Origin: a virus
Lineage: Duplodnaviria; Caudoviricetes
IMG/VR virus record: IMGVR_UViG_3300049144_000095
Coordinates: 96,001-160,000 of that record
DNA length: 64,000 nt
Reading direction: 5' to 3' (one strand)
In this document: one piece after another, positions 1 to 64,000 of the stretch
Position numbering within the stretch: the stretch's first letter is position 1
Layout: each line of letters begins with the position of its first letter
Program-made: the position numbers and the translations under genes
Notes under the pieces: generated by a model
What the model was told of the DNA's origin: nothing
Databases searched by the model: none
Seen by the model: the letters and a program-made list of their open reading frames with translations, nothing else

Positions 1-950
1 TGCGCGTCCGCGTACCTGCGCATGCACACCCCTGGCTTGCCACATGTCCGACTTGCCTCTCTTGTTCTCTTCTTTCCTTCCATCCCTCCCCTTTCTCTCA
101 CATCCCCACATGCCCACATGATTCGGGCATATGGGACAGACTCCCGTGCTGGCCAGTGGAGCGCACACACGCGCGTAGGGAGCCTGTTTCCCCAGGTCAG
201 ACCTAGTGTCAGGACAAATGGGACACCCCTCCTGACCTGCGATGTTTGCAGTTGGCCTATTGCTGACAGAACGTCTCGTAAGCAATCGCGCCGACACAGT
301 GAACCGAGCAACAAAAGCCCAGCTCAGAGGCATGATCAGCGTTGATCCCGACATATGGGACAGGCTTGTGACCTGCGGTTATGTCGAGCCGAGTGCAGGT
401 TTCGAGCGAGAGAAATACCGTCGCCTCTCGTCTCATCTAGAGGCATAAGGCTTGGTTCCACTCTTGTGTTCTCTTGTCTGTATGTGTCTACACAGACACA
501 CCAAACTGGACACATGGGACAGAACTTCTTTCCGTGCTGGTCAAGTGCCTTTTTCTGCACTTCTTTGCGACCCCCTTTGACTCCCCCGAAACCCTCCCCG
601 ACCCTGTCCGTTTCGCCCTGACATGCGGGACTTTCTCCTGTGACCTGGGTCACACATTCGAGTGGAAAGCAGTTTCCACTAGCGTTTGCATACCCCCCAG
701 CTTTCGCAAATCGCTGCCCTTGTATCGCCATGTATGTCCGTTTCCCTCATGGGGCTCTGATCCCTGAGACCCCTTCTGACCTGCACAAATAACTTTCTCG
801 CTAGCATCGTCGCAGGTCATACAGCATGGCCTAGGCCGTTATCTGTTCGTTACCAACTTCCCTTTTGTTGCTGGTCAGAGCGCTATCCAAGTCGCGACCC
901 GGCATGTCCTGACTTTTGGGAGCCTGGAGCGGACAGAGCCATGACCTGCG
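1..950. other. AT-richer, pyrimidine-rich non-coding left-end region (possible genome terminus/terminal repeat)
   Basis: Visibly lower GC than the rest; no credible genes; 4x ATGGGACA (131, 218, 355, 514) and 7x TGACCTG/CAGGTCA (193, 233, 369, 641, 777, 813, 942). Confidence 0.45.
827..838. promoter_or_regulatory. Palindromic operator-like site 1 (TGGCCTAGGCCG)
   Basis: Matches YGRCCTAGGYCR seen 10 times, always intergenic. Confidence 0.7.
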
Positions 951-1317
951 GTTTCTTAATCGTTGCTCTCGCCTTCGATAACGCAATGAATCCCATCATG
1001 CCAATCTTGTGTTGTCCCGCCGGGCACATGGCCAACGGGACGCAACGCACCACGAGGCAAGCCGCACACGCAAACCCCTTCGGGGGGGCCGCGACGTTGC
1101 AGCTTGGGCGAGTGGTCCGGAGAGCGGGAACGCCGGTAGTCGTAACGCCGGTAACCCGATCGATGGGGTTCCTTGAGATGTTCGGAGCCGAACGCGAGAC
1201 GCCCGGGTCGTACCGGGTAGCGCGGGAGGCGCAAGCGGCGAGATGCGGGCCGGAAATCGCATCGCTCGACTCTGGGGGAGGGTGTTTCCCTCCGTCAGTT
1301 CGGGACCGGCGCACGCG

Positions 1318-1530
1318 GAGTACGCAGCCACTTGCCGGAACGCCTTACAGCCGCAACCTGCGCGGCGGGGGAATCCGGGAATGTTGTGGGAAACACGTGT
1401 CAGGGAGTTAGTCCGGCCCGACGAGATGCGGCGCACGTGAGTACGCGTCACTTGCCAGGAAGTGCAACCCCAATCCACGGGGGGAAGTCTGGGAATACAT
1501 GCGGGAAAGCGTGTCAAGTCAGTTAGTCCG
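1318..1530 (+). repeat. Degenerate tandem repeat, 2 units about 120 bp apart
   Basis: Shared blocks GAGTACGC..CACTTGCC, GGGGAA..C.GGGAAT, GGGAAA..CGTGTCA, AGTTAGTCCG at about 1318-1415 and 1439-1530. Confidence 0.6.
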
Positions 1531-1952
1531 CGAACGGTGCCCGTTGCACCCTGGATTCGAGTCAAAACGCACTGCGCGAGTACGGCGCAGATGATTGCAC
1601 GTTCTTCGGTTAGGAAACCCGGGGCGATACGTGCACAACGGTACGGCCGGATACGGGGAGACTCGGAAACTCCCCCCGGCGGCGCACGGGGGCCGCGTAG
1701 CGGCTCCCGTGACACACGCATTACCCGGCGGGACGGATGCTGACGCATCACGCACGGACTGACGTCCTGATCTACGGGACGCGTGACGACGTAACGCGCG
1801 GTCCGTCCCGCCACATCGCTCACGTTTGGTGAGTACGAGCGGACAACTTGCGTCCGATAGGCACCGGTCAAGAGCCGGGCAACCTATTACGGGTGAGCTG
1901 TGTCCGTTCCTCCCACTGCGCGTTGGTGGTGAATCCGGAAAGGGGATGCGGG

Positions 1953-2129
1953 ATGACGGTTTATCTCGCGAACGGCGGAACGCTTACGGTCCTGGCAAAT
2001 GGGACCGTGGAACTCCGCCGGAACGGACAGACAATGCGGGTGAGCGGGCGCGGCAGTCACCGCGCAACGGCGGATTGGGTCCGCTCCCTGGCGTTCGGCC
2101 GTGACGTTCGGTACGTCACGGCAGGCTGA
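1953..2129 (+). CDS. hypothetical protein (58 aa)
   Basis: ATG after CCGGAAAGGGG start-associated motif. Confidence 0.7.
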   Translation: MTVYLANGGTLTVLANGTVELRRNGQTMRVSGRGSHRATADWVRSLAFGRDVRYVTAG

Positions 2130-2178
2130 CAGTCGCTCCGTAAAGGCGGAGCGCGGGCATTCGGAAAGGGCAGGAACC

Positions 2179-3939
2179 ATGGGACGAACCTTTGTTGCAC
2201 TGAACAGCGACGGACAGCCGCGTATGTACGGGTACGCCCGGGGCGCGGGTCACGTCGTCCTGATCCCGGTGGACGCGATGAACGATCCTTTGGCGACGGG
2301 CGGCGTGCTGGAAACGCCGTGCGGCGGTAAGGGAGTGGACTCCGAACGGCTCACGGAGAAGTTCACCGGTGACAAGATGTGCACGCGTTGCGTTGCGTGG
2401 CTCGACTCCGACGGGGGCCGCAACGACGTCGAAGCGGCGCGGGAAGCGAAGTGGGACCGTGAGAACACGGGTCCGTCCCTCGCGGAGATCATGGGCGACC
2501 ACATCCTGATCACGCTTGACGGGGCGCGGGAGGTGAAGGGGCCGGACGCGCGGGAGGAGTCTGCCCCGGAGCCGGTCCGGGAGATCACCCGCGAGGAAGT
2601 GCGGGACCTTATCGGGCGCAGCAAGCGGGGCGCGGCCGTGCGGAAGCGCGAGGCGGCCGTAGAGCGGGAGCGGGAGCGGTTGGCCGCGCAGCGGAAGGCG
2701 CGGGAAGCGCGGGATGCTGCTGCGGAAGCGCGGGAGGAGTCTGCCCAGGAGTCGGAGCCGGTACAGGGTGAGCTGTGGGGCAAGACTCATGCGGAGATGC
2801 GGGCGGCGGTCGCAACCTTCTACGCGTCCGGTAAGCCTGTCCCGGCGGAAGTTGCCGCTCTGCCTGATCCGGCCGTGGTGCAGGTTCAGTGGTCCGGGAC
2901 GAACGGCGCGGGGGACACCGACTGGCGCGGATGCGAGGGTGCCGGTCCGGTGGCGGTCGTCAACGCGGAGCGGACGCACGGGAAGTGCCCGGCATGCAAC
3001 GCGTACATCGAATTGACGGACACCGAGGGGGAAGAGGACTTCCGCATCGGGTCGCACTACGAATACGGGGTCGCGGCCCCCGCCAACCCCCACATGTCGT
3101 CACAGTCGTTGGACGCCGTGGAACACGGGACGGTGCCCGGGTCCCCCGTGATCGCGAACAAGCGGCGCAAGGTCGAAGCACTGTGCAAGCGTTCTGACAA
3201 GGTGGCGCGCGGCGTCACCCAGGGCGGAGCGAAGCAGTGCCCGGAGTGCGCGCGGTCGGTGGAACTGTACAGGCGGGAGCGCACCGTCAAGGGCAAAGCG
3301 AAGGTGCAGTGGGTCTACCCGGAACACGTCGACTCGCGGGACACGTTCGGTCGGTCGGGAGCGGACGGCAAGGGTGAGCGCAAGGTCACGCCGCGCGGGA
3401 GTGGCGCGGACGCCGGTAAGGGCGCGCGGGATCACGGGAGTGTGAACGGCTCCGCGAACACGGGGGCCCACAACCTCCCGCCCGTCCAGCCCAAGAGCGG
3501 ATGGCTGGCCGTGGCCGGTACGTCGGTCCTCTCTGCCACGGTGCGTCCGGGTGTGGATCCGGTGGTGCAGGGCGAGTGGTGCCCGCTGTGCAAGGGTCCG
3601 AAGAACATCGTGCACCGTGGCAAGTCGCGCGGGTGGCGCCGTGACCACTCGAAGAAGATGGCGGCCTGGCACAAGGAGCAGGACGCAAAGCGCGCGGTCA
3701 AGCGGGAGCGGGACACGCAGCAGGGTAAGCGACTCCCCCAGGGTGCGCGTAAGGCCGCGCGGCAGGCTGCGAGCGTCGGGAGTTTCGCCGAAGGGACCGT
3801 GGCCGGTGTGGTGATGCGCGGGACGCGTCCGGAGGACACCCCCGCCGGGACGCCGGTCGGCAAGCGCACGCGACAGGTCAGCAAGCGCACCCCCGCCCCG
3901 GGTGAGGCGGAAGCGGTCAAGGGCGGCAAACGCAAGTAG
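2179..3939 (+). CDS. large basic protein with multiple CxxC zinc-ribbon-like motifs (586 aa)
   Basis: ATG after TCGGAAAGGG; CTRC, CPAC, CPEC, CPLC; charged coiled-coil segment; Arg/Lys-rich tail. Confidence 0.85.
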   Translation: MGRTFVALNSDGQPRMYGYARGAGHVVLIPVDAMNDPLATGGVLETPCGGKGVDSERLTEKFTGDKMCTRCVAWLDSDGGRNDVEAAREAKWDRENTGPSLAEIMGDHILITLDGAREVKGPDAREESAPEPVREITREEVRDLIGRSKRGAAVRKREAAVERERERLAAQRKAREARDAAAEAREESAQESEPVQGELWGKTHAEMRAAVATFYASGKPVPAEVAALPDPAVVQVQWSGTNGAGDTDWRGCEGAGPVAVVNAERTHGKCPACNAYIELTDTEGEEDFRIGSHYEYGVAAPANPHMSSQSLDAVEHGTVPGSPVIANKRRKVEALCKRSDKVARGVTQGGAKQCPECARSVELYRRERTVKGKAKVQWVYPEHVDSRDTFGRSGADGKGERKVTPRGSGADAGKGARDHGSVNGSANTGAHNLPPVQPKSGWLAVAGTSVLSATVRPGVDPVVQGEWCPLCKGPKNIVHRGKSRGWRRDHSKKMAAWHKEQDAKRAVKRERDTQQGKRLPQGARKAARQAASVGSFAEGTVAGVVMRGTRPEDTPAGTPVGKRTRQVSKRTPAPGEAEAVKGGKRK

Positions 3940-4003
3940 CAGGCACGTTCACGCTCGGGGGCCCGGGACGGTCCGGGCCCCCTCCGGAGAGGACTCAGAA
4001 AAG

Positions 4004-4189
4004 ATGAGCTGGATTCAGAACCTGCCCGCGTACGCCATCCGTCGGGGCCTCGCGAACGGGGACTTCAGGCCCGAGCAGATCGCCGAGGCGGAGCGGCGCT
4101 TGACGGAACTCACGGTCGACCGGCCGCGCATGGTGATCGGTCTGGGGGTCCGGGACGACCGGCCACGCGGCGTCGTCGCCGTGGGCTGA
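4004..4189 (+). CDS. hypothetical protein
   Basis: GGAGAGGA upstream; co-oriented ORF. Confidence 0.7.
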   Translation: MSWIQNLPAYAIRRGLANGDFRPEQIAEAERRLTELTVDRPRMVIGLGVRDDRPRGVVAVG

Positions 4190-4275
4190 CACGGCACAGC
4201 TCCGACCGCAGACAGGTGACGTGCGGGGGTCCGGGGACCGTTTCGGACCCCCGCCCCGGAAAGGGAGAGATACGC

Positions 4276-4731
4276 ATGGACGGTAAGGGTGAGACGCGGG
4301 TGCGGCGACGGTGGGCAGTGATGCCCCGGGACGGGAGCAGGCGGGTCGGCAGGGTGGAACGGTCGGTGTACCTGATCTGCGCGGTCGCGGTCGCGGGTGC
4401 GGCACTGCGGGTCGCGGCGCTGCTCTCCGGGACGGGAGCGGACACCGCCGGGGACACCACGGAGCGGGACCGGCAGATGATCATGACCGGTGGCTACCTG
4501 TCGTGGCAGGTGACGGACGGGTGTGCGCAGGGTCCGGTGGAGTGCAGCCGGGTACTGCGGGAGGCCAACGTCGGGGGTCGCGCGTACGGGGTGCGCGTGA
4601 TGAGCGACGGATCGCTGATCGGGCGGGACGACGATCCCGGTGCGGTCACGGTATCGGTGTCGGAGCTGCCCGCCGGTGACTGCTGGTGGGAGGTCAAGGC
4701 GGACGGTTCTACGGAACCGCTCTGCAAGTGA
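4276..4731 (+). CDS. membrane-anchored hypothetical protein
   Basis: CCGGAAAGGGAG upstream; hydrophobic segment VYLICAVAVAGAALRVAALL; 4 downstream Cys. Confidence 0.75.
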   Translation: MDGKGETRVRRRWAVMPRDGSRRVGRVERSVYLICAVAVAGAALRVAALLSGTGADTAGDTTERDRQMIMTGGYLSWQVTDGCAQGPVECSRVLREANVGGRAYGVRVMSDGSLIGRDDDPGAVTVSVSELPAGDCWWEVKADGSTEPLCK

Positions 4732-4828
4732 CGTGACGGAGATGCGCGCCGGGGTCGCCGGGCCGTGACGGTCCGGGGTCCCTGGGGTGCCGCTCGGAAG
4801 CGGTATTCATCGGAGAGGGGTAAGAGAC

Positions 4829-5245
4829 ATGGGCAACTACACGAACCGCGTTTCCCTGCTGCTGGCCGGGATCATCGCGTTGCTGATGGCTCCGTCGGGC
4901 GCGGCGGACGCGGCACCGATGGGCGGGACCCGCGTCGCGGCGGTGCGGTCCGTCTGTGAGACGGGGTACCGGGGGATGCCGGAGTACGACCGCTACTGCC
5001 TGGTCAACGGCACGGCGCGGGACGGGATGCGCCTGTGGTTCGCGGAGATCGACGGCAAGCGCTACAGCGTGCGGGAGCGGCGCGCGATGTGCCGGGACGC
5101 GCGGGCGACCGGCAGCATCCGGCGGGGTGCCATGGACCTGATGAACGACGTCGCCTACGACCGCTACCGCAACTACCGGGATGTCCTGCGGGTGACGGGC
5201 GCGGTCGCGGTGCTGGACTGCCGGGCGCTGGGCATCAAGGGCTGA
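4829..5245 (+). CDS. putative secreted protein
   Basis: Signal-peptide-like N-terminus (LLLAGIIALLMAPSGAADA-A); 4 Cys. Confidence 0.75.
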   Translation: MGNYTNRVSLLLAGIIALLMAPSGAADAAPMGGTRVAAVRSVCETGYRGMPEYDRYCLVNGTARDGMRLWFAEIDGKRYSVRERRAMCRDARATGSIRRGAMDLMNDVAYDRYRNYRDVLRVTGAVAVLDCRALGIKG

Positions 5246-5262
5246 CGGTCGGGATCGGCTGA

Positions 5263-5299
5263 CGGGAGCGCCCCGGGGGACAACTCCGGGGCGCTGACG
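5263..5299 (+). repeat. intergenic stem-loop family member (CTGACG foot)
   Basis: CGGG-AGCGCCCCGG/CCGGGGCGCT-GACG. Confidence 0.7.
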
Positions 5300-5384
5300 C
5301 CAACTTGTCGCGACGGACGTAAAGGCGTCCGGGACTTAATCCGGACCCGGCGGTTGCCGGGTCCGGCGGAAAGGAAAGTCACGC

Positions 5385-5645
5385 ATGGGAATCACCACGG
5401 TTGTCACCGATGGCGGAATGGTCTTCCTGGACGACGCGCCGTTGCCGGTGCGGTCGGAAGACGTCGAGCCGCGCGACTCGGCCACGGTGCCTTCGGCACT
5501 GCGGGACCACGCGCACACCGTTCTGCCGAACGAGCCGGGTGACTGGTGGACGGTCGGGGAGTTCCGGGACAGGGACGGGGAGTTCACCACGGCCGTTGCC
5601 CGGCGGATTCCGGACGGGGTCGTGCGGTACGGGACGTCCGACTAG
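5385..5645 (+). CDS. hypothetical protein
   Basis: GCGGAAAGGAAAG upstream. Confidence 0.75.
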   Translation: MGITTVVTDGGMVFLDDAPLPVRSEDVEPRDSATVPSALRDHAHTVLPNEPGDWWTVGEFRDRDGEFTTAVARRIPDGVVRYGTSD

Positions 5646-5697
5646 GCGCATTCGCGCGGGTCGGCGACAGGTTGTCGGAAACGGAGAGGAAACGGTC

Positions 5698-6036
5698 ATG
5701 GGTGTTTCGCTGAGCAAGCCGGGCGACGCGTTGGGCACGTGGAGCGAAGGGGTCGGGGTGAAGGGTGAGCCGGTGCGGGTCATGGCCGGACTGCCGGTCC
5801 GCAAGATCAGGGGGCCGGTGATCCGGGTGTCCGGAATGCGCTATGCGGGACGGAACATCGTGTCCGTCGCGGTGGAACCGGTGCTGGGTGACCGCATCGG
5901 ACAGTCCACGCTGATCGCGGCGGACGGGGTGGAGCACAGTTACGGAGACGTCGGGCCGCTGCTCCGTCTGCGGTTCTGGTGGCTGCGCCACACGATTGAC
6001 GCCGGAACCTACGCGGGCATCGGCCGGATGCGCTAA
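5698..6036 (+). CDS. hypothetical protein
   Basis: ACGGAGAGGAA upstream. Confidence 0.75.
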   Translation: MGVSLSKPGDALGTWSEGVGVKGEPVRVMAGLPVRKIRGPVIRVSGMRYAGRNIVSVAVEPVLGDRIGQSTLIAADGVEHSYGDVGPLLRLRFWWLRHTIDAGTYAGIGRMR

Positions 6037-6044
6037 CCTGTTCG

Positions 6045-6056
6045 TGGCCTAGGCCG
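6045..6056. promoter_or_regulatory. Palindromic operator-like site 2 (TGGCCTAGGCCG)
   Basis: Intergenic; 22 bp before the next start. Confidence 0.75.
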
Positions 6057-6078
6057 ACGGAAGGGAGAGGGGAACGGA

Positions 6079-6408
6079 ATGACGCAGAACATGTTGGGTG
6101 AAGCGGAGCGATTCTGGGACCAGGACGCGCGGGAGTTCGTCTCCGGGCACATCGTGGTGCGGGTCTCGTTCGCGATGGATCTGTCGAGGCAGTGCGCGGC
6201 CCGGGGCGTGATGCTCACGGACGACGGAACCGTGTACACGTGGACGATCCGGCGTCCCGGCCACGAGGACATGAACGGCTGCCGGAGGATCGCGACGCGG
6301 GTACGCGGGACGCTCCGGGACAACGCGTTCGGCCTGCTGGAGTTCGAGCGGAAGTACGTCGAGCCCGGCCTGTACGTGCGGTACGGCGCGGCGATCAGGG
6401 CGCTGTAG
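6079..6408 (+). CDS. hypothetical protein
   Basis: ACGGAAGGGAGAGG upstream. Confidence 0.8.
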   Translation: MTQNMLGEAERFWDQDAREFVSGHIVVRVSFAMDLSRQCAARGVMLTDDGTVYTWTIRRPGHEDMNGCRRIATRVRGTLRDNAFGLLEFERKYVEPGLYVRYGAAIRAL

Positions 6409-6495
6409 GCACCGGGGAGTCGCGCTAGGGCGGCCGGGAGTCATTCCGGCCGCCCGGGGGTGTCGCCCGGCACTGAGGTACGGAAAGGGGAAGGC

Positions 6496-6966
6496 ATGTA
6501 CGAGGTTGTCCGACCGGAACGCAAGATCGGGACGTCGGACGGGTGGCGGACCGAGCCGGAACAGCGGCGCACGTTCCACACGGCGGCCGGTCTGTTCCGG
6601 TGGGCGCTGCGGGAGCGGGTGTTCAGTCACCGCACCGGCGGGGTGCCGTACCCGACCCGGTTCGATGACGTCCACCTGGGCGACCGGAACGGTGACGAGG
6701 GGTACGACTACCACCTGATCGACACGTTCACCCCGTGGGAGATCACGGGTGAGCATCTGGCCGCGATGCGCCGGGTGCAGCGCCGGTACGCGGAGATCGT
6801 TCACTACCTGCGGGAGGTCGAGCCGGGGTGGGAGCCGGACACGTCCGTGAGCCCGACCGGCAAGATCAGTTACGCGGACAACTCCGTGGTCCTGTACGAG
6901 ATCAGCAAGTACGGCGGGAAGCGGAGCCGGACGCTGGTCGCCCCGCACGGTGACGCCTGCTTCTGA
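6496..6966 (+). CDS. hypothetical protein
   Basis: ACGGAAAGGGGAAGG upstream. Confidence 0.8.
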   Translation: MYEVVRPERKIGTSDGWRTEPEQRRTFHTAAGLFRWALRERVFSHRTGGVPYPTRFDDVHLGDRNGDEGYDYHLIDTFTPWEITGEHLAAMRRVQRRYAEIVHYLREVEPGWEPDTSVSPTGKISYADNSVVLYEISKYGGKRSRTLVAPHGDACF

Positions 6967-6984
6967 CGGACCGGGACCGGCGGA

Positions 6985-7031
6985 CGGGAGCGCCCCCGGG
7001 CGGGGCGTTCCAGCCTGCCTATCGCGGCAGG
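6985..7031 (+). repeat. intergenic double stem-loop family member
   Basis: CGGGAGCGCCCC/GGGGCGTTCCAG then CCTGCC/GGCAGG. Confidence 0.75.
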
Positions 7032-7050
7032 TCGGAGAGGGGAACGGAAC

Positions 7051-7653
7051 GTGACGAACCGGACGGTTCGGTACGCGAAGGTGCGCACGGCGGGTGACTC
7101 GGACCGGAATGACGGGATCGGTGTTCAGTACGGAACGAACATCCCGCACCGGTCGATTCGAGATCTTCCGGTGGAGACATTCGCTTCAGTCATGCTGCGG
7201 GACAGGACGACGCGCGGCGCTTGCGCCAGGAAGGCAAGGGCGGAAAGGGGAGGAAAGGTGGGACAGATGCTTCAGGTTGTGGAACTGCGGGACGTACCGG
7301 CGCCGGGTGCGCCGCATCCGGAAAGCGGGTTCGAAGGATGGGTGCCGCTGGCGGACGCGATGGCGGCCGGGATCGACCTGTCGTACGTGACGGACGGGAT
7401 CGGCCCCCGGGTGCGCGGCATGGTCTACCGGGGCGGGTACCTGCGGAACGTCAGCACGGTGCACAACGTGTTCGTGTGCGTGGCTCCGGCGGACAGGGAC
7501 CCGGAGACGGGACGGCCCCGCCCCCGCCGTGCGGTGTGGTGGGATGTGGCGGAAGAGTCGGCCGACGACGACGGGCGGGTCCGGCGCCATATGACGTCAT
7601 GGCAGTACGACAGGGACAACAGGCCGTTGTTCATGGCGCTGAACGTCGGGTGA
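7051..7653 (+). CDS. hypothetical protein; apparent in-frame fusion of a paralog of 7743-7940 to a second gene (internal start 7258/7267)
   Basis: N-terminal about 58 aa resembles 7743-7940; internal CGGAAAGGGGAGG motif at 7241. Confidence 0.75.
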   Translation: MTNRTVRYAKVRTAGDSDRNDGIGVQYGTNIPHRSIRDLPVETFASVMLRDRTTRGACARKARAERGGKVGQMLQVVELRDVPAPGAPHPESGFEGWVPLADAMAAGIDLSYVTDGIGPRVRGMVYRGGYLRNVSTVHNVFVCVAPADRDPETGRPRPRRAVWWDVAEESADDDGRVRRHMTSWQYDRDNRPLFMALNVG

Positions 7654-7672
7654 CAGAACCGGAGTCGGCGGA

Positions 7673-7720
7673 CGGGAGCGCCCGGGATTCCGGGCGTTTC
7701 CACCTGCCTGCTGTGGCAGC
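7673..7720 (+). repeat. intergenic double stem-loop family member
   Basis: CGGGAGCGCCCGG/CCGGGCGTTTCCA then CTGCC/GGCAG. Confidence 0.75.
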
Positions 7721-7742
7721 GACCTTCGGGAAGAGAGAAGAA

Positions 7743-7940
7743 ATGGCGAACCAGACGATCAAGCACGCGAAGGTGCGCGCGAAGGTGGACCCGGACCGCG
7801 AGGACGGGGTGAAGGGGCACGCGGGAGTCGGTGTCTACTTCGGGTCGAACGTCGCCCGCCGGGAGATGGAGGGGTTGCCGCTGGCCAAGTTCACGGCGCT
7901 TCTGCCCCGGGTGAAGACGACGCATGGGGTCTGTCACTGA
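7743..7940 (+). CDS. hypothetical protein (paralog of the N-terminus of 7051-7653)
   Basis: GGAAGAGAGAAG upstream; MANQTIKHAKVR...TTHGVCH. Confidence 0.8.
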   Translation: MANQTIKHAKVRAKVDPDREDGVKGHAGVGVYFGSNVARREMEGLPLAKFTALLPRVKTTHGVCH

Positions 7941-7965
7941 CGGAAGACAGGGAGAGGGGACGACG

Positions 7966-8205
7966 TTGGCAACCTGCTTGCCCCTGTATGCGCTGTACCT
8001 GTGCAGCGGATGGCTGATTCTGGATCGCGGGATCAAGTACCCGCCCGCCGCGCTGCGCAGAGAGGTTGCACTGAACGGCGTAGGGAGTTCACTGGGAGAC
8101 CGGTGGTTCAACGCCAGTCTGGCCGTTGCCTACCTGCTCGTCCTGCATGTGTGGCCGGTCGCCGTGTACCGGAAGCTGCGTCATGGACGCGTCGTAGGCA
8201 AGTGA
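7966..8205 (+). CDS. small membrane protein
   Basis: TTG after GGGAGAGGGG; two hydrophobic segments. Confidence 0.65.
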   Translation: MATCLPLYALYLCSGWLILDRGIKYPPAALRREVALNGVGSSLGDRWFNASLAVAYLLVLHVWPVAVYRKLRHGRVVGK

Positions 8206-8222
8206 CAGTCGGGATCGGCGGA

Positions 8223-8270
8223 CGGGAGCGCCCGGGACTCCGGGCGTTCCAGCCTGTCAGTCGTGACAGG
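8223..8270 (+). repeat. intergenic double stem-loop family member
   Basis: CGGGAGCGCCCGG/CCGGGCGTTCCAG then CCTGTCA/TGACAGG. Confidence 0.75.
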
Positions 8271-8286
8271 AGGAAAGGGGAAGAGC

Positions 8287-8853
8287 ATGCGCACGCAGAC
8301 CACTCCGGTGCGGATGGAAACCAAGTACGGGGCGCTGTACATCGCCATCGAACCCGCCGACGAGTACAGCTACCGCGACACGGAGCGCGGGAACGTCATC
8401 GAGCTGCGGCCCCAGTTGCGGGTGTGCACCGCCCCGGAGTTCGAGGCGGACGCGGTGGCGGAGCACTGGACCATTCGGGGCCGGGCCTACACCATCCACG
8501 ACTTCATGATCTTCGACGCGCGGCGGGACGGGCGGTGGCACCGGCTCCGGTCGCCGTACATGGGAGGGTTCCGCAACGACCGCCGGGGTCCGGTGGAGTT
8601 CAGGACGGCGACGTTCGACCTGATGCGGGACACCGTGGTCACGGCGCTGGACGAGTTCGCGGCGCGTCACCCGGGATGGGAGGACGTCAGCCGCTACCTG
8701 CTGCACTCGAACAAGGCGACCGGCGCGGAGCTGGCGGCGATGGAGGCCCGTAGGGAGGCGGAGAGGTACGACGCGGAGGCGGCGGAGTTCCGGACGCGGG
8801 CGGAGCCCTTCGCGGCGGCCCTGTCGAAGAGCGGGATCAGCCTGACCGGCTGA
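8287..8853 (+). CDS. hypothetical protein with C-terminal coiled coil
   Basis: GGAAAGGGGAAG upstream. Confidence 0.85.
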   Translation: MRTQTTPVRMETKYGALYIAIEPADEYSYRDTERGNVIELRPQLRVCTAPEFEADAVAEHWTIRGRAYTIHDFMIFDARRDGRWHRLRSPYMGGFRNDRRGPVEFRTATFDLMRDTVVTALDEFAARHPGWEDVSRYLLHSNKATGAELAAMEARREAERYDAEAAEFRTRAEPFAAALSKSGISLTG

Positions 8854-8892
8854 CCGGACCCGGCGCGAACGGAAGCAAGGGAGGTGCGGGAC

Positions 8893-9084
8893 ATGGACGG
8901 AATGCGGCTCGAAGACGCTCCGCAATGGGTTCAGGATCTCGTGGTGGACAAGGCTCTCGGCTTCCTGGAGACGACCGAACAGGGCGAGCCGGTCCGGGTG
9001 GAAAGCGTAACGGACAGGATCGCAAAGATCCGGGTCGGAGAGTTCGTGTACACGGCCTTCCGCGCGGAGTGGTGGATCAGCTAG
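8893..9084 (+). CDS. hypothetical protein
   Basis: GGAGG 8 nt upstream. Confidence 0.7.
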   Translation: MDGMRLEDAPQWVQDLVVDKALGFLETTEQGEPVRVESVTDRIAKIRVGEFVYTAFRAEWWIS

Positions 9085-9106
9085 GTACGGAAAGGGTGAG
9101 GAAACG

Positions 9107-9601
9107 ATGGACCTGATGCAGATGGCGGGTCACCTGTCACTGGAGTTCGGGGTCACGATGGAGGGGCCGTTCGGCGGTCCGCACATGCGAACCGTGCGGC
9201 TGTGGCTGCCGAACCGGCGCGGGGTGTCCCTGCTGGTCCGCGCGGGACACCACGACCCCGGAACGGCGGAGTTGCTGGTATTCCGGGAGAAGCTGCCGGA
9301 CCCGGACGTGATCTACCAAGGGATGACGCCGTGGCGGGAGGACTACTCGACGGTCGTCACGATCGACAGCCTGACGGTGGACATGGACAAGGCGCGTGCG
9401 GCGCTGCGGATCCTGCGGGAGCTGCCGGAGATCGACGTGCGGGACATGCGGGACACGCGGGAGCTGCGTTCGGCGGGGTTCGTCCACTACGGACACAGCA
9501 CCACGGCGTGCGGGAACCTGTGGCCGAACGACACCGTGACGGAGCACATCAAGGGCATCCGGTGCCTGCCGTGCATGGTGGAAGTGCACCGGCCGGTCTG
9601 A
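9107..9601 (+). CDS. hypothetical protein with C-terminal H/CG..CxxC zinc module (paralog of 9953-10480)
   Basis: ACGGAAAGGG upstream; VHYG..ACG..IRCLPC. Confidence 0.8.
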   Translation: MDLMQMAGHLSLEFGVTMEGPFGGPHMRTVRLWLPNRRGVSLLVRAGHHDPGTAELLVFREKLPDPDVIYQGMTPWREDYSTVVTIDSLTVDMDKARAALRILRELPEIDVRDMRDTRELRSAGFVHYGHSTTACGNLWPNDTVTEHIKGIRCLPCMVEVHRPV

Positions 9602-9632
9602 TCCGGGCGAACGGAAGGGAGGGAGAGGGAAC

Positions 9633-9851
9633 GTGGCGGCATGGGACAAGATCACCCTGGAGGGTGAACACGGCCAGTACCAGACCAGGGTGGCGGAGCT
9701 GGACCTGATGATCATGCGCTACCTGCCCGCATCCGTGGAGGACTTGCGGGACCTGATCCGAGAGCGCCAGGGGGACCCCGACTACAACGTGTCCACAGTC
9801 ACGGAAGGTCTCATGATCCTGGCCGAACTGGACGGATACGCCATCAACTAG
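9633..9851 (+). CDS. hypothetical protein
   Basis: ACGGAAGGGAGGGAGAGG upstream. Confidence 0.75.
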   Translation: MAAWDKITLEGEHGQYQTRVAELDLMIMRYLPASVEDLRDLIRERQGDPDYNVSTVTEGLMILAELDGYAIN

Positions 9852-9869
9852 AACGGTCTGGGCGGTGAT

Positions 9870-9908
9870 CTTCGGGGGCGTTCCGCTCTGCGGGACGTGC
9901 CCCGTGGG
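9870..9908 (+). repeat. intergenic stem-loop family member (CCGTGGG foot)
   Basis: CTTCGGGGGCG...TGCCCCGTGGG. Confidence 0.55.
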
Positions 9909-9952
9909 TTCCCGGTCGGGGACACGGGTGATGAAAGGGAGTGAAGTAGAGG

Positions 9953-10480
9953 GTGCGGACCTACGGATACAGGGTCGGCGTTACGTCTCTGGACATGGAT
10001 CCCGAGACCAGCCTGGTCAAGCGTCTGGAGTTCAAGGCGCCGGACCGACATGCGGCTGAGCGCATGATCGACGTGTGGGCGGCGGTGGAACGCAAGACGA
10101 TCACGTCCCGGGTGCTGCTCGCTGACGGGGTCACGTTCCTGGAGGCCGGGAAGTTGCGGATCACCGGTCTCGCCATGGAACTTTCGAACATGTTCAAGGC
10201 GTCCGTCACCGGACCGTTCGAGTTCGGGTACGGCAGTGCGCCGGGCTGGGCGGTCCGCGTGATCATGCGGAACGGGTACGGCGTGAGCATCGCGACGGGC
10301 GGCCCGCACAAGAACGACCCGCCGCCGGTGATCGAGTTCACCACCTGCCACGACGACGGGACGTACGTGCGGTGGGACGTCTGCCCGGACGTGCTGATGG
10401 GCGGGCAGCGCGGGACCGAGGACGGCAGTACGGACCTGGACGAGATCGTCGCGGTCATGCGCAAGCTGCCGCAACCCTGA
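9953..10480 (+). CDS. hypothetical protein (C-terminal half paralogous to 9107-9601)
   Basis: GPF..VR..NGYGVS motif. Confidence 0.8.
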   Translation: MRTYGYRVGVTSLDMDPETSLVKRLEFKAPDRHAAERMIDVWAAVERKTITSRVLLADGVTFLEAGKLRITGLAMELSNMFKASVTGPFEFGYGSAPGWAVRVIMRNGYGVSIATGGPHKNDPPPVIEFTTCHDDGTYVRWDVCPDVLMGGQRGTEDGSTDLDEIVAVMRKLPQP

Positions 10481-10510
10481 CGGTAACGAACGGGTTACAC
10501 TCTGCGGGAA

Positions 10511-10522
10511 CGGCCTAGGTCA
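10511..10522. promoter_or_regulatory. Palindromic operator-like site 3 (CGGCCTAGGTCA)
   Basis: Intergenic; matches consensus. Confidence 0.7.
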
Positions 10523-10580
10523 TTGTCATTTCACCGCTAGAGTCTGCACTGGGATCGCGGAAAGACGGAAAGGGAAGAAC

Positions 10581-10940
10581 GTGAAACTGAACCTGCGGCA
10601 TTCGGACAACGCGGGTACGGAACTGTGGCGTCAGTACCAGGACGTCCTGAGGGCGGCGAGCGCGGCCGACCAGCCGGGAACGCTTCCGACGGGCGCGAGC
10701 AAGGTCACCGCTACCCCGGCGGGCGGGGAGCTGAGCCAGCTTCCGCCCGAATGGCAGAAGGAAGCCGCGCACGCCTCGCACGTCATCTACCACTACGGAA
10801 CACCGATCGCCTGGATCGACGTCCGGGACAACGTGTGGGTCGTGCCGCCGGAGAAGTACAGCCCGGGAACCACCGGCGCCCAGAACCGCATCCGCGACCG
10901 GCTCGGGAACACGCCGTACCGCACGGCGCCGGTGGGCTGA
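10581..10940 (+). CDS. conserved phage-type hypothetical protein
   Basis: Y.YGTPIAW...W.VP..KYS.GTT..Q motif recalled from actinophage small proteins. Confidence 0.8.
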   Translation: MKLNLRHSDNAGTELWRQYQDVLRAASAADQPGTLPTGASKVTATPAGGELSQLPPEWQKEAAHASHVIYHYGTPIAWIDVRDNVWVVPPEKYSPGTTGAQNRIRDRLGNTPYRTAPVG

Positions 10941-10955
10941 CCGGTCGGTGACGTT

Positions 10956-10989
10956 CGGGAGCGCCCCGTGGAAGCGGGGCGTTCCAGTG
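10956..10989 (+). repeat. intergenic stem-loop family member
   Basis: CGGGAGCGCCCCG/CGGGGCGTTCCAGTG. Confidence 0.75.
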
Positions 10990-11017
10990 CATTACCGGAC
11001 GGAATGGGAGAAGAGAA

Positions 11018-11323
11018 ATGATGGACGGCATCCCGATGGTGCAGCTCAAGGACGGCGCCTCGGTTCCGAAGGTGACCGTGACGACGGCACTCATGAACCT
11101 TCAGCACCTCCGCAACACCAACCCGGTCGCCCTGTTCGAGCTGGTGGAGATCGCCCGGAACCCCGGTCACGTGCCGTTCCCCGGGACGAAGGACGCACTC
11201 CAGAAGATGAGCATGCTTGACGGGTTGGGGAAGATCCACGACGACACCCGGAAGGTCATCGTCAACGCCATCCCGGGGGACCTCATGGAGCTGCGGATCG
11301 TCGACCCGATGACCGGCGAGTAG
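11018..11323 (+). CDS. hypothetical protein
   Basis: GGGAGAAGAGAA upstream. Confidence 0.8.
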   Translation: MMDGIPMVQLKDGASVPKVTVTTALMNLQHLRNTNPVALFELVEIARNPGHVPFPGTKDALQKMSMLDGLGKIHDDTRKVIVNAIPGDLMELRIVDPMTGE

Positions 11324-11332
11324 GGGACGGAC

Positions 11333-11521
11333 ATGACGGACGCGGAGTACGTGGGGCGGGAGTTCCGTAAGGCGCTCAAGGACCGTGACGGTGGGCCGGT
11401 CGAGACGGTCCGCGTCAAGGCGGAGGGGCCGACGGGGAGTTCCCGCTGGGTCACCGTGAGCGTGGGGACGTGGGAGCGGATGATCGCCGCCGGGGTGGCG
11501 GCGATCGGGAAGAGTGAGTGA
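11333..11521 (+). CDS. hypothetical protein
   Basis: Co-oriented; coupled to the next ORF. Confidence 0.7.
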   Translation: MTDAEYVGREFRKALKDRDGGPVETVRVKAEGPTGSSRWVTVSVGTWERMIAAGVAAIGKSE

Positions 11522-11958
11522 TGGGGCACCGGGTCACACAGCGGCACGTCGAAGAGGTCAACCGGGGCGACCTGATCCAGGTTGCGGGCGGGTACGTCAT
11601 CGCGGACACCCTGAGTGCGCGCTCCGCGTCCTCGGCGGACCTCACACCCGTGCCGTTCTGGTATGACACGGACGGCGAGAGGCACTACCCGAACCCGACG
11701 GACAACACGCTGACGGTGGTGGACGACCCACCCTTCCAGACGCACGCGCACGGCCGGAGCGCCGGGAAGGACGCCGCCGGGCATGCGCTGGACAAGGCGG
11801 ATGCGGCGCTGTGCCCGGACGGGCGACGGTCCGGGACGCTGGACAAGTTGGAGTCCGGCACGGCCCTTGCGGCTGTCACGTGCAAGCCGTGCCGCCGGAT
11901 CATCGGGCTCGTCGGCCAGGCGCGCGGGGAGCGCAAGCGCGAGAGCAACGGGATCTGA
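11518..11958 (+). CDS. hypothetical protein with C-terminal zinc module
   Basis: H..ALC..VTCKPC; start overlaps upstream stop. Confidence 0.75.
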   Translation: MMGHRVTQRHVEEVNRGDLIQVAGGYVIADTLSARSASSADLTPVPFWYDTDGERHYPNPTDNTLTVVDDPPFQTHAHGRSAGKDAAGHALDKADAALCPDGRRSGTLDKLESGTALAAVTCKPCRRIIGLVGQARGERKRESNGI

Positions 11959-11960
11959 TC

Positions 11961-12140
11961 ATGGCGGAGACCTGGGACGGCCGGAACACCATGGTCTGCA
12001 CGTACGGGGGCGGCATTTCCGTGCTGACCACGGGCGGCGGGAAGCCTAGCGAAAGCGTCCAGTACACAGCGGAGGAGGCCCTGAAGCTGGCTGAGGAGAT
12101 CGCCGACGTAGCGCGTCGACAGCTCAGCGATCAGGGCTGA
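11961..12140 (+). CDS. hypothetical protein
   Basis: Co-oriented; GC3-rich. Confidence 0.7.
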   Translation: MAETWDGRNTMVCTYGGGISVLTTGGGKPSESVQYTAEEALKLAEEIADVARRQLSDQG

Positions 12141-12154
12141 CGGAAGGGGGAGGC

Positions 12155-12358
12155 ATGGACGGACTGACGGCGGAGGAAGTTGCCCGGGAGATCCGGGCGG
12201 AGGTGGAGATCGCGGACGAGGCGGACGACTTGGCCGCGCACCGCGCCCTGCGGATGCTCTCGAACAGGTTCAGCCGCTTGTTCATGGAGCGGAACCCCGG
12301 GTTCAGCGTCCCTGTGTTCGAGCGGGAGTGCGGACTGGTCGAGGACCGGGATTCATGA
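12155..12358 (+). CDS. hypothetical protein
   Basis: ACGGAAGGGGGAGG upstream. Confidence 0.75.
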   Translation: MDGLTAEEVAREIRAEVEIADEADDLAAHRALRMLSNRFSRLFMERNPGFSVPVFERECGLVEDRDS

Positions 12359-12654
12359 CGGTCCGGCTGGTCGCCGTGGATCCCTGGGACTGCGGCTGCA
12401 ACGAGTGCTGTACGGGCGAGTACGTTGCGCTCCGTTTCGCGACGGACGAGAACGTCGCGGACATGCTGGCCGGAAGGCTGGCGAACCACCTGAACAACGG
12501 GACGGAACTGGACGTCACGACCACGTACCGGGTCGATTCGACCGGCAGGCGCACGGAGTTGGCGGCGGAGCGGGTCACGGTCATCTACACGCACTACGAC
12601 GGGCAGAGCAAGACGTGGGAGCCGGACCCGTACCGTGCGGGCCTGATCAAGTAA
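12355..12654 (+). CDS. hypothetical protein
   Basis: ATGA overlap; CGCNEC motif. Confidence 0.75.
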   Translation: MTVRLVAVDPWDCGCNECCTGEYVALRFATDENVADMLAGRLANHLNNGTELDVTTTYRVDSTGRRTELAAERVTVIYTHYDGQSKTWEPDPYRAGLIK

Positions 12655-12676
12655 GACGGAAAGGGAGGAAACAGAA

Positions 12677-13159
12677 ATGGCGCAGTTCACGGAGACGCCG
12701 GGCCGCGAACGCAACCCCCTCGGCGGGCGGGAGGCCGACGGCTTCGATCAGTGGTTGCGGGAGGCCACGCAGCTCATGGGGGAGTCGGAGGACAGCCTCC
12801 GAGAGGAACTGCCCCTGGGTAACCCCATGCGCTACGTGGCCGTCGAGGCCTCCGCTCACTACGGGCGGATGCTGGGTGCCTGGAAGGAAGTCAGCAAGGG
12901 TCACGGGGGCGACGGGGCGCGGGACCGGTTCGAGGTCAACCTGATCTCGGCGGTGATGAGCGCCCACGGTGCGGCGGAGTACGCCCGGAGCCGGAGGTAC
13001 GGTCCGGACGACACCACGGCGGGCGGGCGGCCGATGGCGGACGTCGGGGCGGAGTACCTGCGGGCGTGCACGATCCTCGCGAAGTACGTGGGCGTCAACG
13101 AGCTGGACGTGCACGCCTGCGGCGGGGACCAGGCCAAGCTGTCCGCCCTGCGGGCCTGA
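12677..13159 (+). CDS. hypothetical protein
   Basis: ACGGAAAGGGAGG upstream. Confidence 0.8.
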   Translation: MAQFTETPGRERNPLGGREADGFDQWLREATQLMGESEDSLREELPLGNPMRYVAVEASAHYGRMLGAWKEVSKGHGGDGARDRFEVNLISAVMSAHGAAEYARSRRYGPDDTTAGGRPMADVGAEYLRACTILAKYVGVNELDVHACGGDQAKLSALRA

Positions 13160-13175
13160 CGGAAGGGGCGGAACG

Positions 13176-13412
13176 GTGGGCGTCGAATACACCGACCCGG
13201 GCAAGGTGTCGGAGGTCAGCGTCACACAAGTGCCGGTCAGTGGACAGACGGCGACCAGGTACGGGGCGAAGATCCCGACCTGTCACATGATCAAATACGA
13301 CGGTGCGTGGCGGAGGGTCTATGTCATGAACTACTCAACCCCGTACGTCAGGGTCACGGGACGCGATGTGGTGCTGGACTCGGAGACTCAGCACCGGCTG
13401 AACGTGATCTGA
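13176..13412 (+). CDS. conserved phage-type hypothetical protein
   Basis: YG.KIPT..M..Y.G.WRRVY motif recalled from small phage proteins. Confidence 0.75.
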   Translation: MGVEYTDPGKVSEVSVTQVPVSGQTATRYGAKIPTCHMIKYDGAWRRVYVMNYSTPYVRVTGRDVVLDSETQHRLNVI

Positions 13413-13424
13413 CGGAGCGGCGAT

Positions 13425-13477
13425 CTTCGGGGCGGCACGGGGGGTGACTCCGTGTGGCTCCGTGGGTCGGACGATCC
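13425..13477 (+). repeat. intergenic stem-loop family member (CCGTGGG foot)
   Basis: CTTCGGGG...CTCCGTGGGTCGGACGATCC; near copy at 14616. Confidence 0.65.
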
Positions 13478-13497
13478 GGACGGAAAGGAGTGGGGGC

Positions 13498-13689
13498 ATG
13501 GCTGACGGCACGGACAAAATCAAGATCGAGACGGCGGAGGACGGAACGCTCACGCTCTCGGGGTTGACCCCGAATCAGGGGTGGCTGATCTACAGCGGAC
13601 TCTGGCAGATGCTGACGGAGCAGGACGACGAGGAAGCTGGGCAGCTCGGCGAAGCCATCTCGGCCCAGCTCGGAGTCAACGGCCACTGA
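13498..13689 (+). CDS. hypothetical protein
   Basis: ACGGAAAGGAG upstream. Confidence 0.75.
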   Translation: MADGTDKIKIETAEDGTLTLSGLTPNQGWLIYSGLWQMLTEQDDEEAGQLGEAISAQLGVNGH

Positions 13690-13712
13690 GGCCGACGGAA
13701 AGGAGTGGGAAC

Positions 13713-14114
13713 GTGGCCTACGTGATTGAAGTCAACAAGCGGGACGTCTCGCGGTACGCGGAGGAGTGTGAGTTCAAGAACGACGACGACCACGAGTGCG
13801 ACGACCAGTGCCGCTACCTGGACGGGGACGTGCGGGAGATTCGCGACTACGGCAAGGCGGAGTACGAGTACGACCCGGACGACGCGGAGCTGTACGGGAC
13901 GCCGGTCCAGTGGGCGTCGGAGTACCTGGGAGGCCACAACTTCCCGGCTCTGAACAAGCCGCAGATCCACGACGGCAAGGTCAGCGAGCACGAGTGGCTG
14001 TCGGCCAGCGACCCGCACCCGTATCAGGAACACGAGACGGAGTACAGCATCTACCTGCGGGGGGACTGGACGCCGGAAGAGCGGGCGCAGGTCTTCGAAG
14101 CGGTCGGGCACTGA
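13713..14114 (+). CDS. highly acidic hypothetical protein
   Basis: 33 D/E of 133 aa (hand count); ACGGAAAGGAG upstream. Confidence 0.8.
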   Translation: MAYVIEVNKRDVSRYAEECEFKNDDDHECDDQCRYLDGDVREIRDYGKAEYEYDPDDAELYGTPVQWASEYLGGHNFPALNKPQIHDGKVSEHEWLSASDPHPYQEHETEYSIYLRGDWTPEERAQVFEAVGH

Positions 14115-14125
14115 GGGGGTTACGG

Positions 14126-14602
14126 GTGAAGCACACGTACCTGTACCCCCTGAAGGACGGGGAGCTGCCGCTCTGGCGGATGGCTCGCACGGGGGCGGCC
14201 GACCTGTTCGATTCCCCCCAGGAGGAACCGCCGAGCGTCATGTGGGAGCACTACATGCGGCTCAGCGACGCTCTGGGGGCCGCCCGGGACGAACTGCACA
14301 AGCGGCTGGAGTCCCGGGACCGCATCTGCATCGGGCGGCACTACATGATCCCCGGTTCACTGTGCGAGGTGGCACAGAGTCACGAGAGAGACGCGGATCA
14401 GGTGGTCCGCTACGTCACCCGGGAACTGTGGGACGCACCGCTGTTCTACGGGATCACGTGGGCCAACGTGGTCGGCACGCTCCAGAGGGCGGCGGGGCAG
14501 GACGGCCGTGACGAGTGGGCGGAGATCCAGGGGTTCTGCGCAGTCAACAGGATGTCGAAGGACAACGGGAAGGGCATTCGCGTGGTCCCGGTGTGGATGT
14601 GA
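14126..14602 (+). CDS. hypothetical protein
   Basis: GAGGGG upstream. Confidence 0.75.
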   Translation: MKHTYLYPLKDGELPLWRMARTGAADLFDSPQEEPPSVMWEHYMRLSDALGAARDELHKRLESRDRICIGRHYMIPGSLCEVAQSHERDADQVVRYVTRELWDAPLFYGITWANVVGTLQRAAGQDGRDEWAEIQGFCAVNRMSKDNGKGIRVVPVWM

Positions 14603-14615
14603 AGGGACCGACGTA

Positions 14616-14667
14616 CTTCGGGGGTGCGCGGGAGTGATCCCGCGTGCCTCCGTGGGCCGGACGATCC
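14616..14667 (+). repeat. intergenic stem-loop family member (CCGTGGG foot)
   Basis: CTTCGGGGGTGCGCGGGA/TCCCGCGTGCCTCCGTGGGCCGGACGATCC. Confidence 0.65.
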
Positions 14668-14685
14668 AAGCGGAAGGGAGAGAAC

Positions 14686-14922
14686 GTGGGTGAGGCCCGG
14701 CTGGACGAGGTCAACAGGAAGATCGCGGAACTGGAAGCGCGGAGAGCCGAACTCCTGGATCCGAAGCGACAGGAGATCCGGGAAGCGTACGGAGAGTTGG
14801 AGCGGGTCCTGAACCGGCTCGATGAGCTGGGTGAGAACGTGTCGAACGGCGACGGATATGCCGTCCATGTCGTCGGATCTCGGTTCCGCTACACGCACGG
14901 CGACGACCTTCAGGAGAGGTGA
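14686..14922 (+). CDS. coiled-coil hypothetical protein
   Basis: GCGGAAGGGAGAG upstream. Confidence 0.75.
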   Translation: MGEARLDEVNRKIAELEARRAELLDPKRQEIREAYGELERVLNRLDELGENVSNGDGYAVHVVGSRFRYTHGDDLQER

Positions 14923-14928
14923 AGAGAC

Positions 14929-15354
14929 ATGCTGGACAGTTGGGTGATCACGGACGCCGACGAGACCTGGGACTTCCGGGTCGAGGTCAAGCGGGACGAC
15001 CAAGCGGGACGGCCGGAGGGGAACGCCGACGTCTACGACGCCGAGATCATGGAGAAGGAGAGTCCCGAGGCGGTGCAGTGGGCCCGGGACGCCGTGAAGG
15101 CGTGGGAGCGCGACGACTGGTGCTTCGCCGTGATCTTCGTGACGCCGGTCCTCAAGGGAGCGGACGTCACCTTCGGTGAGGCCACGGACGTGCTCGGCGG
15201 GTGTGACTGGGGGTGGCTGCCCGGCGGGGAGGACGGGAAGGGCACGAACACCAGCGACCGCGACTATGCCCGGGAGGCCTGGATCAACGACATGATCGGC
15301 GAGGCCAAGAGCAAGGCGGGCGAACTACTGAAGAAGATCAAGGGTTCGGACTGA
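14929..15354 (+). CDS. acidic hypothetical protein (paralog of 32482-32883)
   Basis: 32 D/E of 141 aa (hand count); W.F..+.VTPV motif. Confidence 0.8.
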   Translation: MLDSWVITDADETWDFRVEVKRDDQAGRPEGNADVYDAEIMEKESPEAVQWARDAVKAWERDDWCFAVIFVTPVLKGADVTFGEATDVLGGCDWGWLPGGEDGKGTNTSDRDYAREAWINDMIGEAKSKAGELLKKIKGSD

Positions 15355-15364
15355 AGGGCGCCTC

Positions 15365-15673
15365 GTGGAGATCGCAGTAAGCGGCCAGACGATCACGTGC
15401 GTGACCCGAGGGGAGTTCACGGGCAGGCGGCCTGAGTTCGACGTCGCCTTCGGCACCTCCGGAGCGTATGTCGCGGTGGAGTACGAGTGCCGGTTCACCT
15501 ACGACAACGGACAGTGGGACACGCGCGCTGTCACGGTCGTGGGTGCTGCCAAGAAGGGCGATGGGAGCGTCGGCCGCCGCACGCGCAGCGTGCACTTCAT
15601 CGTGAGTGCCGAGGGCACCCCGGACTGGGTGCCGTCCCTCATCGAGCGCGTTCGCGCGACCATCACGTTCTGA
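15365..15673 (+). CDS. hypothetical protein (paralog of 46474-46809)
   Basis: W..V.VVG..K.G.G..R...V.F..G.PDW. Confidence 0.75.
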   Translation: MEIAVSGQTITCVTRGEFTGRRPEFDVAFGTSGAYVAVEYECRFTYDNGQWDTRAVTVVGAAKKGDGSVGRRTRSVHFIVSAEGTPDWVPSLIERVRATITF

Positions 15674-15700
15674 CGTACGGACGGAAGGGAGAAGGAATGG

Positions 15701-15991
15701 ATGAGCGGCAAGGTGCTGGGCGACTACGCCATCCTCAAGGACTCGGTGCATGACGCGCTCAACTACGAGTCGGAGGACCAGCGGTACATGATCCTCTCGA
15801 CGGGTGTGCACGGCGACGGTCCGGAGTACGGGCACGGAGTCTCGTTCGCCACGACGCTCGGCAGGGCGCACGGTGACGCCGACTGGGCGGGAACCTACGG
15901 GAAGCACTCGATCGTCGTGGACCTGGAGAACATGGTGTTCACGCCATGGGACAAGCTGCCGGTCGTGTACGACAGCACGAACGAGGGCTGA
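15701..15991 (+). CDS. hypothetical protein
   Basis: ACGGAAGGGAGAAGG upstream. Confidence 0.8.
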   Translation: MSGKVLGDYAILKDSVHDALNYESEDQRYMILSTGVHGDGPEYGHGVSFATTLGRAHGDADWAGTYGKHSIVVDLENMVFTPWDKLPVVYDSTNEG

Positions 15992-16007
15992 CCGAAGCGT
16001 GCCGGTT

Positions 16008-16040
16008 CGGGAGGGTGCGGCGCAGCCGTGCCTTCCAGTG
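16008..16040 (+). repeat. intergenic stem-loop family member
   Basis: CGGGAGGGTGCGG/CCGTGCCTTCCAGTG. Confidence 0.7.
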
Positions 16041-16076
16041 CCAGTACGAAACGGACGGAAAGGACAAGAAACGATC

Positions 16077-16574
16077 ATGACCAAGAGCCTGGACGAACTG
16101 CTGCACGGACCGAGCGCGCTGCCGGTGCTGGTGCGGGCCGACGGGACTTACGAGACGGCCGCGTACCCGCCCGTCACGATGGCGGAGTATGCCCCGGAGT
16201 CGATCATGATCGACTGGTCGGGCGACTGGGACATGCCCGACGTACTGGAAGGACACGAGCGTGACGCCATCGCTCGTATCGAGAACGGGTGGCGGGTGCT
16301 GACCGGGTGGGCCGGACCGGGAACTCTGTTCATCTTCGACGCCGGTCAGCGGCACTTCGGGCGCGACCTGGAGGAACACATCCTGGAGACGCCGGGCCTA
16401 TGGGCGATCGTCTCGGTGGAAATACAGCCGCCGCACTGTGACGTCGGGGACGACGGGATGCCGTGTGCCGATTTCGCGGAGCACGAGCGCTGCGAACACG
16501 TCGACTGCCTGGCAGAGTCGCAGGCGGCCGGATGGGCGCTGATCCACAAGGAAATCCCGGAGGGCGGGAAGTGA
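16077..16574 (+). CDS. conserved phage-type hypothetical protein
   Basis: GW.VL.GW.G...F...G.DLEEHILETPG.W motif; Cys/His tail. Confidence 0.8.
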   Translation: MTKSLDELLHGPSALPVLVRADGTYETAAYPPVTMAEYAPESIMIDWSGDWDMPDVLEGHERDAIARIENGWRVLTGWAGPGTLFIFDAGQRHFGRDLEEHILETPGLWAIVSVEIQPPHCDVGDDGMPCADFAEHERCEHVDCLAESQAAGWALIHKEIPEGGK

Positions 16575-16792
16575 GCGGATCGGCGGAGCTGAACTGGGTG
16601 ACCTGGAACGGCCACCCGGCAAGCGGTACCAGGTACCAGGAAGCCACGGACGGCGACGGTAAGACGTGGGCACGGGTGCGGGTGGGTGAGGAAGTCGTGT
16701 TCGGTCCGACAGTCGACACCGACAAGGCGTATGCGGAGTACAACCGCAGGTACGTCGACTACACGAGCAAGATCGAGAAGGAGAACGCGTGA
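16571..16792 (+). CDS. hypothetical protein
   Basis: GTGA overlap. Confidence 0.7.
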   Translation: MSGSAELNWVTWNGHPASGTRYQEATDGDGKTWARVRVGEEVVFGPTVDTDKAYAEYNRRYVDYTSKIEKENA

Positions 16793-17223
16793 CGCACTAC
16801 AGCATCGGCGAGGAACGCGACGGATCGTTCGAGGGCTGGCGGGAGTGGCCGTTCCTGATCGACGGCGACGAGCGCGGCAAGGTCGAGTACACCGGCAAGG
16901 GATACCGGGCGGACGTCACGTACACCGGCGTCGAGCGGCTGTCCCTGCGCCTGGCCGTGGCCGACGGGGAGCGGCAGGCGGAGGCGAAGCGTGGCCAGTT
17001 CTCCGGGACCGGGGTGAACGTCGAGGTCAGGGCGCTCGCCGCCACGGACACGAAGCCGTCCCGGCTGGCGGTCATCGCCGGGGACGGCACCCGCACGGAA
17101 GTGCCGTGGGATCACAGCTACGAGGGGATCCGGCTCGCCGAGACGGCGGTCCGGCGGATGATGCCAGACGCGGAGCCGGTGTACATCAAGGGCACCAAAG
17201 ACGGCTGGCTGTTCCGGATCTGA
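16789..17223 (+). CDS. hypothetical protein
   Basis: GTGA overlap; GAAGGAG upstream. Confidence 0.8.
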   Translation: MTHYSIGEERDGSFEGWREWPFLIDGDERGKVEYTGKGYRADVTYTGVERLSLRLAVADGERQAEAKRGQFSGTGVNVEVRALAATDTKPSRLAVIAGDGTRTEVPWDHSYEGIRLAETAVRRMMPDAEPVYIKGTKDGWLFRI

Positions 17224-17237
17224 GGAAAGGGAAGATC

Positions 17238-17624
17238 GTGACTGACACCTGGCGGGTCGAAGACATCCCGGCCTATCAGTTCGACGGCAGCGGACGGCGC
17301 CCGATGACGGACGAGGACGCGGCAATGTCCGCCCCGTCCGTTCTGATCAGGGACGTCACGCTGGAGGAGGCGCAGCGCAAGCTGTTCGGACACCTGACCG
17401 CCAACCGTGAGTACGCCAAGCGGCGCAACGGGGACCGCGCCTACACCGAGGCAATCGAGGCTCTGGGGCGCGGTGTCCGCATGGTCCAGGTCGGCGGGCG
17501 GGGTTTCCGCATCAGGGACGTCGCCGCCTGTGAAGGAGAGCACGGCCTGTACAAGAACTGCGCGGTCTGCACCCCCGAGAACCACCCGAAGTTCGATCCC
17601 ATCGTCCTGCGTCCGTACCGCTGA
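17238..17624 (+). CDS. hypothetical protein with C-terminal C.H..CxxC
   Basis: GGAAAGGGAAG upstream. Confidence 0.8.
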   Translation: MTDTWRVEDIPAYQFDGSGRRPMTDEDAAMSAPSVLIRDVTLEEAQRKLFGHLTANREYAKRRNGDRAYTEAIEALGRGVRMVQVGGRGFRIRDVAACEGEHGLYKNCAVCTPENHPKFDPIVLRPYR

Positions 17625-17635
17625 GCGGGGATGTT

Positions 17636-17681
17636 CGGGAAGATTCGGAGTCTTCCACTCCGGATTCCGAATCTTCCAGTG
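17636..17681 (+). repeat. intergenic stem-loop family member
   Basis: 12-bp stem GGAAGATTCGGA/TCCGAATCTTCC then AGTG. Confidence 0.75.
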
Positions 17682-17735
17682 CATCTCTGACCGGTGACGA
17701 ACAACCCGAATCGGAACGAAATAGGAGAAGGAGAC

Positions 17736-18248
17736 ATGGAAGGCGCACCGCTCTGCCCCCTGTGCAGGATCCGGCCGTGCGAGTACGACAGCGAACCGCC
17801 GGGACCGGGCGGCCACTTCAGTACATGCACCACGTGCTTGCTGCTCTACGGATATCGGGAGCACAACCACACCTACTACCCCAGCCCGGCGCAGGTGGCG
17901 GCCGGTACGTACAAGGCGGGTCACTCGTGGCGCACCTCGGTCTCGGTCCATCCGCTCTGGGAGAACGGGAAGCTCGTCGGTTTCCGCTGTTCCGAGTTCA
18001 GCGAGTGCGGATGGGAGCGCCGGTTCACACCCGAGGAACTGGAGCCGTGCTGTGTGCACAGCACGGCCGTGTACCCGATCGTGAAGATCAAGGGGTTGTG
18101 CTTCACGAGCCGGAAGCACCGGGCGGAACGCGGAGAGTGCGACGAGCGCGGTTACATCACGGACTACGGACGGGAGCAGGAACGGCTGCGCTCGGACGCC
18201 GCGAACTGGGACCCGGGCCGGTGCATCGAGAGGGTGAGGCAAGGGTGA
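17736..18248 (+). CDS. Cys-rich multi-zinc-finger-like protein
   Basis: CPLC, CTTC, C..C, CC; AGGAGAAGGAG upstream. Confidence 0.75.
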   Translation: MEGAPLCPLCRIRPCEYDSEPPGPGGHFSTCTTCLLLYGYREHNHTYYPSPAQVAAGTYKAGHSWRTSVSVHPLWENGKLVGFRCSEFSECGWERRFTPEELEPCCVHSTAVYPIVKIKGLCFTSRKHRAERGECDERGYITDYGREQERLRSDAANWDPGRCIERVRQG

Positions 18249-18430
18249 GCGAGCCGTATCGGAAGGGCTACAAGATCACCCCGAACGGCGGAGCGGAGAT
18301 CTTCACACCCTGCCCGACGGTCGCCTGGGAGTGGAAGGCCTCGCCGTCCGCGAAGGTGGTGGAGGTCGCCATGGACGGGCCGGAGCACGATCCGGACGAG
18401 TGCAAGACCTGTGTGCAGTACATGAGCTGA
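18245..18430 (+). CDS. hypothetical protein (H..D.CxxC)
   Basis: GTGA overlap. Confidence 0.7.
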   Translation: MSEPYRKGYKITPNGGAEIFTPCPTVAWEWKASPSAKVVEVAMDGPEHDPDECKTCVQYMS

Positions 18431-18443
18431 CGGCGGGAGCATT

Positions 18444-18480
18444 CGGGAGGGTTCCGGGCTGAATTCGGAACCTTCCAGTG
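18444..18480 (+). repeat. intergenic stem-loop family member
   Basis: CGGGAGGGTTCCG/CGGAACCTTCCAGTG. Confidence 0.75.
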
Positions 18481-18530
18481 TGTTCCTGATCCACATGAAC
18501 ACCTTGAATCTTGACGGAAGGGAGTAAAAG

Positions 18531-18914
18531 ATGACGAACGGGACGGCGGCGATCACGTTCACGAAGGCCACGGTGAGGGAGGTCGCCGGGCGGGCGAAGG
18601 TGTTCACCGAGGGCGAGTTCGCACTGGAGACGACCGGGAGCGACCTGGGCAACGGGGTCCGGTACTTCGACGCACACACGCAGACCGTGTGGTTCGGGTC
18701 GAAGGGCGCGCGGCAGGCCTGCGCCTACTACATCGGCGGGATGCTCGGCACGGCGCAGTACGGCGACCGGCTGATCTCGGACGAGGACATGACCTACCTG
18801 AAGCGCGTGCAGGCCGCCTACATGAACGGCTCGCAGGCACGCAGGCGCGACATGGAGAACTGGGAAGAGCAGGGACGGGAGCGCGCCCGGCTGGGATTCG
18901 AAACCGCCAAGTGA
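18531..18914 (+). CDS. hypothetical protein
   Basis: ACGGAAGGGAG upstream. Confidence 0.8.
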   Translation: MTNGTAAITFTKATVREVAGRAKVFTEGEFALETTGSDLGNGVRYFDAHTQTVWFGSKGARQACAYYIGGMLGTAQYGDRLISDEDMTYLKRVQAAYMNGSQARRRDMENWEEQGRERARLGFETAK

Positions 18915-19165
18915 ACCGGTTCCAGCTCACGGTCACACCGCCCGGCGGGAATCCGATCCGCAAGGCCCCCACTCTGACGCAGGAGGTCTCGGCGTATCAG
19001 GCGATGGTGATTCTGATGAACGCCGATCCGGCCGTGGCGGTGGCGGAGCCGGTCGACTACCCCACGGCCCGGGAGTTCGGCCGGGGACTGAGCAGGGCGC
19101 CGAGCCGGTACGAGGTGAGAGACCGGCAGACCGGCATCACCTTCATGATCGAACGCACGAACTGA
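18911..19165 (+). CDS. hypothetical protein
   Basis: GTGA overlap. Confidence 0.7.
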   Translation: MNRFQLTVTPPGGNPIRKAPTLTQEVSAYQAMVILMNADPAVAVAEPVDYPTAREFGRGLSRAPSRYEVRDRQTGITFMIERTN

Positions 19166-19185
19166 CGGAACGGAGAAGAGGCGTA

Positions 19186-19854
19186 ATGCAGGGCACCGTC
19201 ACGCTCAAGAACGGCAAGGAAGTCGGCACTGGCACCTGGTTCGAGGGGAGAATGGGCTGGCACAACACCTACCGGATCATCGAGACCGCCGAGACGCACG
19301 GCTTCACGATGGACGCCGACGACCGGAAGGCGCTGGACTGGTACAAGGAGACGTCCGGCGGCTGCGGGAACGGAACCGACGACGAAGAGGACATGGCGGA
19401 GGCGATCGTCGGGCAGGGCGGCCTGTCGGACAGGGCCAGCGACTACATGGAGGAGCTGCTGCCCGACGGGTGGACGCTGCTCTGGGATGCCGGGGAGCTG
19501 TCCCTGGTGCAGAGCTACGTGGCGTGCAGCTTCCACGGCAACGGATGCGACGTCGACTTCGACCCCCGCACCGGCCGCGAGATCGTCAACCTGTGCTACG
19601 ACGACCGGCCGGACTACAAGATCAAGGTGAGCCTGCTGCGCAGCGACGGCCACTGGGTCGCGTACGGCATCGCCCTGCGGGACGAGGACGAGGACATGAC
19701 GCCGCTGGCCAGCACCGACACCACGTTCGAGGCTCCCGGGTTGGACAACCTGAAGGTCGAGGGCGACCACTGGCACCCGAGCACGATCCCTTCGCGGCAC
19801 GTGCGGGAGGCCGCCGAGAAACTGGTCGCCGAGTACGAGCGCATCAAGCGCTGA
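19186..19854 (+). CDS. acidic hypothetical protein (222 aa)
   Basis: ACGGAGAAGAGG upstream; D.A.DY...LP.GW...WDAGEL motif. Confidence 0.85.
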   Translation: MQGTVTLKNGKEVGTGTWFEGRMGWHNTYRIIETAETHGFTMDADDRKALDWYKETSGGCGNGTDDEEDMAEAIVGQGGLSDRASDYMEELLPDGWTLLWDAGELSLVQSYVACSFHGNGCDVDFDPRTGREIVNLCYDDRPDYKIKVSLLRSDGHWVAYGIALRDEDEDMTPLASTDTTFEAPGLDNLKVEGDHWHPSTIPSRHVREAAEKLVAEYERIKR

Positions 19855-19924
19855 AGGAGCACACCGGCGGCATGTGCACGGCGGAAGCCGGGCGAAAACG
19901 AGTATCAACGGAGGGGATGAACGG

Positions 19925-20287
19925 ATGTCCGAACAGAACACGATGAAGGTGCTGCGTGCGGTGCGCTTCGAGCTGGACCCGGAGGTGGGCGGCCCCGCAG
20001 TCGAAGGAGCACCGGAGATCTTCTACAGCCGACTGGACGTCATGGAGATCGAACTGCCCGAGGGGGGCACGGACGTGCTGGCCTCGGCGACGGACTCACA
20101 GGGGTCGGTCCACTGGGGGCGCTCCCTGGCCGACTTCGACGCGACGGTGGCGCTCAACGAGCGCAAGGAACGCGCCCTTGGGGCGATCCTGAGCGGCCCG
20201 GACGTGATCGTGCCGGTGGGGAGTCCGGCCATGGTGCCGGGGCCCGACCTGGCCAAGGTGGAACCGGTGCGCAAGCTCAAGAACTGA
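19925..20287 (+). CDS. hypothetical protein
   Basis: GGAGGGG upstream. Confidence 0.75.
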   Translation: MSEQNTMKVLRAVRFELDPEVGGPAVEGAPEIFYSRLDVMEIELPEGGTDVLASATDSQGSVHWGRSLADFDATVALNERKERALGAILSGPDVIVPVGSPAMVPGPDLAKVEPVRKLKN

Positions 20288-20299
20288 CCGCCCCTGCGG

Positions 20300-20335
20300 T
20301 TCGGGCGTGCACGGATCTCGCCGTGCACGCCCGTG
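20300..20335 (+). repeat. intergenic stem-loop family member
   Basis: TTCGGGCGTGCACGG/CCGTGCACGCCCGTG. Confidence 0.65.
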
Positions 20336-20361
20336 TTGTACAGACGAAAGGGAGAGCGAAG

Positions 20362-20721
20362 GTGGACCTCAAGTACAGCCGTGAGGAGTGGCTGAGCGCC
20401 GTTGAGGCGGCTGAGCTGTACGAGTGGGACGAGATCGACGCCGGGGAGAAGCACGGTCCGTTGGCGGAGTGGCTGTGCCGGGACGTGTACACGCACGAGA
20501 AGGTCGACCACGATGTGGATGTGATCACGGCGGCGATCAACGCGCTCAGGGTGCAGGGTGAGGAGGACTTCAGTCCCGAGCGGCTGGTCACCGTGCTCTG
20601 GTCGCACATCGGCGAGGTCTGGGTGGACGACAAGGTCGAGCCGCGCGAGGGCGAGGTCCAGGTCGAACCGGAAGGGACCGCTTCGCTGGCTGCCCATCGT
20701 TTCGACACGGCCAAGTGGTGA
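20362..20721 (+). CDS. acidic hypothetical protein
   Basis: GAAAGGGAGAG upstream. Confidence 0.8.
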   Translation: MDLKYSREEWLSAVEAAELYEWDEIDAGEKHGPLAEWLCRDVYTHEKVDHDVDVITAAINALRVQGEEDFSPERLVTVLWSHIGEVWVDDKVEPREGEVQVEPEGTASLAAHRFDTAKW

Positions 20722-20731
20722 CGGAGGGGTC

Positions 20732-20917
20732 ATGACGAGCATCGCACGCATGATCGAAGTGCTTCAGAACGTACCGGAGGGGATGCAGGGCAAGACGCTC
20801 GTCCTGTTCGGCCCGCAGGGTCAGCGGTGGACGGTGCGGGAGGACGTCACTCAGCTCAACGTGCAGGGGGACGAGATCCACGTGTTCGTCGAACCGCAGG
20901 AGCGGCCCTCCGTGTGA
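20732..20917 (+). CDS. hypothetical protein
   Basis: GGAGGGG upstream. Confidence 0.7.
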   Translation: MTSIARMIEVLQNVPEGMQGKTLVLFGPQGQRWTVREDVTQLNVQGDEIHVFVEPQERPSV

Positions 20918-20919
20918 TT

Positions 20920-20951
20920 CGGGAGCGCCCGGAGGGGGCCGGGCGCTGACG
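20920..20951 (+). repeat. intergenic stem-loop family member (CTGACG foot)
   Basis: CGGGAGCGCCCGG/CCGGGCGCTGACG. Confidence 0.7.
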
Positions 20952-20984
20952 TGTCCCACGGAGGCAACGGAAGGGGAAGCGCAA

Positions 20985-21224
20985 GTGATGGACTACGACG
21001 ACATGAGGGACTGGCAGTACCGGGAGGAGAATCCCGGCTACGAACGGTCGATCGGCCTGACGGCCAGTGACCTGGCGGACTGTGACCCGGAGATGGCCGT
21101 TGAGGTCGCCGGGATCTACGCCCGGGACAACCGTAAGCGCCAGGAGAACAACCTGCGTGCGGACAACGCGCGGCTGCGGGCGCTGCTGAAGGAGCACGGG
21201 ATCGACCCGGACGAACAGGACTGA
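20985..21224 (+). CDS. hypothetical protein
   Basis: ACGGAAGGGGAAG upstream. Confidence 0.75.
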   Translation: MMDYDDMRDWQYREENPGYERSIGLTASDLADCDPEMAVEVAGIYARDNRKRQENNLRADNARLRALLKEHGIDPDEQD

Positions 21225-21237
21225 TCACCACGCGTCA

Positions 21238-21270
21238 CGGGAGCGTCCGGACTCGCGCCGGGCGCTGACG
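21238..21270 (+). repeat. intergenic stem-loop family member (CTGACG foot)
   Basis: CGGGAGCGTCCGG/CCGGGCGCTGACG. Confidence 0.7.
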
Positions 21271-21312
21271 CGTCTCGTGGTGAGACGTAATCGAACGGAC
21301 TGGAGAAGAGAC

Positions 21313-21867
21313 ATGCTCAAGAGACTGAAGCGTGCGCTGGGCGCGGAGGTGGCCGACGGTGAGCCGGGAACCGGCGTGGTCGGCCGGGTGGGCACCTCCC
21401 CTGCGGGCAACTCGATCCTGGAGATCGGCACGCTCAACGAGGACAAGTCCTGGACCAAGCTGCGGGACGGCGGTCACATCGTTCTGAACCCGGACGAGCG
21501 GGAGGTGCTGATCGGGTCGTTGGAATCCCACCGGCCCTACCGCGTGCTCGAACTCGGCGACGTCGTCACCGTGAAGGGCGAGGAGTACGAGGTGCTGGCC
21601 GTGCACTACCTCAACGCCACGGCCGACGGCGAACACCTGCGCGGCGCCATCCTGACGTACAGCGCCAACAAGCAGCAGTGGGCGGTGTTCACGGCGAACC
21701 CGCAGGGCGAGGCGAACTACGGCACCTACACCCCCCACTCGCAGGACGCGCTGAACGCGTACGCCACGCGCATCGTGGAGCACACGTACACGCACTTCAA
21801 CGCCACGCCTCCGGCGCTCACGTTCGCTCACGTCGCCGACCGGGACAAGCTGAGGTCCGGGACGTGA
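21313..21867 (+). CDS. hypothetical protein
   Basis: GGAGAAGAG upstream. Confidence 0.85.
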   Translation: MLKRLKRALGAEVADGEPGTGVVGRVGTSPAGNSILEIGTLNEDKSWTKLRDGGHIVLNPDEREVLIGSLESHRPYRVLELGDVVTVKGEEYEVLAVHYLNATADGEHLRGAILTYSANKQQWAVFTANPQGEANYGTYTPHSQDALNAYATRIVEHTYTHFNATPPALTFAHVADRDKLRSGT

Positions 21868-22475
21868 ACCTGAACCTGACGGGCCTCCGGGTCGTCGCCG
21901 ACGTGAAGGGTCAGACGGTCTACGGGGTGGCCAGGGTGCGCTACCTGGACGGCCACCGGAACGCCGGTACCTACGAACTGGAGCGCAACGGTCAGCCGCC
22001 AGTCCTGGTGCCGTGGGAGGACTGCTCACCGGGCCCCAACTGGGTGGACACCCCAGAGGAGCACCGGTTCGCCGGAACAGAGTTCTACCGACCCGCCTTT
22101 CTGGACGAGACGCGCCGGGCCTACCTGACGGCGGGGTGCGGGGTGATTGTTCCGGGTGACATGGACCAGCTCCGCAACCTGATCGCCAAGGTCGAACCGG
22201 GCGACAGCGTGAACTGGTACAACTACGGCGCGAACGAGTTCCGGGGTGATCTCACGGTCGACTCGAAGGACGAGCGAGAGGTAGCACTCTCGGGATCGGC
22301 GAACGCACCGAAGTCGTATCGGTGGCCGGACGCCGAGGAGTTCGGTCCACAGTACGCGCACGAGTTCGAGGTCGCCGGTACCGCCCTGCACATCGTGAGG
22401 GTGCCTCCGGCCCGGACGGGCAAGCACCCCTCCCGTTCCCTGTCGCTCACGTTCCGGCGCCCGAGGGTGCTCTGA
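21864..22475 (+). CDS. hypothetical protein
   Basis: GTGA overlap; GC3-rich. Confidence 0.8.
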   Translation: MNLNLTGLRVVADVKGQTVYGVARVRYLDGHRNAGTYELERNGQPPVLVPWEDCSPGPNWVDTPEEHRFAGTEFYRPAFLDETRRAYLTAGCGVIVPGDMDQLRNLIAKVEPGDSVNWYNYGANEFRGDLTVDSKDEREVALSGSANAPKSYRWPDAEEFGPQYAHEFEVAGTALHIVRVPPARTGKHPSRSLSLTFRRPRVL

Positions 22476-22489
22476 AGAAAGGGGAGATC

Positions 22490-22741
22490 ATGGAATCCAG
22501 GGAGATCGACCTGCCGGAGGGATACCTCACGGTGAAGGTGCCGGGCGGGATCGTGGTGATCTCGGCGGGGCTGATCGACACGCGCACCAAGGACCCGGTG
22601 GTCGTCGTGAACGTCGACTCCAAGCACGAGTCCTCGCCGGACAGTGACGACCGGCTGTGGACCGTGGACGAGTTCCGTCCGTACGGCAAGCCGGGTGAGG
22701 TCAAGATGCGCGGCGTGAAGTGGAAGAAGGGGGGCGCATGA
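22490..22741 (+). CDS. hypothetical protein
   Basis: GAAAGGGGAG upstream. Confidence 0.75.
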   Translation: MESREIDLPEGYLTVKVPGGIVVISAGLIDTRTKDPVVVVNVDSKHESSPDSDDRLWTVDEFRPYGKPGEVKMRGVKWKKGGA

Positions 22742-22983
22742 GCTACGAGGCCTACGAGTTCAACCCGGGGCCGGGCGGGGTCGAAGTGGTGAAGGTGCCA
22801 CAGATGGACGTCCCTCGGCGCCTGCTGAAGGACGTGCGCAAGGGCCGGGTCGTCATCAGTGGCCAGGTGGAGCACCAGGACTCCGGGGAGACGGCGGTCT
22901 CGATCGTCTGGGGCCCTCACCGCAGGACGGACGGCAGTCGTCCGGTGCTCGCCTGGTACGAGTGCCTGGGACGCGATAGCTGA
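22738..22983 (+). CDS. hypothetical protein
   Basis: ATGA overlap. Confidence 0.75.
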   Translation: MSYEAYEFNPGPGGVEVVKVPQMDVPRRLLKDVRKGRVVISGQVEHQDSGETAVSIVWGPHRRTDGSRPVLAWYECLGRDS

Positions 22984-23035
22984 ACGCCTGGACGGTAATT
23001 CAGGCAAGAGTCACGAACGGGCTACTGAGTTCTGC

Positions 23036-23052
23036 TATCGTGGCCTAGGCCG
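23036..23052 (+). promoter_or_regulatory. -10-like TATCGT fused to palindrome site 4 (TGGCCTAGGCCG, 23041-23052)
   Basis: Intergenic; TAnnnT shares its last T with the palindrome. Confidence 0.75.
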
Positions 23053-23059
23053 ACGGGTT

Positions 23060-23097
23060 CGGGAGTGGCCGGTCCTTCACGGGACCGGCCACTGACG
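23060..23097 (+). repeat. intergenic stem-loop family member (CTGACG foot)
   Basis: CGGG-AGTGGCCGGTCC/GGACCGGCCACT-GACG. Confidence 0.75.
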
Positions 23098-23122
23098 TAC
23101 TTGCCGGACACGGAAGGGAGAA

Positions 23123-23293
23123 ATGATGGGTGACGACTTCAACTACGGGGCCGCGCTGATCGGGGACCTGGGGAGTCTCGATAACGGCGGCAAGATCAAG
23201 CTGACGACGGAGACCGGCGAGACCAAGTGGAAGGATCTGTCGCCGGACAAGCTGCGGCGCATCGCTGCGATCGTCGCCGAGCCGGAGGACTGA
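23123..23293 (+). CDS. hypothetical protein (56 aa; not in ORF track)
   Basis: ACGGAAGGGAG upstream; MMGDDFNYG...AEPED. Confidence 0.7.
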   Translation: MMGDDFNYGAALIGDLGSLDNGGKIKLTTETGETKWKDLSPDKLRRIAAIVAEPED

Positions 23294-23326
23294 CCGCATC
23301 CGCCGGTCAGAACGGAAGGGAGAAGG

Positions 23327-23698
23327 GTGAGCGAGCGCAGTCAGGACATGTGGCGGGTGATCATCAACGCCAGTGACGAGAACGGGAAGAAGATCTACGA
23401 CCTGCGAGCGGAGGGCGTGCTTGTTCTCCCCCGGCCGATGACCGCCCTGCATGCCGCCGACTACGCACTGCGGGTGGCGGTACGACAGGAGCCAGTACCG
23501 GCGGAGTTCGAGGTGGCGATCTGGGGCTGGGACGACCTCGCCTCGGACATCACGCGCCTGAGCGGCGCGGTCGCCAGGTACGACGACGAACGCGGTGTTT
23601 ACCTGCGGCATGCGCCCTGGCTCATCGGCGTTCAGGACCGGGAAATCGGTGAGCCCGAGGGCGCAGCCTTCTTTCCGTTGGATCAGGGGAACGCATGA
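23327..23698 (+). CDS. hypothetical protein
   Basis: ACGGAAGGGAGAAGG upstream. Confidence 0.8.
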   Translation: MSERSQDMWRVIINASDENGKKIYDLRAEGVLVLPRPMTALHAADYALRVAVRQEPVPAEFEVAIWGWDDLASDITRLSGAVARYDDERGVYLRHAPWLIGVQDREIGEPEGAAFFPLDQGNA

Positions 23699-24075
23699 GC
23701 GGGACCATGGCGCCTGAGACGGCACGGGAGGCCTGGCTGCGGGGGCATGAGGATGCTCTCCGGTACATCTCGTACGGCGATCCGTCCTCCTGGCGTGCCA
23801 TCACGGGCTCGGACCCTACAGATGAGGGCTACGCCGAGCGGATCTTCGATCGTCTCGCACGGGACTGGAAGGCGGGCTGGAATCACGGAGCCGCCCTGAT
23901 CGCGGACGGAAGCGTGCCCTGCGGCTGCGAGCACGTGAGCCACATGGAGGAGGGCACCGGCCACCTCTACATGGGTGTGCGGGCCGGACAGCAGAAGGCA
24001 CAGCACGTCGGCCGGGTGTGCGACGCCTGTGCCGCCACCCACATGAAGCCCTACCTGGTGAAACCGGAGGACTGA
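23695..24075 (+). CDS. hypothetical protein with C-terminal C.C.H..CxxC
   Basis: ATGA overlap. Confidence 0.75.
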   Translation: MSGTMAPETAREAWLRGHEDALRYISYGDPSSWRAITGSDPTDEGYAERIFDRLARDWKAGWNHGAALIADGSVPCGCEHVSHMEEGTGHLYMGVRAGQQKAQHVGRVCDACAATHMKPYLVKPED

Positions 24076-24078
24076 GCG

Positions 24079-24435
24079 ATGGCCAACGAGATCATCCGGC
24101 GTCTGCGGGACGGAGGAGTGCTCGGAGAGACGGTGGAGTCCTGGCACTGCGAGTCCGAGGGTCCGGGAGAGCCGGGCGGCCGGACCTACCACGTGCTGTA
24201 CGCACCGAACGGCCGGATCCGAGTCGATGTGAGCGGCTGCTGGTCGAGCACGTATCACACGGTGTTGATCGAGCCGGAAGAGGTACGCCCCGCCGAAGAG
24301 TGGCGGGAGCACCTGCTGGCCACCGGCCAGACGCCGGGGAGGCGGGCGTACTGCCAGCACTGCGGCCTGGAGAAGCCGGACGGGCTGATGGGTTCATGTC
24401 CCGAGGGGTGCCGGGACCACCAGCCGGAGTGGTGA
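24079..24435 (+). CDS. hypothetical protein with C-terminal zinc motif
   Basis: CQHC..CPEGC. Confidence 0.75.
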   Translation: MANEIIRRLRDGGVLGETVESWHCESEGPGEPGGRTYHVLYAPNGRIRVDVSGCWSSTYHTVLIEPEEVRPAEEWREHLLATGQTPGRRAYCQHCGLEKPDGLMGSCPEGCRDHQPEW

Positions 24436-24452
24436 CGGAAAGGAGAGAACGG

Positions 24453-24845
24453 ATGAGCTTCGGGCAGATCGAGGTCTACAGTCACGGTTCGACGCACACG
24501 CTCTACGAGTTCTGCGGGTTCGACGCCTGCCGGGATGTGATCCTGAGCAGGGGTTTCGAGATCCAGAGTGACGTGTTCGAGCGGGACGAGTTCTGGCTGG
24601 ACGAGGGCGAGGTCAAGATCACCGTCGTCGGCCGCCTGGACGAGTCGGACAGGTGCGTCTGGTGCTTCGGCTGCGGGGACTTCCTGCGCCACGCCAACGC
24701 CTCCCTGGAACCCGACGGATCGTACGCCGGGTGTGAGTGCGCCGAGCGCGGCCACGACCCGACCAAGGACCGGGAGCCGATGCGCCCGCTGGTCGTGGAG
24801 ACCGGCAAGCTGGAACTTCGCCCCTTCGAGGGAATGCACTTTTAG
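24453..24845 (+). CDS. Cys-containing hypothetical protein
   Basis: ACGGAAAGGAGAG upstream; CVWCFGC. Confidence 0.8.
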   Translation: MSFGQIEVYSHGSTHTLYEFCGFDACRDVILSRGFEIQSDVFERDEFWLDEGEVKITVVGRLDESDRCVWCFGCGDFLRHANASLEPDGSYAGCECAERGHDPTKDREPMRPLVVETGKLELRPFEGMHF

Positions 24846-24941
24846 GCGATTGAGCGGGAGGCGCCCCAGGATCACCGACCTGCGCCGGGGGTCCGGGAGT
24901 GTCGCCGGTCAAGGCGGCGGGACGGAAAGGAGGCAAGGGAC

Positions 24942-25175
24942 ATGTCGGACGTGAAGTACCCGGGGTGCATGGTCGAGCTGTTGGACGAGATCGACGGCAA
25001 CGCGGTCATCATCTTCCGGAAGGTTCGCAAGGAGCTGATCAAGTACCTGACGGAAGAGCAGGGGTGGAGTCGCGAGGAGGCCGTGAAGGAGGGTGACGCC
25101 TTCCAGGCCGAAGCCATCTCCGGTGACTACGAGGACATGCTCGCCACGTGCCGCCGCTGGGTGGACGTCATCTGA
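24942..25175 (+). CDS. conserved phage/plasmid-type hypothetical protein
   Basis: DGNA.....V...L....EA.SGDY..+L....WV motif. Confidence 0.8.
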   Translation: MSDVKYPGCMVELLDEIDGNAVIIFRKVRKELIKYLTEEQGWSREEAVKEGDAFQAEAISGDYEDMLATCRRWVDVI

Positions 25176-25187
25176 GAGGGCACGACC

Positions 25188-25499
25188 GTGAACGATGAGC
25201 AGGCACCGGAGGGCTGGACCGTTGGGCTGGAGGGCAAGGAGCCCACGGTGGCACTCTCTGATCAGACCCCCTACAAGGCAGTCTGGATCGACGTGGAGGG
25301 TCCTTCGGATGCCCTCTCCCCCACCGAAAGGCTGGCGCTGACGAGTCAGCTCGCCGAAAGGGCGGCCCGGGAGTGGGCGCAGGAGGAAGGACTCGGCACC
25401 CCGTACCTCACGGGAGCCAGCCTGGATTCCTGGGTCGCCGACAAGCGGTTCAAGCGCACGCACGCCTACCAGGCTCCGGTGGAACACGGCGGAGGCTGA
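25188..25499 (+). CDS. hypothetical protein
   Basis: GAGAGGG upstream. Confidence 0.7.
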   Translation: MNDEQAPEGWTVGLEGKEPTVALSDQTPYKAVWIDVEGPSDALSPTERLALTSQLAERAAREWAQEEGLGTPYLTGASLDSWVADKRFKRTHAYQAPVEHGGG

Positions 25500-25545
25500 C
25501 CAGGCCAAAGGATGAAAGTACGCAACCGGAAAGGAGAGGGAAACG

Positions 25546-25869
25546 ATGGAAGAGCCGAACGAGGGCTACAACTGGGCCACCAAGGCGGTGTCGGACTGGG
25601 TCATGAGTGACCCGGTTGTCCGGGATGCGGCGGCGGACGTGATCCGCGTGCACGCCGGACCCCGGGCCGGGTTCTGGCTGGCCGAACTCCTCTGGCGGGC
25701 GCTGTACGGGCCAGGACTGCCGTTCGTGAACAGGTCCAACCTGGCTCGCCATCTTCGTGGCGAACTGGGGGCCGTATCGGAACCGAACTTCGTGCACGTC
25801 GACTTCGAGGCGATCCGGCTCCGGCTGGCCCAGTACGAGGCGGAGGGTGGCAATCGTGCCGGAGCGTGA
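25546..25869 (+). CDS. hypothetical protein
   Basis: CCGGAAAGGAGAGGG upstream. Confidence 0.75.
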   Translation: MEEPNEGYNWATKAVSDWVMSDPVVRDAAADVIRVHAGPRAGFWLAELLWRALYGPGLPFVNRSNLARHLRGELGAVSEPNFVHVDFEAIRLRLAQYEAEGGNRAGA

Positions 25870-26212
25870 GGTCTGGGTGGACTTCGACGGCAATCCGCTG
25901 AAGTTCCAGTACGGCGACTACGTCCGCATCGACATCTCATCGAACCCGGCACGAGCACACGGCGTCCCCTTCCTGGAAGGCTACGTCCGGGGCTACAGCC
26001 TGTCACAGGTGAGTGACAGAACATGCAGCGCCGCCTATGAACTGTTCCAGCTCGGCAACCCCCCGCTGCGGTACGTGCTGGAGGGGGTCCTCGTTCGCGC
26101 CGAGGAACGACTCCCCCACTCGTGCCCATCGGGCCGGGAGTGCCCGCTGTGCGGGAACGGCGCCCCCGCGCGGGGGCTGTCGATCTTCGACGGACCCAAG
26201 ATCAAGGACTGA
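25856..26212 (+). CDS. hypothetical protein
   Basis: GGAGGG upstream; C-terminal C..C..C. Confidence 0.7.
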   Translation: MPEREVWVDFDGNPLKFQYGDYVRIDISSNPARAHGVPFLEGYVRGYSLSQVSDRTCSAAYELFQLGNPPLRYVLEGVLVRAEERLPHSCPSGRECPLCGNGAPARGLSIFDGPKIKD

Positions 26213-26227
26213 CGGAAGGAGAAGGGC

Positions 26228-26491
26228 ATGCCCGGACCGGACAAGACGATCAAGGTCGGACCGAACGACCGGCTGGTGCGAGTGCTGCTGCCGAACGGAG
26301 AAGGCGCCGTGGACATCGTGCTGGGGTTGACGAAGGACGACGGCCAGGAGTGCATTCGCGTGGACGTGGCATCCGACAGCGAACGCTACGGTCCCGACAG
26401 GCACGGCCGGACCTGGGCCGTCGAGAACGGCAACCCGGGACCCGGGGTCGTGTTCCTCATCGCCCAGAAGCGAGCGGGCGAAGGTGAGTAG
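26228..26491 (+). CDS. hypothetical protein
   Basis: ACGGAAGGAGAAGGG upstream. Confidence 0.8.
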   Translation: MPGPDKTIKVGPNDRLVRVLLPNGEGAVDIVLGLTKDDGQECIRVDVASDSERYGPDRHGRTWAVENGNPGPGVVFLIAQKRAGEGE

Positions 26492-26984
26492 GCCGCCATT
26501 CGGCCACGACGCCGACCTGGACGACCCGCTGACGAAGCTCCGCATCGCCGTCACGCGCTCGCACCCGATGTCGTCCTACCTGGTGGCGTTCGACCGGGAG
26601 AGCGAGGCCCGGCCCACCGAGAGGGAGGCCAAGATGCTCGCCTCCTACCTGGCTGAGTACAAGCACCACTACTACAAAGGCGGCCCGTTCGAGCGGCAGA
26701 TGACCAAACGCCCCCTGGATGTGGACAACAACGCCAACGGTGTCATCTTCCGGAAGTGGGCCGAGGATGACTGGGGGCTCCGCCGTCAGTCGCAGGACAG
26801 GGGGCCACTGTACGTCCCCATGTCACCGTCGGCACGGAAGGCGTACCCCCGCGAGAACCCCCTCGGTCCGCTGACCCTTCAGCAGCTCATGGACTGGGAT
26901 CACGCCAAGGGGGTCGGGGACGAGCCGCTACCGCGCTGGGTGGCATGGAAGGCGGCGCACCCCGAGGTGTTCGGGGAGCAGTGA
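26484..26984 (+). CDS. hypothetical protein
   Basis: Overlaps upstream stop; GC3-rich. Confidence 0.8.
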   Translation: MSRPPFGHDADLDDPLTKLRIAVTRSHPMSSYLVAFDRESEARPTEREAKMLASYLAEYKHHYYKGGPFERQMTKRPLDVDNNANGVIFRKWAEDDWGLRRQSQDRGPLYVPMSPSARKAYPRENPLGPLTLQQLMDWDHAKGVGDEPLPRWVAWKAAHPEVFGEQ

Positions 26985-27071
26985 CAGGGGGGGGCGCCCT
27001 AGGGTGTCCGGCTCCGGCCGGGCACCCGGGAGTGCCGCTCACAGGGAGCGACACGGAAGGGAGAAGAGACG

Positions 27072-27161
27072 GTGAAGGTCGAGGGGTGGCTGGCGGCCGA
27101 CCCGGAGGACGACGACCTGGGCAAGCAGGCCGACGAGATCCGCCGCAAGCACGGCATCTGA
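27072..27161 (+). CDS. micro-protein (29 aa; MKVEGWLAADPEDDDLGKQADEIRRKHGI)
   Basis: ACGGAAGGGAGAAGAG directly upstream. Confidence 0.55.
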   Translation: MKVEGWLAADPEDDDLGKQADEIRRKHGI

Positions 27162-27222
27162 CAAGCTGCACCGGGGCGGCCGGTACCCTCCGGCCGCCCC
27201 CCACCGGAGGGGAAGGAACGGG

Positions 27223-27699
27223 ATGCTCAAGAAGCGGTTCATCGTCGTCTCACGCAGTGCTGGAAGCGTGGATTCGATCCAGGCTCTTCGGGGCCGGTTC
27301 ACGGGGGATCTGGCGAGTGTCGACGTGGCGTTCGACGAGATCGCCGGAGCTGCGGAGGCGATCGAACACGATCTCAAGGGGCGAGGGGTGAAGCCGAGGA
27401 CGGCTACCCGCCTCGCCTGGGACATGTCTCGCACGCAGGTCGGGTTCATCCATCACGTTCCCGAAGCCGCTGACATGTACTACCGCATTCTAATCGCCCA
27501 CTTCACGTCGAACAAGAGACCGATCACCCCGGGGCTGAGCGTGCGGGACTACGACCAGCGGAAGGGCGTGGTCACGGCAGCTCAGTTCATGGCCGACTCC
27601 CCCATGGCCCCCGGAGGGGTCTACCACGACGGCTGGTACTACGTGGAGGCCAACCGGGAGGCCAAGAGGTACCAGGGCTCGAAGCTGGTGGCGCTGTGA
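27223..27699 (+). CDS. hypothetical protein
   Basis: GGAGGGGAAGG upstream. Confidence 0.75.
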   Translation: MLKKRFIVVSRSAGSVDSIQALRGRFTGDLASVDVAFDEIAGAAEAIEHDLKGRGVKPRTATRLAWDMSRTQVGFIHHVPEAADMYYRILIAHFTSNKRPITPGLSVRDYDQRKGVVTAAQFMADSPMAPGGVYHDGWYYVEANREAKRYQGSKLVAL

Positions 27700-28046
27700 T
27701 CACGCGAGAGCAGGCGGAACAGGCTCTGGCCTGCATCCGGCGACAGTTCCGGGTGGAGGTCGGCATCTACGGTTCCGAGCCGAAGCTGATCGAGAACTGG
27801 AAGCCCTTCGTGTGGGAGGGCCGGGAAGTGCACACCGAGCCGGTCCCTTTCGCCATCCTGTGGGAGGAGGGGCCAGATCACTGGGCGGAGCGGGCAAGAA
27901 CGGGCGGCGTGGACGAAGAGCTGACCCTGGAAGCCAGGGACTTCGACAAGAACTACGTCGTCGAGACTCCGGCGGCAACAGGCTGGCCGGAGGGCGTGGG
28001 GCAGTCGGCCTACTTTTCATGGGTGCTCACCCTCTACTCGGAGTGA
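27696..28046 (+). CDS. hypothetical protein
   Basis: GTGA overlap. Confidence 0.75.
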   Translation: MITREQAEQALACIRRQFRVEVGIYGSEPKLIENWKPFVWEGREVHTEPVPFAILWEEGPDHWAERARTGGVDEELTLEARDFDKNYVVETPAATGWPEGVGQSAYFSWVLTLYSE

Positions 28047-28065
28047 AGGACGGAGAGGCGGAATC

Positions 28066-28356
28066 ATGGGCGAGGTGAACACCAGCTACATCTACGCGTC
28101 CGTCGTGACGGATGGCGAATTCATCGACTCGCAGGAGTGGGACGGGATTCTCGACACGTATAAGGTCGAGTTCTACCTGACGGGCCCTCTCAACGTGAAC
28201 ACGCAGAACGATCTGCGTTATGGGTACGCCCTGTCGGGAGATGAGGCGTCCACTCTTCGGGATGGATTTCCTTCTGTTGACGATGCGGAAAAGCACGCCC
28301 GCCTGGTCATGCGTGCACACGACGCGAAGGCCTCACACATGGAGGCCCCCTTCTAG
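28066..28356 (+). CDS. acidic hypothetical protein
   Basis: ACGGAGAGG upstream. Confidence 0.75.
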   Translation: MGEVNTSYIYASVVTDGEFIDSQEWDGILDTYKVEFYLTGPLNVNTQNDLRYGYALSGDEASTLRDGFPSVDDAEKHARLVMRAHDAKASHMEAPF

Positions 28357-28400
28357 GGCTGAGATCGCCCTCGCCGGAACGGAACGGAGAAGAAAAGGTC

Positions 28401-28940
28401 ATGGAGAAGGCTGCTCACTGGGTACTGGACGGGCCGATCGAGTACGACGCCGGGGATCTCGGCGGTGACATCCAGCTCGGCCCGGCAGTCTCGGCCCGCT
28501 TCCGGAGCGACGACTGCCCGGAGGCGCGGTTCGAGGTCATCGCATACGTCACGGCGAAGACGTACTCGGAACTGGGCGAGTCGGAGCCGGACTGCCCGCA
28601 CGAGATGACCGTCCTGGAGCGCAGTGCCGACGGCGGTGTCCGGCGGGCGAAGATGCCGGAGGAGCACTCGGCGTGCTCCTGGAAGCCAGGAACGGTGGAT
28701 GTGCAGGCGCAGTACGTATATCGGATGAACGGCCGCGTGGACGAGTACGGCAACTACGAATCCGACGGCACCGACGAGATCACCTACGAGTGGGTCGGGA
28801 ACAACATGGGCTACCCCGGCGACACGCTCTCCTGGCAGCTTCACGTCGCCAAGCAAGACGCCCGACGGTACGTGGAGCGCTACGTGACCCGGGTGAACGA
28901 TTTCCTGGTGTGGGACGGCCGTACACGGCCGAACGGCTGA
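28401..28940 (+). CDS. hypothetical protein (tandem paralog of 28961-29389)
   Basis: Shared C-terminus A..DA..+V.R+..WDG. Confidence 0.8.
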   Translation: MEKAAHWVLDGPIEYDAGDLGGDIQLGPAVSARFRSDDCPEARFEVIAYVTAKTYSELGESEPDCPHEMTVLERSADGGVRRAKMPEEHSACSWKPGTVDVQAQYVYRMNGRVDEYGNYESDGTDEITYEWVGNNMGYPGDTLSWQLHVAKQDARRYVERYVTRVNDFLVWDGRTRPNG

Positions 28941-28960
28941 AAGACGGAAAGGGGAACGAG

Positions 28961-29389
28961 ATGGGCTGGGTACTGCACGAGGAGCCCTGGACGGACGACG
29001 GCGAGTACTCCCCGCTTCAGGTCGGGAAGGCCGCGCACATTCGCTTCAGGCACACGGACAAGCCCGGACGGCTGCTGACCATGAGTGCCTACCCGATGGC
29101 GCCGGAGGTCGAAGTCGTGACTCATAAGGACACGGTCGAGACGTTCCACGGCTACAAGGCCGACATGGACAAGCTCGCGGTCGAAGTACACACCGAGTTC
29201 ATGATCTGCGACGACATCCGCGACCCCGGGGGCACCGAGAACTGGTGCGACTACCGGTGCAAGCGCCTCAACACCGCCTACAGCGGCATCGATGGCGAGA
29301 AGGTTCGGGCGGCCGAGGCGGACGCTCTGAAATTCGTCCGCCGCTTCAACGGCGAGCGGGACATCGACTGGGACGGCGAGCGGTTCTGA
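28961..29389 (+). CDS. hypothetical protein (tandem paralog of 28401-28940)
   Basis: ACGGAAAGGGG upstream. Confidence 0.8.
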   Translation: MGWVLHEEPWTDDGEYSPLQVGKAAHIRFRHTDKPGRLLTMSAYPMAPEVEVVTHKDTVETFHGYKADMDKLAVEVHTEFMICDDIRDPGGTENWCDYRCKRLNTAYSGIDGEKVRAAEADALKFVRRFNGERDIDWDGERF

Positions 29390-29400
29390 GCCGGTGCGTT

Positions 29401-29434
29401 CGGGAGGACAGGACGCGCGTCCTGTCCTCCAGTG
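29401..29434 (+). repeat. intergenic stem-loop family member
   Basis: Perfect 12-bp stem GGAGGACAGGAC/GTCCTGTCCTCC then AGTG. Confidence 0.75.
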
Positions 29435-29461
29435 CACATCGGATCGGAGAAGGGACAAAGG

Positions 29462-29887
29462 ATGACCACCGAGAACACGCTGACCAGCATGATCACCGGT
29501 AACTGGGAGCTGTTCGCCTTCCTGTGGCCGATCGCCCTCGGCGAGCCGGTCGGCCCCGACGGAGACGTCTTCGGATACGGGGATGACCAGCTCGCCGAGT
29601 GGGTGATTCAGATGCTCAACGGCGAGACGCAGAACTGGCCTTCCCTACTGAGCCGCCTCACCTCCACCGACGCCGAGCTGTGGAAGAAGGGGCGTACCCT
29701 CATCGTCGCCCAGGTCGAGAATCTGGACGACGAGGGGTGGGCGCGAGTCCGTGAGGGGTTGATGACGGCTCACCCGGACCGCGAGATCCCTTGCCCGTAC
29801 TGTGCGACTCGGGTGCTGGCCACCGAGGACGCGTTCCACAAGCACTACCAGCAGGACAAGTGCTGGGAGGACGACGACGAGAACTGA
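29462..29887 (+). CDS. hypothetical protein with C-terminal C2H-type zinc motif
   Basis: CPYC...FHKH. Confidence 0.8.
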   Translation: MTTENTLTSMITGNWELFAFLWPIALGEPVGPDGDVFGYGDDQLAEWVIQMLNGETQNWPSLLSRLTSTDAELWKKGRTLIVAQVENLDDEGWARVREGLMTAHPDREIPCPYCATRVLATEDAFHKHYQQDKCWEDDDEN

Positions 29888-29907
29888 TCCGGCAGAAGGA
29901 GTGGAAC

Positions 29908-30090
29908 GTGAGCGGTATCGAGCAGCAGGTCAGTGCCGTCCTGGGTGATCATGCCAGCGACTACGACATACCGGGCATCGTGGAGGAGATTCACAGGTTG
30001 TACGGCCCGGTCGTCAGCATCAACGAAATCCACGGTCCTGCCTGGCTCGGAATCCTGGATCGCAACGAAGCGAAACTGATGAGGGCGTGA
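29908..30090 (+). CDS. hypothetical protein
   Basis: AGAAGGAG upstream. Confidence 0.7.
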   Translation: MSGIEQQVSAVLGDHASDYDIPGIVEEIHRLYGPVVSINEIHGPAWLGILDRNEAKLMRA

Positions 30091-30133
30091 ACGCGACCGA
30101 AGGAAAGCTCATCGAGCGGCTGAAGGGAACAGA

Positions 30134-30289
30134 GTGATCAAAGGCAAGATCGAGTTCACCGGAGAGACTATCGAGGACGTCCGGGCGGCGATCGAGGAGG
30201 CGCTGAACCGGATCAACCTCGGCAACATCACCGGCTTCGATCGCAACGAGTCCGGCAGCTTCAGCTTCGACGTCAACCACGACGCCTGA
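30134..30289 (+). CDS. small acidic hypothetical protein (51 aa; not in ORF track)
   Basis: MIKGKIEFTGETIEDVRAAIEEALNRINLGNITGFDRNESGSFSFDVNHDA; GAAGGGA upstream. Confidence 0.7.
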   Translation: MIKGKIEFTGETIEDVRAAIEEALNRINLGNITGFDRNESGSFSFDVNHDA

Positions 30290-30313
30290 ACTGGCCAGCG
30301 GAAAGGGGAGAAA

Positions 30314-30598
30314 ATGGAACTGACGGCTCCGCAGGGTGAGCACGAAATCACCCTTTACCAGCAAATGGACGGTGGCTGGACCGAGTTCGCCACCGGTCGC
30401 GGCAACGTCTCCGCAGGGGCGACGCGAAGCGATGTGGTGCAGGGCCTCACGGAGTTCGTCCAGGAGGTGCTGCGGAACAGCAGCACGCCTCGGGAGGAGC
30501 GTCCACTGCTGCATCAGGTGCTCGCTTCCGCCACGGTCCCTCCGTTCGGCATGATCGCCGTCAACGGCTTCGGTACCGAGATGGTTGTCGAAGCCTGA
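30314..30598 (+). CDS. hypothetical protein
   Basis: GCGGAAAGGGGAG upstream. Confidence 0.8.
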   Translation: MELTAPQGEHEITLYQQMDGGWTEFATGRGNVSAGATRSDVVQGLTEFVQEVLRNSSTPREERPLLHQVLASATVPPFGMIAVNGFGTEMVVEA

Positions 30599-30618
30599 AG
30601 CGGCCAGCGGCAGTTCGA

Positions 30619-30647
30619 TGGACGAGAGTGGCCTAGGTCAGTAGGAT
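30619..30647 (+). promoter_or_regulatory. sigma70-type promoter (TGGACG-17 bp-TAGGAT) with palindrome site 5 (30629-30640) in the spacer
   Basis: Exact 17-nt spacer; resembles the HrdB consensus TTGACN-TAGRRT. Confidence 0.7.
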
Positions 30648-30687
30648 GCGAAGGCCCCGGATCAATCAGGGCTCGGGAGGGAGAAGT

Positions 30688-31026
30688 ATGCAGAACGACA
30701 GGCCCGCCGACTTCTACGACGTCTGCGCCAGGCAGGAGGGTGTGCGCAGTCAGGTGTTCCGGTTCGAGGGGACGGAGCAAGGCTTCCTTCGGGCCAAGAA
30801 GTATGCACGGGACTACAACAAGTCCCTGCGGGACGCCATGGGCCTCACAGAGGTCGACCTGGAGACCGAGATCAGCAGCCTGGATTTCAATCGGCCCGAC
30901 CAGTACGAGAAGGCCCTGACGATCGAGTCCTACCGAGACCACTCGGCCTCGGTCCGCCCCGCCTACGAGATCCCCGTCATCAAGGACGGCGATCCGCTGC
31001 CGACCGACTACCCGCACGACTTCTGA
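30688..31026 (+). CDS. hypothetical protein
   Basis: GGGAGGGAGAAG upstream. Confidence 0.8.
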   Translation: MQNDRPADFYDVCARQEGVRSQVFRFEGTEQGFLRAKKYARDYNKSLRDAMGLTEVDLETEISSLDFNRPDQYEKALTIESYRDHSASVRPAYEIPVIKDGDPLPTDYPHDF

Positions 31027-31043
31027 CCCCGGAGGGACAAGAC

Positions 31044-31355
31044 ATGCAGGAAGCCGATCACTACCTCATCCACGTCCGCCACGAGGACGCTCAAGGCAAG
31101 GCCGAGTGGCGCGTGACCATGCCGCACAACGAGGTCGGCGCTGCGGTGCGGGAAGCTCTCCAGTTCCAGAGCAAGGGGCTCGTCACCTTCATCACCGGAC
31201 GGAATGACGCGGCGGAGATCCTATTCGTCATGCCGGTTGCGGCGTACCCGATCGCCGGTGTCGTCAACTTCGACACCGGCATCTTCGGCTGCCCGGACGA
31301 GCGCACCCGGGATGCGGTGATCGCATTCGCCGACAAGGTGGGCTGGACCGCCTGA
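31044..31355 (+). CDS. hypothetical protein
   Basis: GGAGGG upstream. Confidence 0.75.
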   Translation: MQEADHYLIHVRHEDAQGKAEWRVTMPHNEVGAAVREALQFQSKGLVTFITGRNDAAEILFVMPVAAYPIAGVVNFDTGIFGCPDERTRDAVIAFADKVGWTA

Positions 31356-31624
31356 TGGTCACGGCGAACGTGGACATGCAGGAGCCGACCAGCGGCATCA
31401 TCCTGGTCACCGGCAATCACGGCTACCCGGAATGCCCGCAGGCCCTTCTCGGCAAGGACGGCGAGGAGTGGTACGTCGAGGACTCCTACGGCGACCTCGA
31501 CAGGGACGGCAAAACCGCCCGGAAGGACTTCTTCGAGAAGGCCAGGACCCGGAAGGGGGCAATCCGGAAGTGGCTTGCCCACCTGGGGCTGGAGGCCGAG
31601 ATCAAGACGGAGCGCGAGTACTGA
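31355..31624 (+). CDS. hypothetical protein
   Basis: TGATG overlap. Confidence 0.75.
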   Translation: MVTANVDMQEPTSGIILVTGNHGYPECPQALLGKDGEEWYVEDSYGDLDRDGKTARKDFFEKARTRKGAIRKWLAHLGLEAEIKTEREY

Positions 31625-31674
31625 ATCGCGCGATCACGCAAGTGATGGCATTCGAGACGGAAAGAGAGAAGAGC

Positions 31675-32142
31675 GTGCACCTCAGCAAGAAGCTGGCATC
31701 CGACATCCTCACTGGCCTGATGAACGGCACGTACGAGGCGGAGGCGGACGAACCCGCCCTGGGCGGCGAGGACTTCCAGGACTGGATCAACGAAATCGCC
31801 GACCTCAAGGACGAACACGGTCCGGACATGGTCGTGGCGCTGGCCGAGTTCGCCGAGAGCTGGCTGCACACCGTCATCCGGTCCCACGAGGTCGACGACT
31901 TCGCCGAGCAGCACTTCAAGGGATCCGGCCACTCCAAGGGCGAGGTGCTGAAGAACTACGCCAGGCAGGACGACTTCGGCCTGGGCAAGCTCTGGGCCAT
32001 GCTCGACGAGTCCGACGGCATGGACTGCTTCAACTGGGACGACTACGCCGACAGCAACTCCGGGCTGGTCAACGGCCTGGCCTTCATCGGGCAGCCCGCA
32101 ACCGGCAACGCCGACACGATGTACCTCTTCGTGGAGGACTGA
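31675..32142 (+). CDS. ArdA-like acidic antirestriction (DNA-mimic) protein, putative
   Basis: 32 D/E vs 9 K/R in 155 aa; F.EQHF.G..HS..E...Y...CFNWDDYADS resembles the ArdA C-terminal pattern. Confidence 0.55.
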   Translation: MHLSKKLASDILTGLMNGTYEAEADEPALGGEDFQDWINEIADLKDEHGPDMVVALAEFAESWLHTVIRSHEVDDFAEQHFKGSGHSKGEVLKNYARQDDFGLGKLWAMLDESDGMDCFNWDDYADSNSGLVNGLAFIGQPATGNADTMYLFVED

Positions 32143-32177
32143 TCCTGGCCGCTGCGGGCTGGAGAAACGGAAGCGAC

Positions 32178-32381
32178 ATGAACAAGATCGAGCTTCGCAC
32201 CGCCGTACGAGACTTGCTCCTGGGCAAGTACGGGCCGGAGGAGATCGAGGAGGTCGAATTCGTCGGCCCCGACCCGGGGGAGCCGGGCGTCACCCTGGAG
32301 GTCGTGACGGACGACCCCTACAACCTCACGGACGCGACGGCCACACGCCGCTACCGCGTCACCTTCGAGGAGATCGACTGA
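32178..32381 (+). CDS. hypothetical protein
   Basis: ACGGAAG upstream. Confidence 0.7.
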   Translation: MNKIELRTAVRDLLLGKYGPEEIEEVEFVGPDPGEPGVTLEVVTDDPYNLTDATATRRYRVTFEEID

Positions 32382-32481
32382 CGCGGCCCTCTGGCGGCTG
32401 GGCCCCCCGGGTCCGGCCGCCGGGGAGCTGACTACCAGGTGGGTGAGACCTGATGTCAGTGGGATCGGAAAGGATGAAGAT

Positions 32482-32883
32482 ATGCAGATGATCGACTGGT
32501 GGACGGTTCGGGGTGAAATCTGGGGGGTCGAAAACCTCGATTTCAAGGTCGAGCTGCACCCCGTGGACGACTACATGCTGGTGGATCTCGACGGATACAC
32601 GGCCGTCGAGCAGATGGCCCTGAGCGAGGGGCACTGGCGCTTCGTGAAGGTCGTCGTCACGCCCGTCGGGAAGGATCTCATCGACCACATCTATGCACGG
32701 CAGAGCCGGGACGGTGTCGCGTGGGGGGACCTGCCCGATGGGCGGGTGGACCGGGACGACGTCCTCGACATCGCCAAGGAGCTGGCGGTGCAGGCGGTCA
32801 TCGAGCTGGACAGAGGCGGCTTCACCCTGGAGGTTGCCGAAGGGAGCGACTTCGCTCCTGAGAAGCTGACGGCACCGTTCTGA
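32482..32883 (+). CDS. acidic hypothetical protein (paralog of 14929-15354)
   Basis: TCGGAAAGGA upstream; W.FV.V.VTPV..WG.LP. Confidence 0.8.
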   Translation: MQMIDWWTVRGEIWGVENLDFKVELHPVDDYMLVDLDGYTAVEQMALSEGHWRFVKVVVTPVGKDLIDHIYARQSRDGVAWGDLPDGRVDRDDVLDIAKELAVQAVIELDRGGFTLEVAEGSDFAPEKLTAPF

Positions 32884-32932
32884 CGGGAGTCTGCGGTGCC
32901 TCGCTCGCCGGGGCGCCGTGGAGTCCTGCCAG
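32884..32932 (+). repeat. intergenic stem-loop family member (variant)
   Basis: CGGGAG-14-bp GU-rich stem-CCTGCCAG. Confidence 0.5.
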
Positions 32933-32953
32933 CCGGAAGGAAAGGAGAAGGGC

Positions 32954-33157
32954 GTGTTCACACTTCACCTGCACTACCCGCAGACCCCTGTCGCCAAGGG
33001 GGATGTGGTGACCGTTCGGTCGACCTACGTGCCGCCCATCGGCATGGAGATCTACAGTCCCCACTCGGCGGCGTACCGGGTGACCAACGTGCTCGCCGGG
33101 ATCACGGACGGGGTCCTCGACGAGGACTTCAACGTGCTCCTCGAAGCCACCGACTGA
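32954..33157 (+). CDS. hypothetical protein
   Basis: GGAAAGGAGAAGG upstream. Confidence 0.7.
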   Translation: MFTLHLHYPQTPVAKGDVVTVRSTYVPPIGMEIYSPHSAAYRVTNVLAGITDGVLDEDFNVLLEATD

Positions 33158-33171
33158 AAGAGGGGAGAAGG

Positions 33172-33462
33172 GTGAACGTCAGGGAACTGCCCCGCAAGGT
33201 CGACGGTCTCCCCGTCGTCAAGGCCACCTACCTGGGATGGCTCAACAACTACAGCGCCGAACCCGGCTACTTCTGTGCGGTCATCACCTACGGCGAGGCG
33301 CACACCGGGAAGGGTAACGGGTTCCACTTCTTCATCCTGCGGGCGCTCGGGCTGGACAAGCCGTGGCTCCGCATCGAGAGCGCCTGGGGCCTCGGGAACG
33401 GTGATGCCAACGCCAGGCTGACGGAAGCCGAGAAGCTGGCCGAGTGGCCGAGGGGGGACTGA
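33172..33462 (+). CDS. hypothetical protein
   Basis: GAAAGAGGGGAGAAG upstream. Confidence 0.75.
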   Translation: MNVRELPRKVDGLPVVKATYLGWLNNYSAEPGYFCAVITYGEAHTGKGNGFHFFILRALGLDKPWLRIESAWGLGNGDANARLTEAEKLAEWPRGD

Positions 33463-33800
33463 TGGACGTCGGGATCGATGGACCCAGCTCCCTCTCCGGT
33501 TTCACGATCCGGGAACTGCTGAGGGAGGCGGCCGGACTCGCCGTCGAAGAGGACGCGCCGGACGTCCGAAGGTCGGCTTGCGAGATGAGGGATCTGTTCG
33601 CCGGACAGGGCACGCCCCGCCTCTCCCTCGCTCAGGTTGAGGCGTACACCGAGGTCATCGAACTGGCCGTGGAGTATGAGAGCGGCGTGACACCATACCC
33701 ACCGGACGAGTTCGCCACGGAAGACGACCGCCGCTCCTACGCGGTGACGCAGCACGGCGAGGAGCTGGTGCACGCCGTGCGCTGGCTCGGTGGAAACTGA
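33462..33800 (+). CDS. acidic hypothetical protein
   Basis: TGATG overlap. Confidence 0.75.
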   Translation: MDVGIDGPSSLSGFTIRELLREAAGLAVEEDAPDVRRSACEMRDLFAGQGTPRLSLAQVEAYTEVIELAVEYESGVTPYPPDEFATEDDRRSYAVTQHGEELVHAVRWLGGN

Positions 33801-33820
33801 CTACGGATAAGGGGAAGAAC

Positions 33821-34159
33821 ATGAACGACGCGACCGGATTGAAAACGATCTCCTGCGAGAGCGGGCTGCACTTCATGGAGTCCAGCCGGGAGCCGATCTT
33901 CCACACTGTGGGTCATGACGGGTCTCACGGTCTGGCCACTCTGGATGTCATCAAGCTCTGGACCCGCCAGGTCATCACCAACGGCTACGACTTCGACGTC
34001 TACTACGCCGAACTGTACGCCGGGATGCCGAACGAACCGAAGCTGCTTCGCTGCAACCTCGGGTTCGCCGGAACCGACAAGAAGCCGAAGCTGATCGTCA
34101 CCATCGACAAGGACCAGGACGGCTGGCTCGCCGGGGTCCTCTGGACCAGCGACCTCTGA
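33821..34159 (+). CDS. hypothetical protein
   Basis: AAGGGGAAG upstream. Confidence 0.8.
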   Translation: MNDATGLKTISCESGLHFMESSREPIFHTVGHDGSHGLATLDVIKLWTRQVITNGYDFDVYYAELYAGMPNEPKLLRCNLGFAGTDKKPKLIVTIDKDQDGWLAGVLWTSDL

Positions 34160-34173
34160 ACGGAAGGACAGAC

Positions 34174-34401
34174 ATGGCAAAGACGCCCGGCGACAAGTGG
34201 CCGACGCTGTGCCAAGGCAAGATGCATCCGTGGGGTGAGAGACCGCCCGCCGCTCTGGCCACGTATGACCTGAAGTGGACGGTCATCGACTCGGATGGCG
34301 AGCCGGGCGGACAGGAGACCGCCGTGCGTCGCCTCTGCCCCGAGTGCAAAGCCCGGCATGAGGCGCATGGGGTACAGGTGACGCCTCACCGATTCGACTA
34401 G
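34174..34401 (+). CDS. hypothetical protein with C..H / CxxC
   Basis: ACGGAAGGA upstream. Confidence 0.75.
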   Translation: MAKTPGDKWPTLCQGKMHPWGERPPAALATYDLKWTVIDSDGEPGGQETAVRRLCPECKARHEAHGVQVTPHRFD

Positions 34402-34411
34402 GCCGGTCGGC

Positions 34412-34450
34412 TTCCGGGGGGCACGGGTCGCGCGCCCGTGCCTCTCGGTG
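34412..34450 (+). repeat. intergenic stem-loop family member (variant)
   Basis: TTCCGGGGGGCACGGG/CCCGTGCCTCTCGGTG. Confidence 0.5.
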
Positions 34451-34490
34451 GACCACCGGATTAGCACGTTACGGACAAGGAGAAGACGAC

Positions 34491-34805
34491 ATGTCGGGTA
34501 TTCCCATGATCCACAGGGACGGTACGAAGATTCTGCATCCGACCCTCTGGGTCGACCCGGACGAGGTGCCGGTCCTCTTCCTGGCGGTGAAGGACGGTGC
34601 GGTTGCGCTGGCTCACCCGGACTACATCGATGAGACGCTGCACTCGGTGATGCAGGGCGACCTGGCCCTGCGGGACGCCTGGGATCACTTGCTGGTGAAG
34701 ACCTCGGCGATGCCGTACCCGCAGCCGTGTGAGGTCATGGCGGACACGCTCGACACGGTCGCCGTCTGGGTCAACGGCGAGATGGTTTACCGGGCATCCG
34801 TCTGA
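34491..34805 (+). CDS. hypothetical protein
   Basis: AAGGAGAAG upstream. Confidence 0.8.
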   Translation: MSGIPMIHRDGTKILHPTLWVDPDEVPVLFLAVKDGAVALAHPDYIDETLHSVMQGDLALRDAWDHLLVKTSAMPYPQPCEVMADTLDTVAVWVNGEMVYRASV

Positions 34806-34847
34806 ACTGGGGCGCCGGATCAAGCACTGCACCAAGGAGGAGGGACG

Positions 34848-35285
34848 ATGCGCACACTTCCCGCTGAAACAGATCGCTACGCCTACGACATCGACGGAAT
34901 CCGGCTCGGTGAGCGTGGCATGGATGGGCCCACGCTCCGGACCATCCTCCTCGCCGCCACGGAGATCGGGAACGACGAGGGAGTTCACGACGACGAGGCA
35001 CGGGCGCAGGAGTTCGCCGAGACCTGCGAGACGTTCCACCGTCACCTTCAGCGCTACCGTCACCTGAAGGTGACGGTCCACGAAGCCCGGCTGCTCTTCG
35101 ATGCCTGCATGTCGGCCTGGAGCTACGCCGACCAGAACAACTACGGCGCCGAGTCCGAGGAGAACGAGGAGTTCCGCCTCTTCGCGCAGCACGGCGAGTT
35201 CATGCTGCGCGCACTGACCCGGCCGTGGGCGATGCTCGCCTACAAGGACGACGGGTCGCACGGCTTCTGGAAGGTGACGAACTAG
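34848..35285 (+). CDS. hypothetical protein
   Basis: AAGGAGGAGG upstream. Confidence 0.8.
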   Translation: MRTLPAETDRYAYDIDGIRLGERGMDGPTLRTILLAATEIGNDEGVHDDEARAQEFAETCETFHRHLQRYRHLKVTVHEARLLFDACMSAWSYADQNNYGAESEENEEFRLFAQHGEFMLRALTRPWAMLAYKDDGSHGFWKVTN

Positions 35286-35300
35286 CCGCCATTTCCACGG

Positions 35301-35336
35301 GAAGGGGCCTGCCTCATGGCGGGCCCCTTCTTTGTT
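35301..35336 (+). terminator. intrinsic terminator-like hairpin
   Basis: 13-bp stem GAAGGGGCCTGCC/GGCGGGCCCCTTC, loop TCAT, tail TTTGTT. Confidence 0.7.
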
Positions 35337-35339
35337 CTG

Positions 35340-35356
35340 TACGATGGCCTAGGTCA
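35340..35356 (+). promoter_or_regulatory. -10-like TACGAT fused to palindrome site 6 (TGGCCTAGGTCA)
   Basis: Immediately after the terminator; 16 bp before ATG 35373. Confidence 0.75.
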
Positions 35357-35372
35357 CTCGGGAGGGGTGGGT

Positions 35373-35834
35373 ATGCAGCCTCATGAATTCGCTAGTGCGC
35401 TCAGGGAGTTGACGATACCGGGCGCCTCGGTGCGACCGGCCGACGGGAAGTCCGGCTCGGGCCTTGAGTACGGCATTCTCGTCACCGGGCAGCACGGCGG
35501 CCGGATGGCCTGGCAGGTGGCGCTCCAGCGGGACGGCGTACAGCCGGGGAGCGGGTCTCCGGTCTTTCCGGCCGCCGTCCCGGCCGAGCCGGACAAGCTG
35601 GTGACTGCGGACGTCGAGGCTTCCATCGCGGCGTGGATAGGAGGCTCAGAGCTGGCCGCTCACGTCACTGACCTGGTGCGGTATAGCGCTACCGGCTCTG
35701 TCGGTGGCAGGCGGTACGGTCTGAAGCTCACGCTGGACGAAGGCGGCCGGGTGTTCATCCAGCCGCTGTGGACATTGGAGCCGGGCGAGGATCCGAACTC
35801 GGACAACAAGGGCCAGATCCGCGACGTGGTCTGA
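35373..35834 (+). CDS. hypothetical protein with internal duplication
   Basis: YGILVTGQHGGRMAWQ / YGLKLTLDEGGRVFIQ; GGAGGGG upstream. Confidence 0.75.
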   Translation: MQPHEFASALRELTIPGASVRPADGKSGSGLEYGILVTGQHGGRMAWQVALQRDGVQPGSGSPVFPAAVPAEPDKLVTADVEASIAAWIGGSELAAHVTDLVRYSATGSVGGRRYGLKLTLDEGGRVFIQPLWTLEPGEDPNSDNKGQIRDVV

Positions 35835-35853
35835 ACGGAAAGGGGAAGGGTGA

Positions 35854-36234
35854 ATGGCTGGCATCAAGGTGCGCAAGGGTGCGGAAGAGTTGGAGAACGG
35901 AAGTATCCGGCAGGTGGCCTGGCTGAACCTCACGATCTCGATTCAGCCCGAGGCGCACGACCTGGTCGACGGCCTCGGGAGCAAGTACTACCGTCACCGG
36001 GCCACCGCCGACGATGAGCAGCCGGGCGACCGACCGGCGGAACTGCCGACCGAGTTGACTCAGCGGCAGATCGCCGACATCTACCGGGAAGAACTCCTGC
36101 ACTGGGGCACCGCCAATCTGGCGACCTGGGGCGACTACCCCAGCCTCAGCTTCGACGAGCAAGAGGCCGCCCGAGGATGGCTGACCGAGCTGGTCGTCGC
36201 CGCCTTCCCGGAGATGAAGGAGTACGTCCGGTGA
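35854..36234 (+). CDS. hypothetical protein (paralog of 53620-53925)
   Basis: ACGGAAAGGGGAAGG upstream; W..EL+...FPE. Confidence 0.8.
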   Translation: MAGIKVRKGAEELENGSIRQVAWLNLTISIQPEAHDLVDGLGSKYYRHRATADDEQPGDRPAELPTELTQRQIADIYREELLHWGTANLATWGDYPSLSFDEQEAARGWLTELVVAAFPEMKEYVR

Positions 36235-36479
36235 GTTACAGACTGGATGTGACCCGGCCGGACGGCTCCGTGTTCACCTACGACGACCCCAACGGCCCCT
36301 TCGTCAGCCCTACTCACGCCGCACTGATGATCGGACGGGTGTACCGGGAGGAGGGATGCGGTAACCGCATCTCCTTCGCTGAACTGAAGCGGGTGATGAG
36401 CGAGGTGGCCAGCGCTTCCCCGGGAACGCCGATGAAGCATCACGCACTGAGCTACACCTTCACGGTCCAGCCGGTCTGA
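36231..36479 (+). CDS. hypothetical protein
   Basis: GTGA overlap. Confidence 0.7.
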   Translation: MSYRLDVTRPDGSVFTYDDPNGPFVSPTHAALMIGRVYREEGCGNRISFAELKRVMSEVASASPGTPMKHHALSYTFTVQPV

Positions 36480-36501
36480 CCAGAGGAAAGAGAGAAGAAC
36501 G

Positions 36502-36882
36502 ATGCTCAACGAGGCAGCCAAGGCGTCGCTCGTGCGTCGCTACGCCAAGTCCGCACACAAGGAGTACATCGCACGACTGGACACCATGCGGGAGATCCTG
36601 GCCGACAGGCCGATGAACCTGGACGGGGATCACTTCACGAACTTCTACACCGCCCGAGCCCTGTATGCCCTCTACTCGGAAGCGCTCGCCCTGAACGCGG
36701 TCGGCGGCAGCGACTACAGCGACGACAAGGTGCTCGACCGCATCCGGGACGCCCGCACCTCTCAGCTCCGGTGGCTGCTCACCAACAAGCTGGTCAACGG
36801 CGGCATGTACGGCCTGACCCAGCAGATCCTGGAGAACGCGGCGCGCAAGTTCATCTCCGACATGACCGTCATCGAGGAGTGA
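36502..36882 (+). CDS. hypothetical protein
   Basis: GAGGAAAGAGAGAAG upstream. Confidence 0.8.
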   Translation: MLNEAAKASLVRRYAKSAHKEYIARLDTMREILADRPMNLDGDHFTNFYTARALYALYSEALALNAVGGSDYSDDKVLDRIRDARTSQLRWLLTNKLVNGGMYGLTQQILENAARKFISDMTVIEE

Positions 36883-36887
36883 TCACG

Positions 36888-37040
36888 GTGCAAACGGGCT
36901 GGTACCGCCGGTACCGGCAGGAGTACGCGCGGCAGCGGGCGGAGGGTGCAACCCACGAGAACGCCCGCAAGGCGGCCATCCGCATGCTGCGCGCCGAGAA
37001 CACACGCCAGGACGCTCCGTCCGGCGAAACGGAAGGGTGA
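36888..37040 (+). CDS. small basic hypothetical protein
   Basis: GAGGAG upstream. Confidence 0.55.
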   Translation: MQTGWYRRYRQEYARQRAEGATHENARKAAIRMLRAENTRQDAPSGETEG

Positions 37041-37050
37041 GGAGCCACAG

Positions 37051-37257
37051 ATGGACAGCGTACGGCCGGACGCCAGCACGGACGAGATCCTGGAGAACAT
37101 CCGGGAGGTCCAGATCCTCATGACGCGGAACCGGGACGTGGACACGGCGGCCGATCTCGGCGCCACGCTCGCCGACCTGGTGGCGGAACTCGACAAGCGC
37201 TTGGCGAGCGGTGAAGTCCTGCCGCAGGCGTGGCGCGGCAGCATCAGGGAGAACTGA
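37051..37257 (+). CDS. hypothetical protein
   Basis: GAGGAG upstream. Confidence 0.7.
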   Translation: MDSVRPDASTDEILENIREVQILMTRNRDVDTAADLGATLADLVAELDKRLASGEVLPQAWRGSIREN

Positions 37258-37258
37258 G

Positions 37259-37486
37259 ATGGGGATGCACAGCAAGTGCGGGGCGGCCCTTGAGATTGAG
37301 GGCCAGCCCACGCTGATCTGCTGGCGTAGCCCGGGGCACACCAGCTCCAACGTCGACTACCGCCGCAGGCACTACGACCCCGACAAGGACAGGTCGTGGG
37401 ACAGCGAGAACGTCTACGACGAGGACGGGGAGGTCATCCTCGCGGGCCGTCCGAGGATCTTGGAGACAGAAGGCCGGAGCGCCTGA
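37259..37486 (+). CDS. hypothetical protein (H..C..C...H..H)
   Basis: GGGAGAA upstream. Confidence 0.7.
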   Translation: MGMHSKCGAALEIEGQPTLICWRSPGHTSSNVDYRRRHYDPDKDRSWDSENVYDEDGEVILAGRPRILETEGRSA

Positions 37487-37566
37487 TGGTGCCCCGCGAG
37501 CGGCCGGACGCCCGGTCGCTCGCGGAGTGCTCTCAGTCCGGGAGCCATTCGGAGAGGAGGAAGGGG

Positions 37567-37869
37567 ATGACCGGTCCCGTCGATCGTTTGGAACGGCACC
37601 TCCAGGAAACCCTGGAGGCGATCAGAGGTCTCAAGGATGGCCGCAATGCCGTCAACTTCCCTGCGCTGCACCTGCTGTTCACAGCCAAGTCCGAAAACCA
37701 GCGCCTCTATGTGACGGCGCTTGACTCCACGGGATTCTTCTTCCGGGGTCTCGTCATGGATGTCGATGCTGGCCGGGAGCGATTCTCGGTCCTCGCCGAC
37801 GACGGCGAAGTGGTCTCCGGAATGGACGCCGGGCAAATACTTGCCGTGCGAATCCAAGACAAAATCTGA
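37567..37869 (+). CDS. hypothetical protein
   Basis: GGAGAGGAGGAAGGGG upstream. Confidence 0.7.
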   Translation: MTGPVDRLERHLQETLEAIRGLKDGRNAVNFPALHLLFTAKSENQRLYVTALDSTGFFFRGLVMDVDAGRERFSVLADDGEVVSGMDAGQILAVRIQDKI

Positions 37870-37891
37870 AGAGTCGAGCGATCATGTATGG

Positions 37892-38140
37892 ATGGGCATA
37901 GTCAATCCGGGTGAACCGCCGCAGCGGAACCTCCGGAGTATCGCGGAGGAGTTCGACTCGCTATGGGCGGAGTCCAGGCAGCACGCCGCGAACCGTCCTG
38001 GGGTCTCGCTGGAGGAGCTGAAGAAGCAGTCCTCGAAATTGCGCCGCACGGCACGGCTGAGCATCAAGCCGGAGCGCTTCGGCGGGATCCGCAAGGGCGA
38101 GCACTGCTCCTGGCCCGAGAGTTCGAAGAGAGCTGGCTGA
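37892..38140 (+). CDS. hypothetical protein
   Basis: Fills the gap on +; weak SD. Confidence 0.45.
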   Translation: MGIVNPGEPPQRNLRSIAEEFDSLWAESRQHAANRPGVSLEELKKQSSKLRRTARLSIKPERFGGIRKGEHCSWPESSKRAG

Positions 38141-38265
38141 GATCCTGGAGAAACGCCAGGACCGTCGGCACGTTGTCTGGGAGAATCGCAGCACGGTGGG
38201 GTGATGACCGTCGCAGCGCAAAAGACCGCGCGGAGCGGTGATTTCGGAAAGAAGGAGAAGAAACG

Positions 38266-38763
38266 ATGGCTGGACGTGCCTTCAAGCGACCCGCTGGTGT
38301 CCGATGGAACTCGGCGTGGCCGTACGACAAGCAGCCCGAGATGAAGCCCAGCGAGGGTGATTGGGAGATGGCCATCTCGATCAGCCCCACCATGAGCGGC
38401 CTGGTGGTCTTCTACCCCGCCACGGAGGGCGCCCCCTGGGTGGCGGACAACGGCTACAAGCAGGTCTCGCTCAAGCCCTTCTACCGTGTCGGCGGCAAGG
38501 GCGACGCCGAGCGCTTCTGTGTGATGTTCTGCTCCCGGGGCCACGGTAAGCACTGGGCTCTGGAGCAGCACCAGGACGGCATCCTGTGGGGTTTCAACTG
38601 GTCGTCGCTGACGATGAGTACCGTGCGCCTGGCCTCCCAGGTGGCCGACCACTTCTTCCACGGCCGGACGAACGAGGCGTGGGCGGTCGGCCGCGCCTTC
38701 GAGGAGCTACTGCGGGCCGCCGAGAACGCCGAATACGAGAAGAAACACGGAGTCAAGGCATGA
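38266..38763 (+). CDS. hypothetical protein
   Basis: CGGAAAGAAGGAGAAG upstream. Confidence 0.85.
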   Translation: MAGRAFKRPAGVRWNSAWPYDKQPEMKPSEGDWEMAISISPTMSGLVVFYPATEGAPWVADNGYKQVSLKPFYRVGGKGDAERFCVMFCSRGHGKHWALEQHQDGILWGFNWSSLTMSTVRLASQVADHFFHGRTNEAWAVGRAFEELLRAAENAEYEKKHGVKA

Positions 38764-39098
38764 CGCGCATCGACATCAACGTGGCCCCGGGACCGGTTGA
38801 CCCGGTTGCGACCATCGGCTACCTGGAGGCATGGGCTGACGACCCGGAGACCTTCGACGGCTACCTGGAGCACCCCGATCTTCCTGCCGACAAGCTGGTG
38901 ATCAACGGAGCCTCCGAGGCGTGGGCCCGCTACCGGGTACTGCGCGCCTACCTGGACGCCTGCCTCAAGGAGATCGACGGGACGGGCGGGCAGGTCGGAG
39001 GCGCCCAGAAGTTCACCATCCTGGAGAACAGCAAGCTCCTCGCCGCTGTCGCCGAGGAGATGGAAGCGGTGCTGTTCCAGCACGTACAAGCTGACTGA
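38760..39098 (+). CDS. hypothetical protein
   Basis: ATGA overlap. Confidence 0.8.
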   Translation: MTRIDINVAPGPVDPVATIGYLEAWADDPETFDGYLEHPDLPADKLVINGASEAWARYRVLRAYLDACLKEIDGTGGQVGGAQKFTILENSKLLAAVAEEMEAVLFQHVQAD

Positions 39099-39186
39099 TC
39101 ACGGTACGGTCCGGTCGCGCATGGGGGTTTCCGTGCGCGTGCCGAATTGCCACCGTGGCAATCAACTCCGGAAGGGAGAAGAAGAA

Positions 39187-39639
39187 ATGGCTCAGAGCGA
39201 GGTGTTCCGCACCTACGAGGGGCTGTTCCGCGTCCTCGTGGAGCAGGTGATCGACGGCGAGAAGGTCGACTGGTACCTCGTCAGCCGCAAGGAGATCGCC
39301 ACGCCGGACAGGCTCGTGGCGCACATGGCGGCCGTGCGGGAGTTCCTGAGCGGGGCCGCCGTCGACTGGACCGGTGAGACCACCGAGTCCGGCTACGTGT
39401 TCGCCATGAAGGGGGCTGAGCGGCGTCTGCTCTGGGCCCGCTACGGCGACGAGTGGATCGCCCAGGACAGGGAGAGCCGCTGGATGATCGTGGAGCACCC
39501 CGACGGCAAGAACCAGGGCGGCCGTCTCTTCACGTTGTCCTCGCGCCCTCTCGACGGCGGGGCGTACACGGAGATCGCCCCGGACCTCGGAAGCCTGGAG
39601 GCCGCCAAGAAGACCGCCGAGAAGAAGGCGAGCTGGTGA
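39187..39639 (+). CDS. hypothetical protein
   Basis: CCGGAAGGGAGAAGAAG upstream. Confidence 0.8.
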   Translation: MAQSEVFRTYEGLFRVLVEQVIDGEKVDWYLVSRKEIATPDRLVAHMAAVREFLSGAAVDWTGETTESGYVFAMKGAERRLLWARYGDEWIAQDRESRWMIVEHPDGKNQGGRLFTLSSRPLDGGAYTEIAPDLGSLEAAKKTAEKKASW

Positions 39640-39932
39640 CCCCCGAGAATGCGGTCGACAAGGCGCCGGTCCGCTACGTCTGGACGGAGCGGGACATCGA
39701 AGCCCAACCCGTCATGGGAACGCTTGCCGAGTACGCGCGAAGCCGGGAGATGGCCCACCTCTCGGGCGCCTACGTCGTATCGGAGAGCGTCTGGACCTGC
39801 GACGAACAGGGTCAGCTCGTGGAGCACCCGGTGAAGGTCGAGCGGGGTCAGATGACTGACAACTACCGGATCCCGATGGAGTACCAGGCGAACGACGAGA
39901 CGGTCATCTACTTCGCCGACGGAGCGGCCTGA
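39636..39932 (+). CDS. hypothetical protein
   Basis: GTGA overlap. Confidence 0.75.
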   Translation: MTPENAVDKAPVRYVWTERDIEAQPVMGTLAEYARSREMAHLSGAYVVSESVWTCDEQGQLVEHPVKVERGQMTDNYRIPMEYQANDETVIYFADGAA

Positions 39933-39950
39933 TGGAAAGGGGAGGGTGAG

Positions 39951-40655
39951 ATGACGGAGCACAAGCTGCCCGACTGGGTGCGGGAAGGGCTCAGCGGCCT
40001 CTCGGTCGAGCGGGAATTGCCGAAGTGGCCCGTCCTTCAGGTGGTCGGCCAGGACGTGAGGCCCGAGCTGGGCCGGGAGATCTGTCTGCGTACCACGCGG
40101 CCGGGCACGGCGTTCTCGGGCGGCACCGATGAGTGGACCGCCACTCTTGCCGCCGCCTACGGAGTGACGCTGGACGAGCACGGCTGGATGTCCTACGAGG
40201 AAGAAGAGCGCGTACGTGAAGAGCTGGGGATCCTGGAGCTGAGGTATCTGGGGAACGACAGGATCAGGGCCAGCCGGTTCGACCTGCCGTCCGGGTGGTG
40301 CGACTGGAACGGCGCGATCGGCACCGACGGAACCCATCTGGGCGACAAGTGGCCCACCCTGGAGGGCCTGAACCGGGAGCTGGAGCTGATCGCGCAGACC
40401 TGGCCGGGACTGGCCATGACGGTCCAGCTCTCGAACTACCGGGACCCCGAACGGATGCACGAGTACTGGCCGTTCCTCACCTGGATCATCGCGGACGGGC
40501 AGGTCGAGCTGTGCCGGGAGCCCGGCTTCCTGCTCCGTCCGGTGCGGCTGCCGGTGGCTAAGTCTTCGGAACAGCTCACGAAGGAGGCCGGGCGCGGCGT
40601 CGGTATCAAGACGCTGCGCCTCGCCGTCAACGAGGTGAAGGAGAAGGACGGGTGA
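39951..40655 (+). CDS. hypothetical protein (234 aa)
   Basis: GGAAAGGGGAGG upstream. Confidence 0.85.
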   Translation: MTEHKLPDWVREGLSGLSVERELPKWPVLQVVGQDVRPELGREICLRTTRPGTAFSGGTDEWTATLAAAYGVTLDEHGWMSYEEEERVREELGILELRYLGNDRIRASRFDLPSGWCDWNGAIGTDGTHLGDKWPTLEGLNRELELIAQTWPGLAMTVQLSNYRDPERMHEYWPFLTWIIADGQVELCREPGFLLRPVRLPVAKSSEQLTKEAGRGVGIKTLRLAVNEVKEKDG

Positions 40656-41086
40656 GCGAGAAGCTGGACATGAGCGACTGGGGAGAGGTCACGATCCGCA
40701 CACCGGGGGCGTTCGCCGACGTGACGGACGTGCACCGCGTGATCAGCGAGCTGTTCCCCCACGAGAGTGTCCACAAGTACCAGCAGCGGTCCACCGAGGC
40801 GGGCATGCGCGAAGCCGTCGCCGACTTCCGTCGGGTCGCCGATCGGCGGCTGGCAGGCAAGGGTGAGGCCGGAAAGCTGGCCCGGGATCTGATCGAGGAG
40901 ATCCTGGGTCACTTCGACCCGGACCATGAGGACTGGGGCGGCTTCTTCCCCAGCACGCTGGTCTGCCCGCTGCACGACCAGCCCGAGTCGTCCCGGGCCA
41001 ACGCCTACGGGAGAATGCTCCCGCTGTTCAGCAAGTGCCCGGGGGTCCCTCGGTGCCGGGCGCACGAGGGGGTGCGGGTCGAGTGA
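40652..41086 (+). CDS. hypothetical protein (tandem paralog of 41083-41481)
   Basis: DW.EVT+R.P; GG.+PS.+.C..H..CPG.P.C. Confidence 0.8.
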   Translation: MSEKLDMSDWGEVTIRTPGAFADVTDVHRVISELFPHESVHKYQQRSTEAGMREAVADFRRVADRRLAGKGEAGKLARDLIEEILGHFDPDHEDWGGFFPSTLVCPLHDQPESSRANAYGRMLPLFSKCPGVPRCRAHEGVRVE

Positions 41087-41481
41087 GTCAGGACTGGACC
41101 GAGGTCACCGTCCGGATGCCGAAGCGTTTCACGGCCACCCCGCAGGAGATCCTGGAGTTCCTGCGGGAGTACTTCGCAGAGGACCAAGTTCTGGGCTTCC
41201 TGTGGTCGGTCGGAGATGCGGCGGTACATCAGGCGGCGGAGGAGCTGCGGGGACGTTCGTCGGACATCTCTTTCCAGGGGTACATCGACCACGATCCGGA
41301 GTACGAAGCTCGATCCGAGGAGTGGTCCGAGGCCGCCGACGAGATCGACCCTGCCGAGGGTGGCGGTCACTACCCGTCGAGGATGCTCTGTTTCAGGCAC
41401 GGCGAAATCGGCCCGGTGAAGGCTCTGCCGTGCCCCGGCACCCCGGAGTGCGGACCGGCGAAATGGAAGGAGGGGACGTGA
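41083..41481 (+). CDS. hypothetical protein (tandem paralog of 40652-41086)
   Basis: GTGA overlap; same motifs. Confidence 0.8.
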   Translation: MSQDWTEVTVRMPKRFTATPQEILEFLREYFAEDQVLGFLWSVGDAAVHQAAEELRGRSSDISFQGYIDHDPEYEARSEEWSEAADEIDPAEGGGHYPSRMLCFRHGEIGPVKALPCPGTPECGPAKWKEGT

Positions 41482-41738
41482 TCGGCGACAGCGTCGAACG
41501 CAGTGAGACCTACGCCTGGGCCCGGCGTCACGGCCTGCACGACCCGTACGACTTCGCGATCACCTACGAAGACACATGGGGCGCCAAGGAGGAGCTTGCC
41601 GAGTGCGCCCGCCGGTGGGAACGCAAGCACCTCATGGACCGCAAGCAGCGCATCGAGGAGGAGATGAAGGAGCTGCGCCGGAAGGCCGAGACCATCGAGA
41701 ACGGCCTGGAGCGCATCGAGACCTACGTGTACGACTAG
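41478..41738 (+). CDS. coiled-coil hypothetical protein
   Basis: GGAAGGAGGGG upstream. Confidence 0.75.
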   Translation: MIGDSVERSETYAWARRHGLHDPYDFAITYEDTWGAKEELAECARRWERKHLMDRKQRIEEEMKELRRKAETIENGLERIETYVYD

Positions 41739-41787
41739 CAGGCATCGGCGGTCCGCCGGTGAGCAGACGGAGAGGAGGAGTCGCGAC

Positions 41788-42039
41788 GTGAGCGTGAAGG
41801 GTCACAAGCCCACCGAGATGGGCCCCGAGATGCGGTGCATCTGGGATCACGAACCCTGGCCGTGCGGGACGGTGAAGCTGATCGCGGAGATCCGGCGGGG
41901 TATCGCCGCTGAGGTGCGGCCGACAACACCCGAGCCCAGAGGCTCCTGGCCTGGTGCTGAGATTCAGTACGAACGGTGGCAGACCCGCATGGACGTGGCC
42001 GAGGAGATCGAGGACGGGATCCCGGAGGGTCTGCGGTGA
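41788..42039 (+). CDS. hypothetical protein (C..D...WPC motif)
   Basis: GGAGAGGAGGAG upstream. Confidence 0.75.
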   Translation: MSVKGHKPTEMGPEMRCIWDHEPWPCGTVKLIAEIRRGIAAEVRPTTPEPRGSWPGAEIQYERWQTRMDVAEEIEDGIPEGLR

Positions 42040-42434
42040 GCAAGTACACGGACGAACTTGAGACAGCCTTCGGCATCTTCAATGTCTCCCGGCTTGCACG
42101 CCGCTACCGGTGCCCGGTGATCACGTTCGAGACCCAGCATGCTCACGCGCTGGGCTGGAGTGACCACCGGGCGGCGGTCAGCTACCCCAGGGACGGCGAA
42201 CGGCAGATCAGGACGCTCCGCATCCGGCAGGGCATCAGAGGTCTGGCGGAGAGCCGGGCCGCGCACCTGGAGGCCGCCATCAAGGTGGCCGCCGAGGAAG
42301 GGCTGGGCGTGGAGGAGTGGGTTCCCTCGGGGTTCCCGAACGCCTGGATCCCGGCGGACGTGAAGGCCCGGATCAAGGCCGAGCTGAAGGGGTGGCGCCA
42401 GCAACGGCCCAAGACGGAGAGCGAGAAGAACTGA
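42036..42434 (+). CDS. hypothetical protein
   Basis: GTGA overlap. Confidence 0.75.
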   Translation: MSKYTDELETAFGIFNVSRLARRYRCPVITFETQHAHALGWSDHRAAVSYPRDGERQIRTLRIRQGIRGLAESRAAHLEAAIKVAAEEGLGVEEWVPSGFPNAWIPADVKARIKAELKGWRQQRPKTESEKN

Positions 42435-42814
42435 TGTTCAAGGACTGTACGGCGGCCGAACTGGCTGACCTGCTGGAGACGGCGGCGAAGGAGCCGAAGT
42501 ACACGGGCGGCTTGTCCATGCTGGACGAGGCGACGATGGCCTTCGGTCGCTTCTCCCCCGAGATCGCCTCAGCTCATCAGCGGTTCGCCGAGGCGCGTCT
42601 CAACCACCTGCACCGTCATCGCGCGCCCGACCCCGAGGTGCTGGAGGAGAAGGTCGTGGGCGCCGCCAGGGGGTTGGCGGTCCTGCTGCGTCCCCTTGGG
42701 GATGTGCGCGTGGCGCGCTGCAAGCGGCAGGCCGGGTGGGGCACCTGCGGCCTGCCGCTCGACGACGACGGCACGTGCCGGTCTTCCCTGGGGCATGCGG
42801 ACGAAGGGGCCTGA
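42434..42814 (+). CDS. hypothetical protein with C-terminal C..C..C..H
   Basis: TGATG overlap. Confidence 0.75.
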   Translation: MFKDCTAAELADLLETAAKEPKYTGGLSMLDEATMAFGRFSPEIASAHQRFAEARLNHLHRHRAPDPEVLEEKVVGAARGLAVLLRPLGDVRVARCKRQAGWGTCGLPLDDDGTCRSSLGHADEGA

Positions 42815-42816
42815 GG

Positions 42817-43128
42817 ATGGAACGGCCCGGCATGGCCACGGTGGAGCGGTGGCTGAGGCACACCTCCCTCCAGTCACAGGGTGAGACGGTCTATCAGATC
42901 GCCAGCGAGCTGCGCGGGGAAGTCAACGGGCTGTGGGCGGCCATGAACGGCGCCGTCACGGCCCGGCCCGGCAAGAAGGAGCAGGCCCGCCGGGAGGCGG
43001 TCATCCTCGGCATGAAGCGGGCCCTGATGGTGGCTCTCGGAATGCCTCCGGGGCCCGTGGACGTCGTGGACACGTTCCTGGAGGAGTTCAAACAGGAACG
43101 CCTGGAGGCTCGTCGCAAGAACCTCTGA
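42817..43128 (+). CDS. hypothetical protein
   Basis: Co-oriented; 2 nt after upstream stop. Confidence 0.7.
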   Translation: MERPGMATVERWLRHTSLQSQGETVYQIASELRGEVNGLWAAMNGAVTARPGKKEQARREAVILGMKRALMVALGMPPGPVDVVDTFLEEFKQERLEARRKNL

Positions 43129-43163
43129 GCAAGCGAACACACCGGAAAGAGAGAAGGAAACGC

Positions 43164-43238
43164 ATGGACCGCGCCATCGACGCCATCGTCACGGCCATCA
43201 TCCTCATCCTCACGAAGCGGGAAGAGCGACGCCGATAG
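43164..43238 (+). CDS. micro-peptide (24 aa; MDRAIDAIVTAIILILTKREERRR)
   Basis: CCGGAAAGAGAGAAGG upstream; hydrophobic core and basic tail. Confidence 0.5.
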   Translation: MDRAIDAIVTAIILILTKREERRR

Positions 43239-43254
43239 GCATCACTCCGCCCCC

Positions 43255-43316
43255 GAGGCCGAAACCCCCGACAGGGGGTCGCGGAATGGGTGTCCCGCCT
43301 GACGATGGCCGTCAGC
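43255..43316 (+). ncRNA. type II hammerhead ribozyme HH1; predicted cleavage after C43280 (GUC)
   Basis: GGCC-GAAA-stem III CCCCC/GGGGG-TC-stem I GCGG/CCGC-CTGACGA-T-GGCC; all core nucleotides present, extra U between A9 and G10.1. Confidence 0.85.
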
Positions 43317-43338
43317 AAGCAACCGGCAAGGAGAAGAA

Positions 43339-43653
43339 GTGCAGCAGATCACTTTCGGCACGAGTCACCGCCTGAGCGTCTACGCCCTGGGGGACACCAC
43401 CCGTATGAACGTCGAGCGTGCGCTGCGCGTACGCGGTCACGCCAACGTGTCCGTCACGGACGTCGCGGACGACGCCGCCTGGGAGGGGGAGAGCCGCCTG
43501 CGTCTCGTGAGCGGCGCCTACAACGGAGTCGATCCGCACACCGCTCTGTACCTGGTGGCCGACGATCAGACGGAGGCGGCAGTCGCGGAGGCCCTGCATC
43601 TGCTGAAGCCGGACGCCGTCCTCAACAGCCAGTGGATCACTCGGCCCGAGTAG
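43339..43653 (+). CDS. hypothetical protein
   Basis: AAGGAGAGAAG upstream; starts 59 nt after the HH1 cut site. Confidence 0.8.
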   Translation: MQQITFGTSHRLSVYALGDTTRMNVERALRVRGHANVSVTDVADDAAWEGESRLRLVSGAYNGVDPHTALYLVADDQTEAAVAEALHLLKPDAVLNSQWITRPE

Positions 43654-43759
43654 GCCACTCTCTCGGGAGGGTGCGATCCAGGTGGCGACGACGGCAGTTC
43701 GATTCGCCTCTCGCGACTGATTCCCCCTTGACGGGATGCGATCAATACATCACTCCTTG

Positions 43760-43776
43760 TACGATGGCCTAGGCCA
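43760..43776 (+). promoter_or_regulatory. -10-like TACGAT fused to perfect palindrome site 7 (TGGCCTAGGCCA)
   Basis: Intergenic. Confidence 0.75.
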
Positions 43777-43803
43777 CACGGTCATCGGAGAGGAGAGAGA
43801 AAC

Positions 43804-43926
43804 GTGATCGCCGATTTACTGCGCCCGCACGGCTGCTACATCGCCGACATCGAGCAGGGCGGGCAGAGGATGACCATCGTTCACCGCTGCGGAAGCAGCG
43901 ACTGCCCGACCAATCAGGGCGGATGA
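43804..43926 (+). CDS. micro-protein (40 aa; H.C..HRC..C)
   Basis: GGAGAGGAGAGAG upstream; not in ORF track. Confidence 0.55.
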   Translation: MIADLLRPHGCYIADIEQGGQRMTIVHRCGSSDCPTNQGG

Positions 43927-43930
43927 ACAC

Positions 43931-43961
43931 GAGGGGCCCTGGTTGCAACCCAGGGCCCCTC
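43931..43961. terminator. perfect 12-bp hairpin (terminator-like)
   Basis: GAGGGGCCCTGG/CCAGGGCCCCTC; no U-tail. Confidence 0.55.
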
Positions 43962-43966
43962 ACCCG

Positions 43967-43983
43967 TATCGTGACCTAGGCCA
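43967..43983 (+). promoter_or_regulatory. -10-like TATCGT fused to palindrome site 8 (TGACCTAGGCCA)
   Basis: Follows the hairpin; precedes TCGGAAAGGGGAGG and start 44001. Confidence 0.75.
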
Positions 43984-44000
43984 CTCGGAAAGGGGAGGCA

Positions 44001-44405
44001 ATGAGCTTGAGCATGAGCCCAGCCAGAACGCTGAGCATGGACGTACTGGCCAGCAACGGAGAGGCGCTGCGGATCACCGTGCACCGCACCGGCGCAGGCC
44101 ACGTCGAACTGAACAACCTGCTGGAAGTTGCCGAGGTGCTGCGTGACGGAGGCCTCGCCCCCGTGGGCGCGTACAGCGTGCGCGGCTTCCTGTCGCTGGC
44201 CGACGACGACAGCGTGACCATCCTGGACGCCGAGAGTGGTCTGGCCATCCCGAGGCAGTGGACGATCGCGGTCGGCGACTGGCTCCAGATGCTCGCCGAG
44301 GATCTGACGGACGGTCCAGACGGGGCCCCCTCGGTTCAAGTCCACAACGAGGCCTACGGCAACGACCCGGCGATGTGGGCCAGCGGGAAGCTGTCGTCGC
44401 AATAA
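44001..44405 (+). CDS. hypothetical protein
   Basis: TCGGAAAGGGGAGG upstream. Confidence 0.8.
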   Translation: MSLSMSPARTLSMDVLASNGEALRITVHRTGAGHVELNNLLEVAEVLRDGGLAPVGAYSVRGFLSLADDDSVTILDAESGLAIPRQWTIAVGDWLQMLAEDLTDGPDGAPSVQVHNEAYGNDPAMWASGKLSSQ

Positions 44406-44485
44406 GGACGGGGCGACCACCGGATGCCGACCTCATTGTCACTGGGGCGTGGCAGCATCAGCGACTGAACAGAAAGGAGGGGAGG

Positions 44486-44815
44486 GTGACCGTGGTAACG
44501 CCGGACGATTACCTGGGGCCGAGGATCGAGGGCGTGGTCCAATTCCAGGACGGCAAGAGCTACATGGTGAGCGCCAGGCCCCGGAAGGATGTCGGCTTCA
44601 CCGACGGATCGATGATCGGCTTCCGGCCGGTCGGGAAGCGCGGCAGTTCGTGCCTCCAGGTTGGCCTGCTGCGCTGGCTCGTGAGAAACGTGGACGAGCC
44701 GGGCGGGTCACTTGAAGGTCTCGGCCTGCTTTCTACGCTGACCAAGGCCGACGCTGGGACGCTTCTGGCATGGCTGGACGCGCAGGACGGAACGAATGGG
44801 GAGGGTGGTTCATGA
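44486..44815 (+). CDS. hypothetical protein
   Basis: AGAAAGGAGGGG upstream. Confidence 0.75.
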   Translation: MTVVTPDDYLGPRIEGVVQFQDGKSYMVSARPRKDVGFTDGSMIGFRPVGKRGSSCLQVGLLRWLVRNVDEPGGSLEGLGLLSTLTKADAGTLLAWLDAQDGTNGEGGS

Positions 44816-45021
44816 GGTACTTCGAGGTGCACTACGAGGCCCCGGGGGGCGCTCAGTACTACCGGCAGGGCGGTCAGGAGAACCTGGGGTCCACCCTCGG
44901 ATACCAGCGCGCCGAGTCCCTGTACGAGGACGACAGGGGCGTGACCATCACCTTCGATCAGGGCGCTACCATCCAGATCCCCCGCCACCGCCTGATCATG
45001 GTCGTGAAGGGGTCGGCGTGA
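44812..45021 (+). CDS. hypothetical protein
   Basis: ATGA overlap. Confidence 0.75.
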   Translation: MRYFEVHYEAPGGAQYYRQGGQENLGSTLGYQRAESLYEDDRGVTITFDQGATIQIPRHRLIMVVKGSA

Positions 45022-45464
45022 CCTTCCATCATGCGACCGGCAACCTCCTCGACTCCCACTGCACCGGCCTGGTGAACCCCGTGAACTGTGTGGGGGTCGC
45101 CGGGGCCGGACTGGCGAGGCAGTTCAGGGATCGCTGGCCGGTGCAGGTGGCCGAGTACACGAAGTTCTGCCGGGACGGGAAGATGCGGCCGGGCGTCATT
45201 CACGAGGCGCTGCTGCCGACCGGCCAGACCATCCTCAGCGTGCCGACGAAGCGGCACTTCCGGGACCAGTCCCGGCTGGACGATGTCCGGCTCGGGGTGC
45301 GGGCGCTCGCCGAGTGGCTGCGGCGGAGCCCGGTCACGATCGCCATCCCGCCCCTGGGGTGCGGGCTGGGCGGACTACCGAAGGCGGAAGTCCTGGCACT
45401 GATCGAAGAGGAGCTGGGCGAAGCCGAAGTGGACATCTGGTTGTACGACTTCAACGCCATGTGA
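45018..45464 (+). CDS. stand-alone macrodomain protein, DarG-like ADP-ribosylhydrolase (148 aa)
   Basis: GNLL..LVNPVNCVGVAGAGLARQF..PTKRHFR..S.L..+A+PPLGCGLGGL; the PTK lysine (catalytic in DarG) is retained. Confidence 0.9.
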   Translation: MTFHHATGNLLDSHCTGLVNPVNCVGVAGAGLARQFRDRWPVQVAEYTKFCRDGKMRPGVIHEALLPTGQTILSVPTKRHFRDQSRLDDVRLGVRALAEWLRRSPVTIAIPPLGCGLGGLPKAEVLALIEEELGEAEVDIWLYDFNAM

Positions 45465-45481
45465 TCGAAAGGAGGAGGACT

Positions 45482-45808
45482 GTGAGCGAACCCATCAGCG
45501 CCCGGGACCGGCTTCACATCAAGCGCTGCCAAGGCAAGTGCTACATCGATTCGGACCAACCGGACGCAGACTGCCGGAACCTGGACTGGTACCTCGATCG
45601 AATCGAGGAGCAGGCCCTGTACCTGGCGGCAGGGCAGGTGCTCAAACTCCGCCAGAAGGTGGCACGTGAACACGGGGCCGAAGCCGCTCACGGGCTGGTG
45701 CTGGCTGTCAATGCGGTCAGTCCGTACACCCGTCGCACGGACGGCCATCTGATCCGCAAGTCGGACGAGCTGCTGGTCCCCCGGTTCCCCGGGGACGGGG
45801 TGGACTAG
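45482..45808 (+). CDS. hypothetical protein
   Basis: GAAAGGAGGAGG upstream. Confidence 0.8.
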   Translation: MSEPISARDRLHIKRCQGKCYIDSDQPDADCRNLDWYLDRIEEQALYLAAGQVLKLRQKVAREHGAEAAHGLVLAVNAVSPYTRRTDGHLIRKSDELLVPRFPGDGVD

Positions 45809-46092
45809 TGGACGGACAGCGTGCCTACATCACCTTCGACTCGGACAGTACGCTGCGGGTGACCGTCCACGAGGGCTGCGCTCTCTACATGGACGGGACC
45901 CCCGTCCCAGGTATGTCCTGGTCGTTTCCGCTGGCCAGCGACGAGTGCGACCACCTCTTCGGCGCACAGCCCGACCAGCCATTCGCGGACGCGGACCGCC
46001 TCCTGGCCGACCACGGGTGGAACCGTGACGGCACCTGGGTCATGGGGGGCAGCACCTCGGGAACCTATGCACGGGTCACTCGTGCACACTGA
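45808..46092 (+). CDS. hypothetical protein
   Basis: TAGTG overlap. Confidence 0.75.
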   Translation: MDGQRAYITFDSDSTLRVTVHEGCALYMDGTPVPGMSWSFPLASDECDHLFGAQPDQPFADADRLLADHGWNRDGTWVMGGSTSGTYARVTRAH

Positions 46093-46121
46093 CACACAAG
46101 CCACTCGGAAAGGGTGAAGAG

Positions 46122-46448
46122 ATGCAGTTGATGAAGAGCAAGCCGACTTTGAAGGATGTGGACGGCCGGGTGCCCGGCCGGGTCCAGCTCGTCTCCATCA
46201 GACTGGACGAGGACGACCCGAAGCAGATGTGCACGTTCTTCGAGGAGGAGTCCGGCAAGAGGGACCCCTACCTGCGGGCCGAAGGGCTCATGCGGAGCCT
46301 GGAGGACGACTGGCCGGAGCACGAGTGGGCCATGATCGGCAACTGGCGGGCCCGCTACCTCCTCTGGGCCTGGAACATGGAGAACATGGGGCTCGACTTC
46401 GGAGAGGATGCCCTGTCGCCGCAGGCATACCTCGACACCTTCGAGTAA
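46122..46448 (+). CDS. acidic hypothetical protein
   Basis: TCGGAAAGGGTGAAG upstream. Confidence 0.8.
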   Translation: MQLMKSKPTLKDVDGRVPGRVQLVSIRLDEDDPKQMCTFFEEESGKRDPYLRAEGLMRSLEDDWPEHEWAMIGNWRARYLLWAWNMENMGLDFGEDALSPQAYLDTFE

Positions 46449-46473
46449 CCCGACCTCGAAAACGGAGAAAACC

Positions 46474-46809
46474 ATGAAGCCAGCCCCTCTGGACTACGAC
46501 ACGGACGCCGACAACTTCCTCAAGGCAGTGTTCACGGTGCCGCCCTGGGAGGCGGATGTGACCAACCCCAGTGTGCCCGGCGGGCCTACGGTGCGGCCGG
46601 AGCATGTCGTGATCCTCTTCCGGCTGGGCAAGGACCGCCGCTGGTACCCCGACATCATCAACGTGGTGGGGCCCAAGATCACCGGCCCCGGCAAGCGGAC
46701 CAAGCGGCACTACGAGGTGCCCTTCACGAACGTCGCCGAAGGTGACTCGGGTGCGCCGGACTACGCGGTCGCCGAGGCTGAGGCCCTGGCTGCGAAGCTC
46801 AACGCCTGA
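46474..46809 (+). CDS. hypothetical protein (paralog of 15365-15673)
   Basis: ACGGAGAAAA upstream. Confidence 0.8.
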   Translation: MKPAPLDYDTDADNFLKAVFTVPPWEADVTNPSVPGGPTVRPEHVVILFRLGKDRRWYPDIINVVGPKITGPGKRTKRHYEVPFTNVAEGDSGAPDYAVAEAEALAAKLNA

Positions 46810-46880
46810 GGTGCTTCAGTGTGGGCCCGGCTACGGCCGGGCTCTCGCTGTGGAATCTCACGGAAAGGGAGAATAAACGC

Positions 46881-47219
46881 ATGATCGTGGTTTCACCCGG
46901 CATAAAGTTGCGAATCAAAGACAGGTCCAGCTTCGCCACGCAGACTCTCGTCACCCTCTCGTCCCTCATGCTGAAGTACGACGAGGAGATCACGGACGCC
47001 GCGTACAGCGATCGTCTGGCGCATAACGGCCTGGCGGTGTGGCTCCGCGTGGAGCCGATGGTCCTCAGCTCACGGCGCCTGCCGCAGGCCGTGGAGGTTG
47101 AGATCGGCTACGGAGACGAGATCCTGATCGAGGTCGGCCGCAAGGAGGAGCGCGGCGCCTGGCTGGTGGCCCCACCTCTGGTCGGAGACGCCTGCCGTCT
47201 CGTACGCAGGGAGAGCTGA
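46881..47219 (+). CDS. hypothetical protein
   Basis: ACGGAAAGGGAG upstream. Confidence 0.75.
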   Translation: MIVVSPGIKLRIKDRSSFATQTLVTLSSLMLKYDEEITDAAYSDRLAHNGLAVWLRVEPMVLSSRRLPQAVEVEIGYGDEILIEVGRKEERGAWLVAPPLVGDACRLVRRES

Positions 47220-47221
47220 CG

Positions 47222-47470
47222 GTGGCCGCACTCGACGGTTTCCCGCTTCCCACCACGGCTCGGCACGACAAGGACGGCAACCACGTTCCGCCCTTCATTG
47301 CGGAGTGGCGGGCCGCCGCCGACCCGACGTCACCCGCATACGACCCGGACCGTGCGGCGTCCGGCCGGGAGGTGGAGCGGGATCAGCAGCAGAAGGCGCT
47401 GTTCCATGCCCACCTGGAAGAGCACCGGCGCCGGGGTGAACCGGATGTCACGATGGAAGACAAGTACTGA
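47222..47470 (+). CDS. hypothetical protein
   Basis: GGGAGAG upstream. Confidence 0.65.
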   Translation: MAALDGFPLPTTARHDKDGNHVPPFIAEWRAAADPTSPAYDPDRAASGREVERDQQQKALFHAHLEEHRRRGEPDVTMEDKY

Positions 47471-47487
47471 GGAAAGAGAGAAGAGAC

Positions 47488-47754
47488 ATGCACCGGAGCG
47501 AGATCAACGAGGACGTGAAGGTCGAGGACTGCGCGTTCGACCTGGATGGCGACTACGGCTACCGGCCGATCCTGCTCACCGCCATCGCGAGCGTGGACGG
47601 CAGCGACGTGGCTGTCCCGGTCGACCAGGACAGTCCGGAGGGGATGATCCTGGCCCTCACCGAGGAGCAGGGCATGCAGGCGCTGCTCCTGCTGGCCCGG
47701 CAGCTCGGCAAGGACAAGAGCCTGGAGGCCATCACGAAGGACGAGGAGGGGTGA
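47488..47754 (+). CDS. acidic hypothetical protein
   Basis: GGAAAGAGAGAAGAG upstream. Confidence 0.8.
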   Translation: MHRSEINEDVKVEDCAFDLDGDYGYRPILLTAIASVDGSDVAVPVDQDSPEGMILALTEEQGMQALLLLARQLGKDKSLEAITKDEEG

Positions 47755-48137
47755 AGGTGCTTCTCACATCCGCCAGCGAGATCCTTCAGAGTCCGACGAG
47801 GGTGGTTCCTGAGGTCGGCATGGCTGCTTCGGTCATCACGTTCACCGACCGGGAACCGGTCACGGTTGTCGAGGTCATCCCCTTCAAGTCCGGCCCCCTC
47901 AAGGGGCAGGCCCGGGAGGTCGTTGTCACGTATGACGACTGGAAGGTGGTGTCCGGCAGCGAGCACGACGGCTCGGCGGTCTACGAGTACACCTCGAATC
48001 CCGACGGCCATCAGCAGTCATTCGTCCTGAGTACGCGGGGGCGCCGGGTCGGGCACTGGCTCCAGAAGGGGACGGGCGGCATCGGATACTCCTTGGTGCT
48101 GGGCTACCGCGAGCGGTACCGGAATCCGCACTTCTGA
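47751..48137 (+). CDS. conserved phage-type hypothetical protein
   Basis: PEVGM.A....DR..VTV..YEY..NP.G..L.LGYRE.Y.NP.F motif. Confidence 0.8.
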   Translation: MKVLLTSASEILQSPTRVVPEVGMAASVITFTDREPVTVVEVIPFKSGPLKGQAREVVVTYDDWKVVSGSEHDGSAVYEYTSNPDGHQQSFVLSTRGRRVGHWLQKGTGGIGYSLVLGYRERYRNPHF

Positions 48138-48165
48138 ACCCTTTCCGGCTGAGGCGACGTCACGC

Positions 48166-48182
48166 TACAATGGCCTAGGCCG
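48166..48182 (+). promoter_or_regulatory. -10-like TACAAT fused to palindrome site 9 (TGGCCTAGGCCG)
   Basis: Intergenic. Confidence 0.75.
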
Positions 48183-48213
48183 AAAGTAGTGCACGCTGGA
48201 AAGGGGAAGGTGA

Positions 48214-48306
48214 ATGGCCGAACAGAAGACCGAGGCGGGTCTGCCCAGGCGGGAACCGGGTGCGACCAACCCCCCGGCACCGGGGCCTCGTCCGCCGCAG
48301 GAGTAG
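48214..48306 (+). CDS. Pro-rich micro-peptide (30 aa)
   Basis: GGAAAGGGGAAGG upstream; not in ORF track. Confidence 0.4.
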   Translation: MAEQKTEAGLPRREPGATNPPAPGPRPPQE

Positions 48307-48384
48307 TTCCGTACTGCTCTTGACCGTTCAACGAGAGGGCGTCGAAACTGGCGCCCTCTGTTCCATGTTCGGGAAAGGCTGGAA

Positions 48385-48690
48385 ATGACTCCCAGGGAAC
48401 TCTTTGCTGGCACAATTCCTGGCCCGTGCTGGGTGCATGGCAGCGACCTCGGGGTGGACGAGGACGGTGGCCTCTGGGTCCGGGCCACGGCGCACCTCAA
48501 GGAAGGCCTGGCATCCCGGGTGCACCCGCTCGGGGAGAGAATCACCATGAAAGACTTCCGGGAGTACTCCATACTCACTCCCGAGGGGCAGACCATCCTG
48601 GATCCTCGTCACCGAACTGAACCACTCTGGCGGCGAGTTCAGGAGTTGAGCGCCGAATCGATCGGCAGCGACTGGATCGCCGTCCACTGA
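48385..48690 (+). CDS. hypothetical protein (paralog of 57709-58014)
   Basis: WV..DLGVD.DG.LWVR..WI.V. Confidence 0.7.
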   Translation: MTPRELFAGTIPGPCWVHGSDLGVDEDGGLWVRATAHLKEGLASRVHPLGERITMKDFREYSILTPEGQTILDPRHRTEPLWRRVQELSAESIGSDWIAVH

Positions 48691-48716
48691 CGGCACACGG
48701 AAAGAGAGAAGAGACG

Positions 48717-49136
48717 ATGGAGCCGTTCGAGTACCGGAATCGGTTCGCCGACCGCTTCGCCGAGAGGGCCGCCGACAGCGACTACTCCCGCTACAGCCAG
48801 CTTCAGGACACCACTTCGGAGGACATCCGGGCGGCGGCCGAGGCCCTGTGGTGGAAGAAGTGGCGCAGCCCGGAGGACTACAGCGAGCAGGTCACGGAGG
48901 CGGACGTCATCGAGGCCCTGCTCGCCAAGGCCGAGTACTACAGCGACGACAACCACCTGGTCTCGGTCGTCTACGAGACCTACTGGGACATGACGGACAA
49001 GCTCGGCCTGCCGTCCGGCCTGCTCCAGCAGATGGAGAAGGCGTTGTCCCGGAAGTACCTCGACGAGAAGCGGGCCGAGGGCTTCGCGGTGGTCAACAAC
49101 GACCACGGCATCTGGCTGTACCGGTTCGAGGGCTGA
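48717..49136 (+). CDS. acidic hypothetical protein, weakly ArdA-like
   Basis: ACGGAAAGAGAGAAGAG upstream; EYYSDD..VYE.Y..LP..L..G..+YR layout. Confidence 0.75.
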   Translation: MEPFEYRNRFADRFAERAADSDYSRYSQLQDTTSEDIRAAAEALWWKKWRSPEDYSEQVTEADVIEALLAKAEYYSDDNHLVSVVYETYWDMTDKLGLPSGLLQQMEKALSRKYLDEKRAEGFAVVNNDHGIWLYRFEG

Positions 49137-49141
49137 CGACC

Positions 49142-49711
49142 ATGGAGATCATGGAGATCAACTGCGCCCGGAAGTGCAACGGATGCCAGCTCGGCAAGCA
49201 CGTCTGCGGTGGACGCGAGTGCGACGGCCAGGGCTGCTGCGCCTGCCAGGGTGAGACATCCCTCGCCATCCACAAGGATGCGGACGAAGGGGGCTGCCGC
49301 GACCCCCGCATGGAGAGCTGGAGCGGGTCGGCTCGCCTCGACTGGATCGCCGGTGGACGTCAGGTCGGGCAGGAGAGCCTGACCTTCACGGTCCACTGCA
49401 TGGAACAGCCACAGGAGCCGGGCCTGAAGCCCATCGACATGCGGCGCCTGGTGACCCTTCAGCTTGTGTGCGCGGAAGCACGGAAGCGTTACGGCGTGCC
49501 CCCTCGCTCGGTGCGTGTGGACGTGGAAATGGGGCTGGACGACTCCACCACCGAGCCGGTCCTGAGCCGCGCTCGCTGGCGGCTGGGTCAGGGCTTCTGC
49601 CACGGCATGGGAATCCTGGGCGTCGCCTCTCCCCCGCCGGGTGCCCGCCTGGCCGACATCCACGAGCAGCAGCACCCCTCGCCCGCGACTACCGAAGAGA
49701 GTTCGACATGA
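49142..49711 (+). CDS. Cys-rich hypothetical protein
   Basis: C..KC..C..H.C..C..CC.C N-terminus. Confidence 0.7.
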   Translation: MEIMEINCARKCNGCQLGKHVCGGRECDGQGCCACQGETSLAIHKDADEGGCRDPRMESWSGSARLDWIAGGRQVGQESLTFTVHCMEQPQEPGLKPIDMRRLVTLQLVCAEARKRYGVPPRSVRVDVEMGLDDSTTEPVLSRARWRLGQGFCHGMGILGVASPPPGARLADIHEQQHPSPATTEESST

Positions 49712-50730
49712 ACGCAACCAACGACATCACGCCCCTCGGCACTCCCGTCGCGAACACCGACACCCTGGAGGACTCCGCCCTCCTGGCCGCCCTGGACTCC
49801 CGTGACGGGACACTGGACACCCCGGACGGAACCCGCCTGGTCTCCCAGGGGCTCGCCACGACCGACGGTGACGGCAGCTACTTCCTCAGCGCGCTGGGCC
49901 GCGAGAGGGCCGAGGAGATGCGCGCCCGCGAGCGCGACCTGATCAGCGACGACATGCTGCGTGTGATCACGAAGCACGTACCTCGTGCTACCGCCCGGAG
50001 CGCCGGGTGGATCTCCGGGGTCACCTGGTACGAGGAGCGCCCCTACATCGACCTGGTCCGCCCGGCCGACCTGCCCGCCAAGGCGTTCCCGCAGCGCATG
50101 CGAGACCTCCTCGCCGCCGTCCACCACGACGCCCGTTCGGTGCTCGGACTGTTCTCCGAGGTCGACGGGAACCGGCTGCTGTTCGGTGCCCTGCGTCCGT
50201 CCCCCCGGGGGGTGACGCCCCGACTGGGGGAGCCCGACGATGAGCGGGACAAGCGCATCGCCGCCAGCGGCCACGCTGACGCCGTCTGGAGCGACCTGTG
50301 CGCCTCCGACGGACGTCCTTCGGTTCATGCTGCCTGGGCTCCGGGTGATGGCAAGGGTCAGGCGCCGATGGGGTATGCCTTCCACTACGCCAGTCGCACC
50401 GCCCTCCTGACCCTGGAGGACGGTGACCAGTACACCGTCAGCTTCGGCGTCAGCGGCCAGCCCGATGCGGGCCGGACCTGGACCGGACATCGCGCGGACG
50501 TGGCGGTCAAGGCGATGGCCCGGGATCTGTACGGCACGCTGTGCGCCCACGAGTACGGCACCGGACGCGACTCGTGCCCCGGCTGCGACTACACGGGAGA
50601 GGAGTTCGAGTCCGCCCACAAGGGTGAGCTGACGGTCATGCCGGGCAGTCTGCCCAAGCTCACCCGCGTGGTCTTCGACGACTCCCTCGCCCCTCTCAAC
50701 GTCATCCACAAGGTGCACCCCGAGGGCTGA
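49708..50730 (+). CDS. multi-domain hypothetical protein (340 aa): N-terminal wHTH-like segment, C-terminal C.H..CxxC
   Basis: L.SQGL..YFLSALG; LCAHEY..CPGCD; ATGA overlap. Confidence 0.8.
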   Translation: MNATNDITPLGTPVANTDTLEDSALLAALDSRDGTLDTPDGTRLVSQGLATTDGDGSYFLSALGRERAEEMRARERDLISDDMLRVITKHVPRATARSAGWISGVTWYEERPYIDLVRPADLPAKAFPQRMRDLLAAVHHDARSVLGLFSEVDGNRLLFGALRPSPRGVTPRLGEPDDERDKRIAASGHADAVWSDLCASDGRPSVHAAWAPGDGKGQAPMGYAFHYASRTALLTLEDGDQYTVSFGVSGQPDAGRTWTGHRADVAVKAMARDLYGTLCAHEYGTGRDSCPGCDYTGEEFESAHKGELTVMPGSLPKLTRVVFDDSLAPLNVIHKVHPEG

Positions 50731-50774
50731 GAGCGGCCCGGTGCGCCGCTGTTCATCCGCGCACTCGGCTCACT

Positions 50775-50812
50775 CAAGGGCGGCCCTTTCCGGGGTCGCC
50801 CTTGTTTCATTT
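50775..50812 (+). terminator. intrinsic terminator-like hairpin
   Basis: 12-bp stem CAAGGGCGGCCC/GGGTCGCCCTTG plus TTTCATTT. Confidence 0.7.
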
Positions 50813-50818
50813 CCGGAG

Positions 50819-50830
50819 TGACCTAGGCCG
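50819..50830. promoter_or_regulatory. Palindromic operator-like site 10 (TGACCTAGGCCG)
   Basis: Right after the terminator; intergenic. Confidence 0.75.
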
Positions 50831-50866
50831 ATGGCTGGTAGACTCCGCACAACGGAAGGAGAGGAA

Positions 50867-51355
50867 ATGCACGAGGAGTTGATCAGGTTCCCGGGAGTCG
50901 GCGGGACCTGGTCGGACGCGGGAGAGGGCCGCATGTACGTGTACGCCGTCGTCCCTCGGCCCGTCGACTACCCGGACAACTGCATCGTCGAGAACATGAT
51001 CGTCCTCACGGAGCCCGACGCCCCGGTGAGCGACATCCGCCCCCTGTGGGGGGATCCAGCCTCGGCCGCCGAGGAAAAGGCGGCCCGGCGAGACGCGGCC
51101 CGCCTGATGGACCGTGAGGGCTTCGCCGTGAAGGCGGCCTCGGTCCGTTCCTTGGTATCCCTCGACAGCTTCTCCGTGGACATGCTGGCCGCTGTCTTCA
51201 TGGGGTCAACCCACCACAGCCTCCAGGTTTCTGGGGGTGGCACCTTCTGGGAGGCTGCCCGGGAAGATCTCACCGTCGCTGGCACCCAGCTTCTGGACCG
51301 GCTTCACAGCGCCTTCGGCGTCGAGCCGGTCCTGCTGACCTTCCTGGACACCTGA
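50867..51355 (+). CDS. hypothetical protein
   Basis: ACGGAAGGAGAGG upstream. Confidence 0.8.
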   Translation: MHEELIRFPGVGGTWSDAGEGRMYVYAVVPRPVDYPDNCIVENMIVLTEPDAPVSDIRPLWGDPASAAEEKAARRDAARLMDREGFAVKAASVRSLVSLDSFSVDMLAAVFMGSTHHSLQVSGGGTFWEAAREDLTVAGTQLLDRLHSAFGVEPVLLTFLDT

Positions 51356-51401
51356 CAACCCGTCGGAGGCGACAGCCCGACATCGGAAAGAGAGAAGAAG
51401 C

Positions 51402-51905
51402 ATGGAACTCATCCAGTCGCATCACGCGCCTGGGCCGGGCCCGATCCACATCGAGGCGCCGGAGCTTCCGGTCGAGATCACCGTCCGCTCGGACGTCGAG
51501 TACCGGCAGGTTCACGTCATGGTCGACCGGGGACTGGGTGCACACGCCAGGTCCGGAGGCGCCGGAGGCCGGGAGCTGCACGTCGTCGTCGGCCGTCCCG
51601 GCATGGTGGCCTGGATCGCCAGTCTCTTCGGGCGGCAGAGTTCCGCCACCTCCGGGGGTTCCGTCAAGGCCGGGCGAAAGTCTGTCGTTGCGGGCGGGAG
51701 CATCGACTCCAATGCCATCGGCAAGGGCGCCAGGGTCACCATCGACGGACAGCCGGTGCAGCGCAAGGGACCTGGGGTCCACCTGACCGTGCCCCCGGGA
51801 TGCACCTTCGATGTCCGCGCGCACGACGGCATCAGGGTGCACTACAACATGACCGAGATGACCATCGAGACGGCAGTCGAGATCGGCATTCTGGAGCGTG
51901 CCTGA
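51402..51905 (+). CDS. Gly-rich beta-structured hypothetical protein
   Basis: TCGGAAAGAGAGAAGAAG upstream. Confidence 0.8.
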   Translation: MELIQSHHAPGPGPIHIEAPELPVEITVRSDVEYRQVHVMVDRGLGAHARSGGAGGRELHVVVGRPGMVAWIASLFGRQSSATSGGSVKAGRKSVVAGGSIDSNAIGKGARVTIDGQPVQRKGPGVHLTVPPGCTFDVRAHDGIRVHYNMTEMTIETAVEIGILERA

Positions 51906-52108
51906 TGTCCGTGGTCGTGGAGGACGGTTACCTCGTGGAACGCTTCTCCGGCGGCCGGTTGCGGAAAGCGCAGATCGTTGCCGAGCGGCCCGAAGGTGCC
52001 TCACACAGCCTGTCCGTCACCACCGAGGACGGACAGAAGTACAGAACCGGATGGTTCTACGCTCCAGGCATCCGCCAGGGTCGCGCTGTTGCGTGGCCCG
52101 CAACCTGA
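51905..52108 (+). CDS. hypothetical protein
   Basis: TGATG overlap. Confidence 0.7.
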   Translation: MSVVVEDGYLVERFSGGRLRKAQIVAERPEGASHSLSVTTEDGQKYRTGWFYAPGIRQGRAVAWPAT

Positions 52109-52138
52109 GCAGCTAGACGGAAAGGGGAGGAATCAAGG

Positions 52139-52537
52139 GTGAACGCATCGCTTACGCCGTTCACGGAGGAGGAGCTGGAGGCCGCCATCGACAGCGTGTC
52201 GATGGGGTACTACCGGCGGGCTTCCGAGCACGACAAGGCCAAGATCCGCTCTTGGCTGCCGGGCCTCCAGGCCATGTCGGACAAGGACTTCGTCGTCGAG
52301 GCCGCGTCGAGGATTCTCGACTCGGCCATCATGAACGGCTATCGGGGCAACGCTTCGGGGATCCACGCCATGGCGGACATCTGCCAGGACGAGGCTGCCC
52401 GGCGCCATCAGGCGGCGGGCCATGCCGCCGACTGCCGGGGCTCCGACTTGTACAGCAGGGCGTACAACCTGGCGCGCACGAACCAGGGCCACAAGGCTAC
52501 GTTCCTGGCCCCTTGCACCTGCGGCTTCGAGAAGTAG
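52139..52537 (+). CDS. hypothetical protein (H..C..H..CxC)
   Basis: ACGGAAAGGGGAGG upstream. Confidence 0.8.
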   Translation: MNASLTPFTEEELEAAIDSVSMGYYRRASEHDKAKIRSWLPGLQAMSDKDFVVEAASRILDSAIMNGYRGNASGIHAMADICQDEAARRHQAAGHAADCRGSDLYSRAYNLARTNQGHKATFLAPCTCGFEK

Positions 52538-52556
52538 TGAGAGCGGGGAGGACGAG

Positions 52557-52844
52557 ATGTTCCAGTACGACATGGTCACCGGGGCCATCGAACTCGGTCG
52601 CGACAGTCAGGCGGTGCAGAACTACAAGGCCGGAACGGGCGCCCTCATCTACGCCTTGAAGGCGGGCGGATGGTCGGACGAGCAGATCGAGAACGGCCTG
52701 CGCACCCACTTCGAGAGCGTGGCCGCCGTTCTGGTGGAGCATCTGCGTTCCCATGCAAGCCAGCAGAACTACAGTGACGCCTTCCGAGCCGTCGCCAGCG
52801 CGCTCATCGACAGGATCGACCCCGCCGAGATCAACGGCAACTGA
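52557..52844 (+). CDS. hypothetical protein
   Basis: GGGGAGG upstream. Confidence 0.8.
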   Translation: MFQYDMVTGAIELGRDSQAVQNYKAGTGALIYALKAGGWSDEQIENGLRTHFESVAAVLVEHLRSHASQQNYSDAFRAVASALIDRIDPAEINGN

Positions 52845-52860
52845 CGAAAGGAGAAGAAGG

Positions 52861-53394
52861 GTGAACGCGAAGAAGTGGCCCTCTCTGGGTGACGTGATTT
52901 TGGTGCAGGACGTGCCGACCACCGACGCCCAGCGGGAGCTGTGGAAGAACCGGCAGCCGCCAACCAGGAAGGGTGAGGTGGTTGAGGTCCCGAACGAGGA
53001 CGGCAGCGGGTTCCTGGTGATCGATGTCGGCGGCGAGTACGGCGGCGTCAACTACGCGGCGCGTGATTTCTCGACGCGGTACGTCTGGAAGCCCACCGGC
53101 GAGAAGGTCGACAGGGAGCAGCAGCGCAGCGAAGCGAGCGCACTGGTGCAGTCGATCCGGCGGCAGGCTGACGGGGCGGTCGAGTACCAGCCGACCATGA
53201 ACATCTACGACGAAGCCGAAGACGGCCCCGCCATGCTCTTGTGCCTGCCCGTCGCGATCGTCGAAACCCTCGTCGACGTGGCGTACCGGCACATCACCCC
53301 GAGCATGGGGCTCGACGGGGCGTTCGTTGACGAGCTGCGCTACCAGCTCGCCGACTACCGGGCTTCTCTCAAGTCCCGGGGGCAGGGAGCATGA
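52861..53394 (+). CDS. hypothetical protein
   Basis: GAAAGGAGAAGAAGG upstream. Confidence 0.8.
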   Translation: MNAKKWPSLGDVILVQDVPTTDAQRELWKNRQPPTRKGEVVEVPNEDGSGFLVIDVGGEYGGVNYAARDFSTRYVWKPTGEKVDREQQRSEASALVQSIRRQADGAVEYQPTMNIYDEAEDGPAMLLCLPVAIVETLVDVAYRHITPSMGLDGAFVDELRYQLADYRASLKSRGQGA

Positions 53395-53618
53395 TCTCGA
53401 TCGAAGACCTGAGTCTCACGTCCATCGACGGTATACGCCACACGACGACCAGCGAGAGCATCGTCGCCGCCGTCGTCTTCGCTGCGAAGCTCGGCCATTC
53501 GACACGGACGGCGTACCGGTTCGTCACCGCGCTCGTCATGGTGAACGCCCTGGACGACATCTCCCAGTGGGAAGACGTCCTTCGCCAGGTCGTGACCCTG
53601 GAAGGGGAGGGCGCCTGA
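53391..53618 (+). CDS. hypothetical protein
   Basis: ATGA overlap. Confidence 0.7.
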   Translation: MISIEDLSLTSIDGIRHTTTSESIVAAVVFAAKLGHSTRTAYRFVTALVMVNALDDISQWEDVLRQVVTLEGEGA

Positions 53619-53619
53619 G

Positions 53620-53925
53620 GTGAGGATCACCGGCGTCAGCCAGGACGGACGGAAATGGATCAACCGGCGCATCACCTTCCGGCTGTGCGGAGGTGACTTC
53701 GCGAACGTCCTCTGCCTCGTCTACCGGGAGCACGACCTGGAGGAAGACGGTCCCCTCCCGGACCTCAGCAAGGCCAAGATCCTCGAACTCGTGGACGACG
53801 TCCTGCTGGAGCGAGCAGACAAGCGGAACTGGTGGAGCGACGACGTGGACGACGACGACTTTCGTGACGCCCTGTGGGAGTGGGCGGACGAACTGATCCG
53901 CCGCAGATTCCCCGAGTTCTACTGA
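53620..53925 (+). CDS. acidic hypothetical protein (paralog of 35854-36234)
   Basis: GGAAGGGGAGG upstream. Confidence 0.8.
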   Translation: MRITGVSQDGRKWINRRITFRLCGGDFANVLCLVYREHDLEEDGPLPDLSKAKILELVDDVLLERADKRNWWSDDVDDDDFRDALWEWADELIRRRFPEFY

Positions 53926-53939
53926 CTGGAGAACGCACA

Positions 53940-54167
53940 ATGACCGACCTCGCCGCCGAACGCGACAACCTGCTCGTCCAGGCCCGCGCCAAGACGCCTG
54001 GCATCCGCATCACCGCCGAAGCGCCTGCCGACGATGCTGACGCTCTGCGCGCAGAGATCACCGCGCTGCGGGAGTTCATCAACCGCCCCACGCCCGGACT
54101 GCACACCGACACGTACGACGAGGCCACCGACCCCGACGGCCCGAGCGACGACCCCACGAACGTCTGA
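53940..54167 (+). CDS. hypothetical protein (C-rich block)
   Basis: GGAGAA upstream. Confidence 0.75.
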   Translation: MTDLAAERDNLLVQARAKTPGIRITAEAPADDADALRAEITALREFINRPTPGLHTDTYDEATDPDGPSDDPTNV

Positions 54168-54197
54168 CTCGCCCACCAACCCCAGGAGCAACCCGCC

Positions 54198-54608
54198 ATG
54201 ACCACCTGGTACGCCTGCCAGCATCACGGCAACGATATTCACACCACCGAAGGTGACGCCATCCATCGCACGTGCGCCCATGACGGCACCGTGCACTACG
54301 CCTGTGCCCCCCGTCGCGCACCGCACGGCACACCCCGACCTGCCGACTGGCCGACCTCTCTCGACTGGATCACGGAGGGGTCCACCGCATCCGTCGGCGA
54401 CGACTTCGACTTCGAGGCTGTCGCCCGCGCTGCGTACGCCGAAGCCGTGACCGCCGGGGATACCCGCGCCGCGCATGCGCTCGCCGCATGCTTGCCTCGC
54501 TCACTCACTCCTGAGGAGCAGCGTCGGGCCGTCGAAGCCGCCTGGTCCGGCGTGATCCGCAACAGCAGCTTCGGCAAGCTTCCGCCCGGCGTCACCCGCA
54601 TCCGCTGA
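54198..54608 (+). CDS. hypothetical protein (C-rich block; C.HH..H.C.H..H.C)
   Basis: AGGAGCAACCCGCC upstream. Confidence 0.8.
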   Translation: MTTWYACQHHGNDIHTTEGDAIHRTCAHDGTVHYACAPRRAPHGTPRPADWPTSLDWITEGSTASVGDDFDFEAVARAAYAEAVTAGDTRAAHALAACLPRSLTPEEQRRAVEAAWSGVIRNSSFGKLPPGVTRIR

Positions 54609-54641
54609 CCAGCCCGCCACGCGTCTTAGGAGCAACCCGCC

Positions 54642-55058
54642 ATGGCCACGCCGACCACCACCGCTCAGGATGCCGCTCGCGAGCGCCTGCGCACCACCGT
54701 CGCCGCGATCCTCGCCGATGTGTACGACCGCACCACCGACCCCGACGCCGCCGAGCAGGCCGTCATGGACGCCGCGCAGCAGTGGGGCACCGAGGGGTAC
54801 GTCATCAACGCCACGCCCGCCGAGCCCTGCCCCGGCAACGGCTACGGCAACGGCGGCACCGTCAGCCGCTGGTACGCCCCGAACGGCTGGCAGGACACCC
54901 CGCCCATCGACGCCAACGCCGACGCCGACCCCGGCTCGTACACCGTCGGCGAGCGCGTCACCTGCCCCCGCTGCTCCGCCTCCGTGGCCGTCGAGCGCGT
55001 CAAGACCACCAAGCGCGAGACCGGCACACAGTACGTCGCCTGGCTCGCCCGCCACTGA
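54642..55058 (+). CDS. hypothetical protein with zinc ribbon (C-rich block)
   Basis: AGGAGCAACCCGCC upstream; CPRC..H. Confidence 0.8.
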   Translation: MATPTTTAQDAARERLRTTVAAILADVYDRTTDPDAAEQAVMDAAQQWGTEGYVINATPAEPCPGNGYGNGGTVSRWYAPNGWQDTPPIDANADADPGSYTVGERVTCPRCSASVAVERVKTTKRETGTQYVAWLARH

Positions 55059-55079
55059 CCACTAGGAGCACCCCCCACG

Positions 55080-55343
55080 ATGGCTTACATCGAAATCGAC
55101 GAGATCGATGGCCTTTTCGACGTCGAGGAGACCTTTCATCACGGCAAGCCGATGACCGTGCTCAGCATTCTTGGCATGCCCGTGCTGTACGGGCCGCCCG
55201 GCAGGCTGGACCGGCAGTACGGGGATGAGGTGCTGGAGGAGCTGAAGCCGCACATCGCCAAGGCGCTGGCGAGGCTCCTGCTCGCCGACGGCAACCTCCC
55301 GGGCTGGCAGGCCGAGCCGGTCGACGTCGAACCTCCACACTGA
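55080..55343 (+). CDS. hypothetical protein (tandem paralog of 55480-55752)
   Basis: AGGAGCACCCC upstream; MA.IEI.EI.GLF.V. Confidence 0.8.
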   Translation: MAYIEIDEIDGLFDVEETFHHGKPMTVLSILGMPVLYGPPGRLDRQYGDEVLEELKPHIAKALARLLLADGNLPGWQAEPVDVEPPH

Positions 55344-55479
55344 CGAGACGGTTCGTGCCAAGCCCGGACATCAACCCAACATCGGAGCGTCGCATCTCTT
55401 GCCTTACCGATATGCATCCGTCACTCCGCACGCCATTCGGACCGTCTCGCCCAGCACTGACCGTAGGGAGAAGAAGCAA

Positions 55480-55752
55480 ATGGCGAAGATCGAGATCAAC
55501 GAGATCGAGGGCCTGTTCACCGTGGATGTAGCCAGGGACACCGGCGGCAACTACGTCGGCGTACTGAAGATCCTCGGTCACACAGTGCTGTACGCCCCGG
55601 AAGAGGTCGTGCTGCACCCCGGCACTGCCCACTGGAACGACGTCACCAGTGGGGTCCTGGCTCGCTTTCTGGCGACACAGTTGATGGACAGCGGCGCCAT
55701 GGAGGGATGGGACTTCACGTCGCCCACCGGGCGAGAGGTGAGCGGGGACTAA
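55480..55752 (+). CDS. hypothetical protein (tandem paralog of 55080-55343)
   Basis: AGGGAGAAGAAG upstream. Confidence 0.8.
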   Translation: MAKIEINEIEGLFTVDVARDTGGNYVGVLKILGHTVLYAPEEVVLHPGTAHWNDVTSGVLARFLATQLMDSGAMEGWDFTSPTGREVSGD

Positions 55753-55872
55753 CGGCCCATCGATTGGGATGGCTCCACGCCCGACCTGAATGTCCGCCAG
55801 AATGACCCCGGCGTTCCGATCCGGTACCGGAGCGCCGCATCCTTCACTCAACTCCCAAGGAGGGTCCCTGTC

Positions 55873-56220
55873 GTGGGACTGAACTCTCGCGTTGCCCAGA
55901 TCGTCTGGGGCCTGGTTCCGCTCGTTCTCGCCGGTTCCATTCTGGAGCTGCCGTTCATCTGGCGGGCGCTCAAGACCAAGAAACGTAGCGACATCCGGCT
56001 GGCGGTCATCTTCGGTGTGGTGCAGCTCGGCGTCTGGCTGCTCTACGTCATCTTCACGCAGGACTCCAGCACCCTGCGCGAGGACGTCCCGGCCGCCCTC
56101 ATCTGGATCAGCGCCTTCGCCGCCGCCGTCGCCGCCGCGTACGTGTACCGGCCGCTGAACAAGGAGGAGCGCATGGACCAGGCGGCCCAGGACCGGCGCC
56201 CCGGCTCGTCGTATCTGTAG
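55873..56220 (+). CDS. membrane protein, 3 predicted TM segments
   Basis: AAGGAGG upstream; three hydrophobic stretches. Confidence 0.8.
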   Translation: MGLNSRVAQIVWGLVPLVLAGSILELPFIWRALKTKKRSDIRLAVIFGVVQLGVWLLYVIFTQDSSTLREDVPAALIWISAFAAAVAAAYVYRPLNKEERMDQAAQDRRPGSSYL

Positions 56221-56343
56221 GACCCCCGGCCAGCCAGCAGGCAGCGACGTTACACATGAGCAGCAACCACGGCAGGCCGGGTGAGGCCCTGAAGGGCACG
56301 ACCGCAGGCCACTGAACAGAATCAATCGGAAAGGAAACGCAGC

Positions 56344-56652
56344 ATGGGCAGCAACGACAGCTCCCTCGATGAGCGCTACCCCGAGCACGCCAAACAGCGC
56401 AAGGTCATCTCCCAGATGGACGCAGTCCAGTCCTTCCTCGACGCCATGCAGGAGCGGGGTCTCGAACTCGGGGAGACGGTGGTCACGCGGGTCGCCGTGT
56501 TCGAGGGCACCGAGGAGTGCACCGCCGTGCAGTCGGTCAGGGGGGAGAGGCTGACACGGCTGGTCAACGAGCACTTCGGCATCGACCGCTCCAAGATCCT
56601 GGCCGAGAAGGAGCAGATGATCGCCGACATGGCGGCAGGAAGTCTCCGATGA
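56344..56652 (+). CDS. conserved phage-type hypothetical protein
   Basis: YPEH.K..FL..G..L..FGID..+..EK motif; TCGGAAAGG upstream. Confidence 0.8.
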   Translation: MGSNDSSLDERYPEHAKQRKVISQMDAVQSFLDAMQERGLELGETVVTRVAVFEGTEECTAVQSVRGERLTRLVNEHFGIDRSKILAEKEQMIADMAAGSLR

Positions 56653-56978
56653 AGCCGAGTGAACGCCTTCTGAAGATGATCCGCCAACAGCTCCCCGAGC
56701 TGGACATCCCCGAAGGCGCCCGGCTGGAGCGAGCTGCTGGGTCCTACGCCGGATGGAACCGCACATCGCTCGGAGCCTGGGTGTGGACGGCGGTAGACGC
56801 GAACGGCGTACCCCTGCACCGGAACTCCGAGGGACAGCCCCTGGCCATAGGTTCCCAGTGGACCATGACCGAGCTGGTGCGCGCAGGTTCCCTCGCGGCC
56901 AACCCATCGGGAGCGAACCCCGGAGACATCCACATCGAGCCGACAGACGAGAAGCAGCGAGAGGGGGTGGCACAGTGA
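56649..56978 (+). CDS. conserved phage-type hypothetical protein
   Basis: GAW.W..IGSQW.+.EL motif; ATGA overlap. Confidence 0.8.
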   Translation: MKPSERLLKMIRQQLPELDIPEGARLERAAGSYAGWNRTSLGAWVWTAVDANGVPLHRNSEGQPLAIGSQWTMTELVRAGSLAANPSGANPGDIHIEPTDEKQREGVAQ

Positions 56979-57259
56979 ACGGCTACACCGAGCTGGTTGT
57001 CGATGTGTCCGGCCTGTACGACGGCTACACGGCGCCCGAAGTGATCTGCCAGCGAGCGCGGGATCACTGGCTGAACGAGTTCGCGGCGGCCGAACTCAAG
57101 CTCCCGTTCGGAGAGGGCAAGCAGCAACGGCTGGACGACGGCATGTACCTCATCTACTGGTTCGTCGGCACCGACGAGTACTGGTACTACGTCACGCTCA
57201 ACATGAATCAGTACAAGGTCACGACCGAACGGAAGGGCAAGGCGCAGAAGCGCGCCTGA
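56975..57259 (+). CDS. hypothetical protein
   Basis: GTGA overlap. Confidence 0.75.
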   Translation: MNGYTELVVDVSGLYDGYTAPEVICQRARDHWLNEFAAAELKLPFGEGKQQRLDDGMYLIYWFVGTDEYWYYVTLNMNQYKVTTERKGKAQKRA

Positions 57260-57280
57260 CGGAACGGAAAGGGGAAGAAC

Positions 57281-57652
57281 ATGACCGATCAGCCATGGGT
57301 GCAGGTGTTCCCCGGCCCCGGCCTGGATCCGGGATTCCGCTGGGACATCAACGGCCGGGCCCAGTTCCGGCACAAGGGCTACTCAGTGGATGTCCTCATC
57401 CGGCAGGCCACCACCGACGATGCCGCGTATTACGTACGCGAGGAGCCCAGCATCAACGACGTGGTGATCGTCGGCACGGTCAGCCTGGACCACGTGGAGC
57501 TGTCGAACGCCGAGCACCGCGCTGACATCACGGAACCCTTTCAGATGAGCCAAGCCCTCGCCTACGTGCTCGACGCGGCCGTGGAGGACGCTCGTCGGAT
57601 GGTGGGCCGCCTGGTAGAGCGGGTGGCGGAGATCGACGCGAAGCAGAACTGA
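57281..57652 (+). CDS. hypothetical protein
   Basis: ACGGAAAGGGGAAG upstream. Confidence 0.8.
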   Translation: MTDQPWVQVFPGPGLDPGFRWDINGRAQFRHKGYSVDVLIRQATTDDAAYYVREEPSINDVVIVGTVSLDHVELSNAEHRADITEPFQMSQALAYVLDAAVEDARRMVGRLVERVAEIDAKQN

Positions 57653-57672
57653 CCCCAGGCCGAAACCGGGCA
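57649..57672 (+). repeat. truncated hammerhead 5' half; 24-nt direct repeat of 58011-58034 with 1 mismatch
   Basis: CTGACCCCAGGCCGAAACCGGGCA vs CTGACCGCAGGCCGAAACCGGGCA. Confidence 0.75.
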
Positions 57673-57708
57673 GCCAATTCAGTCTTTAGAAGGGAGGGAG
57701 TGGGACCA

Positions 57709-58014
57709 ATGGTGAGCATCAACGATCTGGATGGACCGGTGCGAACGGTCGCCGACGTCGTGCGCCAGAGGAAGATCGGCGCTCACTTCGTCGCGCACCG
57801 AGACATCGGCCTGGATCCTCAGGGCAACTTCTGGCTCCGACGCGAAGGCAAGGTGGATCTGCTTCCGGGACTGAGGAAGAAGATCGCTATTGCATGCGTC
57901 CGGGATTCGGGTCTGCGCCTGAGTTCCAGTCAGACGATCGCGACCGACAAGGTGCAACGTCTCGCCGACCCCGTGGACGACACCACTTGGATCAAGGTTC
58001 AAGGGACCTTCTGA
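57709..58014 (+). CDS. hypothetical protein (paralog of 48385-48690) flanked by hammerhead-derived direct repeats
   Basis: AGGGAGGGAG upstream. Confidence 0.75.
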   Translation: MVSINDLDGPVRTVADVVRQRKIGAHFVAHRDIGLDPQGNFWLRREGKVDLLPGLRKKIAIACVRDSGLRLSSSQTIATDKVQRLADPVDDTTWIKVQGTF

Positions 58015-58081
58015 CCGCAGGCCGAAACCGGGCATCCAGCCCGGTCGCGCAGTGAGGCTGCGCCTGACGATGGCCGTCAGC
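58011..58081 (+). ncRNA. type II hammerhead ribozyme HH2; predicted cleavage after C58046 (GUC)
   Basis: Stem II CTGAC/GTCAG + bulge CGCA + GGCC/GGCC; GAAA; stem III ACCGGGC/GCCCGGT; stem I GCGCAG/CTGCGC; core CTGACGA plus extra U. Confidence 0.9.
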
Positions 58082-58105
58082 GGAGGAACCGGAAAGGGGA
58101 AGAGC

Positions 58106-58429
58106 GTGGGAGACCAGAAGGACGTCTACCTGATCGGCGAGCAGTACTCGAACAAGGCCACAGGTCGAAAGGGCGTCGCCGTGATCCGCCCGGCAGTGCT
58201 CGAAGGGCTGTTGTCGGAGGAGCCGAAGGTCATCACGACATCCCCCTGTTGCCCCGACAAGGTCCGGCACCTGTCCTACGCCGACATCACGTCGAGCCTG
58301 GCTGCCAAGCAGGGCGGCTGGGCCATGCAGTGCAAGGAGTGCAAGTGGCACTACAAGGTCGTCGCTGAGCAGACCGGAGCCACCCGGCTCGGCCTGTACG
58401 GCGTGCGCTGGATCTCGCAGGGGTTCTGA
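58106..58429 (+). CDS. zinc-binding hypothetical protein
   Basis: CCGGAAAGGGGAAG upstream; PCC..CKEC; starts 60 nt after the HH2 cut site. Confidence 0.8.
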   Translation: MGDQKDVYLIGEQYSNKATGRKGVAVIRPAVLEGLLSEEPKVITTSPCCPDKVRHLSYADITSSLAAKQGGWAMQCKECKWHYKVVAEQTGATRLGLYGVRWISQGF

Positions 58430-58447
58430 GGAAGGGGAGACAGAGGC

Positions 58448-58801
58448 ATGGGAAGCAACCTGAGCGGCGTACAGGCTGGGACCGAGCTGCTGCTGGCAAG
58501 GAAGGGCTTCGGCAGGCGCAACCTGGACCAGGAGCCCAGGAAGGTGCAGGTGCACAAGGTCGGCACCAAGCTGGTGTACATCCAGGATGGCACCACCGCC
58601 ACCGCGTACCGGATCGAGAACGGCCGGTCCAACTCTCAGTACAACGACTACGAACTGTGGCGGCCGGAGGAGTGGGCTGCGGAGGGCAGGCGTGCCGAGC
58701 TGGAGAAGGCCCTGAACGCTCACGGTGTCGAGGTCTGGCGCAAGCAGCAGCCGATCCGCGTCCTGGAGAAGCTGCTCGCCGTCCTCGACGGAGAGCTGTA
58801 G
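58448..58801 (+). CDS. hypothetical protein (SH3-like beta barrel, V.KVG.KL)
   Basis: GGAAGGGGAG upstream. Confidence 0.8.
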   Translation: MGSNLSGVQAGTELLLARKGFGRRNLDQEPRKVQVHKVGTKLVYIQDGTTATAYRIENGRSNSQYNDYELWRPEEWAAEGRRAELEKALNAHGVEVWRKQQPIRVLEKLLAVLDGEL

Positions 58802-58920
58802 CCGAACACCCCCTGACCTGGCCTTCCAGCATGGAATTCCACCCTGGAAGACACGAGGAAGCGTCAAGAAGAGAAGTGGAAGCGCCCCGGAAGGGGGCTG
58901 GAACCGAAAAGGAAGAAGAC

Positions 58921-59334
58921 ATGGAACGGCCTGAGCCGAGGCAAGGGGACATCGTGATCGTCAACGGCCGTCGGAGCCGGATCGATGGTTTCGATAAGAA
59001 CGGAGGCGCCCGGCTCCGCAACAGCAAGTGGGTGTGCATGTCGGAGTTCATCAAGAACGCCGAGGGCGCTTGGGTGCGCGAGGCGGAGGCGATGTCCGGG
59101 GTGCCCGAGTTGGAGCGGCCCGCCAAGGGGGACGCTGCGCAGGCGTTGTCAGCAGCGGCCGAACACTTGCGACAGAGCCCTCTGCGCTACGTGACCGACG
59201 AACGGTACGCACTTCTCCTTGCTGACTCGATGCAGGCGCTCGGGAGGATCGGTTCCTACGGCGCCGAGTTCCTGGACCGGGTGGGCGGCGCCGAGATGGT
59301 GCGGCTGGCGCGTTTCATCAATGCCAACGCCTGA
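58921..59334 (+). CDS. hypothetical protein
   Basis: AAAGGAAGAAG upstream. Confidence 0.75.
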   Translation: MERPEPRQGDIVIVNGRRSRIDGFDKNGGARLRNSKWVCMSEFIKNAEGAWVREAEAMSGVPELERPAKGDAAQALSAAAEHLRQSPLRYVTDERYALLLADSMQALGRIGSYGAEFLDRVGGAEMVRLARFINANA

Positions 59335-59665
59335 CCTCGATCAGGAAGAGGGGGTCATGCCCCTCGGGCCAGACCTCCTTGCGAGGCAGGCAACTCGACT
59401 TCTCCATCCCTGTTGTTACGACCGGGGATGGGGGGAGTCCAGGGGCGCTTCTCGTGATCCGAGCATCGGAAGCGCCCCTGGACAGCGCAAGAGTCGGCGA
59501 GGGTGAGAGTATGCGAGTCACCAGGGTGGACGCAGACTTCACTGGCAACTCGCACAGCGTAACGACGTAAGCACCGTCGTCTATGCCGCCTCTACGCCGT
59601 TGTTGACGGACAAGACGGCGGTCATGTTTGATGTGGCGAACCTGCATGGGAAGGAGAGACGCGAC

Positions 59666-60760
59666 ATGGCGAACGATGAAGCCAGGAGCGCGATCGAAAA
59701 GCTGCTGGGGTTTGAGTTCGTGTCAGACCCCCGCAAGTCCAAGGTCTCGATCCCCAAGGCCCCGAAGGGGCATCCGGCGGACAGGCCCTACCCCTTTCCG
59801 GCCCGAGAGTTCACGCCGGAGATGGCCAAGGACATCCTGAAGTACCGGGTCATCCGCATGGAGGTGATGCCGAAGGCCCTCAGGCATGCCGAGATGACCG
59901 GCAACCGGCGCTTCCTGATGGCGGCACTGAAGGGATCGCGGCACGACAAGGGCTGGATCCGCCGGTTCCAGGACAACGAAATGCACCCCGGCACCACGGA
60001 CCCCGTCTGCTTCACGCGTGACGGTTTCGTCCTGGATGGCCAGCACCGCTTCGCCGCTTGCGTGCTTTCCGGCGTCCCCTTCGAGGTCCCGGTCATGGTG
60101 AACACACCCTGGGACACTTTCGCAGTGAAGGACACGGGGCGCGGCCGGACGGCCGGACAGCTCCTCGGTGAGGTCCCCTACGCGGACTACTGCGCTGCGG
60201 CGGCCAAGGTCATCCTGCCGGTGATCTTCGGGACCGAGCGGGAGCAATGGCACCTCTCGGACGCCACGAACCGGGAGATCTACGACCTGGTGCACGGCTG
60301 GCCCTACTTCCACGAGAGCGGCCCGACCGGGCAAGGCGGCTGGATGAAGGAGGTCGTCGGTGCGGCAGCCAGCCGGATCCCGCTGACCGCGCTGGCCGCT
60401 TCCACGATGATGGCGCTCGCGGCCGGGGCCGACCCGTTCCACGTGCAGAGTTTCCTGGACGGCTTGAAGCCGGGCTATTCCCAGGGCTTCCCCGACATCA
60501 GCGAGAAGGGCAAGGACCCGCGTTTCCTGCTGCGCCGCAAGTACCTCCGAGCGTCAGCCATCGGAAAGTCCATCACCGACGTGGAGCGTCGCCAGCAGGT
60601 GGGTCACGTCCGCCGGGCCATGTCCATCTGGCTGGACTACCAGGGCGGGTTCGGCATCACCGAGCTGAAGAACCTGCCCAGCGTTCCCGAACACGGCAAG
60701 CTACCCGAAGTCTGGCGGGCCGACAACGTCCGTGAGTTCCACCGAGAGAAGGTTTCCTGA
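59666..60760 (+). CDS. DGQHR-motif / ParB-Srx-like domain protein (364 aa)
   Basis: FTPEMA..+L..NRR..CFTRDG.VLDGQHRF.ACV.SG; GGAAGGAGAG upstream. Confidence 0.75.
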   Translation: MANDEARSAIEKLLGFEFVSDPRKSKVSIPKAPKGHPADRPYPFPAREFTPEMAKDILKYRVIRMEVMPKALRHAEMTGNRRFLMAALKGSRHDKGWIRRFQDNEMHPGTTDPVCFTRDGFVLDGQHRFAACVLSGVPFEVPVMVNTPWDTFAVKDTGRGRTAGQLLGEVPYADYCAAAAKVILPVIFGTEREQWHLSDATNREIYDLVHGWPYFHESGPTGQGGWMKEVVGAAASRIPLTALAASTMMALAAGADPFHVQSFLDGLKPGYSQGFPDISEKGKDPRFLLRRKYLRASAIGKSITDVERRQQVGHVRRAMSIWLDYQGGFGITELKNLPSVPEHGKLPEVWRADNVREFHREKVS

Positions 60761-61188
60761 TGGGCAAGACGGTTCCCGGCAAGGTCGAGTGGCTGCGGCC
60801 GGAGTTCCGGGGGCGCGAGGAGGAGCTGGAGACACGCGCCGACTTCGAGAGCCGGACCGGCACCACGGCCCAGTCTCTGTCCTCCCACTTCACGCGGTAC
60901 GCCAACCGCGTGCCCAGGGTCGCTGCCCGTTTCGGCAAGCAGAAGTGGTTCGTGGCTTCCGAGCTGGACGACTTCCTGACCTGGATCAGGGAGAATTCGG
61001 GCACCCGCTCAGAGACCGAGATCAAGGAGGCCGAGATTGCGCGCCTCGATATCACGCTGGAGGAAACAGAGGGGCGGATCGCCCGGCACAAGGCGGCCCT
61101 GACCAAGGCCGAGCGGGACAAGGCGCGGTTCCTCAAGCAGCGCAACCGTGCGCTGGATGATCTGAAGTTCCTGAAGCAGGGGAGCTAG
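60760..61188 (+). CDS. putative HTH (AlpA/Xis-like) protein with C-terminal coiled coil
   Basis: TGATG coupling; T.ADF..RTG..P..R.GKQKWF..ELD.FL; heptad tail. Confidence 0.65.
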   Translation: MGKTVPGKVEWLRPEFRGREEELETRADFESRTGTTAQSLSSHFTRYANRVPRVAARFGKQKWFVASELDDFLTWIRENSGTRSETEIKEAEIARLDITLEETEGRIARHKAALTKAERDKARFLKQRNRALDDLKFLKQGS

Positions 61189-61232
61189 CGCACTCCCTAC
61201 CACTTTTCAGTCGCTGCACAAGCGCGGAAACG

Positions 61233-61254
61233 GGCCCCTTCGGGGGCCTTTTTT
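61233..61254 (+). terminator. Rho-independent terminator
   Basis: GGCCCC-TTCG-GGGGCC-TTTTTT. Confidence 0.9.
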
Positions 61255-61286
61255 CGTGTTACCTTGAGAGGCAAGGAAAGGGGAAG

Positions 61287-61490
61287 ATGGTGGAGTTCGC
61301 GGTCAGAGTTCTGGACTACGGACGGCACGGGGTCATCGCCAAGGAGCCCCGCACCCGGTGTACCGGAGAGGGTGCGACTGCCGAAGAGGCACTGGATGAC
61401 CTCAGGCGACAGCTCTGGACCTTCATCGAGCACGACTTCGTACCCCCTGCCGAGGGGCCTGTCGAGAGCATCGTGAACATCACCGTCTGA
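61287..61490 (+). CDS. HicB-like antitoxin N-terminal-domain protein, orphan (67 aa)
   Basis: V.V..G.+A..P..C.G.G.T.EEAL..L..L..F+E..P pattern; no hicA seen nearby. Confidence 0.55.
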   Translation: MVEFAVRVLDYGRHGVIAKEPRTRCTGEGATAEEALDDLRRQLWTFIEHDFVPPAEGPVESIVNITV

Positions 61491-61515
61491 TGAATCGGAA
61501 AGGGGAACTTCAAAG

Positions 61516-61803
61516 GTGTTCACTCTGGTTCGCCACAATCTCTGGACGGCCCGGGACCTGCCGCTGTTCGAACACGGCCTGGAGCCCATGTTCATCGGAC
61601 CCTGGACCGCCGAAGCAGTACGCCGTCTGGGTGGGGTCCTGTTCTACTCGCTCGACACGGCCTGGGATGCGGCCGAGGGCTTCATGTACCCGGACGGTGA
61701 CACGCGGCGGCCCCCCAGCCCGGCGGGACGGTTCCGGGAACTTCCGTTCCTGAGGTTGCCGCTGTTCGTCCCCGAGTTTTCGGGTGACCTGCTGGCGGCC
61801 TAG
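61516..61803 (+). CDS. hypothetical protein
   Basis: TCGGAAAGGGG upstream. Confidence 0.7.
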   Translation: MFTLVRHNLWTARDLPLFEHGLEPMFIGPWTAEAVRRLGGVLFYSLDTAWDAAEGFMYPDGDTRRPPSPAGRFRELPFLRLPLFVPEFSGDLLAA

Positions 61804-61871
61804 GGTGGATGGGCAGGCCGCATCACGCGGTAGCATCCTGCTTCATTTTCACCTTCGAGGGAGTTGACCAA

Positions 61872-62360
61872 ATGGCCCGTGTGCGCGGCGTCTACCTGAG
61901 GAAACCACCGAAAGGTCCGTCGGCCTACACGTCGAAGGAGGCGGCACTGATCGCCAACCCGAAGATGTTGGTCGCCGACGCAGCGTTCCCGAAGGATCGG
62001 ATGGAATCGGTCAAGAACGCGGCATTCCGGGTCAACTCAGGCGGACGGGGTGAATGGTCCAGCTCCGAGTTCTACGGCATCTGGGAGTACGCCAAGGACA
62101 TCGTTCTGCGGATCAAGCCGGATGACGGAGAGGGCTCCGTCGAAGTCGTCGGCTTCGAGGCGGACGGCACCGTCATCGGCGAGGAGGGTGACCCTGTCGG
62201 CAGCCTTGAAGACCTCCTCCGCGAGGACGGTATCGAGATGGGCGGGTGGGTACTGCTCATCGGGGTCCACCCGGCCCCCGAGGGGTGGGCGGAGGTCGTC
62301 AATGCGCCTGGAAGCAGAAGGCGCAAGCGCCGACGGAGTACAGATCAAGAGGACGACTGA
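61872..62360 (+). CDS. hypothetical protein
   Basis: GAGGGAG upstream; basic N-terminus, acidic C-terminus. Confidence 0.8.
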   Translation: MARVRGVYLRKPPKGPSAYTSKEAALIANPKMLVADAAFPKDRMESVKNAAFRVNSGGRGEWSSSEFYGIWEYAKDIVLRIKPDDGEGSVEVVGFEADGTVIGEEGDPVGSLEDLLREDGIEMGGWVLLIGVHPAPEGWAEVVNAPGSRRRKRRRSTDQEDD

Positions 62361-62429
62361 CGGGGAGCCGGGGCCGCAGGGGTGGCCCCGGCTTCAAGGT
62401 CGCAACGACCCAGGCCGAAGGAGGGGCGC

Positions 62430-62591
62430 ATGGAAACCCGAGTCGTGATCCGGGACACCGCCACCGAGGAGAACTTCGAGCTGACCGGCAACCTGCCGCC
62501 GAGGAAGGTTGAGAAGTTGCGCAGAGTCGCGGAGAAGGTCGCTCAGGACACCGGGTGGGCCGTGACCATAGCCGCCGAAAAGGCGCGGTGA
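62430..62591 (+). CDS. hypothetical protein
   Basis: GAAGGAGGGG upstream. Confidence 0.7.
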   Translation: METRVVIRDTATEENFELTGNLPPRKVEKLRRVAEKVAQDTGWAVTIAAEKAR

Positions 62592-62758
62592 GCACCATCA
62601 ATCCCTACGCCATCGGATGGCCGGAGTTCTGGCTGCGCTTTGCGGTCCTCTTCTTCACCGTTGCGGCGGTCCTGCTGGTGATCTCCGTGGTGCTGCGGAT
62701 CTTCGCCGACCTCTGGGGAGCGGTGTCGTGGGTGGCGCGCAAGGGGTGGAGGCGGTGA
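62588..62758 (+). CDS. small membrane protein
   Basis: GTGA overlap; long hydrophobic helix. Confidence 0.7.
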   Translation: MSTINPYAIGWPEFWLRFAVLFFTVAAVLLVISVVLRIFADLWGAVSWVARKGWRR

Positions 62759-62925
62759 CTTGCACCAGAACCTGACGAAGCCGCCCTCGACTTGGTTGAC
62801 ACCGAGAAGCCGCCAGGGAGCCCTCCAGGGGGCCTGTCACACCGGTCGCCCCATCGTGATGCCGCTCCAGGCTGTTCGTCCCTCCTGTGCCCACACGGAG
62901 CCCCCGTGGGGGAGACCTCGACAGA

Positions 62926-63231
62926 TCACCTCGCGACCTTGAGGCCCGGCAGCCAGAACCGCACGTCCCCGTCGCTGCGACTCTCCATCTGCACCGTGTC
63001 ACACAGGCCGTCCAGGTCGAAGTGGATGTCGACCGCGCGTCGCCCGTACTCCTCCGTCAGTGCGACGAGGAAAAGGGAGTACTGCCGGATCGTCGCATCG
63101 AGCACCATGCACACCCGGCCGGTGTCGGGGTGATGCCCCTGGGTCAGAGCTTCCCGGGGCAGACTGGCACGCTCCAGCGCCCACTGAATACGGACCTTCG
63201 GTATGACCTGCCCCTGGTCGCCTGCCGTCAC
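62926..63231 (-). CDS. hypothetical protein; only well-supported minus-strand gene
   Basis: GTG with GAGGAGGGG SD on the minus strand; no competing good + ORF. Confidence 0.7.
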   Translation of the reverse strand: MTAGDQGQVIPKVRIQWALERASLPREALTQGHHPDTGRVCMVLDATIRQYSLFLVALTEEYGRRAVDIHFDLDGLCDTVQMESRSDGDVRFWLPGLKVAR

Positions 63232-63315
63232 GTTTCCCCTCCTCGGCCTGCCTCTTTTCCGGGGACTATCCTAGTGATGTTCCATAGGACAATCTTCTTT
63301 CGGCGGGGGATCACT

Positions 63316-63462
63316 GTGTTCAGGCCGTCGCACCTGCGTGCGCTCGCCTACCTGCTCATATCTGCCTGCATGTCGCTCACCCTCTGGGTGTACATCCAGG
63401 GCGCCATCATGCTGTACCAGTGGTATCAGATTCTCCAGTGGTGTTCGGAGGTAGTCGAATGA
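63316..63462 (+). CDS. small membrane peptide (48 aa)
   Basis: Hydrophobic; GGCGGGGG upstream. Confidence 0.5.
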   Translation: MFRPSHLRALAYLLISACMSLTLWVYIQGAIMLYQWYQILQWCSEVVE

Positions 63463-63650
63463 GTGAGCAGCCCTTCCGGTCCGGCGGCATGGTGGGCGTG
63501 CCGACCAACGGTCCGGTGCTGGTGAGGTTCAGCAAGGAAGAGCCCATCTGCAAAAGCCCAGCCCATGCGCGTGAGTGGCTTGCGACGCAGGGAGTGACCG
63601 AAGACTGGATGCGCGAGCACGGCATCACCCAGGGGGGTGGAGGGGAGTGA
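63459..63650 (+). CDS. hypothetical protein
   Basis: GGAGG upstream; ATGA overlap. Confidence 0.7.
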   Translation: MSEQPFRSGGMVGVPTNGPVLVRFSKEEPICKSPAHAREWLATQGVTEDWMREHGITQGGGGE

Positions 63651-63796
63651 CGGTGCAACAGGCAGCGACCAGCTTGCAGCAGGCTACGGACGCGAGGGCA
63701 GTCCCTGTGCGGCGCAACTGGTGGCCGACTCACGTTCAGCCGCCCCGCACGACGTTCATCTCGGAGCGGCACAGAACCCTGATGTGGAAGCTCTGA
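63647..63796 (+). CDS. hypothetical protein
   Basis: GTGA overlap; GGAGGGG upstream. Confidence 0.55.
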   Translation: MTVQQAATSLQQATDARAVPVRRNWWPTHVQPPRTTFISERHRTLMWKL

Positions 63797-63852
63797 GGGC
63801 GGCGTTTTCCCGTAGAATTCTTCCAGGAAAAGAGAGAAGAAGGGTGACGGGA

Positions 63853-64000
63853 ATGACGACAGAAGAGCAGTACCCTCAGCCCCACGAGGGGGTTCGCGGA
63901 CTGGATCTTGCCCCGGGGCACCCACTGAGTCTCGATGAGGCATCCGTGGACCGGCGCCTGGAGATGCTTGAGCGGGTTCGCCAGCGGTGGAACGACATCC
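63853..64000 (+). CDS. hypothetical protein, partial (runs off the window)
   Basis: GAGAGAAGAAGGG upstream; open to 64000. Confidence 0.65.
   Translation, partial: MTTEEQYPQPHEGVRGLDLAPGHPLSLDEASVDRRLEMLERVRQRWNDI

Follow-up and report, generated by a model that had tools for sequence, protein, structure and literature searches.

The window, that is, the whole stretch of 64,000 nucleotides analysed here, belongs to a 251,159-bp phage genome whose proteins relate it to Satis and other Streptomyces phages of cluster BM. Ten copies of the 12-base palindrome YGRCCTAGGYCR lie in it, and these are collected in Table 1 together with two regulator genes found elsewhere in the genome. The ten positions had been proposed in the initial annotation, and all ten were found to carry the exact motif, whereas shuffled sequences contain 0.09 copies on average and never more than 2. 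The full 12-mer is present on 10 of the 12 CCTAGG of the window. At nine of the ten sites a ribosome-binding site and a start codon follow 16-70 nt downstream on the + strand, and strong terminator hairpins precede several of the palindromes. The site at 827 has no gene nearby and is situated inside a 2.8-kb stretch devoid of codon-biased ORFs; a search for such an ORF in window positions 1-1950 gave none. No Rfam family matched the window when gathering thresholds were applied.

Table 1. Palindromic sites of the window with their predicted operators and promoters, and GntR/HutC-type genes of the phage (window positions unless marked genome)
Feature	Position	Strand	Palindrome (start)	Neighbouring elements	Gene start	Satis ortholog
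Operator	827..838	(.)	TGGCCTAGGCCG (827)	noncoding strand-switch region; -10-like CAGCAT (822-827) adjoins on + strand		
Operator	6045..6056	+	TGGCCTAGGCCG (6045)	-10 TAACCT (6034-6039) ends 5 nt upstream	6079	181133, TAGTAT 6 nt upstream
Operator	10511..10522	+	CGGCCTAGGTCA (10511)	nearest -10 TAGAGT (10538-10543), 15 nt downstream	10581	
Class I promoter-operator	23036..23052	+	TGGCCTAGGCCG (23041)	last T of -10 TATCGT is first of palindrome; conserved leader hairpin 23060-23095	23123	171826, downstream flank conserved
Class II promoter-operator	30619..30647	+	TGGCCTAGGTCA (30629-30640)	-35 TGGACG (30619), 17-bp spacer with palindrome, -10 TAGGAT (30642)	30688	166395, same layout, TAGACG-17-TAGGAT
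Terminator hairpin and class I promoter-operator	35299..35356	+	TGGCCTAGGTCA (35345)	hairpin 35299-35332; -10 TACGAT (35340-35345) shares T	35373	160191
Class I promoter-operator	43760..43776	+	TGGCCTAGGCCA, perfect (43765)	TACGAT shares T	43804 (40-aa ORF)	
GC-rich hairpin and class I promoter-operator	43932..43983	+	TGACCTAGGCCA (43972)	TATCGT (43967-43972) shares T	44001	154104
Class I promoter-operator	48166..48182	+	TGGCCTAGGCCG (48171)	TACAAT shares T	48210 (small ORF)	151154, TAGACT
Class II	50775..50844	+	TGACCTAGGCCG (50819-50830)	terminator hairpin 50775-50804; -10 TAGACT (50839-50844), 8 nt past palindrome	50867	150212, TAGGAT at identical spacing
GntR-1, GntR/HutC regulator, 244 aa	genome 210-944 (L005:210-944:-)	minus		95 kb outside window		
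Second GntR/HutC paralogue	genome 250377-251111					

As the initial annotation had recommended, the motif search was extended to the full genome and to relatives. The genome holds 29 exact YGRCCTAGGYCR sites, against 0 for the reversed-pattern control, and all 29 are intergenic as judged by a crude GC3-based gene call; by the same call the intergenic placement claimed earlier for the ten window sites holds, and no copy falls in a coding region elsewhere in the genome. The palindrome is sharply defined, since one-mismatch variants are not enriched (23 in the genome versus 32 in the reversed control). With its invariant CCTAGG core and almost no degenerate copies, the motif is sharper than most transcription-factor regulons. 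Some one-mismatch copies, possibly weak sites, are intergenic, for example at genome positions 1093, 96641, 199555, 203905 and 219512; the copy at 96641 is TGACCTgGGTCA at position 641 of the window. The half-site reads YGRCCT. Among the 58 half-sites, G at -5, a purine at -4 (G in 46) and the C/G pair at -3/+3 are found in every case, A is the commonest base at -8, and position -7 shows a mere purine preference (42/58). Symmetric conservation reaches three bases past CCTAGG on either side. The under-representation of CTAG pointed out earlier is also a property of the whole genome, with 106 copies observed where base composition predicts 811 and a Markov model 210; 81 of these 106 lie outside called genes.

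The geometry of the sites was analysed on 42 palindromes oriented by gene context, 27 from this genome and 15 from Satis. In 33 of them a single TAnnnT -10 hexamer either adjoins the palindrome or follows it after 1-12 nt. Two registers were distinguished: in class I (17/42) TAnnnT starts at -12 to -5 with a peak at -5 (n = 10), and in class II (16/42) at +12 to +24 with a peak at +16, the background rate of TAnnnT being 0.0021 per position. From these hexamer positions, the palindrome covers -7 to +5 in class I and the spacer or -35 region in class II. The five hexamers of the initial annotation (23036, 35340, 43760, 43967 and 48166) are indeed where it had put them, as are the two boxes around the palindrome at 30629. 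Its proposal that the operators overlap the transcription start would hold for about half of the sites; the others occupy the spacer or -35 region and have the -10 downstream, which in the window applies to 30629, 50819 and probably 10511. At 6045 the palindrome would be located at about the transcription start, because the -10 ends just upstream of it. Of the ten sites, 10511 is the one whose geometry is hardest to assign; it lies over the -35 region, given the distance to the nearest -10, and is probably of the spacer/-35 type. A scan of 20 kb for sigma-70 promoters of the E. coli type returned 0 sites at 9/12 stringency; the phage promoters are Streptomyces-like, having a -10 plus a poor -35. 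The register over the core promoter is variable and the symmetry is kept regardless of the direction of transcription. This geometry is that of an operator and not of a promoter element.

The initial annotation had confined the network to a 60-kb accessory arm. This scope turned out to be too narrow, as the 29 sites head essentially all non-structural transcription units of the genome, among them gntR-1 itself, small-gene arrays and the unit that runs into the replication genes. No palindrome site was found in the virion module (about 33-63 kb of the genome).

Relatives were found solely via proteins; when 8 kb of the window were compared with GenBank phages by megablast, no match came up. In the three BM genomes searched (Satis, JustBecause and Frankenweenie) 15 palindromes each were observed in syntenic places. 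Across 14 orthologous pairs between this phage and Satis, identity amounts to 93% in the palindrome and to about 41% in the flanks. A counterpart of GntR-1 with about 66% identity is encoded by all seven GenBank BM phages; in Satis, which can be grown on S. lividans, it is gp101. Homologues down to 45% identity on phage-like contigs of 30-260 kb keep the exact palindrome before the gene. A lone homologue in which R34 is replaced by Leu, from a lineage with a 272-kb contig (GCA_014712245.1, JACVYG010000007.1), has TnGCCTAGGCAA instead, with loss of G-5; the residue-base covariation rests on this single divergent homologue, whose motif was read within 20 kb. A peptide-pattern scan of viral contigs with GntR-1 yielded no confirmed relative. 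The sequencing runs listed with the phage DNA comprise five of soil-metagenome DNA and zero of RNA.

The gene gntR-1 is itself preceded by a palindrome, 23 nt upstream, in a 45-bp island without any difference among five phages, whereas the rest of the intergenic region has diverged (mean column identity of the alignment about 60%). One palindrome serves divergent promoters at this locus. The UTRA effector domain sets HutC-type regulators apart from the FadR, MocR and YtrA subfamilies. GntR-1 has this architecture, with the GntR winged helix-turn-helix at the N-terminus (Pfam PF00392, 35.1 bits, cut-off 27) and the chorismate-lyase-like UTRA domain at the C-terminus (PF07702, 61.4 bits, cut-off 23.8). 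Its AlphaFold model (pLDDT 83) contains helices H7-21, H33-39 and H44-56 followed by the wing. NagR/YvoA and DasR are the best PDB profile matches; by structure, DasR (9i0v/4zs8) is the best match to the model and YvoA comes next. The best 50 matches in Foldseek consist of HutC-type regulators and of effector domains from such regulators, led by DasR, YvoA, YydK and PhnF. Orthology to a named regulator was sought with the NCBIfam equivalogs, all of which scored far under their cut-offs (best PhnF, 55.7 versus 156.8). Orthology to a regulator such as DasR, HutC, PhnF or TreR would have implied the effector. The phage encodes further DNA-binding proteins besides GntR-1.

[quoted passage not shown] In the structure of NagR on dre (PDB 4WWC), Arg38 reads G-5, Arg48 reads G-4 and Gly69 of the wing touches the minor groove at -7, while positions -3 to -1 receive backbone contacts only; the residue roles used in the NagR/DasR comparison are taken from the same studies (PMC4333415, PMC4918961). 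R34, R44 and G65 of GntR-1 align to these three residues and are invariant in five BM-type sequences. R130-Q131-R132, invariant in 11 homologues, aligns to R133-V-R135 of NagR; the two arginines of the phosphate-binding motif Arg-[V/L/I]-Arg on strand E2 are thereby kept, with Gln in the middle instead of V/L/I. The defining C at -3 is left unexplained by a known base contact, as NagR contacts this position through the backbone only.

The sites, the promoter geometry, the conservation, the family and fold of GntR-1 and its retained DNA-reading residues were all computed directly. In their light, the 12-base palindrome, repeated 29 times before non-structural genes, is most likely the operator of the phage's own DasR-like repressor, which is probably metabolite-sensing. 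That this repressor is GntR-1, and YGRCCTAGGYCR its predicted operator, is a reading in which we place good confidence. Against it stand the sharpness of the motif, the C at -3, a covariation seen in one lineage, the differences in the wing and at Tyr167 described below, the other DNA-binding proteins of the phage and the gene-free surroundings of site 827. The general idea of the initial annotation, a phage-encoded dimeric regulator on core-promoter operators, fits everything that was computed; what had to be revised is its scope, the overlap with the transcription start and the protein named. For GntR-1 we infer binding, dimerisation, repression, ligand control and timing along the following lines. 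A dimer would place one winged helix-turn-helix on each half-site YGRCCT, and R34 and R44 would read the G/R pair at -5/-4 in the way NagR and DasR read GG in dre. The operators would overlap host-type TAnnnT core promoters in either of the two registers, so that a bound repressor would exclude RNA polymerase. The predicted regulon comprises 29 promoters in the genome, ten of them in the window, and with gntR-1 among them the repressor would be autoregulated. The UTRA domain implies release of the repressor by a small ligand, which is probably anionic or phosphorylated. Such a palindrome/repressor switch is of an ordinary kind, yet we know of no printed description of one for such giant phages.

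It is improbable, in our estimate, that a different phage DNA-binding protein reads the palindrome, be it the GntR/HutC paralogue, the ORF at 60760 or a small HTH protein. Several HTH proteins are annotated in Satis, and our family survey covered part of the roughly 400 phage proteins, which leaves room for this reading. The HTH ORF at 60760-61188 that had been suggested as reader has no Pfam or PHROG match, and GntR-1 is a far better candidate; no further candidate emerged from a family with operators of such length, dyad and G positions. The paralogue was rejected as reader: it is devoid of both DNA-reading arginines, a different inverted repeat stands before its gene, and none of the GenBank phages encodes a counterpart, though the BM phages carry 15 sites each.

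Somewhat less probable still is that the palindromes are bound by a host regulator of the HutC type, DasR in the first place, while the phage GntR has another task, by which the non-structural genes of the phage would be wired into the N-acetylglucosamine 'feast or famine' circuit of the host. DasR is universal in Streptomyces, and cross-binding is possible in so far as the substituted position lacks a base contact in NagR. In the dre consensus, A(G/C)TGGTCTAGACCA(G/C)T, position -3 is T and position +3 is A, so that the palindrome is two symmetric substitutions away from it (PMC4398421). However, T, the dre base at -3, is absent from all 58 half-sites, and no canonical TGGTCTAGACCA occurs in the genome, although sites read by DasR should have drifted towards dre. 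The phage motif is dre-like but is not a dre. Moreover, the phage has a regulator of its own with suitable residues, whose gene follows a conserved copy of the palindrome, and motif and regulator change together in the R34L lineage.

We consider it very unlikely that the palindrome is a promoter element for a phage-modified or phage-specific transcription machinery and no operator at all. It is always near a start codon, often past a terminator, and as sharply defined as phage promoters are. A fixed element would, however, not vary between two registers about 21 nt apart relative to the -10. The symmetry of the palindrome and its use by divergent promoters at gntR-1 also speak against this reading, and a search of the phage for a sigma-70 region 2 gene found none. 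The least probable reading, for which we see hardly any chance, denies a transcriptional role and takes the copies as a methylation or restriction target (CCTAGG is an AvrII-type site) or a short RNA hairpin surviving only between genes as CTAG is purged from coding DNA, in keeping with the CTAG depletion described above and a DNA methyltransferase encoded by BM phages, but it is at odds with the symmetric conservation beyond CCTAGG, the placement fixed to -10 hexamers, the class II copies that would stay untranscribed upstream of the -10, and a possible RNA stem of just 4 bp.

With GntR-1 as the preferred reader, its UTRA domain may place a giant virus under a master switch gated by a small molecule, in which a host metabolite gates about 29 promoters and imposes a pause state; this extension we regard as speculative and rather unlikely. 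The gated promoters would be early, accessory and replication ones, and the metabolite would report the nutritional or developmental state of the host. The pause, a hibernation or carrier state, may take place in starving hyphae or spores and would need no CI-type lysogeny system. Two hints in this direction were noted: three homologue-bearing contigs of near-phage length (185, 253 and 272 kb) come from assemblies labelled Streptomyces isolates, and the present genome contains a tyrosine recombinase. If the effector is a host metabolite, the virus would read host physiology via a classical bacterial sensor domain.

For the giant Streptomyces phages of the cluster BM type, about 90% of whose genes have no known function, the results amount to a first concrete map of regulation. 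The map contains the promoters of one predicted regulon, the starts of transcription units and the protein probably in control. It also offers a predicted orthogonal DasR-like repressor-operator pair (TGGCCTAGGCCA versus the dre TGGTCTAGACCA) as a genetic part for Streptomyces, and the same pair is a natural experiment on HutC specificity at a position without direct base contacts.

Among known systems, DasR of Streptomyces coelicolor combines, like GntR-1, a GntR winged helix-turn-helix with a UTRA domain, and its guanine-reading arginines and the R-x-R are kept in GntR-1. The dre and the phage motif agree in operator length, dyad, G positions and CTAG core, and the phage system, like DasR, would control many dispersed promoters; the phage motif departs from TGGTCTAGACCA at symmetric positions 4 and 9 (-3/+3) alone. 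GntR-1 is, however, about 25% identical to DasR, is encoded by a virus and has viral promoters as its predicted targets. NagR/YvoA of Bacillus subtilis is the best PDB sequence-profile match, and its three DNA-reading residues have equivalents in GntR-1. Its native sites are few and imperfect palindromes, while those of the phage are many and nearly perfect. The wing reads SDGNRPP in GntR-1, with one extra residue, against GRGT/GKGT in NagR/DasR. The sugar-stacking Tyr167 of NagR (Tyr177 in DasR) is Glu (E171) in GntR-1 by alignment, and the Ser-Tyr-Thr segment preceding helix E1 is replaced. As the residues that contact the sugar are lost in GntR-1, GlcN-6-P does not follow as its ligand, and with the wing and the Tyr167 position being different, details of DNA and ligand recognition may differ from these models.

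Among phage repressors, gp71 of mycobacteriophage L5 acts on elongation through about 30 dispersed stoperators, which are asymmetric 13-mers oriented with transcription, and has no ligand-binding domain. The likeness lies in a single phage repressor with tens of sharply defined sites dispersed over non-structural genome regions. The two repressors belong to different families, and the present sites are unlike the stoperators of cluster A in being dyad-symmetric and lying over core promoters, 33 of 42 locked to a -10 hexamer. The operators of phage P1 C1 are asymmetric 17-mers scattered over the genome; P1 is a plasmid prophage, and C1 has no small-molecule domain and is controlled by antirepressors. 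P1 C1 and the proposed GntR-1 system have in common that one repressor presides over a large phage genome with many distinct transcription units.

The ten YGRCCTAGGYCR sites which the initial annotation had located in the window were recovered at identical coordinates (see table), and so were the hexamers it had quoted beside them; dinucleotide-preserving shuffles of the window gave a mean of 0.09 and a maximum of 2. The network had been described as controlling a 60-kb accessory arm. It extends further: the window spans bases 96,001–160,000 of the virus record, and 29 exact copies of this 12-mer are spread across the whole genome (251,159 bp, 65% G+C), where no copy of the reversed (not complemented) pattern occurs. 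The scarcity of CTAG was borne out genome-wide, with 106 occurrences seen and 811 expected from base composition. CCTAGG holds a third of all CTAG in the genome, and the complete motif is carried by 29 of 36 CCTAGG genome-wide; in the window, full symmetric flanks are present on 10 of 12. The two non-operator hexamers there have a common context, CG(C/G)CCTAGGGTG, and may be members of another repeat family. Counting half-site positions from the dyad centre, G at −5, C at −3 and C at −2 are found in 58 of 58 half-sites, with T or C at −6 and G or A at −4. Beyond the 12-mer, the only preferences are for a purine at −7 and for A at −8, and one-mismatch variants in the genome show no excess over the reversed-pattern control. 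The motif is unusually sharp.

The DNA polymerase is ~70% identical to those of the Streptomyces phages Satis, JustBecause, Kela, Kradal, Quantum, EhyElimayoE and Frankenweenie, which make up cluster BM, prolate-headed siphophages of 184–200 kb. The sole literature on BM phages is genome announcements, in which neither motif nor regulator is mentioned. Satis, JustBecause and Frankenweenie carry 15 copies each of the 12-mer at syntenic positions, and 14 of the 15 in Satis are matched by a site at the orthologous intergenic position of this genome. In palindrome-anchored pairs the palindrome is 93% identical and the 40 nt on each side only ~41%; the element is thus under selection in this lineage, the other intergenic DNA having diverged.

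The intergenic placement holds for all 29 genome sites under a GC3-based gene call, two apparent exceptions being explained by mis-set starts, and every site lies 16–90 nt from the start codon downstream. For promoter positions, 42 sites oriented by their downstream genes (27 from this genome and 15 from the curated Satis annotation) were scanned with TAnnnT, the Streptomyces −10 consensus, whose background is 0.0021 per position. Almost every oriented site has at most one TAnnnT within 30 nt, and the hexamers form two tight groups. In class I (17 sites) the hexamer starts at −12 to −5, with a peak at −5 where its last T is palindrome base 1, and the palindrome covers ~−7 to +5. In class II (16 sites) it begins 1–12 nt past the palindrome, with a peak at 4 nt, so that the palindrome lies over the spacer and part of the −35 region; a recognisable −35 stands at the right distance in several of these. 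The proposal that the operators overlap the transcription start therefore stands for class I (17/42) and not for class II (16/42). GC-rich strong hairpins with T tails occur immediately 5′ of many sites, and the only two good plus-strand terminators in 20 kb of the window each directly precede a palindrome. The recurring unit is a terminator, a host-type promoter with embedded palindrome, an RBS and a gene. A sigma-70 region 2 gene was looked for in the phage and not found.

Coordinates of operators and other features (window positions unless marked otherwise)
Feature	Position	Class	Remarks
Operator	827	unassigned	inside noncoding strand-switch region
Operator	6045	I	
Operator	10511		probably over a −35
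Operator	23041	I	
Operator	30629	II	promoter 30619–30647, TGGACG-17-TAGGAT; Satis keeps TAGACG-17-TAGGAT
Operator	35345	I	
Operator	43765	I	
Operator	43972	I	
Operator	48171	I	
Operator	50819	II	
Promoter	genome 197350	II	CTGACA-18-TAGGCT
Promoter	genome 246131; Satis 71174	II	TTGACA adjoining palindrome
ACGAACGGGnTAC	10480–10492; 23008–23020		~15–30 nt upstream of operators 10511 and 23041
Leader hairpin GGGAGTGGCCGGTCC...GGACCGGCCACTG	23053–23095		directly 3′ of operator 23041
Non-operator CCTAGG	26995–27006; 61796–61807		
Noncoding stretch	genome ~95,160 through window 1–1950 (genome 96,001–97,950)		~2.8 kb, 59% G+C
GACAnATGGGACAG	125, 208, 349, 508, 1993		in noncoding stretch
One-mismatch operator copy	641		in noncoding stretch
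gntR-1	genome 210–944 (−)		244 aa
One-mismatch palindrome CGGCCcAGGCCA	genome 1093–1104		126 nt from gntR-1 operator
Second HutC paralogue	genome 250377–251111; L016:10377–11111 (+)		28% identical to GntR-1
Inverted repeat GTGAGCTAGTA-15 nt-TACTAGCTCAC	L016:10300–10365		before second paralogue
Intein in UvrD-type helicase	L005:8668–11130 (+)		Pfam Intein_splicing
Tyrosine recombinase/integrase	genome 69069–70175 (−); L008:15069–16175		PF00589, E = 3e-23
Terminal repeat	genome 1–126; 251004–251129		final 30 bases break the match

Some of these features are local. ACGAACGGGnTAC is possibly a second element common to the promoters at 10511 and 23041, and the leader hairpin has a near base-for-base match at the orthologous Satis site 171826. 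The noncoding stretch around operator 827, in which no codon-biased ORF was found, sits where the genes change from the minus to the plus strand. With its five GACAnATGGGACAG copies, it could function as an iteron-containing origin or as a hub of regulation.

As for the protein that reads the palindrome, the initial annotation's helix-turn-helix candidate (ORF 60760–61188) has no Pfam or PHROG match. A better candidate is GntR-1, encoded outside the window, with GntR winged-helix and UTRA domains. The best solved relatives by a profile of GntR-1 and its homologues are NagR/YvoA and DasR, and its AlphaFold model (mean pLDDT 83) best matches DasR, then YvoA, YydK and PhnF. Domains, fold and DNA-reading residues all agree with GntR/HutC membership, and by its sequence GntR-1 is a regulator of the HutC subfamily; it did not qualify as the orthologue of any named regulator, DasR and NagR included. 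In the NagR–DNA crystal, Arg38 reads G−5, Arg48 reads G−4, wing Gly69 contacts the minor groove at −7, and −3 to −1 are touched through the backbone only (PMC4333415). The corresponding R34, R44 and G65 of GntR-1 are invariant among BM-type proteins, for which the GenBank label is merely 'helix-turn-helix DNA-binding protein'. In the effector domain the Arg-x-Arg pair, which grips the GlcN-6-P phosphate in DasR and NagR, is retained, as is the Ser starting the next helix at its N-terminus. Glu replaces the sugar-stacking Tyr167 of NagR, and the Ser-Tyr-Thr segment is likewise replaced. An anionic ligand is plausible.

Regulator and site are linked at several levels. A palindrome lies 23 nt upstream of the gntR-1 start codon, inside an island, CTGGCGTTGyGG..CAGCATGACACAATA-CGGCCTAGGCCA-CAAG, that is invariant in five phages (this one, Satis, JustBecause, Frankenweenie and Kela), the remaining intergenic region having diverged. 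A plausible promoter, TGGCGT-17-CACAAT, would place this palindrome at the gntR-1 transcription start. On the opposite strand TATTGT directly follows it, and the two divergent promoters would thus be under a single operator. The one-mismatch palindrome CGGCCcAGGCCA, which lies between the same divergent genes, may act as an auxiliary operator. The regulator is present in 7/7 GenBank BM phages (~66% identity), and a wide search found ~70 more homologues of 45–73% identity, many on 140–270-kb contigs. In 20-kb loci inspected on four phage-like contigs (~200, 142, 260 and 31 kb), the homologues (51, 45, 60 and 48% identical, respectively) are all syntenic with both arginines kept, and in 4/4 an exact YGRCCTAGGYCR lies 30–60 nt 5′ of the regulator gene. 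The sole phage homologue with Leu at the Arg38 equivalent (46% identity, 272-kb contig) has no YGRCCTAGGYCR-type palindrome in the 20 kb inspected; two TnGCCTAGGCAA copies precede its gene, in which exactly G−5 is lost, the base contacted by Arg38 in NagR (PMC4333415). This residue–base covariation, a single case within 20 kb, is suggestive only.

Some other phage DNA-binding protein might be the reader. The second HutC paralogue, convergent with gntR-1, was rejected as the conserved reader: it misses both arginines and no GenBank phage has it. The different inverted repeat before it is probably its own operator. Host DasR is disfavoured; cross-binding is conceivable as −3 has no base contact in NagR, but the T of the DasR operator (dre) at −3 occurs in none of the half-sites and the motif goes along with the phage regulator. 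The symmetry of the palindrome, its two promoter registers and its service to divergent promoters at one locus, all as befits an operator, speak against a dedicated promoter element. If the repeat were a target for methylation or restriction, or an RNA hairpin, the flank conservation and the locking to −10 hexamers would be left unexplained.

With GntR-1 as the reader, a dimer on each palindrome, formed via the UTRA domain by analogy with the HutC family, would exclude RNA polymerase at the start site (class I) or in the spacer/−35 region (class II). It could shut off early genes late in infection, or keep them silent until a signal arrives. The predicted regulon comprises the gene arrays of the window arm, minus-strand arrays at 64–93 and 163–203 kb, units at 217–246 kb, a unit at 6.8 kb heading into the genes for helicase, primase and polymerase, as well as gntR-1; in the virion module (~33–63 kb) there are 0 sites.

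Several observations concern the phage at large. The replication-module helicase bears an intein, and the corresponding gene at a relative's locus (L029) has a LAGLIDADG-bearing one. The tyrosine recombinase is not shared by the BM phages; it may serve to integrate this 251-kb phage or to resolve episome dimers. Homologues on 185-, 253- and 272-kb contigs come from assemblies labelled Streptomyces isolates, which raises the possibility that such phages survive in culture as episomes or in a carrier state. The terminal repeat marks the record as either permuted or terminally redundant; its junction is untidy.

The operator system is real and well defined, and no publication was found describing the motif or any phage HutC regulon. 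The published dre consensus is A(G/C)TGGTCTAGACCA(G/C)T (PMC4398421). The phage palindrome TGGCCTAGGCCA matches it in length, dyad, CTAG core and guanines and departs from it at a single symmetric pair of positions, −3/+3; lacking the defining T/A there, it is dre-like. Phage repressors with dispersed operators are known from the stoperators of L5 and from P1 C1. The present system is alike in pairing a repressor with dispersed operators, but differs in its symmetry, its position over promoters and the ligand-binding domain of its regulator.

Follow-up and report, generated by a model that had tools for sequence, protein, structure and literature searches.

At one end of a 251-kb Streptomyces-type phage genome lies an array of small, co-directional genes of unknown function. 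The array adjoins the genome end and is presumably early-type, and the relatives of this metagenomic phage point to a Streptomyces host. A sequence-only reading of the window (the whole 64,000-nt stretch analyzed here) had listed 18 hairpins between these genes, and a GC-rich hairpin with the feet it described is present at all 18 places. Two covariance models, R1 built from 16 of these 18 sites and R2 built from 114 hits, each recovered exactly 17 family members in the whole genome (Table 1). All 17 lie on the plus strand, which is the gene strand, between window positions 5251 and 34459, and score 32–61 bits; the best non-member scored 22–25 bits, and the reverse strand gave at most 25 bits with either model. 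The original count of about 18 copies therefore stands for 17, since the hairpin at 32884, which has a CGGGAG 5' foot, was recovered by neither model, while the confinement of the copies to the first 35 kb was borne out. Rfam 15, where the sequence-only reading had proposed to look for a known family, gave no match at the gathering score in the window and none at E values up to 1 in positions 5000–35000. Dispersed repeats of the REP/BIME or MITE type were considered and rejected, because stem sequences vary from copy to copy, members occur on the gene strand alone, and all lie in a single 29-kb block. Plain hairpins without feet occur in the same array at 3957, 4224, 6428, and 27173.

Table 1. 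Members of the hairpin family, with the putative promoter/operator of the leader copy and the terminator that ends the region (window positions).
Feature	Position (strand)	Foot, 5'...3'	R1 (bits)	R2 (bits)	Placement	Orthologues and remarks
Family hairpin	5251..5310 (+)	GACGGGAG...CTGACGCC	47.5	47.3	Starts 5 nt past stop codon at 5245	L017:7105, L014:7536; A.C junction, G.A and G.G mismatches
Family hairpin	6973..7024 (+)	GACGGGAG...TTCCAGCC	47.3	49.1	Starts 6 nt past stop codon at 6966	
Family hairpin	7661..7713 (+)	GACGGGAG...TTTCCACC	50.8	49.8	Starts 7 nt past stop codon at 7653	
Family hairpin	8211..8263 (+)	GACGGGAG...TTCCAGCC	53.5	57.4		L014:7132
Family hairpin	9861..9915 (+)	TTCGGGGG...CCCCGTG	32.4	40.6		L028:7428; bulge in 3' arm; outside seed alignment, still found
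Family hairpin	10944..10998 (+)	TTCGGGAG...TTCCAGTG	60		Starts 3 nt past stop codon; next start codon 19 nt 3' of hairpin end	In 10 sources, outer arms common, inner stems different; foot U.G, U.U, C-G, G.A
Family hairpin	13416..13473 (+)	TTCGGGGC...CTCCGTG	46.9		Starts 3 nt past stop codon	
Family hairpin	14607..14663 (+)	TTCGGGGG...CTCCGTG	45.4		Starts 4 nt past stop codon	
Family hairpin	15996..16049 (+)	TTCGGGAG...TTCCAGTG	51.1		Starts 4 nt past stop codon	
Family hairpin	17624..17690 (+)	TTCGGGAA...TTCCAGTG	51.7		1-nt overlap with stop codon	Long inner stem
Family hairpin	18432..18489 (+)	TTCGGGAG...TTCCAGTG	54.5			3' arm and foot match L015:11228 and L014:13418
Family hairpin	20290..20344 (+)	TTCGGGCG...GCCCGTG	50.4		Starts 2 nt past stop codon; next start codon 17 nt 3' of hairpin end	
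Family hairpin	20908..20962 (+)	TTCGGGAG...CTGACGTG	58.8	60.8	Upstream stop codon within outer stem	L015:13347, L017:15195, L014:15341, with other foot classes
Family hairpin	21226..21281 (+)	CACGGGAG...CTGACGCG	44.8	36.3		
Putative promoter/operator	23036..23051 (+)				Upstream of leader hairpin 23048	-10-like hexamer TATCGT abutting operator palindrome GGCCTAGGCC
Family hairpin (leader copy)	23048..23108 (+)		48.2		Between putative promoter/operator and gene	
Family hairpin	29389..29443 (+)	TTCGGGAG...CTCCAGTG	52.4			
Family hairpin (last)	34402..34459 (+)	TTCCGGGG...CTCGGTG	47.2	49	Starts immediately past stop codon at 34401	
U-tailed hairpin terminator	35299..35355 (+)				End of hairpin-bearing region	Followed by TACGAT and operator GGCCTAGGTC

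A complete element spans about 57 nt and forms about 21 bp (median 21 bp, range 17–28), with a median stability of -36.7 kcal/mol. An outer stem, 8–9 bp long in 58 of 85 copies and seldom longer, flanks the feet, and a freely co-varying inner stem of 11–15 bp carries a small loop. In its main form, the foot consists of a U.G pair, a U.U 1x1 loop, and an invariant C-G pair, often with a G.A mismatch; the variant form has G-C, A.C, and C-G. Outer stem and foot are separated by a single column, immediately 5' of CGGG and the invariant C-G pair, in which 84 of 85 distinct copies have a mismatch (U.U in 59, A.C in 25). Conservation on the 5' strand holds irrespective of the pairing partner (C13 in 85, G14 in 81, G15 in 84, and G18 in 83 of 85 copies). 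The sequence-only reading had described stems of 9–14 bp that differ in sequence yet stay paired. The covariation is real, but the element is larger than described, and both the outer stem and the near-obligatory U.U/A.C mismatch had been overlooked. The G.A mismatch that it placed at the base occurs in only about half of the family, and copies of class C are fully paired there. The second hairpin that it saw directly after the first is present in three copies here, where it competes with the outer stem, and is not kept in relatives; for this reason the proposed analogy to the two-hairpin put sites of HK022 is not supported.

Among the 85 distinct copies, drawn from 12 sources, 88.9% of cells are paired, compared with 64.9% in shuffles, and 20 of 22 pairs show both-sided changes; in registers slid as a control, pairing was at most 47%. 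The hairpin family is far beyond chance. A MAFFT/RNAalifold alignment of the five members of the orthologous set of 29389..29443, which is independent of the covariance model, contained seven compensatory pairs. G.U combinations outnumber A.C combinations in paired columns (270 versus 62), and this excess, together with scores on the plus strand only, indicates that the folded molecule is the plus (mRNA) strand. Scoring on the gene strand only, the G.U excess, the strong covariation, and the fixed placement all support the earlier proposal of an RNA-level cis element; the covariance modeling put forward with that proposal revealed both strong covariation and foot conservation.

The family is also found in the cluster BM Streptomyces phages Kela, Satis, Frankenweenie, and JustBecause and in seven metagenomic jumbo contigs, at matching positions and with heavy compensatory change, with 11–17 copies per genome. 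Orthologous copies are collinear between phages, and one orthologous hairpin has different flanking genes in different phages. A covariance-model search of sampled Streptomyces chromosomes found no family members; the hairpins that the model did pick up there are perfect palindromes and score the same on either strand. The family's occurrence is limited to a single phage clade and a single gene block.

Relative to the upstream stop codon, the hairpin starts at -10 to +12 nt in 74 of 77 scorable cases. An SD sequence follows within 0–5 nt of the hairpin end and a start codon within 10–47 nt, in agreement with the earlier observation that each hairpin precedes an SD and a gene. This leaves no space for a promoter between hairpin and gene, and transcription must therefore read through. 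Nine copies stand between two consecutive recognizable, putative promoters, only 17–45 nt from the next start codon. The copy at 23048 is a leader copy: with the putative promoter at 23036..23051, transcription would start at the base of the hairpin. The same -10/operator layout recurs at nine other operator sites in the window, and the order of -10-like hexamer/operator, hairpin, and gene is kept in all four cluster BM phages. Two intergenic hammerhead candidates are present in the array's distal portion, which suggests that cutting at cistron borders is part of gene expression in this phage.

The reported lack of a U-tail was confirmed, with a median of 1 U (range 0–3) in the 10 nt past the full helix, and a scan with a U-tailed terminator consensus found none at family sites. 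Such terminators are present elsewhere in the genome: those at 35299 and 50775 precede putative promoters, which is the order expected of terminators. The family hairpins have no U-tract, and U-tailed terminators occur elsewhere in the same genome; the hairpins are probably not efficient terminators. We also rejected an intrinsic terminator at the end of a transcription unit, as the order at 23048 is putative promoter/operator, hairpin, and gene, in the four relatives as well. Since this copy sits between putative promoter/operator and gene, efficient termination there would be self-defeating.

Leaky, Streptomyces-type terminators or attenuators without a U-tract, which would set an expression gradient along the array, are an unlikely variant of this idea. 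Each element stands close behind a stop codon, and the 10 nt past the 3' arm of the inner hairpin hold a median of 3 U. Streptomyces 3' ends typically lie at long stable hairpins whose U-tracts are weak, with only 3–4 U in the next 10 nt (PMC12207403), and partial termination at the family hairpins is possible for that reason. U-less intrinsic terminators are also on record for the phiC31 early region (Ingham et al. 1995, cited in PMC3993855). However, the would-be tail is itself paired by the covarying outer stem, leaving few U past the full helix. The conserved putative promoter/operator upstream of one copy, the nine copies between consecutive promoters so near the next start codon, and the position of the U-tailed terminators before promoters also argue against leaky termination, which would leave the conservation of the foot unexplained.

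We tentatively favor, at a little below an even chance, the reading that the family represents intercistronic processing and stabilizing signals of the T7 type whose feet are cleaved by host RNase III. As would be expected of a processing signal, the hairpins separate the cistrons of a co-directional unit or stand in its leader, and their roughly two turns of double-stranded RNA (median 21 bp) include an internal loop with conserved surrounding sequence. Polycistronic messages of the end-proximal array would carry the hairpins as structured RNA signals, and host RNase III would recognize the two-turn helix and cut at the foot, dividing the long transcript into units. Each upstream message would retain a 3' hairpin as a barrier to 3' exonucleases, and each downstream message would start shortly before its own ribosome-binding site. 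We infer all three parts of this scheme: the cleavage, the enzyme, and the stabilizing effect. No RNase III or dsRBD gene was found in the phage. Streptomyces possesses RNase III (AbsB), and the S. coelicolor enzyme, which prefers G-C duplexes, cleaves the hairpin between rpsO and pnp at an internal loop (PMC10126417). Against this reading, a comparison of this known substrate with the foot revealed no obvious common motif.

Bacterial RNase III requires little sequence, so the near-invariant 5' CGGG and the obligatory U.U/A.C mismatch suggest a reader more specific than RNase III. In a rival reading, a phage-encoded RNA-binding factor might dock at the foot and act on the whole gene class, for instance an early-mRNA shut-off nuclease (T4 RegB-like), an antiterminator, a translational regulator, or a phage Ro60/Y RNA system with host PNPase. 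The sequence-specific conservation of the 5' strand fits such a factor, as do the retained non-Watson-Crick pairs (U.U or A.C, G.A, G.G) and the confinement of the family, which was not seen in this form in the Streptomyces chromosomes that were searched, to a single clade of phages and a single block of genes. A TROVE/Ro60 protein is encoded in all five phages checked, but this co-occurrence falls within a single clade and hence is not independent evidence. No candidate protein was found; 10 array proteins gave no Pfam match and one PHROG match, of unknown function. We regard this explanation as improbable. Slightly better placed, though still rather unlikely, is the view that the hairpins remain uncut and serve as passive stabilizers or insulators at cistron borders, protecting against PNPase (3'->5') and RNase J (5'->3') and shielding the neighboring ribosome-binding site from sequence upstream. 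Their high stability and exact position between stop codon and SD are in keeping with this role, and the leader copy would be the 5'-terminal structure of a primary transcript, a classic 5'-stabilizer layout. A passive role, however, needs neither an outer stem of fixed length, nor a mismatch kept at the same position, nor an invariant CGGG, and the same array contains plain hairpins without feet. It is very improbable that the element acts as single-stranded DNA, whether as an attC-like cassette recombination site or as a priming or replication signal. The succession of small gene and imperfect hairpin with conserved ends has the look of an integron array, and the orthologous hairpin with exchanged flanking genes could be read in the same way. 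Yet the mismatches are symmetric and 1x1, there are no extrahelical bases or R/L box consensus, and the sole tyrosine recombinase lies 32 kb away on the other strand (genome positions 69150–69632). The collinearity of orthologous hairpins counts against recombination too, and RNA better explains both the abundance of G.U pairs and an orientation that always follows that of the genes. The attC analogy drawn in the sequence-only reading is therefore not supported, given the symmetric mismatches, the lack of an adjoining recombinase, and the collinear orthologues, and an integron attC proper was rejected for want of R''/L'' and L'/R' boxes with extrahelical bases and of an integrase beside the array.

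Known systems share different parts of this picture. The family shares with integron attC sites the form of an imperfect hairpin whose ends are conserved and whose middle varies, and also a place in an array, behind small genes that have no promoter of their own. Unlike attC sites, it lacks extrahelical bases, R/L boxes, and an adjoining integrase, and its arrays are collinear between relatives. The U-less 3' ends of phiC31 and Streptomyces are likewise GC-rich, very stable, without a U-tail, and located behind genes; the family differs in its covarying outer stem, its mismatched conserved foot, and its promoter-downstream copy. Panganiban and Whiteley reportedly described, in 1983, three B. 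subtilis RNase III sites in early mRNA of phage SP82, one of which acts as an mRNA stabilizer. As in our family, whose array is presumably early, near-identical hairpins reportedly recur there in the early transcripts of a large phage with a Gram-positive host, but host and sequences differ, and three sites compare with 11–17 per genome. The RNase III sites R0.3, R0.5, R1, R1.1, and R1.3 of T7 early mRNA are also hairpins repeated between genes of a co-directional, end-proximal operon. They differ in having an internal loop that is larger and asymmetric and upper stems that are far more strongly conserved; in the family, the interruption consists of 1x1 mismatches, one or two in number (U.U or A.C, followed by G.A), around an invariant C-G pair, and the 5' CGGG is invariant. 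Cleavage of the T7 sites is proven, whereas that of the family is proposed. In both, the sequence around the internal loop is conserved and the variable parts co-vary. The computed folds of R0.3–R1.3 are two-tier hairpins of 20–25 bp with conserved feet, close to the family median, and R0.3, like the leader copy at 23048 with its putative promoter, lies between promoter(s) and first gene. Of the three analogies drawn in the sequence-only reading, that to the T7 RNase III sites fits best, given the two-tier architecture of about 21 bp, the internal-loop foot, the leader copy, and a similar density of about one hairpin per 1.6–1.7 kb.

All 18 intergenic sites that a sequence-only reading had listed proved to be GC-rich hairpins with the feet ascribed to them. 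In a MAFFT alignment of 16 of these sites, all three foot classes fell into one register. A covariance model seeded with these 16 copies recovered its seeds from the whole genome together with one further copy; the resulting 17 members all lie on the + strand. The rest of the genome gave no score higher than 25 bits, and the true sites themselves reached at most 25 bits when read on the reverse strand. A second model, based on 114 hits, returned the identical 17 members, with a score gap from 36 to 22 bits. The proposed family of 18 thus keeps 17 sites, recovered by both models, and loses the one at 32884, recovered by neither. Its proposed confinement to one region holds, with the members lying within 29 kb of the 251-kb genome. 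In total, the family comprises 114 copies across 12 phage sources. The site at 32884 is a long hairpin after a stop codon with a CGGGAG 5' foot; it may be either a decayed copy or unrelated. The same array also carries four plain GC-rich intergenic hairpins. Scanning for CGGG anchors with downstream folding was uninformative, yielding 1536 matches in this 66% GC genome.

The element is a two-tier hairpin, of which the sequence-only reading had captured the inner hairpin and feet but not the full extent, having overlooked the outer stem. Numbered by the columns of alignment A5 and tallied over 85 distinct copies, the outer stem occupies columns 3-11 / 83-91 and comprises 8-9 bp, seldom more. 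Columns 12/82 are mismatched in 84 of the 85 copies (U.U in 59, A.C in 25), and this mismatch co-varies with the neighboring pair, which is U.G in 58 copies and G-C in 25. The next pair, C13-G81, is invariant. G14 lies opposite A in 43 copies (a G.A mismatch) and opposite C in 37, G15 opposite C in 71 and A in 13, and G18 opposite C in 52, U in 18 and G in 13; the CGGG of the 5' strand is nearly invariant irrespective of its pairing partner. The inner stem (11-15 bp) and the loop (3-8 nt) are both free to vary. Complete helices contain 17-28 bp (median 21), and their median energy is -36.7 kcal/mol. The second hairpins once counted as part of the family turned out to accompany three copies only and are not conserved in related cluster BM phages. 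In those three copies, the alternative downstream hairpin is formed by the 3' outer arm (CCTGCC or CCTGTCA) and excludes the outer stem.

Features of the hairpin-bearing region and its genome (window coordinates, except G000:C1, which gives whole-genome coordinates; promoters are predicted)
Feature	Position	Strand	Remarks
Plain hairpin	3957-3982	+	no foot or outer stem
Plain hairpin	4224-4252	+	no foot or outer stem
Plain hairpin	6428-6455	+	no foot or outer stem
Plain hairpin	27173-27200	+	no foot or outer stem
Family, 17 members	5251-34459	+	32-61 bits, first model
Member, alternative downstream hairpin	6985-7050	+
Member, alternative downstream hairpin	7673-7730	+
Member, alternative downstream hairpin	8223-8275	+
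Member beyond the seeds	9861-9915	+
Putative promoter/operator	23036-23051
Member after this promoter/operator	23048-23108	+
Member with four orthologues	29389-29443	+	L014:20537, L015:18864, L016:20648, L017:21193 (sequences of relatives)
Foot-bearing hairpin outside the models	32884-32930	+
Terminator-promoter module	35299-35355		operator 35346; U-tailed; just after last family hairpin
Terminator-promoter module	43930-43982
Terminator-promoter module	50775-50829		operator 50820; U-tailed
Type II hammerhead candidate (RF02276)	43257-43317	+	24 bits (gathering score 37)
Type II hammerhead candidate (RF02276)	58020-58082	+	30 bits (gathering score 37)
Tyrosine recombinase (PF00589)	G000:C1:69150-69632	-	79.9 bits; 398-aa open frame; only one in genome; ~32 kb before first hairpin
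TROVE/Ro60	G000:C1:223763-223987	+	also Kela, Satis, Frankenweenie, JustBecause

The window covers bases 96001-160000 of an IMG/VR virus record that measures 251,159 bp (GC ~66%); the runs listed as containing this DNA are five soil DNA runs, with no RNA run among them. A co-directional array of small + strand genes spans ~2.1 kb to 62.8 kb of the window and begins with a gene for a 612-aa protein. In tblastn searches against cultured phages, this protein had relatives only in Kela, Satis, JustBecause, Frankenweenie and near-copies, which are cluster BM Streptomyces phages of roughly 185-200 kb. In these phages, its gene is the first of an array of the same kind and is located ~2.5 kb short of the right physical end of the genome; BM genomes have defined ends and a 1-kb terminal repeat (PMC6687918). 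From position and gene content only, we infer that the array is early. Ten array proteins had no Pfam match and a single PHROGs match, to a PHROG of unknown function, and an ESM Atlas search with the 612-aa product gave nothing informative. A related-locus search with that protein alone found no viral relatives; relatives were obtained by tblastn against cultured phages and by a foot-pattern scan.

The first model detected 11-15 copies each in Kela, Satis and Frankenweenie, the three BM phages whose full records were searched. In these three, every copy is on the gene strand and no farther than about 40 kb from the right end of the genome, with most closer than 25 kb. A further 14 or so copies are present in the stretch of JustBecause that was examined. 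Scanning IMG/VR with the bare foot pattern gave 24 contigs, of which the 7 that come from large, similar contigs (69-260 kb) had model hits and the other 17 had none. Those 17 unrelated viral contigs match the bare pattern by chance, as do at least 120 bacterial contigs.

In the 85 distinct copies, aligned by fitting to the model, 88.9% of cells were paired, compared with 64.9% in shuffles and at most 47% in slid registers, and 20 of 22 pairs showed changes on both sides. Clustering by outer arm produced orthologous sets in which arms and foot are kept and inner stems are unrelated. One set of five, analyzed with MAFFT and RNAalifold independently of the model, reproduced the structure down to the U.U and G.A positions and showed 7 compensatory pairs. 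Foot class can switch within such sets (e.g., between 20908 and its BM orthologues), with UUC...GUG and the mismatch constant. G.U pairs outnumber A.C pairs by 270 to 62; therefore, the folded strand is the mRNA strand. The hairpin at 29389-29443 and its orthologues have outer arms CCGGTGCG / TGCACATCGG, and among the five phages the gene before them is one of two and the gene after them one of three. The hairpins are thus located at the boundaries of mosaic modules, where they may act as recombination anchors.

Across 101 Streptomyces genomes, covariance model searching found only sporadic perfect palindromes, in a search of limited sensitivity that scored 55 of about 9000 candidates per genome. 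These palindromes do not have the mismatch, and the model scores them on either strand. Those in the Streptomyces chromosome sequences L162-L171 are perfect, 25-28 bp long (ACGGGAAGGCCCGG...CCGGGCCTTCCCGT) and equal in score whichever strand is read; they resemble ordinary bidirectional terminator-like hairpins.

Placement between genes is strict. In 74 of 77 scorable cases, the distance between the upstream stop codon and the start of the element is -10 to +12 nt, with the stop codon inside the outer stem in some copies, and the next start codon lies 10-47 nt past the element end in 111 of 112. As had been noted from the sequence, a ribosome-binding site and a gene follow: only 0-5 nt separate the helix from an extended Shine-Dalgarno sequence (ACGGAAGGGAG-like). 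Since the intergenic regions consist of hairpin and ribosome-binding site, there is no room for a promoter.

With promoters and transcription starts as predicted, the family hairpins are not efficient terminators, given the few U residues after the helix, the spacing of promoter/operator sites, a leader copy and U-tailed terminators elsewhere. The reported lack of a U-tail is borne out by a median of 1 U in the 10 nt after the helix. An operator palindrome has 10 exact copies in the window, each directly after a TANNNT-like hexamer, and nine hairpins and about 30 genes lie between the operator sites at 10512 and 23042. The putative promoter/operator at 23036-23051 immediately precedes a hairpin, a Shine-Dalgarno sequence and a gene, an order kept in Kela, Satis, Frankenweenie and JustBecause; its transcript would start at the hairpin base. 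Three modules of hairpin, TANNNT hexamer and operator GRCCTAGGYC look like transcription-unit boundaries. Two of the three have U-tailed hairpins, and the terminator at 35299 closes the hairpin-bearing block. Further U-tailed hairpins are placed before promoters elsewhere in the genome, and the phage appears to use them ahead of promoters where termination is needed.

By analogy, the family hairpins may well be processing and stabilization signals for host RNase III, a tentative reading that we favor because of features matching T7 signals, the phage's apparent lack of its own enzyme and hammerhead candidates. Host RNase III would process messages at the hairpins and thereby stabilize them. 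No RNase III or dsRBD gene was found in the phage genome. Two sub-threshold hammerhead candidates sit between genes in the array's distal part, which is free of family hairpins; their CUGANGA and GAAA cores are intact, and they fit a habit of cutting between cistrons. Against RNase III, transcripts in Streptomyces usually end at long hairpins that have weak U-tracts (PMC12207403). We consider it improbable that the family hairpins are leaky U-less terminators. That they act passively, as stabilizers or insulators, seems unlikely.

Also against RNase III, the strict 5' CGGG and obligatory mismatch look to exceed the specificity that the enzyme usually requires. When folded from three Streptomyces genomes, the hairpin between rpsO and pnp, which RNase III is known to cut, had no evident motif in common with the foot. 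Docking of a phage RNA-binding factor is quite doubtful, and so, to the same degree, is the proposal that the foot (5' CGGG, U.U/A.C mismatch, G.A/G.G) is not an RNase III signal but the address label of a phage-specific RNA-protein system for one entire temporal message class. Under that proposal, the foot might be read by an endonuclease dedicated to it, by a factor for translation or antitermination, or by the phage's own Ro60/Y RNA, which together with host PNPase could clear early mRNAs capped by hairpins when expression switches to later genes. A TROVE/Ro60 protein is encoded by each of the five hairpin-bearing phages (53-59 bits), a co-occurrence that invites, but does not support, a link to the hairpins. 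A single-stranded DNA site such as attC is highly improbable, as the sole tyrosine recombinase gene is distant and orthologous copies are collinear. We rejected a trans- or cis-ribozyme (simple stem, too few conserved unpaired bases, variable flanks of the UUC triplet) and a K-turn (no 3-nt bulge).

Should RNase III prove to read the foot, determinants of an actinobacterial form of the enzyme would be defined by the invariant mismatches; otherwise, a new phage RNA-binding factor would be implied. The genetics are at hand, with Satis, JustBecause and Kela cultured and rnc null mutants of Streptomyces coelicolor already made. The family offers a starting point for understanding how large Streptomyces phages arrange expression of many small unknown genes, and natural, portable intercistronic parts for high-GC hosts.

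Under the favored RNase III reading, the closest comparison is with the T7 early region and its RNase III signals. Located by their cleavage coordinates, the T7 sites fold into two-tier hairpins of 20-25 bp whose feet are conserved. The two systems are alike in their two-tier, two-turn helix, fixed-length lower stem, conserved sequence around a small internal loop, density (about one per 1.7 kb) and possession of one leader copy. The structured RNA family is well supported by strong covariation and absent from Rfam, where it had no match even at E up to 1; the Satis/JustBecause genome announcement is silent on it, and no description turned up in literature searches. As a kind, intercistronic phage hairpins that resemble RNase III sites are well known; new are the actinophage family itself, its mismatch signature and its clade-wide conservation.

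Follow-up and report, generated by a model that had tools for sequence, protein, structure and literature searches.

The window analysed here is a stretch of 64,000 nucleotides, bases 96001-160000 of a 251,159-bp phage record in IMG/VR that is linear, 100% complete according to CheckV and ~66% G+C. Within it, a 100-nt spacer separates two genes of the same strand, between a stop codon at 43236-43238 and a GTG at 43339, and a preliminary description of the window placed a hammerhead ribozyme, HH1, in this spacer. The question that the locus raises is whether such an RNA could cut itself between two phage genes and, if so, what its particular structure might contribute. A previous survey reported type II hammerheads, frequently with a pseudoknot between loop I and the 3' tail, in arrays flanking single prophage genes, and put forward the idea that long transcripts of phages are thereby divided into shorter mRNAs (Perreault et al. 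2011, PMC3088659). Hammerheads were also described in a review as flanking small unconserved ORFs in phages (PMC6155905), and two reviews regard their biological role as still open and point to their persistent link with phages. Intergenic hammerheads of phages have been known since 2011, and the novelty of HH1 is much lower than the preliminary description implied. What appears from sequence comparison to be new is a conserved helix between the catalytic core and a short 3' tail, which competes with the active fold in a subfamily that Rfam misses.

HH1 occupies positions 43256-43316 of the window on the + strand, as do all the parts named below. Direct reading of the sequence and the cmscan and cmsearch alignments find every hammerhead element in the type II order, that is, A, GGCC, GAA, ACCCCC(GACA)GGGGGU, C, GCGG...CCGC, CUGACGA, U, GGCC, GUCAG and C. 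The letters are those first written down and the identification as a hammerhead, of type II, holds; only the start, placed at 43255, was two bases early, with GGCC running from 43257. The conserved A and the first-transcribed strand of stem II, GGCC (43256-43260, positions 11.x), precede the core nucleotides G12 A13 A14 (GAA, 43261-43263), which are invariant in alignment A1. The stem III hairpin (43264-43279), assigned from the sequence and from family pairing, consists of A15.1-U16.1 (A43264-U43279) and CCCCC/GGGGG with the loop GACA. C17 (43280) takes the position of the GUC triplet in the hammerhead consensus, and cleavage is predicted between 43280 and 43281. Stem I, with the loop GGGU, spans 43281-43298 in alignment A4 and is an irregular helix: four clean pairs (GCGG/CCGC) are followed by an A.C mismatch, an A-U pair and a U.G pair, and the cmsearch alignment flags one non-standard pair. 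The catalytic core C3 U4 G5 A6 C7 G8 A9 (CUGACGA, 43299-43305), invariant except at N7 in 77 members, is followed by an extra U (43306) between A9 and G10.1, by the stem II strand after the core (GGCC, 43307-43310, positions 10.x, pairing with 43257-43260), and by the tail GUCAG(C) (43311-43316), of which GUCAG (43311-43315) is complementary to core C3-C7. G10.1-C11.1 does not directly adjoin A9 in HH1, where one U intervenes that the Rfam model counts as an insertion; comparison with the relatives described below indicates that this U is a family trait and not damage. The conserved hammerhead core set (C3-A9, G12-A14, A15.1-U16.1 and H17) is complete in HH1 and in its sister copy, HH2.

HH2 lies on the + strand between a stop codon at 58012-58014 and a GTG at 58106. 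With its upstream CUGAC it spans 58011-58081: the CUGAC (58011-58015) contains the stop codon of ORF 57700-58014, the hammerhead occupies 58019-58075 with the predicted cut after 58046, and the tail follows at 58076-58080. The 21 nucleotides said to be identical in the two copies are indeed an exact 21-mer, at 43296 and 58061, 14,765 bp apart, which has no further occurrence in the window or in the 251-kb genome as a whole, and none in 100 shuffles. The cut after 43280 had been predicted to share the geometry of HH2, and the two leaders agree, with 58 nt to GTG 43339 in HH1 and 59 nt in HH2. Stems I and III differ in sequence between the copies and nevertheless pair in both, as had been observed, although stem I of HH1 is not a regular helix.

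A truncated third copy, a 5' half, is found at 57649-57676 on the + strand. It begins at the stop codon of ORF 57281-57652 and comprises CUGAC, a spacer, GGCC, GAAA, and the 5' strand of stem III with the loop AGCCA, after which the sequence is unrelated; its match to HH2 extends over 28 nt with 2 mismatches. Past the truncated copy the sequence directly enters the Shine-Dalgarno (SD) sequence of ORF 57700-58014, which itself ends at HH2. This small ORF is framed by one partial and one complete ribozyme, which points to an exchange of genes through recombination at the elements. The string AGGCCGAAAC occurs three times in the window, against 0.18 expected. When the phage genome was searched with R2, a covariance model built from 75 phage sequences with the window copies left out, HH1 scored 62.6 bits (E 1e-15), HH2 75.7 bits (E 1.4e-19) and the next best match 11.7 bits, and models of type I and type III hammerheads had no match in the 251-kb genome. 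The genome contains exactly two full hammerhead copies plus one truncated half, and the model search of related phages found further copies in Streptomyces phages. The idea of a family dispersed in this genome therefore stands to the extent of two full copies and a half, but it was overstated, as the dispersal is across many phages. A weak model match of 13.6 bits at window positions 48166-48231, where AGGCCGAAAG is followed by an SD and an ATG without a catalytic core, is either the remnant of a hammerhead 5' half or a chance resemblance.

Standard annotation does not reveal these elements. Rfam, run on the window at the gathering threshold, returned no match; with Hammerhead_II (RF02276, clan CL00010), HH1 scored 24.2 bits and HH2 30.4 bits (genome-wide E of 0.0015 and 3.4e-5) relative to a gathering threshold of 37, which is a detection cut-off and not a structural feature. 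Among ~25 members in 20 loci of the subfamily, none was detected by Rfam 15 at the gathering threshold, and four Burkholderia-type loci gave no Rfam match at E 0.01.

A scan of IMG/VR with a pattern composed of GGCCGAAAC, GUC and CUGANGA-N-GGCC found at least 119 stretches, and the exact 17-mer of core plus tail was present in 64. The family of HH1 comprises well over 100 phage elements with covarying stems I and III. Among the matches listed, an A precedes the first GGCC in 117/118 members, H17 is C in 117/118, and the extra U follows A9 in 113/118. Stem II is a fixed 4 bp, GGCC/GGCC, throughout the subfamily, and carries no covariation information, since GGCC was set by the search pattern. 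Stem I typically has 6 bp and a 5-nt loop bounded by U...G, and is 17 nt long in 101/118 of the matches listed. In the covariation alignment, A1, which holds 77 sequences (75 from outside the window together with HH1 and HH2), pairing reaches 98.7% in stem I and 93.7% in stem III, and double changes are seen at 6/7 and 5/7 of their pairs, respectively. The covariation score was 0.505, compared with 0.139 after shuffling and at most 0.105 with the partners slid; 91.7% of the cells of stems I and III were paired, versus 71% in the shuffled sequences, and double-change cells numbered 341 versus 121. Both stems covary as RNA helices, G.U pairs included. Selection on the fold, which the preliminary description had suspected from two copies, is thus borne out by compensatory changes in stems I and III across the collected family.

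The members are also alike in their surroundings. Without exception they are on the same strand as the genes, in the gap that runs from a stop codon to the next SD; where an ORF of at least 40 codons lies upstream, its stop codon ends 0-6 nt before GGCC in 71/88 cases, the next SD-preceded start comes at a median of 27 nt past the element, and the leader after the predicted cut has a family median of 56 nt (IQR 52-59). Satis (L284, MH576962.1) has copies at 146460-146539 and 146771-146850 that bracket a single gene, 248, and Frankenweenie (L285, L287; OQ921725.1) has copies at 157609-157688 and 165379-165460. All of these score 58.6-78.5 bits with R2 and are absent from the GenBank annotation, and one of them coincides in part with the end of a gene called as a 'hypothetical protein'. 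A form with a long stem III is present in the Burkholderia phages BcepGomr and BcepB1A. In 185,579 species genomes (596 Gb), the exact 17-mer CTGACGATGGCCGTCAG was found in at least 120 bacterial or archaeal records, where ~70 occurrences of a 17-mer would be expected by chance, and a hammerhead was present at 3/80 of the loci tested (L228, L194, L172), the rest being chance matches. Judged by this one probe, the subfamily appears to be rare in species-representative genomes, and nearly all of the copies found are in viral contigs. The 17-mer was considered as a guide to host range and set aside; with only 3/80 loci being real hammerheads, we make no claim from it.

The phage itself has recognizable relatives. 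A 386-aa protein whose gene lies 1.5 kb past HH2 shares 54-57% identity with proteins of the Streptomyces phages Satis, Kradal, Quantum, EhyElimayoE, Kela, JustBecause and Frankenweenie, and these phages carry the same hammerhead subfamily, unannotated. The phage, a soil jumbo phage, is a distant relative of large Streptomyces phages such as Satis, Kela and Frankenweenie; its host is probably an actinobacterium, because both the relatives of its protein and the same hammerhead subfamily occur in Streptomyces phages. The same phage was found in at least 4 other soil metagenome studies, with 0-1 differences over the pieces compared within window positions 43000-58300, and is widespread in soils and nearly clonal in these data. 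Both elements are identical in these copies, and microdiversity is therefore uninformative on selection.

Around the two elements, the genes in this part of the window are all on the + strand, and no sigma-70-like promoter or intrinsic terminator was found within 1.5 kb of HH1 or HH2. The proposal that the elements punctuate mRNA is consistent with this setting. The gene that follows HH1 (43339-43653, + strand), defined from the ORF list and GC3, encodes 104 aa and has the SD AAGGAG at 43327-43332. No Pfam or PHROG family matched the four proteins flanking HH1 and HH2, tblastn of the gene downstream of HH1 gave no match, and neither did megablast of 8 kb around HH1 against phages. On the upstream side, a 130-aa ORF ends at 43128. 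A possible ORF of 24 codons (MDRAIDAIVTAIILILTKREERRR) lies at 43165-43238, is served by an SD of its own and has a hydrophobic middle and a basic tail; with its TAG 18 nt before HH1, HH1 may follow a tiny membrane peptide gene and not the 130-aa ORF. Two genes past HH2, window positions 58448-58801 encode a 117-aa protein with a phage ProQ C-terminal-like domain (PF24203, E 4.7e-16; phrog_3032).

Does loop I of HH1 make a tertiary contact? A pseudoknot between GGGUG of loop I and the upstream CACUC (43243-43247) had been suggested, and this pairing proved no better than chance (p about 0.6) when a 10-nt loop was set against a 25-nt G+C-rich flank. Across the family there was no general excess of loop I-flank helices of at least 4 bp. 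In a fixed register, which starts by pairing the first base of the loop with the nucleotide immediately 5' of the conserved A, the permutation p was 0.003-0.005, with at least 3 pairs in only 12/100 members. The nearest relatives of HH1, namely L035, L025 and the second Frankenweenie copy (165379-165460), share its type of stem III and its 10-nt loop I. In the register of this HH1 subtype, YGGA of the loop faces UCCG in the three relatives, and in HH1 UGGG (43287-43290) faces CCCG (43252-43255), a tentative partner directly 5' of the conserved A; the difference amounts to one compensatory double change. In the HH1 subtype, loop I may therefore touch the upstream flank after all, though in another register than the one first suggested. 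A 14-mer scan for further members of this subtype yielded only the three already known and chance matches. The published alternative, a pseudoknot between loop I and the 3' tail, was rejected: the tail is invariant and loop I variable, and no complementarity above chance was seen in HH1 or HH2.

The 3' tail shows a different relation. A tail of the form NUCAG, the reverse complement of core C3-N7, is present in 56/118 members among the matches listed. In A1, N7 and the first tail base are C/G in 30 rows and U/A in 11, with no exception among the 41 tailed rows. Several U/A rows are closest to C/G rows (L060 and L045 have 5 other differences, while the nearest U/A row has 13), and the double change therefore arose several times. 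IMG/VR was then scanned for ten of the sixteen possible N7/tail combinations, and each 17-mer found was checked for a preceding hammerhead. Those preceded by one comprised C/G in 49 cases, U/A in 15, A/U in 1 and G/C in 1, the only tailed elements with A or G at N7 being L439:2163-2179 (- strand), with the tail UUCAG, and L444:10063-10079, with the tail CUCAG. The combinations C/A, C/C, C/U, U/G, A/C and G/U occurred in no case with a hammerhead, the 24 such 17-mers found being chance occurrences in unrelated coding DNA, and a G.U wobble at the N7/tail pair was seen in 0/66. Because N7, the one free position of the core, is tracked by the tail with all four Watson-Crick pairs, the core-tail helix is, on this comparative evidence, under selection. 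The preliminary description mentioned neither the complementarity of tail and core nor the upstream partner that is missing from HH1.

In HH1 the putative core-tail hairpin would have 6 bp including G8:C, with 43299-43304 pairing to 43310-43315. A helix of this kind takes up C3-G8 and one pair of stem II, there being no linker between stem II and the tail, and it therefore cannot form together with the active ribozyme. A third segment, CUGAY, situated 8-12 nt before GGCC, accompanies the tail: among the matches listed it occurs in 28/56 tailed and 5/62 untailed members (p 3.5e-7). The UGA in which the preceding ORF ends is usually part of this segment, which can pair with the tail, extending stem II across a 4-5-nt bulge. 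Nearest-neighbour calculations give the alternative fold a mean advantage of 1.3 kcal/mol over the hammerhead; the two folds are about equal where CUGAY is present upstream, and where it is absent the alternative is ahead by 3.1 kcal/mol. For HH1, which lacks the upstream CUGAC partner, the alternative is ahead by 5-9 kcal/mol, and the minimum free energy (MFE) structure of the isolated element includes the core-tail hairpin. For HH2 the hammerhead fold is ahead by 1.3 kcal/mol, and the MFE structure with flanks is the hammerhead with stem II lengthened by CUGAC/GUCAG. The predicted 3' products of HH1 and HH2 begin with two adjacent hairpins at the extreme 5' end and leave the SD ~0.7 unpaired; the predicted 5' products end in the stem III hairpin.

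Taken as a whole, HH1 is quite probably a type II hammerhead self-cleaving ribozyme between phage genes, and we infer the following course of events from its sequence. A long polycistronic transcript would cut itself after C43280, leaving an upstream RNA closed by the stem III hairpin and a terminal 2',3'-cyclic phosphate, and a downstream RNA that begins with a 5'-OH G at 43281. The downstream RNA would then refold into the stem I hairpin followed by the pairing of CUGACG with CGUCAG, with the Shine-Dalgarno sequence left free. The cistrons on either side of the cut would in this way be parted, and a protective hairpin would border each of them. We favour the view that the core-tail helix would act mainly after the cut, where it would free the products, block re-ligation and cap the new 5' end; release of the products by this helix is conceivable because a 4-bp stem II alone joins them. 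Before cutting, the same helix may keep part of the uncut RNA in the off state, which the upstream segment containing the stop codon would relieve. In about half of the tailed members, HH2 among them, the upstream CUGAC would take the tail and lengthen stem II, favouring the active fold.

More tentatively, and with somewhat less confidence than doubt, the NUCAG tail may be read as a built-in two-state device, in which the upstream CUGAC, the core CUGAN and the tail compete. With the tail on the upstream segment, stem II would be lengthened and the ribozyme on, and with the tail on the core it would be off; after cleavage, product release would be irreversible and the downstream mRNA would carry a double-hairpin cap at its 5' end. 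A ribosome terminating at the stop codon would cover the upstream segment and the first strand of stem II, which could link the cut to translation of the preceding gene. If true, this would be a natural ribozyme insulator and switch, of which no description was found in the searchable literature. A literature search for the tail helix, or for hammerheads in Streptomyces or jumbo phages, returned nothing specific, and the supplements of PMC3088659 contain none of four short core and tail strings, a result that does not prove that their authors never saw the family.

HH1 might instead be a decaying relic that cuts below a useful rate, and is kept because the spacer is young or because its hairpins are useful in themselves, perhaps by stabilising RNA. 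Two losses set HH1 apart from L035, L025 and the Frankenweenie copy: 4 nt are deleted from the 5' strand of stem I, leaving the A.C mismatch, and the upstream CUGAC is replaced by CCGCC. These losses speak for a relic, as do the predicted advantage of the inactive fold and the clearly truncated copy elsewhere in the genome (57649-57676). Against this, its catalytic nucleotides, stems II and III, extra U, 5' A and tail are all intact, its leader length matches that of the family, and it reaches its high score in an independent model. A 4-bp stem I suffices for minimal hammerheads, and the 4-bp stem I of HH1 would be enough by that standard. A mere relic is an unlikely reading. The homology of HH1 to the hammerhead family is near certain; useful self-cleavage is judged fairly likely for HH1 and highly likely for HH2. 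Lacking CUGAC and 4 nt of stem I, HH1 is probably partly eroded and a weaker ribozyme than HH2.

Far less probable is that CTGACG-ATGGC-CGTCAG is chiefly a palindrome at the DNA level, or a simple RNA hairpin to which a protein binds, in the role of an operator or a site of recombination or packaging, with the likeness to a hammerhead being secondary. A DNA palindrome would also agree with the strict Watson-Crick covariation at N7 and the tail, in which the lack of G.U is slightly out of the ordinary for RNA pairing, and the gene cassettes bracketed by full and partial copies suggest recombination at such sites. However, the hammerhead is complete even in the half or so of the family that has no tail, the half-site coincides exactly with the invariant catalytic core, and stems I and III covary as RNA helices with G.U pairs. 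Moreover, orientation and position are constant, with each element on the coding strand in the interval that separates a stop codon from the next SD, and two tails read GUCGG, which keeps a U.G pair workable only in RNA. A chance likeness to the hammerhead consensus in G+C-rich DNA, which the Rfam scores below threshold and the frequent chance occurrence of the exact core 17-mer in bacterial genomes might invite, is vanishingly improbable and already refuted by the E value of 1e-15 with an independent model, the 21 nt common to the two copies, and dozens of homologues with compensatory changes.

The hammerhead as such is ordinary. A large phage subfamily, marked by the GGCC stem II, the extra U, the 5' A and often the NUCAG tail, goes unseen by Rfam 15; it is unannotated even in the cultured Streptomyces phages of SEA-PHAGES and in Burkholderia phages, and annotation pipelines therefore miss it. 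The strict Watson-Crick covariation of N7 and the tail is clean comparative evidence of a helix in competition with the active fold, and bears on the role of bacterial and phage hammerheads. Cleavage, the tail and stop-codon coupling can be tested directly in culture, with Satis and Frankenweenie and the Streptomyces hosts of these phages.

Among known systems, the type II hammerheads of Perreault et al. (2011) are the closest. They have the same core in the same permuted order, with stem II open and stems I and III capped, and lie between same-strand phage genes; both groups often flank single small ORFs, and the same role, cutting long phage transcripts, has been proposed for both. The arrangement in Fig. 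3 of that study, with elements on the same strand, short spacers and small ORFs bracketed, is found again at HH1, HH2 and gene 248 of Satis. In the majority of the published type II examples a pseudoknot joins loop I and the 3' tail (PMC3088659), whereas the tail of the present subfamily pairs with the catalytic core. The subfamily further differs from RF02276 in its fixed GGCC/GGCC stem II, the extra U and the 5' A, and the members tested score below threshold.

The three type II hammerheads of Desulfovibrio vulgaris were found by cyPhyRNA-seq to cleave in vivo (Olzog et al. 2021, PMC8782182). They are of the same type as HH1 and HH2 and likewise lie by phage-derived genes; in that case cutting has been shown in cells. 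The trio belongs to another host phylum, and the available text reports no competing tail helix.

An engineered counterpart is RiboJ, reportedly a synthetic insulator in which the sTRSV hammerhead is followed by a hairpin and which is said to go back to Lou et al. in 2012. Both would cut off the upstream context, and in both a 5' hairpin leaves the ribosome binding site exposed, as is predicted for HH1 and HH2. RiboJ is, however, of type III, and its hairpin lacks the catalytic core, while the hairpin of the subfamily is natural and would be built from the core itself. Hammerheads of viroids and satellite RNAs alternate with more stable inactive folds, and an extra nucleotide between A9 and G10.1 was reportedly noted in the CChMVd hammerhead by De la Pena and Flores in 2001. 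The alternation of active and inactive folds and the one extra base before stem II are thus features in common with the present subfamily. In viroids and satellite RNAs, however, the hammerheads reside in replicating circular RNAs, where the switch protects the circle, while here the setting is the mRNA of a DNA phage, and the competitor would be a tail of 5 nt.
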